DNA of 64,000 bases, from the NCBI GenBank assembly GCA_958009085.1, contig OY253668.1, forward strand, positions 1,178,001 through 1,242,000. Direction: 5' to 3'. Each line of letters opens with the position of its first letter. The first letter of the stretch is position 1. The notes beneath the pieces are model-generated. The model saw nothing but the letters and a program-made list of their open reading frames with translations. It did no database searches and had not been told where the DNA came from. The position numbers were made by a program, and so were the translations under genes. This document shows, piece by piece, positions 1 to 64,000 of the stretch. This DNA is from Protoeuglena noctilucae (taxonomy: Eukaryota).

Positions 1-12
1 CGTGGTTGCACG

Positions 13-1564
13 ATGGCTGCCGACCCTGTGGAGCCCACGGCCCTGTGCTGCGTCTGCCATCGACATTTTGCGAAGTACACCTGCCCGAGATGCCGTGCTC
101 GGTGAGGGCGGCGTCGGTCGGCATGAAAGGTTGGAAGCCTTCCATGCCGTAGCCTCGCCCGAGCAAGTGCTCCCGCCAGCGTGCGGGTCGACCGGGTCAA
201 TGTGTCGATGTTAGTGGTTCCTTTCCTGCCACATCCACAGGTATTGCTCCGCCCCCTGCTACGGGGGCCACAGCCAGCGGTGCACGAGGGAGTTCGCGGA
301 TGAGAGCGCCGGGGACGCGCTGCGGAACGTGCGGTCGACGGCAGAGGAAAGGTATGTTGCAGACATGCACGGCGCGACTGCGAGATGTTGGATCGGGGCG
401 CCACGGTGGCCCCGTCATGACGGCCTCACAGGAAAAGCATGGTCGACATCCTCAAGCGGCTATCCCTGGGCGACGATGCGGGGCATGAAGAGGAGGACTC
501 GGACGGAGGCGAGGGTGACGGAGGGTGGGAAGGAGAGGGCTTGCTTGGGCCGGCCACGCTGCGCGCGCTGGCTGCCAAGCTGGAGCGTGGCGAGGAGGTG
601 TCTCTGGACGACCTGACAGAGGAGGAGCGAGAGCGGTTCTGCCGAGCCGCGAACCGGGGCGCCGTCCCGCACCACGTCGCCTGGGCGCCGTGGTGGGCCA
701 CCGCAGACGCCCGGGGGGGGACGCTGACGGCGAGCGGGCAGGCGCTGGTAGCGGAGGAGGGTCCGGAAACCGACGATCCCGGGCCAAGCGCCCTCCCTCC
801 CGCGTGGCCCGAACCCCTCCCTGAGCCCGCGGCCCTGACCAAGTCCAGCCCATCCCCGCGTTTGGCGTGGAGCCTCGTCGCCATCGTCCATGCGTACGTG
901 GCCGTCGCCCAGCTATACGCCTGCGACTGGGCAGGCGTGGCATCCGAGGCTGGTTTGGACCTGCTCGCCTTCGCCCCCTCGCTCATCGAACCCCATCCGC
1001 CAGGTGCGTGGCCCTGCTGCTGGCGGCCCAAAAGATCGACTGTCGTCTGCTTCTCTTGCAGGGCCGCCGTGGCACCCACGTATAGTGGATTCGCGGGACA
1101 GCGTCTTATCTTTTGCTGCCGCAGAGGGGCTGGAGCCCTGCATGATGGCGGCCCAGGAGGCCCTCGGTCGCTTCCTGGCCGAAGCCGGGATGTCGACGGC
1201 GGCAGGAAGCGAGCAGGTCCGCGGCGCCGCCGCCGACTGCGCGTCTCTCCTGACCGCGGGCCGCGGTGCCGTGCTGAGGTGCCTCGCCGATGTGAAGCGG
1301 CTCCTGGACGCTGCGGGCGTCGCGCGGACGCTCGGGAAGGACGACCGGCGCGCGGCTGCGACTGCCGCTCGCAAGGTCTACTTCGTGGCGTGCTGGGCGT
1401 GCCACGCATTGCCCGGCGAGGCCATCGAGGCGCTCGCCAAGCAGGTCGCCGAGGGGGCGCGGCAGCTCCCGTCGGCGTCCGATCGCACCGAGCCGCTCGC
1501 GGTTGGGGCAGCGGTGCCCCGGAACCCCTCCCTGGCCGGGCATCGCCTCGTGGAGGAACTCTAA
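13..1564 (+). CDS. Zinc finger HIT domain protein (ZNHIT2-like), 4 exons (~13-101, 241-351, 432-1003, 1125-1564)
   Basis: Spliced N-terminus MAADPVEPTALCCVCHRHFAKYTCPRCRAR|YCSAPCYGGHSQRCTREF matches the zf-HIT CxxC...YxCPRC...YCSxxCYxxH pattern. It is followed by an acidic region and a WxPWW motif. The GT-AG introns keep the frame. Confidence 0.85.
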
Positions 1565-1975
1565 GACGCGGGGCAGGAGCCCCATGTCTGACACCTGTTG
1601 TCGGACACCCCAGCCCCGGCCGTCTCTCGCCCGTCATCGGCGACGACTCCCTTATAGATCTGCATCGCCTACACCGGCCGACAGCAGCACGTCGTCACCC
1701 GACTGGTCCCTCTGCGAGCAGCAAGGTGAGCTCCTCCGCGATTTCACGCCGTTGACCCTCGCAATCGCCTTGTTGAGTAAAAGTAACGCATTTGACTGGC
1801 ATGGCGTGGTCGTCGTCGCGATCGATGCGGTCCCGCGGGAGCCCCGGCACTTCGGTTGGTTAGGGTGGGAAGTGGACGGTCGGTCATTGCGATCGATCGC
1901 GGGAGCGCCAGCCCTGTTGATTTGGTGGGTGGGATGTCGATGGTCGGCGCGAGGGACCGCCGTGGCTCCTCGCAG

Positions 1976-4524
1976 ATGGCCAAGGTGGACTCGGAGCGCA
2001 TGGCCCCTGCGGGGGCGGAGCTCCCTCGCCGCCGCAAGGTCCCTCCCAACCACCAGCCCATCATCGACCCCGAGCACACCATGACGAGCCAGCAGCGGAC
2101 CCGCGAGATCAACACCGCGCTGTGGGGGTTCTACAAGCACGTCGAGACGGAGGTAGCGGACCAGCTGGGCTTCCCAAACCCTCTCGAGACGGGCGTCCCC
2201 ATCAGCCCGCTCCTCCCGCTCCTCGCTCGCCACATCAACAACAGTGAGTCGAGCCTCGGCCGCGTGCTCGCACGGGCGCTGCCTGAAGCGCCGTTCCCGT
2301 GCTGCCCCGTCTCGGCTGCGTGCTCGCTCGCACGGGTGCTGCTTGGAGCGCCGTTTCGTGCTCGATATTGCCCGTCTCTCCTCCGTCCGACAGTTGGAGA
2401 CCCCTTCATGCCAAGTGCCTTCAAGGTCAACGCCCACAGCTTCGAGCAAGGCGTCATTCGCTTCTTTGGGAATCTCTTCGACGTGCCCCCGGAGGACCTC
2501 TGGGGTTACGGTGAGCGAGGAGGAGCGGCGGGGCATGGGAGGAGCGGCAGCGCGTGGGTTGGGAGCCGCAGATGGGTCGCTGGGAAATGTTTGGGGGCTT
2601 TTGCGGGCCCCTCGTGTAGGATGGCACGCCTTGGCGCAACCAAGGGAGTCCTCCGCGCTGCCCGCCCCCGCAGTGACGTCCGGGGGCACGGAGAGCGTGC
2701 TGCAGAGCATGTACACGGCGCGGCAGAACTTCCCAGACGCTCCCTTCTTCTTCAGCAAGGAGTCGCACTACTGCGTGTACAAGGCGGCGCGCATGATGGG
2801 CGTGGAGAAGGTGGAGATCAACACGCAGGAGGGCGGCGAGATCGACTACGGCGAGCTGCGGGAGGCCCTGCGCAAGAACCGAGAGGCCGGCCGCAAGGCG
2901 GTGGTCAACCTTAACGTGGGCACGACCGTGCGCGGCGCAATCGACGACATCGACAAGGTCGCGGCCATCCTGGAGGAGACGGGGAACAAGCGGGAGGACT
3001 TCTTCATCAACGCAGACGCGGCCCTGGTGAGCGAGGGCGCTCGTGCTGTGCAGATGTGGAGGCTCGCCTGTGCCCTGTGATGCCGGGGGGCTTGGCTGAC
3101 CGACCGGTGGCGTGCATGGGCTGGCTGACATGGTGTCGGCACCACCTGCCCTGACCAATCTCGTCGTGACTGCTTTCTCAGTTCGGCATGATGCTCGCGC
3201 TCGGGGACGAGGAGGCCCACGGCAAGGTGTCGTTCCGCAAGCCCATCGATGCCATTGCCGTCTCCGGCCACAAGTTCATCGGCTGCCCCATGCCCTGCGG
3301 CATCTGCATCATCCGCCGTCACTTGCTCGAGCCCATGCGCCACGAGGTGAGGGTTGCGGATGGGACGCGATGTGACTGGGCAGTGCCTGGGTCCGGTATT
3401 TGGGAAGCATGCTTGGCGTGCACGGTGCTTGATTGCCTGGACGTGCTCCCTTGCACGTTCCCTTGCGCACGCTTGACCTACCCGCACGTGCCTCATCCTT
3501 CCCAGATCCCGTACCTGTCGAGCATCGACGACACGCTCACCGGGTCCCGCAACGGCATGCTCGCCGTCTACCTGTGGTACCTGCTGTCCTACCGCGGCAT
3601 CGAGGCAAGTGCGCGTGCCGAGTGCCTGTGCCGGCGGGGTGGGAGTGGCTGTTGATGATGTATGGAAATGCCATGTTTGAGTGTTTCTCCAGTTTGACAA
3701 CCCCGTCTTATCGTGCTCTGGCAGGCCTACAAGGAGGACGTGCGCCATGTGTACCGCATGTCCGAGGAGCTCAAGTCCATGGTGAGACCGTAGGGCGGCC
3801 CCTTGGCTGGCAATGACCCGGCAGAGGGGGACTGTGCGCAGCGGGCGAGTGAGGCAGCATGGCGCCCTGTCCTCGGCCGCAGCTCGAGAAGGGCGGCGTC
3901 AAGGGAGTGCAGCTCAATCCGTACAGCAACATCGTGGTGTTCCCGACGCTCAAGGAGCACAACTTTGCGGCCAAGTGGGACCTGAGCTCCGCGGGCGGGC
4001 AGTCCCACGTGGTGGTGCTGCCCACCATGGACCCCCAGACGCTCAAGCTCTTTGGGGAGACCTACATCGCCTGCAAGGACGCCGCCGAGGCCGCCGAGCG
4101 TGAGTGCGACGCGCGTGACTTGCCGGGGTGCTCAGACGCATGCCGCGTTCCCCCTTGCGCTGCACACGGGGCCGTGGCTGGATGTCGCGTTGAACCGATA
4201 TTGGCCTGGCAGTGTCGATGATAGCCCAGCTGCTGCTCAACCACAGCCGGGGGATCACGTAGCCACACCACGGCCGGCTCGCTCGCAGGCGGGGAGGAGG
4301 TGGACGTGGAGGGCATCCGCAAGCGCATGCGGGGCGTGCCGTCGCTGGCGAGCCTGGTGATGCGGCCCAGCACGACCACGCACCGCAAGGGCGGGAAGGA
4401 GCCCACTCCCGAGGAGGCCAGCACGACGGGCACGAGCTCTGGCACGAGCGAGGACGAGGGCGCAGGACAGGCCAAGGGGCAGCAGGGCAAGTGCGGCCGC
4501 AAGGCTGGCCTGAAGCACGACTGA
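1976..4524 (+). CDS. Group II PLP-dependent amino-acid decarboxylase (serine/histidine decarboxylase family), ~8 exons
   Basis: Motifs INNIGDPF, WGYVTSGGTES, SHYCVYKAARM, NVGTTVRGAIDD, SGHKFIGCPMPCG (PLP lysine) and YLSSIDDTLTGSRNG are recovered after splicing. The C-terminal exon boundaries are less certain. Confidence 0.88.
2254..2378 (+). repeat. Degenerate two-copy direct repeat (~55-65 nt) inside a decarboxylase intron
   Basis: gcgtgctcgcacgggcgctgcctgaagcgccgttcccgtgct...cccgtctc recurs as gcgtgctcgctcgcacgggtgctgcttggagcgccgtttcgtgct...cccgtctc. Confidence 0.75.
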
Positions 4525-4999
4525 GTGAGCGGGAAAGGAAGGGGCGGATGGCTAGGGCAGTCGCAAGGCTGGAGAGCGGTAGGGGCTGGGCTAGGCGAGA
4601 GCGCTAGAGTGGCTTTGTTTGTTCCGTTGCTTTGCACGCTGCTTGGCAATGCATGCATGTGTTGAAACGGGCACCTGCGTCACCATTCCATCACAAGGCC
4701 ACGACATGACAAGGCCACGATACATACAAGCGTCGCGTCCAGCGCGCACCGTGCTAGCGAGCCAAGTCGGGGCAAACTCTAACCTACAGCGGGCGCTCGG
4801 ATGTCGTCGGCTGCTAAAACAGCCCTCGCGCGCTCGGTGCTCGAGCAGCGGTGAGCCGCTCCGACCACGTGCTAGGCGCTCGACGGTGCGTGAATTGCGA
4901 AAGCCACAGGCTTCCCAAAAAGAGAGATGCTCCTGGTACAGGCGCCGCGCGCCTCAGGAGCCATCGTTACCGGCCCTCCCGCCCCTCCGCGCGCCCTCC

Positions 5000-7900
5000 T
5001 CAGTCAGCCTTGTCGTCTCCGGCCCGCGCCTTGCCGCGCTTGTCCTTCTCCATCGCCTTCTTCTTCACCAAGTCGTCCAGCAGCTCGTCCTCGTCCGTCT
5101 TGATCTCCTCGTTGTACAGCTCGCGGCTGATCTCCATGATCAGCGCGTCCATCCCAAGGTCCTGCATCGATACAACGAGTCATGAGAGGTGTCAGGGAGG
5201 CACTCCATGCCATGCCAGGCACCCCATGGACTTCGGATGCCCCTTGCCGTGACCAGGGCCGGGGGTCGAGATAGATTCGTGCCCCCGTGGCAGCCCTCTG
5301 ACATGTCGAATCTGGCGTTTCGCGGCTCGCCTGGGGGAGGTCCGCGAGGACTTGGGACATGCGCCACATCTCCCGGCGGTGCAGGCGCAGGAAGGGGCGC
5401 ATGAGGAAGAGGGCGAGCAGCACGGCCATCACGACCGTCCCCGCAAAGACGCCGATGTTGATGCGCTGGATTGTCTTCAGCTGGTCAATGTTGTTCGTCA
5501 CTAGAGTCCCGCTGCGTGCGGGAAGGGAGAGCCGACGTGCCGCGCCGCGCGTCGGCCACGGCCACCAGCCCTGATGCACAGCATGAGACCCCGACGCCAC
5601 GGCATCTCCGCCCTCACCTCTCCCCGACGCCCTTGAAGAGGTCGCTGGTGCCGACGTTCTGCAGGAGCTGGTATCGCTCGTTCAGCGGCGTCAGCCACGC
5701 GTCGTGGTCCGTGGCGAGGTACTTGGCCTCCTCCACCAGATTCTGCGTCGTGATGTACAGCCCGCGCTGGTCCAGCCACTTCAGGTCCGCCTCGTCGGCG
5801 CACGACCCGGACGACGCCAGGCACACATCGCCGAAGAAGAGCGTCGTGAGGGCGGGGACGTCCCAGATCGTGCCGCCCACCACGTTGCGCCCCTGGAAAT
5901 TGCGATTGCCGAAGATGAAGGCTTTGATGGCCTGGACGGAGAGGTTGGCCGCGTCGGTCATCTTCGTACGCGTGGTCGCGAGCACGTCCGCGCTGGCGCC
6001 CTCGGCCGCCAGGGCCACGAGCTCCCCGGACCAGGTGATGATGGCGGTGGCGGCGTAGGTGAAGGTGGTGACGGCGTACTTGGGCTCGAGGAGGTGGCGC
6101 TCGCGGCGCTGCAGCTGCCACGTCATGCCCTCGACCACAGCGATGACCGCGGCCCAGGCCAGCACGGGCAGGAGGAAGAGCAGGTCCCCGGCGCGCCTCC
6201 GCCAGGCGCCACGCTCGCCCGCCGACCCCGAGATGACGTCCTGCCTGGCGCGCAGCACCCGCGTGTAGGGCAGGCGCATGGCCAGCAGCTGCTGCACGCG
6301 CCGGCGCCGCGACTTGGGGTCGCCCTTGGTCACGGCGTCCAGCAGCGCCTGCTTCTTGTTGCCCGTTTGCGGGGCCTGGACGCCCGGGGTGGGCAGGTCC
6401 GCGGCCTCATACTGCTCCGAGGCGTCGGCGTCGTCCTCCTCCAGGACCCCGAGCGAGACCTCCCTCTGGGAGAACTCCAGGGCGATGGGGCGGGGCACGG
6501 CGATGAGCAGGGCAAAGAGCGTCATGCGCAGCTCGTGGATGCGGGCCAGGCGGGACTTGAGGACGAAGAGCACGATGGGCGCGACGCCCCCGACCTCGAT
6601 GGCCAGGAACACGATGGCGAGGATGCCGATGGACCGCAGCGAGGAGCCCGCGAAGTCCTGCATTTGCGCCTCGATCTGCAGAAGTCGGGGCGATGTGGAA
6701 TGAACCCAAGACGGAGTCGGGCGCTTCGCGTCACATGTTTCTGACGACACCGCTAAAACACCGCGCGGGGACACTCGCCTGCTGGGCGCGGTCGACTAAC
6801 GACGACGCGTTATCGGAAATAAACTGGAACTCGAAGGTATTGGACAGCATCGGCGGATTTGCAGACGCCAGCGTGTCTGGGGAGGTGCAGAGAAGAGATA
6901 TGTCGCATCTGGCGGGACACACGTCCAATGCTGACTGCGATGGGCGTGGTATGTCGCATGCGTGGTGCGGGCAGGCAAGGACAGGCGCGGGCAGGCGAGG
7001 AGCTTACCCGCGGACCCGACAAAGACCACCACGGAGTCGAAGTAGTTGTTCTGGAAGTTGATCTTGGGCGCACCCGTGTTCGGCCTGGTCGCACAGGGGA
7101 AGGAAGCGCGTGGGTGCGGCGCTGCGATCGCTGAGCCAGCAACCGAGGCGCAACACGGCAGCGATGGTCACCAGGGGTCCACAATGTTGACCAGGTTGTT
7201 GCCCTTCCAGAGGTCGTACAGCGTCCGGTGCGTGTGCCCGTTGATTTTGCTCAGGGCCTCGTAGAGGAGCTCGTTGTTCTCCGAGATGGTCTTGCCGCGC
7301 GACGCCAGTCGGCTCCGAGCGTCCGCGAGCGTCAGCCAGGGGTAGTCGCGGTAGGCGGCGTAGGACTCGATGATGCGGGCGTAGAGGAGGGTGCTGATGA
7401 ACATGCGCTTCTGCTGCCCCGCGTTCTTGAGGTAGCCGACGATGACCGACTGGCGGCCCACGGCGTCAACCAGGAGCGCGAAGCCCACGGCATGCACGGC
7501 CACGATGACCAGGAGGGACAGCACCAGGGCACGCTGCATGCGCCGGAATGGCTTGAACAGCGTTTTGGACGTCAGGAGGGCGTGGATGCGGTTCAGGCGC
7601 GCCACGCGCTCCTCGTTCGACCCTGCAGGGGCGGACAGAGACGCGGTGACGTGGCACGCGGAGGCTCGGGCCAAGCGTGGCCGCAGCTGCGGGCTGCTGC
7701 AGCGCGCCGGGAGCCCCCACCGATGTGCACGATGTCCGAGGCCGCCTCCTCCGCAGCCTCCGTCGCCCCCGGCTGGGTCATCGCCTTCTCCGCCGCCACC
7801 GACATGGCTTTGTCCGCGGCCGTCGACTCGGCCGCCTTGGCCGCCTCGTACCGCGGGGGCGGCGACGCGTCCCTCGCCTTCGCCACGAGCAGCGCGGGCT

Positions 7901-10900
7901 CCTGCTCCGTGCCCTTCCTGCCCCGTCGCAGGCTGCGGACGTGGCGGCCGCCCGCCTCGTCCCTACCTCCGCCCGCCTCTGCCATGTACCCGGCCAGCGG
8001 GTCCCCGCTCGCACCCACGTTCGCCGCGAGACGGGACGGACCCCTGCGACCGACGCGGGCAGCATTGGTGCCTGGATGCGTGCGGGCCACAGCCGGCCGA
8101 TATCTATGGCTGGCAAACCGGGTACTCACCGCTGCAAGATAGGGTGTGGCGGCTGCGCTGCCGTCGCGGGTGCCACTGCGGGCGCCTCCGCCATCGCTGC
8201 AGGCGCAGGGTCGTCCTCGGGCGGCATGTCCGCGCCCGCCGACGGCTGCGGCTGCTTCTTGTCGGCCCATGCCTTGTCCAGCTTCTCGAGCGTCTCCGGC
8301 CTGAGCGGGAGGGCCTGCCCCGGTGCCGCGTCGCCGGGGAAGGCCTCGGAGCGGGCGAGCGTGCCGCTGCCCTCGACCCAGGCCACGGTGCGCTGGTACC
8401 AGAAGCTGCGGGGGGGTCGTGCGGGTATGGACTGAAGATGATGGTATTGAGGAGAAGCGAGAGCGAGTGGAAGATGAACCGTGAACGGCAATGCAAGCAG
8501 CAGGACCCGCTTGCGTGGATGGCCCACAGCGGTAGAAGCGGACAGCCGGAGTCAACCGCATGACCTCCACACGTGACTCGCCTCGATGTGTCGACGTTCC
8601 TCCCGGACTCCCGCACGCTCTGGCCGCTCTCGTGGCTCCCTTGCCCCGCCGACGCGGCCTCCGCGGGCACCGAGAGCCGGCTCGGGTGCCGGGCGATGAA
8701 CTGGCGGCCGCTGGTCGTATGCCCCATCTGCCGCACCACGTCCCGCTCCTCGCCCTCGACAACCTCCGCTTCCCCGGAAGAGCCGTCCTTAATTGCCCCC
8801 CGCGCAGCCGCACCCTCGCTGCCGCCCTCCCTGTCCTCGTCGTCCTGGTCCACATCCTTGTCCGCCCCACCCGCATCCCCGCTGGCCACAAAGTACGAGT
8901 CCATGGTGTTGAGCCGCGCGCGCGGGTGGGGCCGCTGCGGGCCGCTCCCGCTGCCCACGCGCTCTGCTGGCAGCAGCGGCTCTCCACCCCGTGGGGCCGC
9001 GGCCTTGCCCTCCTTCGCCGGCCCCCCGTCCTGCACCCGACTGGCGCGCTCGGGCTGGCTCGCGCGCTCGGTGTTGGCCGGGCTGCAGCCGTCGGCGTCC
9101 TGGGTGTTGTGCGCGGTGATCGTCTTGCGCCTCCGCATCTTCCCCGCCCCGGACTGGGTCACCCGCCTCCCCGACGCAGTGCTCGCGTGCGGCCCGTCGC
9201 CCTCGGCGACCGACGGCCGCGCTACGCTCGCCACCGACATTTTGGACTTGCGCCGAGTCGTCAGCGCCAGCGGAGGGAACGCGATGCCTGCAAAAGCACT
9301 TAAGGTGTGGGTGTGGCTTCGTGGGCCAGGCCCAGATAGACAGCAGCGACAGCTGAAAGCCGCGTCATGGTGACAGCAAACACCGAGAGTCGCTGCCACG
9401 GGCCGTCACCTGGGTCGGGCCACACCATGAGCAGCACGTCCGATCGCTCGCTGGACTTGAATGCCTGGACGGTCACGAGGATGGCCGCGCCGTCCGGGCA
9501 CCTGAGCTCCACGCCCTCCACGCGGCGGCTGCAGACGTCAACGCCCTTGAGCACGCCCGGGCCCCGCTTGTCCTGGCTGCCCAGGGTCAGCAGGGCGTCC
9601 ATGCCCGCGCCCTCGGGGACCACGGGCAGCAGCCTCGACAGGTGCTGGCCGACTACCTCGGTCGGCGTTCGAACCCCCAGGACGTCGTTCGCGTGCCCCA
9701 CCAGCCGCTTGACCGTGAGTTCCCCGTCGAGCACCACGCACAGCCGCTGGACGTCGAGCCGGGCGAGGCGCACGCGCGCCACCGCCGCGTCGCCGTCCGG
9801 CACCGGCAGCGCCGTGAGCGTGACGGGCACGAGGTCGTCCGTGCCGCCCTGGGCCATGCACCGCATCGGCGGCTGTGCGCCCTGGGCGAGCGCGGCCAGC
9901 ACGGCCCGCGGCGCCGACTCGAGGACCAGGACCTCCTCGATCGACTTGCCGACGAGCTCCGCGATGCTCTGGAACTCGAGGATGTCCGCAACTGAGGCGT
10001 CCGCCACGCGCCCGTCCGCGCCCAGGCTGAGCTCGACCGCCACGTCCGCGTCGGCCTCCTGCTGCCCGCACTGGGAGAGCTGCAGGGCCAGGATGTCACC
10101 CGAGGTGGAGAAGAAGGTCTCTGGGGAACAGTACAGGGCGGCAAGGGCTGTTTGGGTGCACGAGTGGCACGTGCCTGGCACTGCATGTCTCACTCAACAC
10201 ATTGCAAGCCCTCAGCGATGTGCGGACGCGACGGGCGCGGCCGCGGCGCTCACCTGGCCCGCTGTCCGTCGCGTTCTCGCTCAGCGCCCGCAGCTTCACG
10301 GCCATGAGGTCTCCCGATGCGGTGACGACCTCCACGGGCCGCGAGAAGATGCACGGGGCCCAGGCGTCCGTCTGAGGGCAGATGAGAGTCCAAGCACACT
10401 GAGCATGCTCTCTTACAGCAGAAGGCACGACAACCGTCGACGTCTCGCGCTCGCCAGCCCGCTCGTCCGCCTCACAAGGTCGTAGTCGTCGGACTTGCCG
10501 CTCATGGCGCACTTGTGCACCACGGCCACCTCCGGCGCCATCAGATCGAAGAGCGTGCGGGACGTGAGGCCCTGCACGTCGTACCCCAGCATCTCCTGGG
10601 CACTCTGGTTGCCACCCACGATGCGCAGGGTGCCCGGCGTCACTCTCAGGACCGCCGGCTCGGCCTCCGTCCTCTGCAAACAGAGCGAGTCAGGTCATGG
10701 AGGCAGGCATGAACCGGCATAACTCACGCTCGCTTGCCCGTCGACCCAAGCATCGCACAAGCAGTCCAGCAACGCCTGTACCCAAAAGAACAGGAGGCAG
10801 GCTCCGGCCCCACCTTCATGGAGACGATGACGACGGGGAACCTCGGCGACCCCACGAGCACCGCGTGGGCCTGCACGGGGACCTGCGACGCCCCGCGGAA

Positions 10901-13900
10901 CTTGGGCACCAGCCGAAGGTCCGCCCGCGTCACGCCACGCCCCCGGCCCTTGGCCAGGACCTTGTTGACAAGCTTGGAGAGCGAGTCGCTGTCGGCCAAA
11001 GTGTCGCAGGGCTTCCCCGCAATCTCCTGGGGCTTGTAGCCCAGCGCGGAGCACAGGGCGGCGTCGGCGATAAGCGCCGTGCCCGTGCCGCTGACCCACA
11101 CGCACAGGTTCTCGGAGGCAGGGAATGCGCCCTCGGGCTGCCTCGGGCGGATGACGCCCATGTAGGTGATCTTGCCGCCCTGCACCGTCTTGGTCACGGC
11201 CACAGTGATGGGCAGGCCGTACCGCTCCCGGTGCACCCCCACCACGTCCGACAGCACGACCTGCGAGGCAAGGACAGCACGATCGAGAACTAACGTGCCG
11301 CGCTTAGATATGCGAGCCCGTCGCGCAAGGAGGCGAGCGCCCAAGGCAAGGCAACACTCGCACGCGTCCATCTCCAGGCCCTCACCTCGCGTCCGGGCTC
11401 CATGTCGGTGTTTTTGAGGATCTGGGGGTGGTGCGACGCGAGCGGCTGCGGCATAAAGATCGACACGTCCTTCCCGATGAGGTCCTGCTTCTTGTACCCG
11501 AACATCCGCGTCACGTTGGCCGTCACCATCTTGATCGTCCCGCCCACGTCCGCCACCACCACCGCGTCCTGCGTCGATCACAGCGGGGGGCGAGATGAGC
11601 GCCTGGCTAGCGTCGACACGGCAATGCCAATTGCACTGCCCCATGCCCCTCTTGACACCCACCTGGCTCTCGTTGATGTGGTACTGGGACAGGGTGTTGC
11701 CCGCCCCCTGCCCGCCCAGGCCGTCCTTGGCCTTCCCGGCCAGCTCCAGCTCCAGCCGGTCCGCCTCCTGCAGCCACGGCAAGCGATGCGTCTTGCCACA
11801 TCCCAATCAGCGCATAACCCGGGCTCAATGGCTCATCGCGCGTTCCGGCCGCACGCCCTAGTCGCGATGAAACCCCACCCGGCAGGCACTCGCAGCGCAC
11901 CTGGATGTACTTATTCCCGGCCGCGATGTTCCCGCGTACGGTCTGGATGAAGACCCCGTAGGCGCGGAGGAGTCGGGCGTTGGTGGGGTAGCGCTGCAGG
12001 ATGTTTCGGTACTGCATCTCAGCCTGCCTCTCGCGGCCGTCGACGCGGTGGAGCATCTTGGTGATGGTGCTGACGCCGACGCGGTTGCGCAGGGCGATCT
12101 TCCAGACGTCGCGGAGGGACTCGGCCGTGTCGCGGTGCCACTGCAGGACCATCTTGAGCCGCTCCTGGAGCTCCACGTAGCTCGTGAGGTCCAGCTCGTC
12201 GCCCTGCGCGCCCTTCATCTCCCCCAGGACCGCTTCGGTCATCAAACTGTGCACGCGGTTGACGAACCCGCACCGGTTGATGTCGACCTTGGACAGCGTG
12301 GACCGCGCCGACACGAGGCTCTCGGACATGTACGCCTGCGCCATGGCCAGGGCGTTGAGGAGCGGGACGCTCTCGGGCTCCACGTGCTGCGCGTGGCCCA
12401 CGGCCGAGAGGGCCGCCTGGACCCAGTCGGGGTCGGGCGCCCCGAGGGACAGGAAGCCCACGGATCGGACCACCACGTCCACGGCCTCATCGTCGAAGAA
12501 GCGGTGCAGCCGGCGCTCGCTCAGGGCCGCGTTGGGCAGCAGGGAGAACTTGACCAGCGTGGCGCGCGCCGCCACCAGGCGCCAGACCGTCAGGGACCCG
12601 GCCACGGCGGCCAGGCCCAGGGAGAGCGCCAGGAGGAGAGCGTCGGCGCGCCGGAAGCCCCCGAGCTCCGTCGACATGGCGAGGACTAGGCCCAGGGTGC
12701 CCCCGGCCCAGGTGGACCGCGCCACGGCCTGGACCGCCCCGTGGTAGGGGGCGCGGATCACGTGCACGTAGGCCACCCAGAGCCAGCACGCCGAGATGAC
12801 GTAGCCCCAGGCGCCGGCGCCGATGGTGCTGCGGGGGCCATGGGGCAGACCCTGAGCGGTCACGCAGGACACTCGGATCGCTGTCCGTCAGGTGCCCGTC
12901 GCACCCGGCGACGCTCACCCGAGGAGGAAGTGGTAGACGACGACGGTGATGATTTGGAGCGGCGCGATGCGGGCCCACGCGGCTGGGTTGGCTTGGCCGA
13001 GGAGGCTCTTGGAGATGGGGTTGAGGTCGCAGTCCTTGATGGCCATCACGAACCACGCGACAAGGTGCACGATGAGGGCCACGAGGGCGATGATGCCGTG
13101 CGGGCCGAAGGAGGCGCACTGCTTGCCGGGGAAGAGCAGCGCCACGCCGGTGGACGAGATGTCCTTGAAGCGGCGCGGGTACGTGCAGTTCCACGGCACC
13201 AGGTACACCCCGGCGAGGGCCGCGTTGCCCGCCTGCGGGGCAGCGAAGAGCCGGTGGGCTGTCGCATCGACAGAGGGGCTGGAGGGGACCGACCCGGTCA
13301 CGCCTGCGTCGTGCCTCTTAGCGTACCTTGAACAGGAGGATCTCGATGCAGCGGGCTGCGAACTTCTCCGCCTTGGACCACCAGCTCTGACGCTGGGACG
13401 AGCTCGACAGCTGTCGGGGGCGTTTGGGGGTGCGTGTTAGGGCGACGCAATCTGGCAGCACAGATGCATTCGGGCCGTGCGGTGCCCGCCCTCACCCGGA
13501 TCCGGATCAAGAGGCAGCCATATATCAGCATGAGTCCCACTGGGATGTACAGCAGCACCAGATAAGGGAAGACTTTCTGCAAGAGAAGAGGGCACCGCAT
13601 GTCAGCTGTGGAAGGCCAGCCTGCTCGGCTGCGCGAGCGCCACGGCCGCCTCCGTCACCGTGTTTCCGTCCAACGTCGTCAGGTACGTGAAGAGCGACAC
13701 CCGGCGCGTCCAGACGTACCACACTTGCTCCGTGCGAAACCCCGTCCACCCAAGGACAGGGTCCAGGGCGTACATGATCCACACCAGGACCTGGTAGAGG
13801 GAAATGACGAGCTGGAACTTCCAGGACTTGTCCAGCAGGTCCACCTGCGGCGGCAGCCGGAGGGGGCGGTGTGAGAGTCCGCACGGTGAGCCTGGAGAGC

Positions 13901-14126
13901 CCCTCAGGTTGGCCACCGCCGCGACCCCGTCGTAGGCGCGGAGGAAGGCGCGTCTTGCCTTGGGCACGGCGCTCATCCATGACCACGCCAGCTCCGCAAA
14001 CGTCGTCCTGCGGAACGAGAGCCCCTTGTCGGCCGCGGAGCCATCACGAGACACTTCCGAGCCCTCGTGCGAGCTGCCGTTGCTCGAGAGGTCGCCGCTG
14101 TAGACGCTGCTTCCCGACGTATTCAT
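5000..14126 (-). CDS. Large multi-pass membrane protein with TPR-like region and several PAS domains (tiny macrocysts TmcB / algal FXL-like), paralog A, multi-exon
   Basis: N-terminal TM block (C..DLNP motif); YRNILQRYPTNARLLRAYGVFIQTVRGN helical repeat; PAS repeats (DAVVVADVGGTIKMVTANVTRMFGYKKQDLIGKDVSIFMPQPLASHH; CSALGYKPQEIAGKP; QEMLGYDVQGLTSRTLFDLM); low-complexity linker; C-terminal TM/lumenal segments. Exon phases join consistently. Confidence 0.8.
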
Positions 14127-15375
14127 TCGGGAGAGGGACCTCCTGCGACGCGGAGCAGAGCAGAGCGGCCTTCGGGCCAACGCCAGGGGCAAAATGTTGG
14201 CTCATGTGAGCTAGGTGGACCGTGGGCCGCGCGGGCCCAACCCCACACAGACCACACGAAACGGATATGCCTCGGCATTGGTCGCAGCGTCGACCCTCCG
14301 CCAGGGCGAGGAGAGGCGAGCGAGAGAATTTGGAGGGCAACGCGGCTCGCGTTCTCCCCGGCGCCCATGCCAATGTGGGACCAGCTCAATCTCAAGCGAT
14401 CGAAGAAAGACGCCGGGGGTGCTCGCCAAGGGGACCGTCCCGCACCTCATGCTGGGCGCCCCTCGCTGCATGTCTCCCCCGTCCCCTCAGCCCCGGCGTC
14501 CGCCGAATTGGTACCGAGGTCGCGTTGACCCGACGCTTATGACCTAGAAGACCTTGTAGCGCTCAGCTATGGCATGCATCCGGCCAGGAAGACGCAAGAG
14601 TGGGGTCTGTCCAGACCCCGACGGCCATGGGCTAGGCCTCCTCTGCGTCTGCCTCTCGCAACTTGTGCGAAGCGAGAAACTCGCCCAGGCGCCTCAGCCG
14701 TCGACGCTCGAGCACAGGCCCTTGACACACTGACGGTGCTTTTCCCCGGCGGCGATTTTCGGACCGGGGGTTATTCGCGCCGCTCGCTGCCTCGCGCGTG
14801 ACGTCGCCTCTTCGTGCAGGTCGCGCCGCCCGCCGACCCCGAATCGGCATTGGCGCGCTAAACGCGAGCGGCGCGGTTCGTTCCGAGGCCCTCAAGAAAC
14901 GTCACCCAGCGCATCTCGCTGAGATGTTCAGTTAACACGTCATTCGAGGAGCTGAGCGAGCGCCGAAGGTCCTGGGGGAACTTCGACTTGTGCATGTGAG
15001 GACGGCCGCTGCAGCGCGCCAGGCTATGGATGGCGGCCCAGCCTCCCGCAACGACCTATCTGGTCGCCTTAAAGCGGATGTGAGCTGCGTTGTCGTCCCT
15101 CGCCGTCCGCGTAACGCTGCAGGGCTGTGCTCATAGGTACCGGTGTAACGTCGTTTAATCGGCCCGCCTCGGCCTCCAAAACGCCGCGCACACGCGCGTC
15201 AATCCGCCTTGAAACGTGACACGCACGCGCACGATCATACGCGGACTCGTCGCTTTCGGCCGCAGAGGCGGACCTCCGGCGGTCTAGGGCGTGACGAGGG
15301 TCGTCTCTGAAGACGCCGCGGCGGAGCAAACGAGGGTTCCCGCCATATCTGGCCTGAGAGGCGGCACGGGTGGCG

Positions 15376-18300
15376 ATGGAGGGGGACGACCTGGCCCAGG
15401 AGAGCTTCCTCCTCCGGAAGCAGGGCTCGTTGAAGGACGCGGTCTTTGGCGTCCTGTTCACCATCACCAAGGAGCATGAGGAGGCGTCGTGGAAGTGGGG
15501 GGTGCTGGGGATGATCATCGGCTTCCTGCAGGCAAGAGGAAAAGGAGCCGCAGCCAGCAAGCTGAGCAAGCTGCCCTGGGCGAAGACGTGCACGCAACCC
15601 CACCCAAACCCCCGCCCGTTTACCTCCTCCCCAGCTGCTGGTCATACTGATCACGAGCCACTTCAGCTGGGCCTTTGAGAACTCGTGGTGGTCGGTGGCC
15701 ATCCAATGGACCGACGCCACCAACCTGCTGCAAGCGGTCGGATACAGGGCCTTCTCGGCGATCTTCTGGTCGCAATTCTCCATCATCGTCCTGTCCATCA
15801 CCATCTGCCTGTGGGTCGCTTACAACTTCAAGACGGGCAACTTCCCTTTCGTGTGGCCCATCAAGTGCGTGCGCCTCGTCGGTGAATGGCTTCGAGCGAG
15901 ACGGCCATGCCTGTCCACCACTATAGCATGATGCGGTATGCCTTGCAATCCAGGTGCCGACCGCCGGGACTCTGACGCGGCGCCTGTGGCATGCTCGCAG
16001 TGAGCGTCTTCGTGAGGACGCTCTACATCGCCGCCCTCGCCGTGTTCATGATGAGCATCCGGTGCGATAAAAACGGGGCCTTCTACTACTACCAGGACCA
16101 GTCTTGCAAGCGCCTCCCACGCCTCGCGACGCTCATCGCGTCCATCCGCCGGCCCTCGTCACCGTGACGCTCGGCGCCCTCATCGCCGTGGCCGAGGCGG
16201 AGCTGGATCCCTTTTCGCGAAGGGTCGAGGGCGGTGAGGCCTCCTGCCATGGGGCTGGACACTCTCCCTGGACGCGACCTGTGTCCCTCACAGTCTCCAT
16301 GCCCACGCCTTACCGCTGCAAGGTGGCTGTGCAGCACAGCGCACGACCTGTGTTCCACCCCCACCCCTGCGCTCCCTCGCAGTGTCCTTCACGCACTTCA
16401 TGTTCCGGCATTTCCTGGTCCACTCGATCCAGGACGCCCTGGACATCTTCATCAGGGGCACCAACAGCCGCGCGACGCTGGCGGTGCTGCTCTGCGCGCT
16501 GTACCTCTACAACTTCGTCGGGGTGATGTTCTACGCGCCGTACCTCCCCACGTACACCAACGTCCTGGAGGCGGGGCTCAACGGGGTCCTGGCCTGGATC
16601 TCCGTGGTGCTGGTGGCGCTGGAGTTCGTCGTCGGGAGCGAGCAGGACCTCTCGCCCCACGCCAAGCCCATCACGCGCATCATGGCCAACGACATCCTCC
16701 CCGCATTCGTCGTCTGCGCCGGCGTCATGTGGCTGAGGCGAGGGCTACTGGGTTGGGTCCTGAACGCACTGCTTGTCGCCAAATTGTAACCGCTCGTTAA
16801 CGCTTTGTCTGTGTCGCAGGTTGCTCCCATCGAAGCGAAAGGCCAAGTGGATCCGCGACGAGCTGCACGCGGCTGGCATCATCCAGCCGCCGACGCAGAA
16901 TAGCACCGGGCGCGTCCTGAGCTCCTCGCGCGGCTTGGACAGCGCGCGCGCGTACCGCAGTCCCGGTAAGCGCAGCGTGGCGTTCACGGGGTGTCCACGC
17001 CAGTGTCGCCTGCGAGTTGACGTGACCCTGACTGTTGCTCTGGCGCAGTGGAGACGGTCAAGGCCGTGAACAACCGGATGACGACCGAGGCCGAGCGCGT
17101 GGCCGAGATCATGCCCCGGATCCGCTTCGCATGCGCCACGGAGGTGGAGCACGTCTCCCGCTGCATGCGCATCACAGACGAGTACGGCAACCTCGTCGAG
17201 GACTGGCTGGTCACGGCGCTGGTCGTGCTGCGCGAGGGCATGCGCCAGTTCCCGAACGTTAGCGAAGCCTGGGCTCAACCAGACGCATTGCAGTCCCGCA
17301 GGGCGATGACAGAGAACGCACCCGACACCCGCTTTGTTGCAGGTGGCGCGCCTGCGGATGCTTTTCGGCCACTACCTGTGGGTGGTCGTACAAAACACCC
17401 AGGTCGCGTCGGAGCAGTTCGCGGCGGTGCGGAGGGTGCCCATCAACATGGACCTGCAGTTCCAGTGCTTCTGCCGGAGCAGGTGCGGCTCGCAGGTGGG
17501 TCGCAGGTGGCTAGCGTGCGAGAGAGTCGGTAGCCGCTGCTGGCGAACGCGCTCGCGGTCTCCCTGACGTCGCAGGCAGCAAGCACAGAGCAGCGGGTCG
17601 TCGAACAACGCGGAGGGCGCGATGGATCTCGTGTCGTTTGTGGAATTTCAAAATGCACTCAAGGCCGTTCAGAAGACGCAGGCCAGCGCCCTGATGGCCA
17701 TCCGTCAGTTCTGGGGCGAGCTTCTCAGCTCAGGTGAGTCTCTTGTACACGCGTGTACGTCAAAACCATCTCTTAACATGAACAGATCAAGAGAGCGCGA
17801 CGAGCTTTGTGCTTCCCTCCGCGCAGACTCGGTGACCCTGACGCAGCTGTCGGGGACCCTGCGCTCCCTGTCGGCGCTGGAGAGCAAGGCGCACCGGCTG
17901 TATCGCATCATGCTGGAGCGCTACCACGACAACGTGAGCCTCCTGCGGCTCTACGCGACCTTCCTGACTGGCGTCAAGGGTGCGCCCGGCAAGGCCCTTC
18001 GCATGTTCGCCAAGGCCGACAGCCTCGAGGACGCCCAGGCGGAGACGAAGCAAGGGAACCTCGTGACCGGAGGTAAGCCGGGCAGCCGACGCGCTTGACG
18101 CTGCGCCCCGTGTCCTTAACTCGGTGTGGAGTGACCTCGGTGTGGTCTGCCCCGCATGGTCCCCCACCTGGGCTCCTCTCATCGCTTGCCGCAGAGGGTG
18201 GCGACGTCAACGTGGCATCGGGAGCCAAGGATGGGCTCGTGGTCTGCAACGACGCGGGGAACATCCAGTTCACCAACCGCAACCTCAACAGGCTCTTCGG

Positions 18301-21300
18301 GTACTCGATGGGCGAGCTCGTGGGGCTCAATGTCTCGGGTGAGCTCGGATACCGCAAGCAGCGTCGCAATCATTGCAGTCTCGAATCTCAGAGCGAAGCA
18401 CACGAGACAGGGCTGTGTCTTTCGCCAGCGTGACGTAACCTCGCCATCCGTGCCCGTCGCAGTGCTCATGCCCAAGCCTTTCAGCCAGCAGCACAACGGC
18501 TACATCGCCGCCTTCAAACAGACTCGACAGCCCCGCATCATCGGCACGGAGCGCCTGCAGATCGGGCTGCACAAGGACGGTGAGAGGGACATGCCGGTGT
18601 CGCGCGAGAGCCAAGGCTGTCGTACGGCCGCTGGCCGTATCTTAAGAAGTCAAAGCTCGTGCAGCACTGAGCACGAGCCCGACACCGCTTGCTGCTGCGC
18701 CCCCTGCAGGCTCGGCGTTCCCCATCAAGATCCGCGTGATGCACGTGGTCCAGGACGGGCAGGACCAGATGGCCTCGATTCGCCCCGCGGACGTCGACCC
18801 CGCCCAGGGCATCCTCTACATGACGCTTGACGGGAGCGTGCTGTGCGTGTCCGAGGGGCTCACCAACCTCCTTGGGTGGGAGTCCAAGGAGGTGTTCGGG
18901 CAGAGCATCAACAGCCTTGCGCTGGACGGGCTCGACCTGGAGCAAGGCCTCACGGCCATCAAGGTGCGTGACCCCGCGCAGTGCGGGGTCGGCAGCCGCA
19001 CCGGTGGCCTGCGGTGCCTCAACCGTGGCGATCCAAGCGCGCTCCTGTGATCCCTGACAGGCGATCTTTTGGGGCGGTCGCAGGACTCCCTGTCGCTGAA
19101 CGGTCCTGTCGTGCAGCCGTCACTCCGTGACAGCCGGAAGGAGCGCACCTCGGTCGCCGAAAGCCTCGGCCCCGCGTTCAGCGCCAAGTTGCGACGCGTG
19201 CGGATGAGCGACGTCGGCAACAGGGTGGCGCCGGAGCCGCCGCGCGAGGCTGCCCCGGAGACGAACGCCGACGGGACGGCTAACGCGGCCCCGGGCGATG
19301 GGAAGGAGCTGTTCAAGAACGAGAGCCTGCTGCTGAACAGGCCAGGGAACGCGGCGCAGGGCGACAAGGCGGGGGAGCTCACGCAGACCGAGGTGGTGTC
19401 GGGATGGCGGCGGTGATCCGACACAAGTACCTCAAGACCGGGCTGGCTTCCAAGGCGTCCTTCTCGCTGGTCGGGAGGAGGGACGACGCGATTGTGGCCA
19501 TGACGGTGGCGCTGGACGAGGAGCCGGGCGGCATCCTGGTGTGCAGCCGCGACGGCCGCATCCTCTACGTCAACTCGCCCCTGGAGTCGGCGCTGGGCTA
19601 CCCCGCCGGCAGCCTCATCGACGCCGGCGCCAACGTGAGCCATCTGATGCCCCGCGGCTTCGGGCGCTTCCACCAGACCCGCCTACCCCGCGCCGTGGTC
19701 AGCTCGGACTGCGCGGCCATGCACGTGCCCTGCCAGATGGGCCAGGTCGTCATCCTACGTGGCAACCAGGGCGCCCAGGTCCCCGTCCTCCTTTCTTGGA
19801 CTACGCAACGCGAAGCAGCCACCGCGCCCATGTACGTCTGCCTGGCCCGCAAGACCGGCCCCAACGCGGCCCTGGCCCCCTGGGGATTCCGCAGCATCGA
19901 GGGGCAGGTGGAGCAGCAGATCTGCCTGCACATCCTCGTCGACCGGCAGGGCTCCATCGTCGCCGTCGGCCACGGCACGGGTTTCGTCAAGGAGGGCGTC
20001 GCCGGGGGCGTCTTCGGCATCAATGCTGAGACCCTGGCCAGCGCCAACGTCGCCGACTTCATCGAGGTGCTCTCCGCCACCGTCACGGCCGCGCGCAAGT
20101 TCAACCCGTCCATCCCCGTCGGCGACGTCATGGCCGGGGCCCTCGAGCAGCTGAGCCGCGTCGGGGCCGCCTCGGGCATCGCCTCCTTCCGCACCGCCTT
20201 CCGCTGCCCCCCCGGGCCCTACAGCGCCGCGGAGGACCTCGTCCCCGCGCGCCTGGCCGTGCAGCGCGTGGCCGCCACGCGCGTCAACCTGCCCTCCCTG
20301 CGCAAGCTGGGCGTGCTCCGAGGCGAGGCGGACGTCGAGGCGGTGCGGGACGGGTTCGTGCTCGACGTCTGGAGCGCCAACTGGCTCCAGGGCGAGCTGC
20401 AGGTGTCCCCCGCCGGCGTCTTTCTCACTGCCAGCGCGCGCATGGAGGTCCTGTCGGGCCGCCCCGCCTCCCGGCTCGTCCGCTCCGCGCTGTCAAGCTT
20501 GTTCGTGGAGGACACGCCGGGGCAGGTCGACGACGTGCTGGAGGGCCGCAAGCCCTTCGCGGAGCTGCACCTGCGCCACGCGGACGACTCGACCCTCCGC
20601 GTCTCGCTCCTGGGGTCGGGCGACACAGTCTCGGCGGGGAAGAAGCGCGTCACGCTGGTCGTGCGGGCCGTGCAGGAGACGTGCGAGCAGGCCACGGAGG
20701 CCCTGCACCGCATGCAGGCGAGGCGGGGATGGCCGTGCGCGCTGCAGTTCACCGTCATGCCTGCTTTGGTCCTGTTGCTTGCCTTGCAGCCGGCGCTCAT
20801 GTTCATGAGCCCCGCCAAGCAGTTGCCCAGGCCTTGTGGCAACAGCTCGCGTTCACATTCTGAGGACGGGACGCAGACTCTCCATGCTCGCCCCCACGCA
20901 GGTCATCCTGGATCGCGATGCCGGCAAGGGGCCGTTGCGCGTGCGCCTGGGAGGGAAGCAGGGCGCCACCAAGCGCGACTCCGGTGAAATCGGGTCGTCC
21001 TCCACGGAGGCCAACGCGACGACGCCCAAGCGCGAGCGGTCCGGGGTCACGTTCAGCGCGGCGGCCGCGCTGGTGAAGAACGTGGTGCGGATGGGCGGGA
21101 CCGTGTCGGGCGGGGAGGTCCGCGAGGGCGTGCGGGTGGCGGAGGAGCCTGCGAAGGGCAAGGCGGTGGTGCTGGACGAGGGGCGCGACGATGCGGAGGA
21201 GTCGACGGCGGGGTCCGAGGACTCGGACGACAGCGGGGACGAGTCGCTGGTGCACACAAACGCGGAGGAGGAGGAGGACGGGGCGTCGAGCCAGGGGGTG

Positions 21301-24300
21301 ACGCGCTCGCACTTCCGGCGTTCGAAGTACTTCAAGGCCATCTACGAGCTGCTCAAGAAGTCCCGGGCGATGCGGCAGCTGAGCCGGCTAGTGCTCAGCG
21401 TCCAGGGCATCCTCAGCGCCGGCCTCGTGCTGCACCTCATCTTGTTCGTCATCATGGCGAGCCTCGTGCGAACGACCCAGACGGAGATTAGCTCGGCCTC
21501 CGTGGCAGGCGAAGTTCTGCTCGCCACGGTCAACATCCCCCCGCTGGCGCGTCGCCTCCAGAACGCGGCCAAGGGCGGCTGGTGGGCCACGCAGACCACG
21601 GTGGACCAGCTGCAGCAGGACCTGTCCGTGCAGGTGGAGCAGCTCTTCACGCAGTACCGCATCGAGTACACGGGCAAGACGCAGGACCCGATGCTGCACG
21701 ACCTGCTGCGGAACGGGGTGGCCTTCCCGGTCATCACGGACCAGGACCACGGCGACGGCCTCGGGCCCCGGAACGTGACCATCGTGGGGGAGAGAACCCA
21801 GGGCCTGCTGCGGCTCACAAGCCTGCTGGCGAGCTACGCGGGGAGCATCACGTACATGACACAGGAGGAGCTGGCGGTTGCGGCCAACACGAGCCGCAGG
21901 TGGCTGTTCGCCGTCGACGGCCCCCAGGTGTCCTTCTTGGGCGTCCAGTCCACCATCCTCGCCCAGGCGTACACCCGCGTGGTCAACCGGCTCCACAACC
22001 TCATCACCAACCAGCTCGTCCTCGGCCTCGTACAGAGCGTGGTCGTCATGCCCATCTGCTCCCTCCTCACATTCCTCGTCATGCGGTCCCTCTTGCGAGA
22101 GAAGGCCGCGCTCTTCTCGGTCTTCCTCACCATCCCGCGCCCAGTGCTCCACCTCGCGGCCGGGAAGCCCCGCGGCGAGGAGGGCACCGCGGCCCAGGAC
22201 ATCCACAACCTCGACCTCTCGGCCGTGCTCACCGACGAGGTGTGTGGGGCGGCGGGGGGTGCCGGCTGCAACGAGCGACGTGCGCGCCGCTGCGGCCGTC
22301 GACCGGGTCTCTCGTGTGCCCCGCGCCCCGCATGAAAAGCGCATTGTCCGGCGCCTGGAGAAGTCCAGCGGCCGCGGCGTCGACAAGGCCATGCGCTTCA
22401 CGGAGGCGCCCAAGCCGCTGCGGAACGACGAGTGGCGGCTGAAGGTGAGGCGTGGCTTTCAGGCTGGTAGAAGGCGAAGTACGAGGGCGCGCCTGCAGGT
22501 AACGCGGTGTTCTTACTGTGCCTCCGTGGCCACCCCCGCAGGTGATCATCGCCATACCCCTCGCCGTCATGACGGGCGTCTGCATCGGCACGCACCTGTG
22601 GGCCTACTCGCTTCTCCAGTCCGCCGTGGACCCCGTGGCGGCCTTCGAGGATGCCTACCGCGTGCAAGCCTGGAGCATCGAGCTGCGCTTCTGGGTGAAC
22701 GAGGTCGGCATCATGATCAGCACGAACGAGGAGGTCAGTCCGCTCGGGTGCACCCTGCAGGAGAGCATGGGGCAGGTCAACACCATCGCCAACACGCTCT
22801 CCGCCCAGTGGTCCCTCTTCATATTCGGCGGCGGCAACAGCACTGCCATGTCGACCACGATCTCGAGCGGCGCGTCGGGGGGCACGCACGGGAGCATCGC
22901 CTACCTGACCAAGCAAATCGACCACGACCTGTTCCAGGCGAGTCGCGAGAGCGAGCGGGTGGCTGCATGTGGGTCCCGACGAGTCACGTCGCCGCTGCTT
23001 TGCTTGGAAACTGCAAGTCATTTAAACCCTCCCTCGTCCCTCCCCAGGCTAAGTGCCTCCACCAGGACCCTTCGAACTGCTACGCCCCCACCGACCCGCT
23101 CTACCCCGCCACGTCCAACGGCCTCAACCAGACGGTCCGCAACTACATGGTGCAGGCCCTCATTTTCTCCGGGCAGAGCCCCGCGAAAATCGCCAACGGG
23201 CGCTTCCAGTTCATTTGGAACGTTGGCAGGAACGACGTGGAGCACGGGACCCACGTCGTAGGTAACCTTTTGAGGCATTACGCCCAAAAGGCGATGAACA
23301 CGGCCATCCTCATCGAGGGGTGCCTGCTGGCGCTCATCTTCCTCTTCCAGGAGTGGATGTTCGCCTTCCTGCGGCCCGAGGCGCGCGCCGGCGTGGACGA
23401 GATCAAGTGGGTCGCCCAGATGTTCAGCCGGCTGCCGGAGAAGATGGTGAGGGGCGAACGCGGGCTGGGCTCTCTGCGGCCCACCACAGGGCTGGGCTGT
23501 GGCCTGCGTCGGGACGGTGCAGGCGCCGCGGGTGTCTGGCAAGCCTGCATGTGGCAAGTCTCACCTGGGACCCCGACCCCATCCCCCACGCAGGCCCTCT
23601 CCGCGCTCCAACTGCTGCCCGAGAAGCTGGACATCAACATCATGGACGACAGCTTCCAGCAGCACGAGGCGAGGACCTGCAGTCACTGCTGTGTGTCACG
23701 TGTCATCTGCTTGCGTCTGGGGCCCCCACATCGGTCCCGCCCTCCTCGCGTGTCCTGCCCCGCAGGAGCAACGCACGTCGTGGTACGGGGTGGTGTGGGC
23801 GCGCATCACGACCTTCTTCCAGAAGCTGGCGCTTGGCCCAGAGTACCAGAGCTACCTGCAGTACAAGGCGTGGAGGGAGGCCCACGGCCTGCCGATGCCC
23901 AAGGTGACGCCGCTCGGCTGCTGCCACTGAACGTCGCTCGCCGCGCGCGTCAAGCCGCTTGTCGGAGCAGTTGACGAGGTCTTGCGGCGATCATGATAAG
24001 ACGGTTGACCGAGGGCGCGTGTGTCGGTTCACGCAGAGGCCGCCCAGCGCCATCGCCCGCGCCTTCGGGTGGCTCAAGCGCATGGCCCTCCGCCTGGTGC
24101 TTGGTGGCACCTTTAAAGCCTGGGCCGAGATCGATAGCTTCTATCAGGCCAAGAAGGGCCGCGTGCAGCCCGAGGTGCGGGGCATGCGAGCCAGCTTCGA
24201 CGCACGATGACGAGCGCACGAGTTTGCTGTCGCTTGCCGGTGCGGAACCTCCAACTCGTGACCCTGTCGCCGCAGAAAGACGAGTTTGACGGCACTGTGG

Positions 24301-24452
24301 TGAAGGCGCACGGCGAGGACTCCAAGGCTCCCGTGCCGGTGAAGAGCGGGAAGGTGGCGCCTGCCGACGTGGCGGGCCCGGCCAAGCCCCGCGTGTCGAC
24401 GCGTGAGGATGGCGTGGACAAGGGCACGGAGAAGGGCGTCCGGTGGAACTGA
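15376..24452 (+). CDS. Large multi-pass membrane protein with TPR-like region and FixL-like PAS domains (TmcB/FXL-like), paralog B, multi-exon; two apparent frameshifts
   Basis: SLKDAVFGVLFTITK N-terminus, TM block, MDLVSFVEFQ and YRIMLERYHDNVSLLRLYATFL motifs shared with paralog A. PAS: DGLVVCNDAGNIQFTNRNLNRLFGYSMGELVGLNVS|VLMPKPFSQQHNGYI...RIIGTERLQIGLHKDGSAFP. C-terminal TM regions follow. The frame breaks near 16147 and 19410. Confidence 0.78.
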
Positions 24453-25031
24453 AGCAATCGAATGTCCATATGGGGATGTGCAAGAAGGGCACGCCCGCAT
24501 ATGAGGAGGAGGAGCCTACATCGGTCTGGAGCGCAGCTGGCGCTCTGGGTCAGAACACGCACCACGTATCACACCCCACCTCGTGCTGACGTAACGCCGG
24601 TTTTGGCGCAGCTGTCCCCAGTTCCGTGCATGTTACATGCACCTTAGACGTAGAGAGTAAGCGACTTTTTCTCGCTTAGCCACCACACCGATGCTGCGAC
24701 CGGCTGCCATGCAGCGGTCTGCAACGGAGCGCCCTGGGCGCGCACCTCGTGGTCTGCGGCAGCCCGGGCTGACAATCTGGGCAGCACGTCCGGATTTCTT
24801 TGTTTTGTAGAGTACCTCTCTCTTTTGGCTAGCTCGCAGCTCCGTTTGACGCGCACTGCAAGGTGCTGCTCCCCCACGGCAGGCCCTTTTCCACCCACAC
24901 GTTGTGACTGCCTTCGTTGGCTTTTGCTCTGCAATTGCGGTCTGCAATCAATGTGCCCTCTGCATCTGTCGCGTTGAACGTGATTCTGTACAACACCTGA
25001 TGCGCAAGCAATGACCCATGCACCTCGCCCC

Positions 25032-27919
25032 TCAGGTCACGTCCACAGCTAAGTCCCTGTACCTCCTCAGCGTCTCCTCAAAAGCCTCATCCGACTCGGA
25101 CAGGCGGTGGGCTGCCTGCGGGGTCAAAGGAAAGCTCTGTGTTCACGGGGCTCGTCCCATGCATGCCATCATGGCGTTTAATCAAGCTAACCTCCCCCTC
25201 TCACCTGGGGCAGCTCGAGGTCTTCCACGTCCGTCGCCTCCGCCCGGTGCGGCAGGCCCCCGTTCACGTACAGCACCCGCAGTCCCTTGCCCGAGGCCGG
25301 CACGCCGGGGCAAGGGTCTGCGAATCCCCACAGCCGCCCGCGCCCCGCCCCGGGCACCTTGGCCACGCGACCCCTTGACCCCCGGCACTGCCACTGCACT
25401 GCGTGGGTGACATCCACGCAGCGGGCCGGCTCGGCGAGCAGGCCGTAGTCGGCGCGGACCACCACCACGCCGCCCGCGCCCATGGCCTCCCGGGCGCTCT
25501 GCTCCGCCACCGGCCGCAACAGCCGCGCCACTGCGAGGGGCGTGGATACCATCGGGGGTGACTAATGAGGCGGCGAGGGTGGTAGGTCATTACTGGGGCA
25601 TAAGAGATGCTACAAGGATCAGTTGCAGACCCAGATGTCGGCTGCTAGTGGCCAGGGGCTCCACCCTGCACTCAAGGGTTCTACCCTGCAAGCACGACTG
25701 CCAGCACAGCGCCCCCACCTGCGTCGACCAGCTTCTGCGCCCTCTTTGCCGCCTCCAGATCCTCCCGGGTCACCGCAGCTGCGCGGAACCGTCGGTACGC
25801 CCACCTGGCCGGCCTCACGATCCCCAGGTACACCCCCGCTGCCAGAACCGGCGCAGCAGCGGCCGCGAGGGTGGCCTGCACGGGAGACGGAACCAAAACC
25901 CATCTCTCGTTCGCGTTTCCGCATTTGCAATCGCATTAGGATGTGCGTAGGAGCATGCTGCACATGAAAGTGTTGACGCGGGGCGCATGGGTAGGCTGCA
26001 CGCCCACGCACCCACGACGCCTCTTCTGGCTTTGACGCCCACGGGCTCCCGTACCACGTGACGGGGACGTCCAGCCGGTGCCCCGCTTGCGCGTAGGACG
26101 ACTTGCCCACGACGCCCCCTGGTTGCCACAGCACGGCATGCGTGGCGCTTCGGCGCTTGCCGAGCTTGCGTGTCTGCACGGGCGGTGGCGAGGGGCAGTC
26201 GGCCAACAGGAGTCGTCAAGTGCGGATACAAGGGCTCGCTGCTCGTTATCGCTGGCCCTGTGGTTTCCAAGGGCCCACGAGCCCACCATAAGTGGTGCCA
26301 GTTGGGCTGATGGCGGATGCGCTCCCACGCGCAGCTCTCACCACGGACAGCTCGATTTCCGGGAAGCTGTGCGCAATGAGCTTGACGCGTGCGCCGAAGC
26401 TGCCCCACTCGGTGCCCTTGGACGCAGCCACCGTCAGCGCGGCGGACCCCGCGCCCAACTCGACTTTGAGCGTCGCGGACCGGCCCCGAACAGAGGCGTC
26501 GCCGGGGCGCTTGTGCTGCTGCGGGAAGGACGTCGTGAGACACTTTGAGCACGAGTCGAGCAAGAGATCGCAGCTGGGCCCTGCGCTTGAAACTGCGGAG
26601 GCTCTGCAGATGTTGCAAATATGTAGCGCCCGCGGGCTCTTACCAGCGTGAGCGCGAGGCCCGTGTCCGGCCCGACCGTCCAGGAGAGCGTCCCGGAGTT
26701 GGCAGCGGGGACGGTGGAAAAGGCGCGGTGGAGGTGGAGGTGCAGAGAGGGGTAGCTGCCCCCAGCGAGCAAGTCAGAGGTCCCTTGGTATTGGAGCTGG
26801 ACCAGGAGCTGGTCGGAGGGCGTGAGATTCCTCGACAACACGAGGGTCGCAGACGCAGACTCGGCCCCGGCTGTGCAGGAGACCTACGGGGCACCGAGTG
26901 AGGAGTAGGGATCGTAGCTGCCCTGTCAGGGTGGCAGGCGTGCCGGGATGACGCGACGGCGGGGCATGGCGGGGCAGCGGAGTCGCAGCGCACCTGCACG
27001 TGGCTGTCAGGCGAGAGGGTCCAGTCCGCAGTGCCCGTGGCGGTCGCCTGGCCTAGTTGTGCCAGCAACACGCGGTCGCCCCCTGCGGCGATGAGCCCCT
27101 GCTTCGAGAGGAAGTCGAAGCCCATGCTGGCGTTGACGGTGGGAAGCGCCTGCGCCCGCACGCTGTTCCGATGGGCCATGGCCCGGATGCCTGGGGCGGG
27201 AGCGGGTGGGGACATCATGGTGGGCAGGGGCAGAGCAGCGTGGTGCTCGCGAGGGTGCCGCGACTCACGGAACCGCCGGCCGCGCAATTGAGAGATTGAG
27301 AGGACTCACTCCGGGCCGGGCGCGGCCGCCCGTCCACCACGAGCACCGTCGTCGACGTGAATTCCGTCGCACGGCCCAGCGCGCGCTCCCGAGCTTCCAG
27401 CATCTCCTCCCACTTACGCTTCACGTCGCCGTCGAACGTGGTAATCGCGGTCCCCTGTCGTAGTGCATCCGGCCCGAGCCTGTCGAAGATCTCGCGCTTC
27501 CGAGGGTCCGTGAGCACTGCACCGAGTAAGGGGCATCCGTCTGAAGCATGGGAAGCTTCTATGGATCCATGAAACACCCTCAGCTGATGTACTGCTTCCA
27601 TGATTTTGGAAACACATTGGCATCGGCTGATGCGCGACCCCTGCGCGCGGCGGCCAGCCCCGACCTTCATGTGCTTGCGAAAGCGCAGCGAAGAGCTGCG
27701 TGGCCTGATCCCGGAGTTCAGGGTCCCTGCGATCGTGTGGAACGTCACCAGAGTAAAGCACAGCGACGCAACCTGGCGGCGGCCGCGTGCGACGACGGGA
27801 ACGCACCTTTGCTTGTCCGGGTGAAGCGTCTGAGCTAGGGACCTATACGCCCGCCTAATCTCCTCAACCGTAGCGGTGCTCGGCACGCCCAGGATGCCAT
27901 AGTAATCGTCCGTGTCCAT
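25032..27919 (-). CDS. DnaJ-domain chaperone, DNAJC11/AtJ13-like, multi-exon
   Basis: J domain DYYGILGVPSTATVEEIRRAYRSLAQTLHPDK (HPD motif) and AHEVLTDPRKREIFD. C-terminal DUF3395-like ADYG...DVTHAVQ...GFADPCPG..KGLRVLY. Confidence 0.85.
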
Positions 27920-28485
27920 CTCGGGTTCCCCCGCCTCTTGCGGCCCCCCGGGCTAGAGGCCTTTGGTCCCAGCCTCCTCCCCTCCTCCCCCCGGCCCTTC
28001 GCCCCCCCTTCGTGTGCGTGTCGAGGCAATGACGCAGCCACCTATCCAATGGGTACGGCCAGAGAGACAGCGGCTTGGGAATGCCGCGAAGCACTCCGCT
28101 GCAAGTGAGTAACAGGGTTGTTAAGGCCGTGTTCCGCAAGGTCTGGATCGGGACGAAGGGGACGTCGATATGCTTTCATCAGCTGCGCAGACTGGCATGT
28201 TGGCGCGGACAACCGAGGGCACCTGCGCTGGAATAGTGTGTAAAAGCCAGTTCCCCCGCCTCTGCCGCGGTCGATGCGACCTCCGCGTGCATGATTTGTT
28301 CGCTTATCACGTCACCGCTGCGTCAACATAGTTCGTTGCCGTCACCGCGCCCCCCGCGCTTCTCCCGCCCGCCCAGCGTGCTCAGCCTGGCTGTGCAGTC
28401 CCGCGCATTGACGCGGAACCTTCACACGCCGCGCCTGTGACTGAGCCGAAGCTCTGCGAGCACAGATACCCTAGGCTGGGCGGGG

Positions 28486-32927
<4,442 letters not shown>

Positions 32928-33081
32928 AACCACGCAGGCGGAACTAGATTCACAGATTGCCACAGTCTGTGGCGACGGTGATACATGGACTTTTCACGAC
33001 GGGCGCTCCATGGCCTGGCTGGACAGGGCGCTGGCTACGTGCGCGGCGCTGCGCTTGGTGGCCGTCGACGCTGTGCCGCCG

Positions 33082-33910
33082 TCACTTGGTGCGCTTGCGG
33101 TCCCGCGCCACATACACGTGCATGAACTCGTCCATCGCGGCCACCATCTTGGCAGAAATCTGGGGCATGTCGTAGAACAGGAGCGCGTACACCCGCTTGC
33201 CGCCCTTGTCCGCCCACCTGCGGAGAGGGCGAGGTTCGGTAACACTCGCCGCATGCATTCGTGATTTAGGGCCCGGTGGCCGCGCGAGGAGGCGGTGCGC
33301 TGAAGTGCCCCTATGTCCCGCGACTCCGTCGCCCGGACTCACATGAGCGCCCAGCCCGTGGACTTCTCCGGCGACACATTCATGTTGCGACCATACACCA
33401 TGCGGTGCTCCGGCTGGTAGCGGTGCACCTCGTACCGGCGGGTGTTCCCGGCGATCGTGAACGTGAGCCCGCGCTTCATCGCAGTCTCCCGGTCCTCGAG
33501 TAGGGCGGGAATCTCGAGCAGCTCCTCCTGCGTGCAGTCATGGACGCGCCTCTCAAAGCCCCGGGGTTCCCGGCCGCTCGGTTCCCGCGTGCACATTGTT
33601 TACATCATTCTGACGAGGACTATGGCCGGCCCGCACCTTCTTGACCTCGCCCGTGCGCATGAGGACCTCGCCGGTGGAATCAAAGACCACCATGAAAGAC
33701 CCGTCGCCGAGGAGGGTCGTGCCGCCCGATATTCTGCGCTTGCAAGAGAACGTGACTTGCAGCCGGAAAGCGGCCGCACGAGAGCTGCCGAGCGAGGCCC
33801 AGGAGCAGTCGCGGGGCCACTCACAGGTCGCTCTTCCCCGTCGCGTTGCGGAACAGCTGCTTGCCCCCCCCGCTGGCAATGCCGAAGTTCTTCTTCAGCC
33901 GCTGCAACAT
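33082..33910 (-). CDS. Divergent profilin-fold protein, 4 exons
   Basis: Spliced product MLQRLKKNFG...SFMVVFDSTGEVLMRTGEVKK|EELLEIPALLEDRETAMKRGLTFTIAGNTRRYEVHRY..MVYGR..GWALM..YALLFYDMPQISAKMVAAMDEF follows profilin spacing. The fold assignment is by eye. Confidence 0.6.
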
Positions 33911-34414
33911 CCTCGTCGTCCGATCGCCCCTGCGGCCATCAGGGGAGCGAGCGTCGGGACGTGTCCCCTGAGCCCGCTGCCCATGCGCTCCCGCGGCCAC
34001 CCTAGCCCCAGTGAGCGACGAAGCGCATCACTTGAGGCCACTCCAGGCCAGCTCCCTTCGTCAGCAAGGTCAAGCAACTGTTCCTTTCTCAAAAGCTGGC
34101 TAGAGAGAGCAGGGAAGAGTCAGTGACAGCTCGGCCTCAGTGTTCACTCAAATCAGCAGTTTCGAGAGTTGGTGGACAGGGGAGGGCGAGGGCGTGATTG
34201 TGGCGAATGTCGCGGCTTGCAGGTTGCCCCGTCCGTACTGACGTACTGACGTGCGGACGCCAGCGCGCAGAGATCAAAGCTCCCTCACGTCTCGGTAGAC
34301 AGCGCGATGGCAGACATGGCAATCCGATAGCACACAAGCACGCTTCTTGAGGCCGTTGGCTGGACATTGGGGCCGCATTTCTTGGCTTTGTCAACTGTCG
34401 TCGACTTTGCGGCG

Positions 34415-36882
34415 ATGCCGGCACCTGCCGGTGGCAGTCGGCCCCATGAGATCGATGTCGTAGACCCAGACCCGAAAGCTCAGCCAGCGGAGCCTAAGGC
34501 CGAGCCTCCTTCCTCCCCGCTTCCCCCCGCGGCCGGGCCCCTCCCACCGCATCCCCGATCGGACGCCGTGGGCCACCATGAGCCCTCGTACGTCGGAGTG
34601 AGGATGCTGTGGTCGCGATGGCTGCTTGTTGCGACCAGAACCTCGCTTTGCCACTTCAAATGACGACCTGGTCCCCGAGCACACAGGACGCCTTTCGCGT
34701 GGTGGGGCTGCTCTGTGCTCTTCTCGTCGGTCTCATGGCCGTCACTCTCGGCTACGGCATCGCCGCCATGCCCGACCCTCCTACCTTCGACCCCGTGCGC
34801 ATCGATGTGCCGGAGCCCGAGGCGATTATCGAGCGCTTGCGAGGGTTCCTGCGGTGGGCATGCACACTGCTAACGGCTGCAGCCTCGGCACAATATCCAC
34901 GTCGCAGTCCTCACTGCATCTCCATCACCCACTCCTTTCGCAGGCTGCCGACCGTGTGCGATGCGTCTGCGCCAGACCACGTGGGACCAGCAAACGCGTC
35001 GACGTTCCAGGTAACGTTGCGGACAGGACTCGATCCTTTGTCGTGGTAAGCTACTGCTAGCTGACCGCTGCTTGCATGGGTGCTGCTGCAGGCGGCCATC
35101 GATTACATTGAGGGTGCGTACCCGGAAGTGTCGACGCACCTGACCAGGGAACTCGTCAACGGGTACACGATGGTGTACACGTGGCCGGGATCAGACCCCA
35201 CGCTCGGTGAGATTGGGTGGGGGTTTGTGTGCCACTCCCACTGCATGCATGCCGCATCTTGCCCCCCGTTGCCGACCATCCCATCCTCATCAGTGCCCTT
35301 ACCGCAGAGCCCGCCCTTCTCGTCTCGCACTACGACGTCGTCCCAGCCGCGGCGTCGGACGGCTGGTCTCACGACCCTTTCGACGCCGATGTGGTGGACG
35401 GGGCGGGCGCCGATGTCGACATCCGCCAGGGGTTCGGGGAAGCGCGCGCCAGGGGGGCCCGCATCATCGCGCGTGGCACGCTGGATATCAAGACGGGGGT
35501 GACGGGGCCTCTGGAAGGCGTGTCCCTGCTCCTGTCCCAGGGCTTTCAACCGAAGCGGACCGTCATTCTGGCGTTCGGGCACGAAGAGGAGGTGGGGGGC
35601 GAGTACGGGGCGAAGGCAGTCGCGTCGCTGCTGCGATCGCGAGGCACGCGCCTGGCGCTCGTGGTCGACGAGGGCGGCACCATCCTGGTGGACGGCATCG
35701 GCGGTGGGAGGCTGGCGTCTGGCCCCGTCGCGATCGTCGGCACGGCAGAGAAGGGCTACCTCTCGTTGCGAGCCGACATCCTCGTCCCTGAGCCGGGCCA
35801 CAGGTGAGCACCTCTCGGGCCGGGTGACGGCATCCTGGCTCGTCACAGCGGTCGTTATCACGGGCACCTGCCTCTGTGCGCAGCTCCATGCCCCGCACGG
35901 ACGGCCTCTCCGCCGCGACGGTGGCGGCGGACATCATGGCAGCTGTGGTGCGGCGGCCGCCTTCGGGCTCCCTCGCGGCGCCCACGACCGACATGCTCAG
36001 GCACCTCGCGCACCGCGCCCCTCTTCACCTGCGCCCGCTCATGGCCAACCCCGAGGTGCGACGCCCCCCTCCTTCCTCGCCCGCGCCTGCCAAGCACCTC
36101 CGTCGCCCACCCCTCACATCACCCACCGTCACCCCCCGCAGCACTGGCTGTCGTGCGCGCTCTTCACGCGGGCTTTCCGCTCCCAATCTTCCTCGGCAGC
36201 CCTCACCCGCACCACAGCTGCAGTCACCCTGTCGAGCCTGGGTGTGGCAGAGAACGTCGTCCCCGCGACAGCGTCCGTCACTGTGAACTTCCGCATTCTG
36301 CCTGGGGTTTCTCTCGACTATCCTGCTGAGTATTTGAATAACCTGCTGGGCAAGCACGCGAAGGTGACCTGCTTTGGCGGGGAGACCTGGTTACGTGCCT
36401 GGCCCAGCATCGTGGGACCTGACTTTGCATGGCCCCCGCTGCCCGCAGTACGTCACCCTGTCTCCGACTCGCCCGGGCAACAAGGCCTCTCCGATCACGG
36501 ACGCATCGGGTCCCGCGTTCCACCTCCTGCGCCGCGCCATCCTCGAGACGCTGCCGCGCGAGGGAGAGACCTTGACCGTGGCCCCGTTCCTGCTGACCGG
36601 GATGACGGACTCGCGGCACTACGTCGACCTGTCGCGCGGGGGCATCCTGAGGTGACTTAGCGCGCAGCGGGTGCCTGGATGCTCGAGAACCCGCTGCTTG
36701 CGCTCGTAACACCACTGCCCTTCGGTCGCCTGCCCAGGTTCTCGCCGTACCGGGTCAACCAGTCTGCAGGAGACCTGGGCATGATCCACGGCATCGACGA
36801 GAGCATCGCGGTCGAGGACGTTGTCAACGGCGTGGCGTTCTACGCACGCCTCATCACGCTGCTGGGCTCGGAGGAGCTCTAG
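34415..36882 (+). CDS. M20A metallopeptidase (PM20D1 / Gly-Xaa carboxypeptidase-like) with N-terminal TM anchor
   Basis: YTWPGSDPTL, SHYDVVP, RGTLDIK, FGHEEEVGG, VDEGG, AEKGY, GHSSMP, TDSRHY and IHGIDE metal-binding motifs. Confidence 0.9.
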
Positions 36883-36989
36883 ACTGGCCGAGCTTAGCGC
36901 GCCGAGAGGAGAGTCCCTTGGTTCAAACAATGCTCTTGAGCACGGAGTGCGCAGCTGACGAAACCGGTCCGAGGGAAGCCTTGGCGCCG

Positions 36990-37881
36990 TCAGACGGCAC
37001 CCCGGCGCGGCCTCACGATCGTGTCAATGACCCCGTAGTCCTTCGCGTCCCCCGCCGACATGTAGAGGTTGCGGGAGATGTCGTACTTGATCTTCTCGTA
37101 GTCGTTGCCCGTCTGCGTGGCCAGGAGCGCCGTGATGTAGTCCCGCTGCCGCAGCAGCTCGCGCGACTCCCGGTGGATGTCCGACGCCTGGCCCCGCGCC
37201 GCCCCCGACGGGTGGTGGAGCATCACGCGCGTGTTCGGGAGACAGTAGCGCTGCGGGGTCAAGGAGGGCGGCGGGTTGGTACCTCGCGCAGAGCCGGACA
37301 CAGCACTGCGACGGCCCCGCGAGAGCCACCCTGCTGCTGTTATGTTTCGTCACCTTGCCCTTCTGCCCCATGGCCAAAAGGAACCCCATCATGCCCATAC
37401 AGCCCCCGAAGCCGACGGTGGACACGTCCGACTTGACGTGGCGCATCGTGTCGTGCAGGGCAAGCATGGGCACGACCTCTCCTCCCGTGCCGTTGATGTA
37501 GAGCGAGATGTCCTTCTTGTTTTCGCTGTCTAGGTACAGCATCGTCGCGACCAGCTGGTTGCCCAGCTCCTCGTCGATCGCCTGGTAGAGGAAGATGATG
37601 CGGTCGCGGTACAGGCAGTTCCACAGGTCCACCCACTGCCAGTAGCCCTCGCGCTGGTTCCGGTAGGGCACCATCGGCACACCGATGGGGTAGGCCCGGT
37701 GCCCGCCCCGCCCAACGGCACGGCAGGCTAGACCCGCGCGGGGACGCGAGGGAGTCCTGCGGGGGGTGCGCGCGCGAGCGTCCCGTGGGTGGATCACCCG
37801 CGCGGGCAGGGAGGCAACCCGCCAGCCGCTGGGGCGAGATGAGGAAGCCCCGGAGCTCGCAAGAGGCGAAAATGGTCGCAT
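36990..37881 (-). CDS. CLPR2: Plastid Clp protease non-catalytic subunit ClpR2-like, 2 exons; start uncertain
   Basis: PIGVPMVPYR...WQWVDLWNCLYRDRIIFL; LYINGTGG; the nucleophile Ser position is replaced (GCMGMMGFLLA); HHPSGAARGQASDI. The N-terminus is S/R-rich and transit-like. Confidence 0.85.
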
Positions 37882-38591
37882 GTGATTGCGCGCTTGGAAG
37901 ATCGGCGCGTCTGATGGGCGGGAGACCGGCTCGCGGGAGCTCGCCGCCACTGGCCGTTCCGATGGCCTGCTTGCGCCGGGAGGCCGTAGAGGCGGACCCA
38001 TGCGCGCCCCGATGCCCACCTGCTTGATGCAAGATCTGGCGTGCAGACCCGAGACACGCTCGCGAGCGCGGCCATCTAGCTCCTGGAACCCAGCCCGCCC
38101 GACAAGGCCTCCTCCTGCTCCGCTTCGAGCACGATCCGCGAATGCGACCGAAAAAGCGGCACAAGCTGGTTCGCGGAGTCCCCTGCTGCGGCGCTCGGGG
38201 TGGGGGGATGACGATCCAGCGGTAGAGCCCGACACAGGACACACAGCCCACCGAGGTGATGGTGATTTGAGAAAGTGTGCAGATGGAAGGGGCGGCATCG
38301 CGTGACAACGTCCTCCTCATCCCCGACGTCAAGCGCCAGTAGGGCTCTACCAAACGTGTTGACTGCCGCTGCTTCGATGATTTGCGGGGTCCGGGACAAA
38401 CTTTCGACCATTCTCGATGGCCGGCATGCCCTGCCGGCTACTCCAGCCGTCGCAGGGCGAGGTACACGTGGTCGCACAGATGGGGCCCGCTTTCTCGGGC
38501 TTTCTCGGGCCCCACACAGGCTGAAGTCCCCCCCACAGGCCGGCTGGGGGAAGCTGGCTGTTCACGCGGCTTGGGAACGCTCTTTCGCGCC

Positions 38592-41500
38592 ATGACGACG
38601 GGGTCGTGGCCACGCCGCAGCGGGGTTTTGTCCCTCCTCTGCCATGCGGCGTTTTTCATCGCTGCTTGCTACCAATGCCTGGGCACATTGGCACAGTTCG
38701 TGGCGACGGCACGAGTGGAGGACGCTCTGCAGCCAGTGCATCCCGCAGAGCGTTACATGGCAGCACGGGTGCTGGACCTCCTGGCCTCTCCCGCCCTGTC
38801 CCAGCCCCGCCGTCGTCTCTCTGCCTCCACGCAGCCCATCCGCCTGCACGTGGAGTACACCCTCGACTCGTCCCTCAGCGCGTCGGACCAGGCCGCCCTC
38901 CGCGTCGTGATGACAGCGGCCGTGGCTGAGCTGCAGCGGCTGCTGGTGGGGGTGCGCCGGGCCCCAACTGGGCCCCTGACCCTCCCCATGCCTTGCGCGG
39001 CGTACAAGGACGGCGTGTGCGTGCAGATTGGCACCGTCGGCTACTGCTACGCGTCCCCTCAAAACCCGGTGAGCAACCATACAGAGGAACAAGCTCCTAA
39101 CCCCAACCTGGTCATTTGCAAAGGCCCTGCTGCTTGTCCACTTGCAGGACTTCTTCGGCTCGTACGTGCTGTGCGCGCCCCAGAACACGACGTCGTGCTT
39201 CACGTTCCCTGGCGGGGCGGGCCTGGCCAACACGGATGCGGTGGTGTACGTGTCCAACGCGTCCAAGCTCCCGGACGGGTCGGCGGCATGTGTGGCCGGG
39301 GAGGACCGCGCCGTGGGTGGCTGGTGCGTGCTGGACCCGACCGACAGCCGGCCGATTGCCACCTTCATCAACTGGTGCCCGGACGGCCTGGCACAGCTGT
39401 CGTCCCCGGCGCTGCTGCCGGGGCTGGTCGACACGGCGGTGCACGAGATGATGCACGGACTGGGCTTCACGCGTACGCTCTTCGACCACTACGTCGACGC
39501 CTCCACGGGCATCGCGCTGGGGTCCGCCAACACGGTGGCAGTGGACGCTTCGGGGGCGGTGCAGCTGACCACCCCCTCAGTGCGCCTGCTCGCTTCCAGC
39601 TACTTCCGGTGCACGTCGCTCAAGGGCCTGCCCCTGGAGACCAACGGGGGCAGCGCCACGGCCGGGTCCCACCAAAACCAGGCGATCGTGCCGGTGAGTT
39701 GGACTGGCGACGTGCCTGGCAGCCTCACTGAGTGGGGCGTGCCCAGTTCCTGGACCGCACCCGTCCGCGCCCGCGCCCGCGCTCGCAGATCGACTTGATG
39801 ACGGGCGTGGATGTGTCGTTTGGTCGAGAGCGCATCACATCTTTCACGGCAGCTGCCTTCAACGACACGGGGTGGTACGTGGTGGACACGTCGGCCTTCG
39901 CGCCCCCGGTCTACGCGCTGTGGGCCGGCTGCGACTTCCTCAACGACGTCGCCGCCAATCGATGCACCGAGAGCCCCCTGCCGGCGTCCCTGTCAACGGG
40001 CACCTTCGCAGTCGCTGGGACCACCAACGCCTGCAGTCCCGACTTGCGAGGCATCGGGGCCGCCGCCGAACTCGAGCTGCACCCGGGGTGAGGGGCCTAT
40101 GCTGTTGAGGGACCGAGGTTAGTAATATGGAGCGTCGTGTTCCTGTCTGCGCATCACCCGTGCGAATCGACGCACAGCGCCTGGTAACTGCCCAGTCCTG
40201 TCAGCCTCGCCCGCACCGCAGGTGTTACCAGGTGCGGCCCTACTCAGACCGTCGTTGCGGGGACGCCGCGGTGCAGCACAGCACGGCGGGGGAGCAGGCG
40301 TCGGTCTTTGGGTCCTTCTTCGGGCAGGGCTCGCAGTGCATCGCAGTCTCGATGCCGGGGACCCAGCAGACGCGGTCGGTGGCTGACAGCGCGGAGACGA
40401 TCGACGTCTCGCGCAGCGCGCCGGGAGCGCAGTGCATGAGGATGCAGTGCGAGGGTGAGGAGTGTGGCCTCAGGAGCAGTGCGTGGGTGAAGCTGCAACC
40501 ACCCCTCGCCCTGTGAAGCGCAAGGGAAGTGCCCACGTTGTCTGCCGCAGGAAGCGTGGGGTCGTACAAACTTTACGTCGATCTCTTCGGGGCTTTAATT
40601 GAATGCCCGGGCGGGAAGACGGTTACTGTTGGTGGGTCCGGGGCCGTGGTGGACTTCGGCCTCTCCTCTACCATATTAGGGCCCTGCCCTGACCCGGAGA
40701 AGCTCTGCCCCACGCTGGGATGTCCCGGGGACTGCAACGACAACGGGGCGTGCTACATGGGTTCGTGCCAATGCTATCCTGGGTATGCGGGTTCCGACTG
40801 CTCGGTCAGGTGCGTTCTTGGCTCTTTAATTGCCCAGGATTGGACAGCGGGCCCGTCTTTGGCCGCCCTGTCCGCTGCGGGTTTCATGGTCTCCGCCTGG
40901 CCCTCGCAGGACGTGCGGGCAGTGCGACCCGGCATTTGAGACGTGCGATGTGTCGACCAACGCGTGCGTCGGCACGGCCCCGCTCGACTACGCGGCGGCC
41001 TTCGCGACGCTGGCCGGGCCCCTCCAGACGTACATGGCAGTCGATGCGTCTGGCAACCCCGGCAGCCGCCCGACCCCCGTGGTGGTGCGTGGGGTGGCCA
41101 TGGACGGCTACCTGTCCAGCTGCCCGGTCCTTCTGGATACCGACGGAGACCGCGCCCTCACCTACGTCGACGTGGCCCAGGCGCCCCTCGCGGTCACCAA
41201 GACGGGCGCAGCGGGGGACTTCCGCGCCATCAACCAGGCCGTGGCGTCCGCCCCGCTGCTGCTTCCCTGCCCAGACGAGGCGTTCGGGAATCGGTGCCAG
41301 GGCTGCGCCGACCGGTTTACGGGCCTGCCCCCGCTGTTCCCGCTGCTGTCCGTCTGGCAGGCCCCGGCCGGCGACTCTCTGAGCTCCATCTCTGGGGCTG
41401 TCGTGGGCGGCGTGACGGTCGACGTGTCCAACTACGTCCTCTCGCCGCTCTCCACGGTGGTCGCGGAGGCGGTCGTCCTGTCCCGCATGTACAACGCCGG

Positions 41501-43238
41501 CAACGCCACGGCATGGGTCACGCCGGCCGTCGCCGCCGCCAGGGTCGGGGACTGCCTGGGACTGCCCCAGGCGACGGGCTCGGGGGCGCGGGCCCCGGTA
41601 TGGATGGAGGCATTGTACCTCAGCTCTACCCCCACGGCGGGCATGGACGCAGTCACCCTCGCCGCGAGATACGACGACGCCGGCGCGGCCAAGCTCGCGT
41701 GGGCCTCGAGCACCCTGGTGGCATCGGCGGCGATGGCGGCGGGGGCTTTCAACGCGACGGTGAGGGAGCGGCTGCCGGCGGACTGTGCCACAGTCAGCCC
41801 ACGCATGTTGTCGCCCATCGCGCCCCCATAAGTCACGCTTCATCGGGCGAGAGCACTGCCACGACATCGCCCACCCCGTCTGTCTCAGAGTGTCTCGCCC
41901 TCCGCCATCGGCGCGGAGTTCGTCCGCCAGATTGCCACCAAGTGCACGGCCCCACAGAGCCCCTCCAGCGCAGCAAGCGTGACTGTCGACTTGCAAGCTT
42001 CGGCGGACATGGCCGACGTCCTGACAAAGACGGCCAGCGCCCTCAACCTCACCGCGACACTCACGGGGCCCTCGCTAACGGTGAGGCCTGGGTTCGCCAT
42101 TGTAACAAGAGCCTGCGCTCCGGCGGTGTGGCCCACGCGTGCTGCTTGCTGACAGTCCCAGCGCCGCCACCGCAGGCATTGATCACCTCCGTCGCGAGCG
42201 CCATGGCGGCTGCAGCGACGGCGTCAGTGCCTAAGGCTGGGGCAACGGGCATCGCGTCCTTGGAGCGAGCGGCGAGCATGCAGTACGTGTCACGCACATC
42301 ACTGGCTCCGCTGGCGGTGAGGAGCCTGGGCTGGATTGCGTTGCTCCTCAGTCTTTGACCCTGACACAACCGCATCAAGCCCCGTCTTTGCCATGCACAC
42401 GCAGGCGCAGCTGGCGTCGGGGCAGGTGTCGATGGACGCATTCGCCGCCCAGACGACACCCCAGGCCATCGCGTCCGCGGCCTCTGCGGCCCTCGCGAGT
42501 GGGACCGTGTCAGTCGCCGATCGAATCCCTGCGGGGCCCCCGGCACCCAGCCCCACTCCGACGCCCGCACCGACGGTGGTCGCCGAGCGCGTGGCGTGGT
42601 ACGCCACCGGTGTCTGCATCGCGGGATCCGAGTGCCCTCCCATCATCGCCGTGGCACTCACCGCATGTGCCGTGGCCGCGCTCCTGGCTGCGGCAGGCAT
42701 CGTGGCGTGGGCCGCGCGGCTCCATCCAGAGCGCTTCCGCCTGCGCCCGACGGCCTCCGGTGACCGCGTCGAGTGGGCGCGGGCCGAGCCGTCGCGAGCC
42801 ACGGCTCCTTCCGAGACCGGTCGGAGCTTGAAGGCAAGCGGGGCGCTGACGGAGCCAACGGCACGGTCTCGGACGGAAATTGCCAGCGTCAATGGGGTCC
42901 ACTTCGTGCCCAAGTCGATGGCTGGGACGAAGGACGGGGGATGGGCGAGCAGGCCGCTCAGCGCGCGGAGCGAGGGGCGGGCGCTGGGGCCGGGGTCGCG
43001 GGTGCGGTTCGGGGACGATAGCAGGGTGGGTGCGAGTCGGGCGCGGACGGGGTCGGCGGGTGAGGGCGAGGAGGGCGTGGCGAGGGCCGTGGCGGGGGAG
43101 AGGAGGTGGGAGCTGGGGGGGTCCGGGAAGGAGAGGCGGGGAGCGTCTGTGCCTGGGACGCGGGGCGAGGCCAGGGGAGAGCGCGGGGGTGGAGACAGGC
43201 GAAGTCGGCGAAATAGGGGTCCGGATGACATGTTCTAG
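38592..43238 (+). CDS. Leishmanolysin-like (M8) secreted/membrane zinc metalloprotease with EGF-like domain, extra C-terminal domain and TM segment
   Basis: Signal-like N-terminus; HEMMHGLGF (HExxHxxGF); [13 protein letters not shown] (third His); DLMTG Met-turn; [36 protein letters not shown] (EGF); [25 protein letters not shown]. Confidence 0.85.
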
Positions 43239-43484
43239 CTTAGAATCCTTAGCAGCCATCTGCGCTGGCGGTGTCAGCGATGTGTTTTGCGTGACAGTCG
43301 TGACCGGGATCGACATATGCGTGCGCACAATGCGCTTGTGTGTCAAAAAGACTTCCAATCACTCACCGCCGCCACTTGGAGCCGGCATCGCCGTGAACCT
43401 GGTCATGGTTCCTTAGAAACGGCAGCTGATCAACGGAGAGGCTCGAAGTGGAGGCGGAGCCGGCGAAGAGCAAGAGATAGCACG

Positions 43485-45757
43485 ATGCTGAAGAACGCGG
43501 CGACGGCGGTGCGGGCGGCCTCCTCGCTCGCGGCGCGGGCGACGGGGGAGTGCGCCTCCTCCTCGAGGGGCCCCGCGGAAGGTGATACGCGCGCCGGAGC
43601 TGCTGCGACAAGTGCGAATGTACGCTTTGGCCTTCGAAGTTGCTTCGAGACCTGTTGCTGCGACGTTGCGCGCTGTGCCGACCGGCCGCGACCCGTACGG
43701 GGTCCGCGCTGATACATAAGGAATTCTGCGTCCCAATTGCGTCTTCACGCCTATTCCGATCACTCAGCCAATCGTGTGTTACGAGATCATATCATGCGCC
43801 CCTTTTTGCGCCACGCAGGGGTCTGGGCGCGGGCCGGGGGCTTCATGCGTGCGCTGTCCGGGCAGGTGGAGGTCGAGGAGGAGCGGGGCCAGCCGATGCT
43901 GCTGGACGACATCAGCATGAAGGGCATTCGTCTGCACGGCGCCCCGCTGTACCTGGACATGCAATCGACCACGCCGCTGGACCCCCGGGTCCTCGACCGG
44001 ATGATGCCGTGGATGCTCGACAACTTCGGCAACCCGCACTCTCGGACGCACTTGTACGGATGGGAGGCCGAGGACGCCGTCGAGAAGGCTCGGGCGCAGG
44101 TGCGGCGGGGCCTGGCGCGCGCGCGGCGGAGCGGGAGGGAAGGCCGGGTGATGACGCACGTGCGGCCTCTCTCGCGCGCAGATCGCGGCGCTGGTGAACT
44201 CCAACCCCAAGGAGATTGTCTTCACCTCTGGCGCGACCGAGTCGAACAACGCCGCGCTCAAGGGCGTCGCTTCGTTCTACGGGGAGAAGAAGCGACACAT
44301 CATCACCGTGCAGACGGAGCACAAGGCGAGGAGGGGCCGGCCGGTCCGCCCGCGGCGGTCGCGATCGACGCATCGTGACAGTATCTTTGCTCCCGCCCCG
44401 CAGTGCGTCCTGGACTCTTGCCGCAACTTGCAGCAGAAGGGCTTCGACGTCACGTACCTCCCCGTCCGTCGGGACGGCCTGGTGGACCTCGAGACGCTGC
44501 GCGCGGCGATTCGCCCGGACACGCTGATGGTCTCGGTCATGATGGTCAACAACGAGATCGGGGTCATCCAGCCCATGAAGGAGATCGGGGCCCTGTGCCG
44601 CGAGCGCAAGGTCTTCTTCCACACCGGTGCGCTTGCATACGCGAAAACGTGCTGTCGATATTGTTCTGCATGACATGTCAAGTGGATGCTCGCGGTGGTT
44701 TTGTGGACGCTCGGCGGTCGGGCACACTGACCCGCCGCGTCGCCTTTGCTCTTGCAGACGCCGCACAGGCGCTGGGCAAGGTGCCAATCGACGTGGAGGC
44801 GATGAACATCGACTTGATGTCGCTGTCTTCGCACAAGATCTACGGGCCCAAGGGCATCGGGGCGCTGTACGTGCGGCGGCGGCCCCGTGTGCGCCTGGAG
44901 GCGATCATCAGCGGGGGCGGCCAGGAGCGAGGGATGCGGTCGGGGACGCTCCCGACGCCCCTGTGCGTGGGGTTCGGCGAGGCGTGCGAGGTGGCGATGC
45001 GGGAGATGGACGCGGACCACGAGCACGTCCTGCGCCTCCAGCAGCGTCTGTATGACGGCGTGTCCATGACCGTGCAGGGCGTCCACATCAACGGGCCGAA
45101 GCCGGGGCCTGACAGGTGCGACTGGTCACGCGACAGAGCAAGGCCTCGCCCTGCGCAGTCACGCACGAGCCTGTCCGTCTCTTTCTTTTGAGTGCTTTGT
45201 GCCAGGCCCCGATCGCGACTTGAGCAAACATGCCTGACCTGGGGCGACGGTCCCAGCCCGCATCGTCGCGATCCGCGCAGGTACGTGGGGAACCTTAACC
45301 TGTCGTTCGCGTACGTCGAGGGCGAGTCCCTGCTGATGGCCCTGAAGAACCTGGCCGTGTCGTCCGGGTCGGCGTGCACCAGTGCGTCCCTCGAGCCCAG
45401 CTACGTGCTGCGTGCTCTGGGGGTCGACGAGGAGCTGGCGCACACCTCGATTCGGTGAGTGCGATTGGTGGGAGTTTTGCTGTATGCATGGGAGCATGGG
45501 GTCAGCCTAGTGTGAGCAGAGGGACACCAAGCAATGATCGGGCCCGTGCTTAGTCCGGATCCCGCTAGCGCATCTGCTAGACATCAACACGTGCTGGTCG
45601 CAGGTACGGCATTGGGCGCTTCACGACCCTCGCGGAGGTGGACTGGGCGGTGCAGCACACGGCGTCGCACGTGGGGCGCCTGAGGGAGATGTCGCCCCTG
45701 TGGGAGCTGGTGCAGGAGGGCGTGGACCTCAAGACCATCCAGTGGTCGCAGCACTGA
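43485..45757 (+). CDS. NFS1: Mitochondrial cysteine desulfurase
   Basis: [76 protein letters not shown] and C-terminal IQWSQH. The presequence is Ala/Arg-rich. Confidence 0.95.
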
Positions 45758-45968
45758 TGGCGGACAACAACATGTACGCATGGCGCGAGCTGAGACATGG
45801 CACAACGTCCATGCTCGCCGACTGAGGGTGGGCGCTTTGTTGGCGTTTTCAAGACTTGGCTGCGGACGGCTAGGTTTCACAGTTGTCCGAGAGTCTGGCT
45901 CCCAGGTTGAAAGAATCGCTTGTCAGGAGTTTTGGCTCCGTGCTCACGTTGTGTTTGCTACACCGTTG

Positions 45969-47926
45969 CTATGCCTTTGCCTGCTGGTCAATGGCCAGTA
46001 ACGACTGCTGGGCGATGCTCAGCTCCTCGTCCGTCGGGACAATCATCAGCTTCACCTTGCTGCCCTGCGCCTGGAACTCCCCGCTCTTCCCGCCCACCAG
46101 CGCCTTGTTCTGCGGATGCCAAAACACCTGGGTGCTCGCTGCGATCGGTCCCACCGACTCTCGGCTCTCACCCCAGCAGCAATCTCAGAGGCGGTGACAG
46201 GACGAGGACATACCGCAGGCAATCACGCTGGTCGCCATCACGCTGTCACGACATCGCATGCCGCCCGCCCTCGCCTTGGCAGCATCCGCCAGGATCCCCA
46301 GGCCCTGCAGGCCATCGACAATCGCCCCGCGGACCGACGCCGCGTTCTCCCCGATCCCCGCCGTAAAGACCACCGCGTCCGCCTGGCCCCCGAGCTCCAC
46401 CAGGTACGCTCCCAGGTACTTGCGGACCCTGCAGCGCCATGCGAGCCCACGCAGTCGCCATGGGGCCCAGAGAGCCAAGCACAATCACAAAGTGAGCCAA
46501 GCATGGGCACAATGTGAGCCAAGCACAAGTACCCAGTGAGCCGAGCATAAGCACAGAGTGAGCCAAACATGGGCACCGAGTGAGCCAGGCACAGGCACCG
46601 AGTGATGGTCATGCGCGTGCCGAGATCCTCGCCTGCGCACGAACAGGTCGTGTGCCAGCTGCGCCCGCGCGTCGCCCTTGGCCATGGCCTCCAGGATGCT
46701 GCGGAAGTCCTTCTGCCCGCACACGCCCAGCAGGCCGCTGCTCTTGTTCAGCAGGGAGTCCACCTCGTCCGGCGTCTTCTTCAAGTGATTCAAAAGGTAC
46801 AGAACAGCAGCAGGGTCGACGTCACCGCACCTGCGTGCCGAGCGGAGCGGGTGCATGCGGGGGTAGGCGCGCCGCTGTCGAGGTGTGCTTGGTGCAAGCG
46901 TCAGCTGCCAGGTGTTGTCCATGCACGTGCTCGTCGCCCCGCACCTGCTGGCCATGACGAGCCCCTCGAGGGGCGTGACGCCCATGGTGGTGTCGACCGA
47001 CTTGCCCCCCCGCACGCAACACATGGACGACCCCGCTCCCAGGTGACACACGATGAGGTTGACGTCCTCCGGGCGCTTGCCCAGCATCTGCGCCGTCTTG
47101 GCCGTCACGTACTTGTAGCTCGTGCCATGGAAGCCGTACCGCCGGATCTTGAGGTCCTGGAAACGACACGCGTCGAAGGAACGTGCTTTGGTTGCGCAGT
47201 ACGCATCGATACTCATCGCTCAGCTCGGACGCTGCGACCTGTGCTTCCATGCCGCGCACGCTGTTGATGTGTGACGTCTTTCCTCGAAGACGTGGTAGGG
47301 CAGCGCGTACATGAAGGCCGAGGGCGCCATGGTCATGTGGAAGGCGGTGTCAAAGACGACGACTTGGGGGCACGTGAAGACTTGCGAGGCGGCCTCGATG
47401 CCCATGAGGTTGGGAGGGTTGTGGAGAGGGGCCAGACTTGAGACCTGTCGGATGGCCTTGAGGACCTCCGGCTGCACCACCGTTGCCTCTGTGAAGAAGG
47501 GCCCGCCGTGCACCACGCGATGGCCGACCGCCTTCATCTCGTCGGCGATGCTCGAGGAGAACTTGGAGCGCAAGACCTCGATCACTTTGGTCAGCGCGAT
47601 CGTGTGGTCTGGGATGGCCTCGTCCCGCGTCGCCTTCGGGCTGTCCATGACCTGCGGGACCACGCCCTTGTGCGCATCGTCTCGGGAAGAAATCTGAAAG
47701 ACTTCGAGGTCGCAACGGCCCCCAGCGTGCTCCGCTGGCCGACAAACACCTCATAGTGCATCGATGACTCCTTGTCGCCGATCCTCTCCACGAGGCCGGA
47801 AGCGAGGACCCCCAGCGCCGAGGCTGCCGAGCCCTGGCCCTGCCCGAAGAGTTTGAACTTCAGACTGCTGCTGCCCGAGTTGATAACGAGCACCTTGGCC
47901 CCTCGGACGATCGAGGTGGCCACCAT
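45969..47926 (-). CDS. ACK: Acetate kinase, multi-exon; a possible upstream targeting exon may start at 48326
   Basis: VLVINSGSSSLKFKLF, GHRVVHGG, APLHNPPN, VFDTAFH, IRRYGFHGTSY, CHLGAGSS, DTTMGVTPLEGLVM, VFTAGIGEN and PTDEELSIA. Confidence 0.95.
46470..46604 (+). repeat. Intronic minisatellite, about six ~22-nt units (GTGAGCCAAGCA core)
   Basis: Units agagccaagcacaatcacaa / agtgagccaagcatgggcacaa / tgtgagccaagcacaagtaccc / agtgagccgagcataagcacag / agtgagccaaacatgggcaccg / agtgagccaggcacaggcaccg lie within an ACK intron. Confidence 0.85.
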
Positions 47927-48478
47927 CTCTGCTCCCCGACGCGACCAGCGCGGCGCAAGGTCGCCCGAAGGGAAACAGGCGTTGGCGTGAGCCCGGGAGC
48001 GCGACGGGGTGCCAGAGGGTCGCGATGGTGCGGGTGTTGTTCCACCGTTGTCCGCGAGGGTCTCACGGGGCCTGGTTTTTGGCGACGGGCACCGGGGCCG
48101 CTTGACACACAGTGAGACGTGTCACCGCTGGAAACCCGCGATCCGATTGCGGTTTCGCATTCCCAGGGCGAGATTGGCCGTCTGGGATTAGAAAAAGGAG
48201 ACGGGAAGCAGCGGCGAGTCCAAATCTCGTCCACACGCAGCGTTCCTTCGCTGGGCTCGATCGGCAGAGGCGGGCGAAGGAGCGCGCGACGCGCGACGAG
48301 GGTGAGCTCGCGAGCGACAACTTCATCAGTTAGATACGCAGTTGCGTTTTGGGGGCGTATGGAGCGCGCGATTGCCGATCAGCTCGACCGTTACACTTTT
48401 GCGCCGTGTCCCGGCCCGATGTCGACCCCTGCCGTCTCGCAGGGCGTGTGACATCATCAGCGATCGCAAGCGTGCACC

Positions 48479-51232
48479 ATGACCCTCCTGCGCTGTGGGT
48501 GGCGGGCCAGCAAGGCCTTGATTGGGGCGCGGGTGCTGCTCGTCGGGGCCGAGGAGGTCGTCTGCACGCCAGGCTGGTCGAGGTGACGCGGGCCTGCCGA
48601 ATCGGTCCTTGCGGTCGGCACAGCATCGGTTTGCCGAGGCGATGGTGCCGACGGGCGTCGAGCGCCCACGCGCCCGCGTGATTCCTGCCCTCTGCAGGTC
48701 GTTCGGCCCATCCCTGCGGGGCTTTAGCGCCAGTCCGCCGGTTACCGAGAAGACAGACTCCTTGTTCGTGTGCGAGTATGGCCCGGCCAAGGGGGCGTCG
48801 CCCATCCTGATCGGCATGCTGTCGTACCTGGCCCGTACGCGGGACTGCGGCTACTTTCAAGCCATCTCGAGCCGGCCCTACGCCGAGCAGTCCTTAGACG
48901 ATGGGTCGCGTCACGTGCAGTTGATGCGGAACATCTTCAAGCTCCAGGACCAGCCCAGCACGATGGTAGGGATGGGCGCGGACGAGGCCCACATGCTCTT
49001 GGGGCGGGGCAAGGGCGAGGAGGTGGTGGATGCGGTGCTGGACCGCTTCAGCCAGTACAAGAAGGGCAAGGAGTTCACCCTCGTCTACGGCGGGCGCATC
49101 CAGGACCTCGACCTCGAGTGCAAGATCGCCAACGCCATGGAAAGCCCGATGGTGCTCCTCGTCAGTGCCCCCGACATGCAGTCCAAGTCCGTGATGGAGC
49201 GGGTGCTGGTCGCCATGACGCACATCAAGTGAGCGGCGCTGATACTCAGCTGCCCTGCAAAAGGGCGCGCCCCGGTGTCCTGGGAGCGGCGACCGTCTCC
49301 GCCCTGCCCGCTGCAGGCAGCACAAGACGCCCCTGCTCGGCGTCATCGTGAGCCAGTTCGATCCGTCTCTGGAGGCCAACGCCCTGGCGGAGCTCCAGCG
49401 TCAGTTCCAGGCCCACGGCGTGCCCTACCTGGGGTGCGTGCCCCGCGACGCCGTCCTCATGTCCCAGCGCCTTGACGAGATCATCAAGTTCACCAAGTCC
49501 ACTCCGCTCACCAAGAGCTCCCTCATGCACCAGTACAACGACGCCGCCATCTCGCGCGTCGTCATGGCCACCGAAAGCGTCGACAACCTCCTGTCCATCC
49601 TGCGGTGAGGAGGGGAGGTCGGCGCAGGGCAGGGTCGCAGCCGAGAGCGGATTCACGCCTTCCGGATGACCTTTGCACGTCCCCACCAACCCCCACTCCC
49701 ACCCCGCAGAATGCCTGAGTATTACGACCCGACCAACCGAGCGGCCGCGCCACTCATCCTGACGTCGGGGGACCGGGCGGACGTGCTCCTGTCGTTACTG
49801 GCGGCGCACCAGAGCGCGGTGGGCCCCCACGTGGCCGGGATCGTGCTGGGCGGGCGCCTCAAGGTCTCTCAGCACGTTCTTGACATCTTCAACAACACCC
49901 CGAACGTGACGCTCCCCGTCGTGCACTCGTACACCCCCCTCCTCCGCGTCTCCGCCGCCATCCTCAAGAGCCCCGGCGAGATCCACGCCACGTCCACCAC
50001 CAAGATCGCCCGCTCCATTGAACTCTTCAACAGCAGCATCGACGTGGAGCTCCTTGACCAGGCCATCCAGAAGCCCCCGGAGCGCACCTACGTGCCCCCG
50101 AAGGTCTTCCAGCACCGCATCTACAGCCAGTGCCAGGCCAACCCCCAGCGCATCGTCCTCCCGGAGTCGGACGACGTCCGCATCGTCACGGCCGCCGCCC
50201 AGATCGCCGAGCGCAAGCTCGCCAGGGTCATTTTGCTGGGCAAGCACGGTGAGTCGCGGCAGGCGGGGGTTGGGCGTGGGGCCGACCCGCGCTTGCAACC
50301 GAGCGTGACAAAGACTGACGCCGAGTGTGGTAATGGTGACTTAAAAAAGCCCGCGCCTCGCTCTCTCCCCAGATGAGATTCGCGCGACGGCGGACCGCCT
50401 CAAGGTCAAGCTGGACCACCCGTTCGTGGAAGTGGTAGACCCGACGACGAGCACGGCGCTGGAGCGGTACGTGGCGGAGATGGTGGAGGCGCGCAAGCAC
50501 AAGGGCATGACGGCGGAGATGGCGCGGGACCAGCTGCAGAACGGCATGTCGTACGCGACCATGATGGTGCGGTGCGGGGACGCGGACGGCGTCGTGTCGG
50601 GCGCCGCCCACACCACCGCCGACACGGTGCGCCCGGCGCTCCAGCTCCTAGGGGGCGCGGGTGGCAGTGGCAAGGCCCTCGTGTCCTCCGTCTTCTTCAT
50701 GATGCTCCCCGACCGCGTCCTCGTCTACGGCGACTGCGCCGTCAACCCCAACCCCACCGCCGAGGAGCTGGCCGCTATCGCCCGCACCTCGGCCGCCACG
50801 GCCCAGGCGTTCGGCATCGACCCACGCGTCGCGATGCTGTCCTACTCGACGCTCGGGTCCGGCTCCGGGCCCCTGGTGGAGAAGGTGGAGAAGGCCACGG
50901 AGATCCTGCGCGCGTCGGCGCCCGACCTCGCCGTCGAGGGCCCCATCCAATACGATGCGGCCGTGGACCCCCGCGTGGCGCAGTCCAAGGTCAAGAAGGA
51001 GTCCCGGGTGGCCGGCAAGGCCAACGTGCTCGTGTTCCCCGACCTAAACACGGGCAACAACACCTACAAGGCCGTGCAGCAGTCCACGGGGGGCATCGCC
51101 ATGGGGCCCGTGCTGCAGGGCCTGGCCAAGCCCGTCAACGACCTCTCCCGGGGCTGCACGGTCGACGACGTCGTCAACACGGTGTGCATCACGGCCGTCC
51201 AGGCCATGAGCGCCGCTGGGGCGGGCAAGTAG
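48479..51232 (+). CDS. PAT: Phosphate acetyltransferase, long form (N-terminal AAA/DRTGG-like region plus catalytic domain), with probable organellar presequence
   Basis: LILTSGDRADV (DRTGG-like), RIVLPESDDVRI, SGAAHTTADTVRPALQ, VYGDCAVNPNP, EGPIQYDAA, FPDLNTGNNTYKAVQQ and NDLSRGC. The first exon MTLLRCGWRASKALIGAR.. splices in frame at 48698. Confidence 0.93.
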
Positions 51233-51561
51233 GTCAGACCCGGTCTGCTGCTCGTCGCGACTCGATGCCCGCGGCCTTCCCTTTCAATCAAACTGGGATC
51301 CCCGATAATGCCGATGCGGGCGGGCGCTTGAAATGCGCCGGAAAACGCGAGGGGGGGCGTGCAAGTGTCGAGAGATGTGCGATTAGCGTAAGGCGTTGGT
51401 GTCGTGCTCCGTCTGCGACGTGGGCAGCGACACTGGCCTTGACTCCATGCCAGACTGCAGTGGCGGAAGAGAAGGAACTTGTGAGGTGGAATGGTGCCAA
51501 GGCCATTTGTCCCACACATGACACACGCCTCGACACCCAGTGAGCCACATCACCCTTGACA

Positions 51562-54333
51562 TCACGCCGACACATGACACCGCCTTGACACACAGTCACT
51601 GAGCGAGCCGGCCGCCCTCACCTGGCCTCGGTGCTTCTGTGGGGCCTGCAGGGTCTGGAAGCGCGGCTTGCGTGCGCGCAGGACGGTGTACGTGAGCCAG
51701 TGGTTGAAGAGGGTGAGCCGGGCCAGGGCGGCGAGGGAGTCCTTGGGCGAGGCGCTGAGGCCCATGCGCTCGAGCGCCTGCTCGCCCGTGGCCACGTGGC
51801 CCTGCTGCGTGGCGTCGAACGTCAGCCCGCGCATCTCGTTGGCGCACAGGCCCTCGAAGGCCTGCTTCACGACGGACGTGCGGGGCGCCCAGCGGAGGAG
51901 CCGCGGCAGGGTCCTCTCCGATACGTAGATGGGGTTGGCGATGACGGCGATGGTCATGACGAGCGGCCCGAACACGAGCGCGGCGTCGGCCGTTGGCGCG
52001 GCCGATGAGATGGCCATCCCAATGCTACCGGCGCAAATGGACTCGGCAACTGCGATGCCCAGGAAGGTCGCAAAGCGGTCCAGGCGACGGTGAAGGCCGC
52101 AAGAGGGGTAGACCAAGGCGCCGAACAGGGCGGGGAAGAAGGCGCCGACGGGCAGCTCTGCCATGAGCTTGGCGAGGAGGTACGGGCCGACCTGGTACGC
52201 GCTCTTGGTGCGCTCGCGGGACACGATGGTGCGCTCCCGGGGGAAGATGTTGAGGGTCTGCGGGGGGAGGTGGGAACTAGGTGCGTGGCTTTCTGCAACC
52301 AAAACCGAGTCTGGTGCCATGAGAGCAAGCAGTCGCTGTCGTGATGCGAGCGTGCGGCCATGCCACGCTGTCGACTCTAACCTTGGACACCGTGGACATG
52401 GCCGTCTGGACCGCGACGACTTGCAAGAGGCCCATGCGGTTCTGCACGGCCACCTGGCTGCGGCCCAGGCCCCGGAAGATGGAGCCGAAGATGACGGCGG
52501 AGCCGATGGAGGCACCGAGGCGGGCGAAGTTCGTCGCCTTGTCCCGCAAACTGCAGGAAGCGGGAAGCGTGCGCATGGGCTGCCGGCAGGCGCAGAAGCG
52601 TACCCGGCTCGCGCTCCAGCCATCCGCTCAGAGCGGTGACAGTGATGACAGTGTCCTCAGGTCACCTCTGGCGCAGGGACCTTTGGAACAGCAGCTGCAT
52701 TTGCCGGAAGAAGCCGCTGCGAGGCGCCTCCAGACCGGGAGTGTCGACGAGCTCGTCGTGCAGGAGGGGCCGAGAGGCGCGGCCCTTGCCGTCGGGACGG
52801 CGCAAGAGGTCCACGGACTCCTCGACGAGTCGGTCCAGGCGAGCACGCGTGGCTGTCTCGGCCTCCTTGGTCGCATAGTCGACGGACACGAGGTCAATTA
52901 GATAGTCACCCGGGTTGTAGTTGGCGGGGCAGGGGAACCCGAGGCTCGCGAAGTGCGACGCAGCCTCGCTGGCGGGCCCGGCGTACAGGCACTGCCCCTC
53001 CGAGAGGAGCACGAGGTCGTCGAAGGAGGCGAAGATGCTTGAGCGGGGCTGGTGGACGGAGCAGACCACTGCAGACGAGACGCGGCAGGAGGGTGGCATG
53101 CGGGGGACGGTGGCATGCAGTGGTAGAGTGGCATGTGGCAGTAGGGTGTTGTGGGTGCAGAAGCACAGCGGAGCATGGGGCAACCTCACCTGTGTGTCCC
53201 TGGCTGGCCAGGCCCTTCAGCGTGGCCATCACGCGCTCGGCTTGGAAGGCGTCGAGGCCGGAGGTCGGCTCGTCAAGAAACAGCACCGAGGGTGACCCGA
53301 TGAGTTCGCATGCGATGGACAGCCGCTTCTTCTCTCCGCCCGACAGGCCACGTGTCTTGGCGTCCCCCACCACCGTGTCCCTGCACTTCCCGAGCCTGCG
53401 TGGTCGCCGGGTGGCGTGGACATCTAATGTCGTCTGTCCAGCGCTCGACAACAACGGCAGCCATGGCGAGTACTTGCTTTGTGCATCATCACATCGCATG
53501 GCTTCACGTGCACCAGCTACTCCCCGCTTGCGCTCTAACCAACACACCGCCCCGCTCACCCGAGGCGCGTGATGATGCTGTCCACGTACTGGGCCGCCCT
53601 GTCCCTGGGGTTGGAGGACGGGAGGCGCAGCTGCGCCGCGGTCATCAGCGTCTCGTGGACGGTGAGCTGCGAGAAGAAGAGGTCCTCCTGCTGCACGTAG
53701 CCGATGCAAACGTGCGACCGGCCCTGGGGCGTGCCGTTCAGCTCCACCTCCCCCTCCAGGCGCATGCCCTTCGTTTGCGGGACCTGCCCTGCCAGAGCGT
53801 TCAACAGGGTCGTCTTGCCCGACCCGCTGGGACCCATGATGGCGAGCAGACGGCCCGGGTGAGCAGCGCCGGACAGGCCCCTGCGGATCAGCACGCACGC
53901 GCTTACGTCACGGCGACAAGTGCACGTCACGGCGATGCGTGCTTGCCCTCGGGGACGCCGCATTGCTCTGCCAGTCCTCAGGTGTCACCTGAGGATCTTC
54001 TTCACTCCCTTCTTCGTCCGTAGCTCGCATCGCAGCTCTCGCCACTCGATATCGATGGGATGCACGGGCGCGTCCAAAACATGGCTCTCATCATCCTCGC
54101 CCGCCGCCCTCCGAGCTCGCCGAACCCGCATCGCCTGCCTCACGCCTCCAATGACGTTGACGAGGCATGACGCGGCGAGGAGCGGGATCTGGGGCGGCGA
54201 GATGGAGTGGATGATGGCGGCGGGGCACGCCGCGCATATCCGGGGCCAAATCTCCAGCTCTGAGGCTGTTGCTTGCCTGGTTTTGCGGAAACGCCAGCGA
54301 GGCGCATCCAATCAGCGCGGCAACGGGCGCCAT
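51562..54333 (-). CDS. ABCG half-transporter (ABCG7/WBC7-like); 3' end uncertain
   Basis: Walker [24 protein letters not shown], signature LSGGEKKRL, Walker [12 protein letters not shown] and H-loop SVHQPR, followed by a C-terminal ABC2 TM domain ([20 protein letters not shown]). Confidence 0.9.
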
Positions 54334-54658
54334 CGGATCTCCGCGCTTCGTCTGCGCGTCCTCGGGGTCTCCGGCGATGGTTCTTATCGTTGACGCGTTC
54401 TCCAGCTAACCCCCTCCAACGCCGCGCTGAAGGATACGCCGACAGAGGCATGCGCATCACTCAGCGTCTGATTCTTGTTTCCCTGACTACACCGCAAGAG
54501 AACTGACAGCACGATCGACTGCGACAGCGAAGCGTGGGCAGCCGCACCCTCATTGCCAAAGGAAGCCTTCAGGTCATGCATACTTCACAGCAGGGCAGCG
54601 CAGACGAGTAGAAGCGCGCACTGGCTGGTTGCTCGCTGCTCGCTCCATCCAAGTTGGC

Positions 54659-56538
54659 ATGCAGGGGCCGGCGACGGCCGCCGCACGCGTAGCGTTGCGG
54701 CTCAGGCAGTTCAGCGGACTCCGCGCGACAACTTCACGCGAGTCCCTGCCGCTGCTCGCTCGATGGCCGCGGCGCATGGCCCTTTCTGCCCTTGCGGGGC
54801 CCGTCGCCCCGGCGCCTGACAGCGGGAATCAGGAAAAGAAGCGGGCCGGTCGCGGTGCCCGCCCCGGGCGAGGCCGTCCCGAGAAAGGCCGGGCACCGGG
54901 CGGCACTCACCAGCTGCTGGAGTCCGACCCGCTGTATCAGCCGCTCCTGCCCACCGGAGCGGACGCGGAGGGCCACCGATGTGGGTTTGTGGCTATCATC
55001 GGGAGGCCAAACGCCGGGAAGGTGCGCGGAAGGGCTTTGTTGACGGGCTTTGTTGACGGCCAGTGGTTTTGGTCCCGTCCGGCGGCTGGCGTCACCTGGG
55101 GGCGCTCCGGCATGTAGATTCCGATTCTTTCGGTACATTTTCGGTTCCGTATGCGGTGTTCTCGCAGAGCACGCTCCTGAATTGCCTGCTGGGGCAGAAG
55201 CTGTCGATCGTGACGGCCAAGGCCCAGACGACCCGGCACAAGATCGCCGGCTTTCTGTCAGGTGATGAAACGCTTCTTGCGTTGTAACCAGTTCCGTTCC
55301 CCCCCTCAGTGCCCGCCTGGTCTGAGCATTTGCACGCTTACGTGCCCCCCGTGCTGCCGTGGGTTGCAGAGCCCCGCTACCAGGTCATTCTGCTGGACAC
55401 GCCCGGCGTCATTACAAAGGCCAACTCGGGCATGGAGGAGAGGATGATGGCGGCGGTGAAGGAGGCCGTGCAGGAGGCAGACGCGGGTGCGTGGTTGTAC
55501 GCAGCTGAAGCGATGGACGCCCGACCCCATGCATGTAGTGTGCCACAGCCGTGAGCCTCCATGCGATGACGCGTTGTCTGTCGATCTACCCCCGCAGTGG
55601 TGGCGCTGGTGGACTCGTCAGACCGACCGGAGGAGGCGCTGTCGATGTTGGAGCCCGGGGACGGGTGGCAGGGGCCTCCCCTGTGCCTGGTGCTGAACAA
55701 GATGGACCTGCTGGGCGCCCAGGCCGCGTCGGCCCTCATGTCCGACTTCCGCGCCCGGTCCAAGGCCGACACCATCCTCGCCGTCAGCGCCAAGGTGGGA
55801 GCGAGCGGCGCGTGTTGCGTGCTGGACAAGGGGCGTCTGAGGCCGTGGTCTGAGGGCTGTAAACCGCACCTGCCTTTGCCTTTCATCGTTTTCCGTTACG
55901 GCCTTGCTTGGTGTGAACCCCTCTCATTACCTTGCCCTGCCGCCCAGGAGGCCAAAGGCATTGTGGAGCTCAAGGAGTGGATGGTGTCCAAAATGCCCGA
56001 GGGGCCGAGCCTGTTTAACAAGGATTACCTATCCCAGGCCCCCGAGCGATTCTTTGGTGAGTTGCCGGCCACGGTGATTTGCCATGCAAGCCCCAAAGGC
56101 ATATCACCATGCGACCCACTCCCTGCTCTCCCTCTGCAGTGTCCGAGATCATTCGTGAGAAAATATTCGAGTTCTACCGGCAGGAGATCCCCTACTGCTG
56201 CCAGGTGCGCCCGGGGCTGTCGCAGGCGCGCGTGCTGGCTAAGACTGGCGCGGCACGTGCGTTCTGACTCCTGCCGGACTGGCACGCAGGTGAACGTCGT
56301 CGAGTTTAAGGAGCGCAAGGTCGGGAAGGACTTTATCAAGGTGGAGATTCTGGTGGAGAAGGACGGGCAGCGGGGCATCCTGATGGGCGCGGGAGGGACG
56401 GCCATCAAGAGGCTCAACACCGCCGCGCGGCTGGACATCGAGGCGTTCCTGGGGCGCCCCGTCTTCCTGGAAATGACGGTCAAGGCCCAGAAGGGGTGGC
56501 GCGACGACGCGGACCTCCTGAAGCGGTACGGGTACTAG
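54659..56538 (+). CDS. ERA: Era GTPase, organellar (probably plastid)
   Basis: GFVAIIGRPNAGKSTLLN, KLSIVTAKAQTTRHKI, DTPG, NKMD, EIIREKIF, QEIPY and a KH-domain GILMGAGG..IK. The N-terminus is transit-like. Confidence 0.93.
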
Positions 56539-56581
56539 GAGTGAGTAGACGATGCGCGGCCTTGAACGCACGCGACGAGCG

Positions 56582-57420
56582 TCACGCGTCCCCGCCAGGC
56601 CGCGTCCCCGACGGGACCGCGGGCTCGGACGGGGGCCGGAAGCGCGCGGCGGCCTCGAGCCCCAGCCTCGCGCAGTGGCGGTTCAGGTTGGCCAGCAGCG
56701 GGAGGTCGCGCACGGGGATCCACCGGGCCTCGTCGACGTCGTCCGCCGCCACGGGGTGCAGCGTCGGGTCGACGGGCGCAGCCGCGACCTCCACGATCGT
56801 GTAGTGAAACTGCAGGCGTCCCTCAGCGTCCTTGACGATCGTGTCTACCGCCGCGTACGGGACCGGGAACGTCAGTTCCTGCGGCTTCCACTGCGGCGGG
56901 CGCCCGACTACGTAGGCGCTGCGCAGGAGCCCGGACGGCCCGCTCCCGGCCCACTCCCCCTCGGACGCCGACCCGTCGTCCTGCTCGCTCTGTCCCACGG
57001 GGTCGTAGTGGTAGCCCAGGGTGTCCCCCAGGCGATGGTAGGCAGTCCGGTCGAATCGCAGCTCCAAGTTGCACTCCTCGCGGATCTCCCGCACCGCGCA
57101 CTCGGCCAACGACTCCCCCAGCTCCTGTGTACCGCCTGGGAAGGACCAGTTCCCCTTGCTGGGCGCCTTGCCGCGCTTGATGACCACCACTTCGACCTCC
57201 TCCGTGTCGGGATTCGTTCTGGACCGGCGAGAGAGCGGGGAGTGGAGGCCTCCATGCAAAAAGCCGCAGCGTTTCGGCTCCTGCGCCGGCCAGCGATGCT
57301 CGCCTGAGGATCACCACGCCCACACCAACCCTAGGAACAGCTGGGTACTCTCTGCGCGTCGATGCGTCGCTCTCGGCCGCTCCCGCCCTCAACGCTACAT
57401 GCCGGAAGTGCCCTAGCCGC
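56582..57420 (-). CDS. Nudix hydrolase (bacterial ADP-ribose pyrophosphatase-like); start not resolved (5' coordinate approximate)
   Basis: REYPAVPRVGVGVVILR|TNPD..VVVIKRGKAP..WSFPGGTQELGESLAECAVREIREEC (Nudix box), followed by FHYTIVE..AADDVDEARW. Confidence 0.8.
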
Positions 57421-57851
57421 GCCCCCCGTGATTGGACGATTGTCCGCGGCTCGTAAACAGCGAGACCGTTCCAATGGCGCTTCTCTGTCGTTCGCGACCA
57501 TCGATGGCTGAGCGGAGCGGCTCCAGAGGACCTGCGTGCTCGCCGTGGCGTCGAGCCGTTCGTATCGGCTGAATCGCACGCGAACGACCTTCTGTCGCGA
57601 TCCCCCACCTGCTGCTCGCTAGGAAAAGAATCCCTTGGCGGATCTGCTGTGCGCAGCGAAGTATAGAAAGAGAGCTCGCCATTTGCGAGCAAAGCAGGGG
57701 TTGTGGCTCGTCGTCGTTGAGGCAGACGCAGGGCACCCTATGCGTACCCGTCAGAAGGCGCTTTCAATGCCTCGCAGCACATCTGTCAACTGGGGCGGGC
57801 TACCAGGGTTAACACACGAGACGGGCAGGAGTACCTGAGACGGAAACCGTG

Positions 57852-59235
57852 TCACTTCTTGGCTGTGAAGAACGTGTACAGGTGCAGGGCCGACACGAAC
57901 CCGATGCTGGCCAAGAACACCCAGGACAGGGGGTGGTTGGTCACCATGCCCGCGGCGAAGGCGCGGATGACGAAGCCCACTTGGAGGGCCAACGCCAGCC
58001 CTGTGCTGAGCTGCAGGTTCTTGAAGGTGCTCGCGCCGTGGCGCGCGCGGTCCGCCGCGAGCTTCACCACCACGGTGGCCATCGTCGCGACGGTGACCAG
58101 CACGCCCACCGCCGCCACCAGCGCCGGGCCTCCGGGCGTCTGGAAGGCGGACGGCAGGATAACGTCGAGGATGGGCTTCGCCAGGAATGGCGTGAGGCTC
58201 GTGACGGCGTACGCGTCCATCAGCAAGCACGCGATTTGGAAGGCGCGGCTGACGCCGTTGGCTGACCCGTACACGAACTGCGTGAGTCAAAGGGAGTGAG
58301 GTGCACGCGTTGCAGGAAGCGCGGGCCGGTTGCCACGCTACTTTTGCAGTCACGAGGCGACACGCACCGGGAACTGGTCTCGGTACAGCTGGGGCACGTC
58401 GGCGCCACCGGCGATGAGGCCCGCGACGCCCGTGGAGAGCAGCAGCAGCAGCGCGGCGGCCGCCATCACAGTCGCCGGTAATGGCGGTAGCTTGGCCCCG
58501 GACGATACCCACGTGGCGCACGAGATGAACGTGGCGTGGATCAGCGCCAGGTTGAGTCGCTGATAGGTCGCCGAGTCGAGCCGGGCGTGCGAGGCAGCCG
58601 TGGAGAGGGAGTGTGTCACTGCCGCCAGGGACAGGCCCCCCGCCGCCGCCATTTGGTATAGATGCCGGGTCGTCCAGTTCACCGGGAGCCCAAAAAACGA
58701 CAGGGCCATGGATGGGGCGAGGCACGACGTGGCAAGCGCCAGGCCGAGGAGGGTGCCGAGGGAGTAAAGAGCCGGCAGCACCACCGGATGCTGTACGGAA
58801 GCGCTGGAGGGGGGAGGGAGGGGCGAGAGATGAGCAATCAGTGCGGGAGTTGCAAACCGTGGAAAACATGACACCAGCTGCGCGTGACGAACCTGTCGCC
58901 ACCAGCGCTGCGGACCGCGATGGGCGCAGGACGGGCGTTCATGGCCCTGCAAGCGGCGAGGGATGTTAGCAAGTAAGGGAGCAGGGCGCCATCGATTCTG
59001 TGGGGACAAGTCGGTGAGATATCCGTGGCCCCTCGCGGCGGAAGGGCCAATCTGATGCGCAATCTCACTTCTCGTTCCGGATTAAAATCGAAGTGTGCCA
59101 TCTGTTCCTCCCGAATACCTCCGTGCCTCGCGGGGCCGGGGCGCGAAGCGATGGTGCTGCGCTCGGGCCTCTCGGGCACGCTCGCGCCCGAGCAATTGGG
59201 TGCGTTGGCCGCGGTATGACGCGCGCGTTCATCAT
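57852..59235 (-). CDS. Uncharacterised polytopic membrane protein, probably plastid-targeted; start uncertain
   Basis: Two hydrophobic coding exons joined in phase (DQFP|FVYGS) give about 8 TM-like segments. An internal repeat is present: [19 protein letters not shown] / [18 protein letters not shown]. Confidence 0.6.
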
Positions 59236-59419
59236 GGCAACATCTCCTGTCATCGTGCGCCTATCGCTCGCGGCGAGCCGCTGCGAAGGGCGCAACTCCG
59301 GTATGCGCAGAGCTTGGCAGGCCGCAACTAGACCTGTAAGTCCTTTGCACAGCACGAGAGAGCAGCTGCACAATGAATCTCGCGGCGAGGGCCATTCAAT
59401 CGGGCCCCCGTGCATAGTT

Positions 59420-60752
59420 TCAGGCACCGTTGGGCGTGGCAACCGGCGCCCGCGCGTTAGGGAAGCCGTTCCGCACGGGGTCGAAGTACGGGTGCTGCAT
59501 GGCCTCCTGACACGTGATGCGCTCCTGGTGGTCGTACCGCAGCATGCGGTCCAGCAGGTCGAGCGCCTGCGGGGGCACGCCACCACCCGTCCCGTCTCTG
59601 CTGCTCGCTCTGCGGGCCCCCCCGCGCCACGCCGGCCGCCACGCGCGCTCACCTCCGGCGACACGAGGTGCTCGTTCTCCCCGTGGATGAACTTGGTCCA
59701 GGGCTTGCGCGAGTGCCTCCCGATGAGGGCGTCCAGGTGCGGGTCGAGCTCAATGCCGTACTTGCTAATGTATGCGTCCAGCTCCTCCGTGCCCAGCACG
59801 CGCGCGATCTTGACCAGCTGATCGTAGTTGTCGTGCCCGTAGAAGAAGGGCTCCTTGCGGAAGATCATCCCCGCGAACATGCACCCGAGGCTCCAGATGT
59901 CGAGCGAGTAGTCGTAGTCCTGGAGGTCGACGAGGAGCTCGGGGCCCTTGAAGTACCGCGACGCCACGCGGACGTTGTACTCCTTCCCCGGGTGGTAGAA
60001 CTCGGCCAGGCCCCAGTCGATGAGCCGCAGCTGCCGCTTGGCGTGGTCAATCATCACGTTGTGCGGCTTGACGTCGCGGTGCATGATACCGCGCGAGTGG
60101 CAGTGGTCCAGGGCCTTGAGCACCTCCAGGATGTAGAAGCGGATGTCCAGGTCCAGCAGCGTCGGGTACAGGACCTTGAAGTCTGCGGAGGGGCGGGGCG
60201 GCGCGGGTCAGGCGCTCTGGCGCCCGTGGCAGGGCCACGCGAGGCGACGCCCCGCGCAAGCCGCGGGCAGGATCGCACACCGGTGTTGTCCACGAATTCG
60301 AAGATGAGGGACGGGGTCTTGCTCTGGGGGTCCCGCACCACGTCCAGCAGCTGGATGATGTTGGGGCCCCCGGCGAGGTTCTTGAGGATGAGGATCTCTC
60401 GCTTGATCTTCTTCTTCTTCACCGGCTTCAGGATCTGCGGCGCAGGCGCGGCAGCGGTGGCCGTGGTGGCCGACAGCAGGCAGCGGGGCGGGGAGGGGGC
60501 CCGCTGCGGTGGGCTTCCGCGAGGCATGACGGGCTCGCCGTCCCTTCTCGCCCGCACGCTCACCTTGATGATGCACCGCTCGCCCGTGGAGACCTTGACG
60601 CCCTCAAACACCTCGCTGTACTTGCCCCGGCCCACCTTCCGCACGACCTCGTAGTCGTCCTGGCTCCCCCATTCTATCTCATAATTCTCATAGTCCCAGT
60701 ACTCCCGGGGCTTGTTCACGTTGGCGTCGGCGTAGACCCTGGCCCGGCTCAT
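59420..60752 (-). CDS. CKA: Casein kinase II catalytic alpha subunit, 4 exons
   Basis: [73 protein letters not shown] and [10 protein letters not shown]. Confidence 0.97.
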
Positions 60753-61818
60753 GGTTGCATGCACGCGCCCTGCATGCGGCGGGGGCGGCCGTGAGGGTCT
60801 CGCATGCGCGCGCTCCCGCACACGCGCACAACTCCAGCTTCACTCAAGGGCCGCGCGTCACCAGCGGCGGTGCCAGGCACCGCGAGGGTGCTTCGCGAGC
60901 CCACCCCCCGTCGGGACGCTCGGGCCCAGGAAGCCGCGCCGAGACCGGTCCACCGGCCGCCCAGAGAAGGCGAGGCGTTCCGGTCGCCCAAGCCTGACAC
61001 CACTGGCGGCCGAGGCGGCCAGCCCACGAGCGCTGCGTGCAGGGGCGGCGGAAGGTGGCTTCCAGGGCGCCGTGCCGCCGGCGCGGCAAAGGAACCCGAA
61101 CTTCCCTGAACATGCAAGCAGAGGGTTGGCGCGGAGAGCAGGAAAAGGCCCTGCGACGGCGCCTCGCGCCGTGGGAGCGCTGGCCCAGCGTGCGGGTAGT
61201 GCGGGTAGCCGAGCACGCCCGGCTGCGCTGGAAGGGGCGTCCGGGGCCGCTCCCGCATGCATCGGAGCGAGCGTTCGCGGGCACGGAATGCCCGTGTGGC
61301 GAGCACGCCGGCCAACGGGCCGAAATGGCAGGACGGGTGGGCGCGCATCCCGGAGAGCAAAGCGACGGCGGCGAGAGCGCGCTCTCAATCAAAGGTAAGC
61401 GAGGTGTCGTGTCGAGTCTCGATACATTCGCGTTGCTCCGAGCGGCTGGCGCACAAAACGGGGCGGTGCTGGGGGCACGTCCAGCGATGCGAAGCAGCCA
61501 CGCCGATTCGCACCTCCTCTCCACCCTCGCAGGCCCCAGGGACAGCCCCTTGCGATCGACAGCGGCCCCGAAGTCCAGGGCATAAACAGGCCGAGCGGCG
61601 CAGATGGGACGGTTCAGGACTGCGTAATAATGGCAACTGGGCCCCTTGGTGTGCGAATGGTGCCCGGTCCTATTTCTCTGGCAAGGGCATTCCCGTTGTG
61701 AGGGGCCCGCGGGAGGTGAACCAAGCTGGCGACATCACCTCTGCTTCAATACTGCGCGAAATCTGTTCGTGGTTCAACTGAAATCTCGTTAAAGCTTGAG
61801 AACGCATTGTTGCGCGGG

Positions 61819-63758
61819 ATGGCGGACGAGGACTACGACATGAGCTCGCCTTTGGGAGCGGCTGCGCCTCGGCCCACCGAGCCCTTGCATGCAGCTTACG
61901 CGGAGGGATATGGGTACGCGTCTGGCGCTCCCCAAGGGGGCAAGGAATTCGCGTTCCTTAACAACGACAACGACCGGACTGCGCCGGCCTTGACCCAGCG
62001 CGACCCGAACGTGCAGGCGTCCGGAAAGGCGAGAGCTGGGAGGGAAACGAACGCTTTATCTGTTGCAAAGGTGGTTGCGACCCACCACCCTGTGTCGGCG
62101 TTCGACGGCCCCCACCCTGGCCCGCATGCGCAGATGGGGAGTGCGGGGCGGGGAGTGCCAATCGGTGCCATGTTCGGGAGCGGCGGTGCGAAGGAGAGCA
62201 AGAGCCTCTTCGGCTCGTCGTTCGCCAACGCAAAACCTGCCCGCGATCTTGTGACGGGGCCGAGCGCCCTGCCGAGCGACAACGGCAACATGCCGCCCTC
62301 CTCCGCGCCCGGCGCACGCGTCGACAACCGGCCCACCGTCAAGGTGTCGCAGGAAAGCATGCCGGCTGTCCGGCCGACCGCCCTTCCGGCCGCCGGGGCT
62401 TCCGACCCTGGGACCAAGGTCTCTGCCGCGGCTGTCAAGGACGAGCCCTCCACGCCCGTGGCCATCCGCACCGGCATCACCGCCCTCCAAGCCTCTCTGC
62501 CCGGAGAATTGCAGTGAGGCTTGCTTGCCCGCCGGCCCCTCGCATGGCCGGCCCGTGCCATGCAAGCCACCCTGGGCCTGCCCCTGTCCCCTTGCAGGAG
62601 CCTCTTGGCGTGGCGGAACCCCGCTCAGACCATCGTTGTGCTCGGTCTGTGTGGGCTGGCGCTGGCCGTGATCCAGTTCGTGGCGTCTGGGGGCCTCGGT
62701 ATCTCGCTGGTCGAGGGGGTCGCCTACGTCCTCCTCGCCCGCCTGGCCATGGGGTTCGTGTCCGCCACGCTCGGCGCGTCTTCTCGCGACAGCGCGCAGG
62801 TCTGGGACGCCACCATCGACTGGGCCAGCAGCAGCCTCCGCAGCGTCTGCCAGGGGTACGAGACGGCCATCCACAACCCCAACCCCCATGCCACGCTGGC
62901 CTTCACCCTGGCCCTCTGGGCCGTCGCCGTCGTCGGCCGCGTCCTCCGCCCCCACCACGTCGCCTGGCTCGTGCTCGGCGTGGCCTTCGCGGCCGCCCCC
63001 GCATGGGCCCGCTTGCACCGGGTGGTCAAGTGCGGATGGTCCTTCGCTGCGGAGGCCCTGGACCATCAGATGGAGGCGAGCGCAGCGCCCTGCATGTGCC
63101 TACTCAGTCAGAGTGCGGGGCACTCTGCTTCACCGCGCCACCTCTATTCATTCGCTGCACCCACCCCCCTCGATTTCTTGAGGTCCCACTAACGATGAGC
63201 CCGCGGTGTGATCCCTCGCAGAAGATGCAAATCACCCGCGGCAAGCGTGCCGTGGCCCTCGTGGTGGCCCTGGCCTTCTTCTGGCTGTACGTCGGGTGGG
63301 TGCACCGCGCGGTGTCTCTCCTGGTGGCCCTCGAGCTCATCCGGTGCCAGATGACCCCCCAGGAGGCGAAGAGCATGATGGAGACGGTGGGGCCCGTGGT
63401 GAAGAAGACCGTGGGGGACGTCACGAGCGTCATGAAGGCGTGGACGCCCCGAGGCAAGACGTACATGACGCCCGCCCCCAACCAGGGCTCCCTGGTGACC
63501 GACGCGGCTCTCCCGGCATGCCTACGACGACAAGCGAACGAGGGCTTGTTCGTTCGGCAAGTGGCCTTAGGCGCGACAGACCTTCGCGGGCCTCCTGCCT
63601 GCAGAACTTTGGAGCCGCAGAAGAACACCCGATGTTTAAAACCAAGGGGCAGTGAGGGCTGCGAGTACAGCAAGCAGCGACCCCTGACGTCCCTGTCACG
63701 TGCCCTGCCGCGATCGCCACCGAGCGCAGCCACTGGTTGGGGCAGCACCATAGCCTAG
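61819..63758 (+). CDS. Reticulon-domain protein with long disordered N-terminus; 3' end uncertain
   Basis: SLLAWRNPAQTIVVLG..SLVEGVAYVLL..ALWAVAVVGR..WLVLGVAFAAAPAW matches the reticulon double-hairpin pattern. Confidence 0.65.
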
Positions 63759-64000
63759 GGCTGGCGGGGGGCTTTCCGCGGCACCTTCCTCGTTCCCCTC
63801 TGGCCCTACCGCGACAAGCTTGAACCAACTTCAAAGCGCGGTTGGTGTAACACCTGACTAGCCACCCAGCCGTATCGTCAGATGCGCCCCAGGCTCGGGC
63901 CCCTCGCGGGCTTCCCGACGCCCGGCTGCCCCAGCTCCCGAGCCGTCTTCTTCGCGGAAGGCACCTGGGCAGCCGCTCCCCTCCTCGCGCCCCCGTTCGC

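Follow-up and report, generated by a model that had tools for sequence, protein, structure and literature searches.

Abundant GC-AG introns in the green alga Protoeuglena noctilucae, and a donor context in which GC may outnumber GT

Protoeuglena noctilucae is a marine green alga with a 26.3 Mb genome of 66% GC, and within the 64,000 nt stretch of contig OY253668.1 analysed here (the window) many introns seem to begin with GC, which raises the question of whether these introns are real, how common they are and what maintains them. The initial annotation listed 17–18 GC donors, each reading AG/GCRAG (the slash marks the exon–intron boundary), and all 18 coordinates do carry this motif on the strand given, with CAG at the acceptor end in 18 of 18. 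A self-trained gene finder, given no GC-specific motif at the outset, predicted 125 introns in the window; 16 of the 18 were among them, those at 54276 and 57303 being missed. The sites, with one GA-AG intron, are listed below ("called" means called by the gene finder).

3605–3724, + strand: GC-AG intron, GAG/GCAAGT, PLP-dependent decarboxylase gene; called; in-frame stops inside
5162–5330, − strand: GC-AG intron, CAG/GCGAGC, large PAS-like membrane-protein gene; called
6676–6778, − strand: GC-AG intron, CAG/GCGAGT, same gene as 5162–5330; called
8406–8581, − strand: GC-AG intron, GAG/GCGAGT, same gene as 5162–5330; called
15532–15634, + strand: GC-AG intron, CAG/GCAAGA, second large PAS-domain gene; called
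16738–16819, + strand: GC-AG intron, GAG/GCGAGG; called; read-through P0251 from a related strain excludes T at +2
20718–20901, + strand: GC-AG intron, CAG/GCGAGG; called; C common to strain open reading frames P0247 and P0248
22938–23047, + strand: GC-AG intron, CAG/GCGAGT; called
23669–23765, + strand: GC-AG intron, GAG/GCGAGG; called
31009–31142, + strand: GC-AG intron, MCM7 GVAKSQ/LL; called; homology alignment with P0220
31587–31730, + strand: GC-AG intron, MCM7 RRSAQ/ENINLP; called; homology with P0127; stops inside
44326–44403, + strand: GC-AG intron, NFS1 QTEHK/CVLDS; called; stop-free and 3n, yet missing from an intronless protein; homology
46110–46274, − strand: GC-AG intron, acetate kinase, AAG/GCGAGG; called; two homologues
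46429–46632, − strand: GC-AG intron, acetate kinase LFVR/RVRKY region, CAG/GCGAGG; called; two homologues
47157–47282, − strand: GA-AG intron, acetate kinase, GAG/GAAAGA; two homologues; in-frame stop; missed by the initial annotation
54189–54276, − strand: GC-AG first intron of an ABCG gene, CAG/GCAAGC; clean spliced frame, no frame-keeping GT; missed by the gene finder
57219–57303, − strand: GC-AG intron, Nudix gene, CAG/GCGAGC; clean spliced frame; missed by the gene finder
62029–62133, + strand: probable GC-AG intron, reticulon-family gene, AAG/GCGAGA; called; stop-free, 3n, unconserved region; least certain
63076–63221, + strand: GC-AG intron, reticulon-family gene, GAG/GCGAGC; called; C present in P0249 (16 contigs)

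Independent support is clearest in NFS1, where an intronless 476-aa protein (P0001; six contigs from JGI and Logan, the longest 1,976 nt) is identical to the window exons and joins QTEHK/CVLDS across 44326–44403; the intronless P0260 also spans a GC-AG junction, and contig size and lack of introns suggest that both derive from transcripts. When proteins were aligned to these loci with GT, GC, GA and GG donors costed equally, GC was picked at 31009 and 31587 (MCM7), 44326 (NFS1), and 46274 and 46632 (acetate kinase), while 54276 was not reached. At eight of the 18 sites no GT within 30 nt would keep the frame, at the other ten each GT alternative scores below 0 against 4.1–6.3 for the GC context, and two GC introns in Prp8 join residues without a gap. 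Read-through frames from other assemblies encode alanine at 20718 (P0247 and P0248, from 96% identical strains) and at 63076 (P0249), so the C at these positions is no assembly error. Mixed-exon profile searches returned read-through frames and relatives and no further spliced native protein, and a JGI scan with exon 20902–22239 found no relatives among 220 candidate stretches. Metatranscriptome contigs X1–X4 from one study hold 0.21–0.48 of the sampled words of 14001–23900, which does not bear on junctions.

At the GA-AG intron, the sole frame-keeping GT alternative to the donor at 47282 scores −7.3, and the A of the donor is present in P0122 (18 contigs). Like the GA-AG introns of Eurytemora affinis and Oikopleura dioica (PMC7072748), it has an upstream AG and a downstream A; unlike in those species, GA makes up at most about 1% here, and a variant U1 complementary to the odd donor, of the Eurytemora type, was not found, a model search (41 of 427 candidates scored) and a DNA search together yielding one U1 locus, although a very divergent copy could escape both.

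After hand correction, about 18 of 131 window introns are GC-AG (14%, 95% CI 8–21%), and the gene finder assigned GC to 315 of 1,763 predicted introns (17.9%) in 944 kb, or 3.6% of the genome, upholding the earlier estimate of more than one intron in ten rather than about 1%. All donor tables are built on predicted introns, and the training set used at the start contained two frame errors, yet self-training converged all the same, and a hold-out set agreed with the first (GC in 103 of 550 donors). Control donors reached about 1% each across the 944 kb (9 GA and 7 GG against 206 GC, and 9 and 6 against 100 in a second test), these control calls being predictions of which 47282 alone was checked, and 190 GC calls remained under a 1% prior and the GT matrix. 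We regard the abundance of GC-AG introns in this alga as confirmed, and by extrapolation from the sampled 3.6% their total appears to be some thousands, roughly 7,000–9,000. Raw AG/GCRAG counts were rejected as a measure of class size: about half of the 42 copies in the window are expected by chance from base composition at 66.5% GC, and in 600 kb the excess over a second-order Markov model (358 against 286) is too small.

The introns carry a U2-type signature, in that AG/GCRAG, whose flanks can pair with the 5′ end of U1, fits 257 of the 315 GC calls in this wider predicted set; branch-like motifs are as frequent as in GT introns (0.26 vs 0.24), and the donor matrix gives GAG at +3 to +5 in place of the U12-type ATCC motif. 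They share GC..AG ends, compensating U1-matching flanks, standard snRNAs and a GT-like acceptor with the U2-type GC-AG introns of plants, animals and fungi, but are about 14-fold more frequent than in plants (1.2%, PMC6310983) and, unlike in those groups, GC prevails over GT where the match to U1 is best. High rates had been ascribed mainly to dinoflagellates, a claim that finds no support: the accessible part of PMC3033335 reports 39.6% in Aureococcus anophagefferens, 22.2% in Micromonas pusilla and 7.7% in Chlorella sp., GC-rich algae that include green ones, so the rate alone is not new. Those algae resemble ours in high genomic GC, high GC-AG share and a standard U1 5′ end.

What distinguishes the introns is their donor context. 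The U1 5′ end is standard (AUACUUACCUG), as are the pairing segments of U1, U5 and U6, so a GC donor would give one A-C mismatch mid-duplex; +2C is described as binding U1 snRNP better than +2A in the accessible text of PMC4383343. The GC share climbs with the number of U1 matches, from 2/87 at three to 107/270 at six, and GC occurs almost only where both flanks pair, a pattern suggesting a floor on pairing. The initial annotation had proposed tolerance of a non-T base at +2 given exonic AG and +3 to +5 RAG; the context stands, while "non-T" is too broad because the tolerated base is C and A is rare, with one well-supported GA-AG intron. "Tolerates" may itself be too weak, as GC exceeds GT three- to fivefold in the best-matching context: raw whole-genome counts, made with no gene model, were 404 for CAGGTRAGT, 994 for CAGGTRAGA and 1,287 for CAGGCRAGT (reversed controls 169, 171 and 207), a GC:GT ratio of 3.2, or 4.6 after control subtraction. 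The hold-out set held 23 GC against 6 GT at AG/GYRAGT, and predicted CAG/GYRAGT donors in the 944 kb numbered 35 GC to 4 GT, which overstates the inversion relative to the whole genome.

The +6 position tells a similar story. Among pooled predicted introns, T stands at +6 in 13 of 280 AG/GTRAG donors (A in 53) and in 74 of 257 AG/GCRAG donors, T and A being nearly equal in intron bodies (826 vs 870). Genome-wide, +6 T/A after CAG/GTRAG is 0.29–0.41 against 0.95 in intron bodies, a 2.3- to 3.3-fold shortfall of T relative to intron composition; T/A is already 0.6–0.7 at +7 and +8 of the same donor class, so the local baseline may be lower, and C at −3 shows no depletion. AG/GTRAG donors number 193 against 274 expected, GT donors tending to be strong on one side. 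Additive ceiling models beat a saturating one by just 9.4 or 3.9 log units, both kinds fitted key classes badly and neither reproduced 13:74. The surplus of GC over GT at otherwise perfect donors is a hint that an over-perfect donor signal is selected against. We found no such inversion at the best U1 match in the published literature, nor in the accessible accounts of GC-AG-rich algae.

The reading we favour, at a probability of about one half, is that the major spliceosome removes these introns in the ordinary way and that their donors stay within a range of U1 pairing strength, through GC-biased substitution under flank compensation combined with a mild selective cost of U1 pairing that is too stable. 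Either biased mutation or gene conversion toward GC would convert GT to GC at resident introns where the floor allows, and a mild, roughly threefold penalty on fully paired GT donors (AG/GTRAGT), most simply from an over-stable U1 duplex being slow in handover to U6, would make GC more common than GT in the strongest context. By our own arithmetic, an intron C/T of 0.8–1.45 times the 3.3-fold deficit predicts a GC:GT of 2.7–4.7. One-sided GT donors recall the left- and right-handed donor classes and LUC7 (PMC11842720) and the exon–intron anticorrelation (PMC4671708), as far as the accessible texts describe them, but in this alga GC occupies the two-sided class, and T at +6 drops below background instead of approaching it. 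More tentatively, GC might be the form that selection favours at every donor where a GT would match U1 perfectly, full complementarity being penalised and the thousands of GC-AG introns being detuned strong donors, with altered U1C or LUC7 zinc fingers setting the ceiling and admitting the rare GA class.

GC bias alone is a serious rival, possible if clearly less probable: a floor and GC-biased substitution with no ceiling, with +2 evolving neutrally in saturated contexts and resting at the GC equilibrium of the genome. At fourfold sites, C/(C+T) (0.825 overall, 0.75 between two Gs, range 0.75–0.83) equals the GC share in the perfect context (0.76–0.82), so GC bias alone can yield the ratio, and the accessible parts of two papers link genomic GC to GC-AG share (PMC3033335) and treat the negative exon–intron correlation as an established threshold effect (PMC4671708). 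At one shared MCM7 intron position, another 70%-GC organism (L091, L094) has GC, and five other loci have GT. Equilibrium cannot, however, bring +6 T below A. A drain of recent date could do so, yet CAG/GCGAGT is already present in a relative whose MCM7 is 77% identical, and intron bodies are just ~63% GC.

A lineage-specific change in U1 snRNP proteins, relaxing +2 checking or altering U1 release, is improbable. A check of the U1/U6 pairing regions, U1C and Prp8, as the initial annotation had advised, gave no snRNA change and four U1C substitutions against human (T11S, Y12F, P18L, S19V), of which residues 11, 12 and 19 touch the duplex backbone (PMC4383343, accessible part); the sole LUC7 gene found has Tyr in place of the last ZnF2 His of yeast. 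Against this, changing any one of those U1C residues to Ala does no harm in yeast according to the same text, Y12F recurs in P0262 and P0264, two Prp8 exons match human in the 1585-loop region and QACLK, and DDX23 and METTL16 are present.

Decayed introner elements are a still weaker candidate as the source of the GC donors. In accessible text, M. pusilla GC donors are tied to the introner IE-A1, 53% of whose copies have a GC donor (PMC3879977), and introner families range from 0 to 50% (PMC9860276). MCM7 carries few introns, or none, in close relatives, so intron gain in the lineage is possible, a lead only, as the gene model was mis-specified for them; P0220 or P0127 span the MCM7 GC positions without an intron, these relatives being intron-poor or already spliced. 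An MCM7 tree (18 rows, 196 columns) places Pedinophyceae sp. YPF-701 as the nearest named row, the window row falling in no starred set. But BLAST of all 1,763 introns of the 944 kb against each other showed no introner family here, with any match in 2 of 315 GC introns and none over >60% of length; a three-base match test found no excess of intron-start matches in the next exon (7.5% vs 5.6%), and GC introns equal GT introns in length and body GC. An artefact of chance motifs, gene-finder bias or systematic base-calling error is barely credible, for all the chance motif copies and at least one assembly frameshift against other strains, given the GA/GG controls, the calls kept at a 1% prior, the two intronless proteins and the gapless Prp8 junctions.

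In 2011, how genomes rich in GC-AG introns arise was described as an enigma; that of M. pusilla was subsequently linked to introners. This alga appears to offer a GC-AG-rich genome without them, and we found no published GC-AG rate of this size that lacks an introner signal. A gene annotation that does not allow GC donors would get about one splice junction in six wrong, two Prp8 junctions among them. Whether over-stable U1 pairing is harmful is disputed between yeast and human experiments (PMC11842720), a dispute that could be tested here with one genome and RNA-seq.

The window (G000:C1:1178001-1242000; assembly 26.33 Mb, 27 contigs) is gene-dense, with 66.5% GC and a median intron length of ~130 nt. 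The best named match of its MCM7 is Pedinophyceae sp. YPF-701, which in a small MCM7 tree is also the named sequence closest to it, though without firm support. The host is treated here as a green alga, probably pedinophyte-like. Gene labels (MCM7, NFS1, acetate kinase, ABCG, Nudix, reticulon, PAS) come from sequence matches or the initial annotation. The features needed here are:

5005-14126 (-) and 15376-24452 (+), a head-to-head pair of very large genes for PAS-like membrane proteins, with 8 of the 18 listed GC donors inside
45960-47930 (-), acetate kinase, head to head with the next
48480-51232 (+), a gene which we take to be phosphate acetyltransferase

Read directly, all 18 intron starts listed as GC donors in the initial annotation (3605 to 63076) are AG|GCRAG (| marks the exon-intron border; R is A or G, Y is C or T). 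The intronless NFS1 protein P0001 is identical to the seven NFS1 exons of the window, and its junctions comprise five GT-AG introns and one GC-AG intron at 44326-44403; it was found on six contigs, none longer than 1,976 nt and all shorter than the NFS1 gene, and therefore most likely derives from transcripts. When proteins were aligned to the genome with four donor types costed equally, GC was selected at 31009, 31587, 44326, 46274 and 46632, and the C is kept at 20718 and 63076 in read-through ORFs of other assemblies. No frame-keeping GT lies within 30 nt of 8 of the 18 sites, and at the other 10 every GT alternative scores below 0. A purpose-written, self-trained gene finder recovered 16 of the sites among 125 window introns; with hand corrections about 18 of 131 introns are GC-AG. 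Outside the window, the predicted U1C and the intronless P0260 are identical over the junction of a GC-AG intron, and removal of two GC-AG introns from Prp8 leaves no gap in the protein, at residues 1505/1506 in human numbering and at 276/277 of 8xi2_A.

Two irregularities were seen in the second PAS-domain gene: at about 19390-19405 the window shifts frame where the strain ORF P0248 keeps a single frame, probably a one-base assembly error or allele, and the gene finder's "intron" at 19413-19477 is false; at 15880-16235 the exons are irregular, and the gene-finder model and by-eye reading conflict.

The gene finder, its GC matrix initialised from the GT matrix, was run on the window and 15 blocks of 40 kb picked by position, not randomly. 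It called 212 of 1,213 introns GC, with such calls in 16 of 16 blocks. Permitting GA and GG donors under the same matrix and prior gave 206 GC, 9 GA and 7 GG calls, and a stricter run (GT matrix, 1% prior) 190, 9 and 8. In a held-out 280 kb, 103 of 550 introns were GC, the GA and GG controls reaching 9 and 6. Pooled, 315 of 1,763 predicted introns are GC (17.9%, 95% CI 16.1-19.7%), of which about one percentage point may be false calls, and this is far from the ~1% that would have spoken against the initial annotation. Judged from genomic sequence, the abundance of GC donors is a real, genome-wide feature. The GA calls (9/1,215 and 9/555 in the control runs) are mostly gene-finder predictions only; acetate kinase has a GA-AG intron at 47157-47282 (-), GAG|GAAAGA, its A also found in an ORF on 18 contigs.

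Predicted GT and GC introns resemble each other in length, in the GC content of their bodies and at the acceptor. GC donors are scarce in one-sided match classes and nearly confined to two-sided matches, where exonic AG and +3 to +5 RAG both pair with U1: predicted AG|GYRAG donors comprise 280 GT and 257 GC, whilst the fullest match, AG|GYRAGT, has 13 GT versus 74 GC. After AG|GTRAG, +6 is T in 13/280 and A in 53/280, T and A being equal in intron bodies. Whole-genome counts, which need no gene model, were 404 for CAGGTRAGT, 994 for CAGGTRAGA and 1,287 for CAGGCRAGT (reversed controls 169, 171 and 207), a skew in the same direction as in predicted donors but milder, the sample having overstated it at 4 GT to 35 GC. 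In the window and the G000 sample +3 is G in ~90% of both donor types, with A in 33/259 of AG|GC.AG versus 9/300 of AG|GT.AG.

The initial annotation had proposed looking for substitutions in the splicing machinery. The U1 and U6 pairing regions are both standard: the one U1 locus found carries AUACUUACCUG, U6 contains ACAGAGA, and U5 loop 1 is standard too. Among the proteins, U1C (L106:1501-1871) has four zinc-finger changes relative to human (T11S, Y12F, P18L, S19V); Prp8 is strongly conserved in the two exons compared (human residues 1506-1752 and 1802-2038). DDX23, METTL16 and one LUC7 were detected; in the sole LUC7 copy found (L141:1509-2194), ZnF2 reads CMVS and GKQY, with Tyr in place of yeast's last ZnF2 His and Ser where a second Cys is expected. 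These U1C and LUC7 differences are leads only. A related organism (P0261, P0262) likewise has U1C without hydroxyls at 11, 12 and 19. The DDX23/Prp28 gene (L140, L136; G000:C23 about 147900-154300) has GC at 7 of 17 predicted donors, and near motifs III and IV its mini-exons in tandem repeat could be a duplication or assembly error.

With a standard U1, GC donors face it with an A-C mismatch at +2, and they are limited to strong flanks; PMC4383343 reports that U1 snRNP binds +2C better than +2A. GC-biased substitution would supply the GT to GC change and, less surely, fully paired GT donors would be penalised roughly threefold. Such a single factor, with intron-body composition, predicts the scarcity of T at +6 and puts GC:GT at 2.7-4.7, where 3.2-4.6 is observed. 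A serious rival is that GC bias would explain this ratio with no penalty on over-stable pairing, as C/(C+T) at fourfold sites (0.75-0.83) matches it; fitted additive models did not decide between the two. Introner elements are an unlikely source, since not one of the 315 GC introns is similar, along most of its length, to any other intron in the sample.

The closest related locus (L065/L066, 77% MCM7 identity) has GC in one of two alignable MCM7 introns (CAG|GCGAGT), and L091 and L094 have GC where L079, L087, L088, L095 and L105 have GT (the alignments covered 14 of 41 loci). GC donors thus also occur outside this species. MCM7 of the closest relatives (L065-L069) is poor in introns, with two of them or an intron-free stretch over residues 68-659, against about 14 here. 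In L091 and L094, from another 70%-GC organism, the donors at a shared intron position of MCM7 read GAG|GCGYGCG; this organism may be a further alga rich in GC-AG introns whose donor context differs.

A high GC-AG rate is of a known kind in GC-rich algae: PMC3033335 gives 39.6% for Aureococcus, 22.2% for Micromonas pusilla and 7.7% for Chlorella, ties the share to genomic GC and describes U1 as standard, and PMC3879977 connects the excess in M. pusilla with introner IE-A1. In literature largely outside subscription journals, no such rate was found for any pedinophyte, nor any report of GC exceeding GT in perfect context, though more algae may be listed in PMC3033335 and PMC6310983 (species tables) or in preprint supplements; "splice" is absent from the main text of the YPF-701 genome preprint (10.1101/2021.10.04.463119) and "GC-AG" from PMC12574857. 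New relative to the reports found are the lack of an introner signal in the introns sampled and the context inversion.
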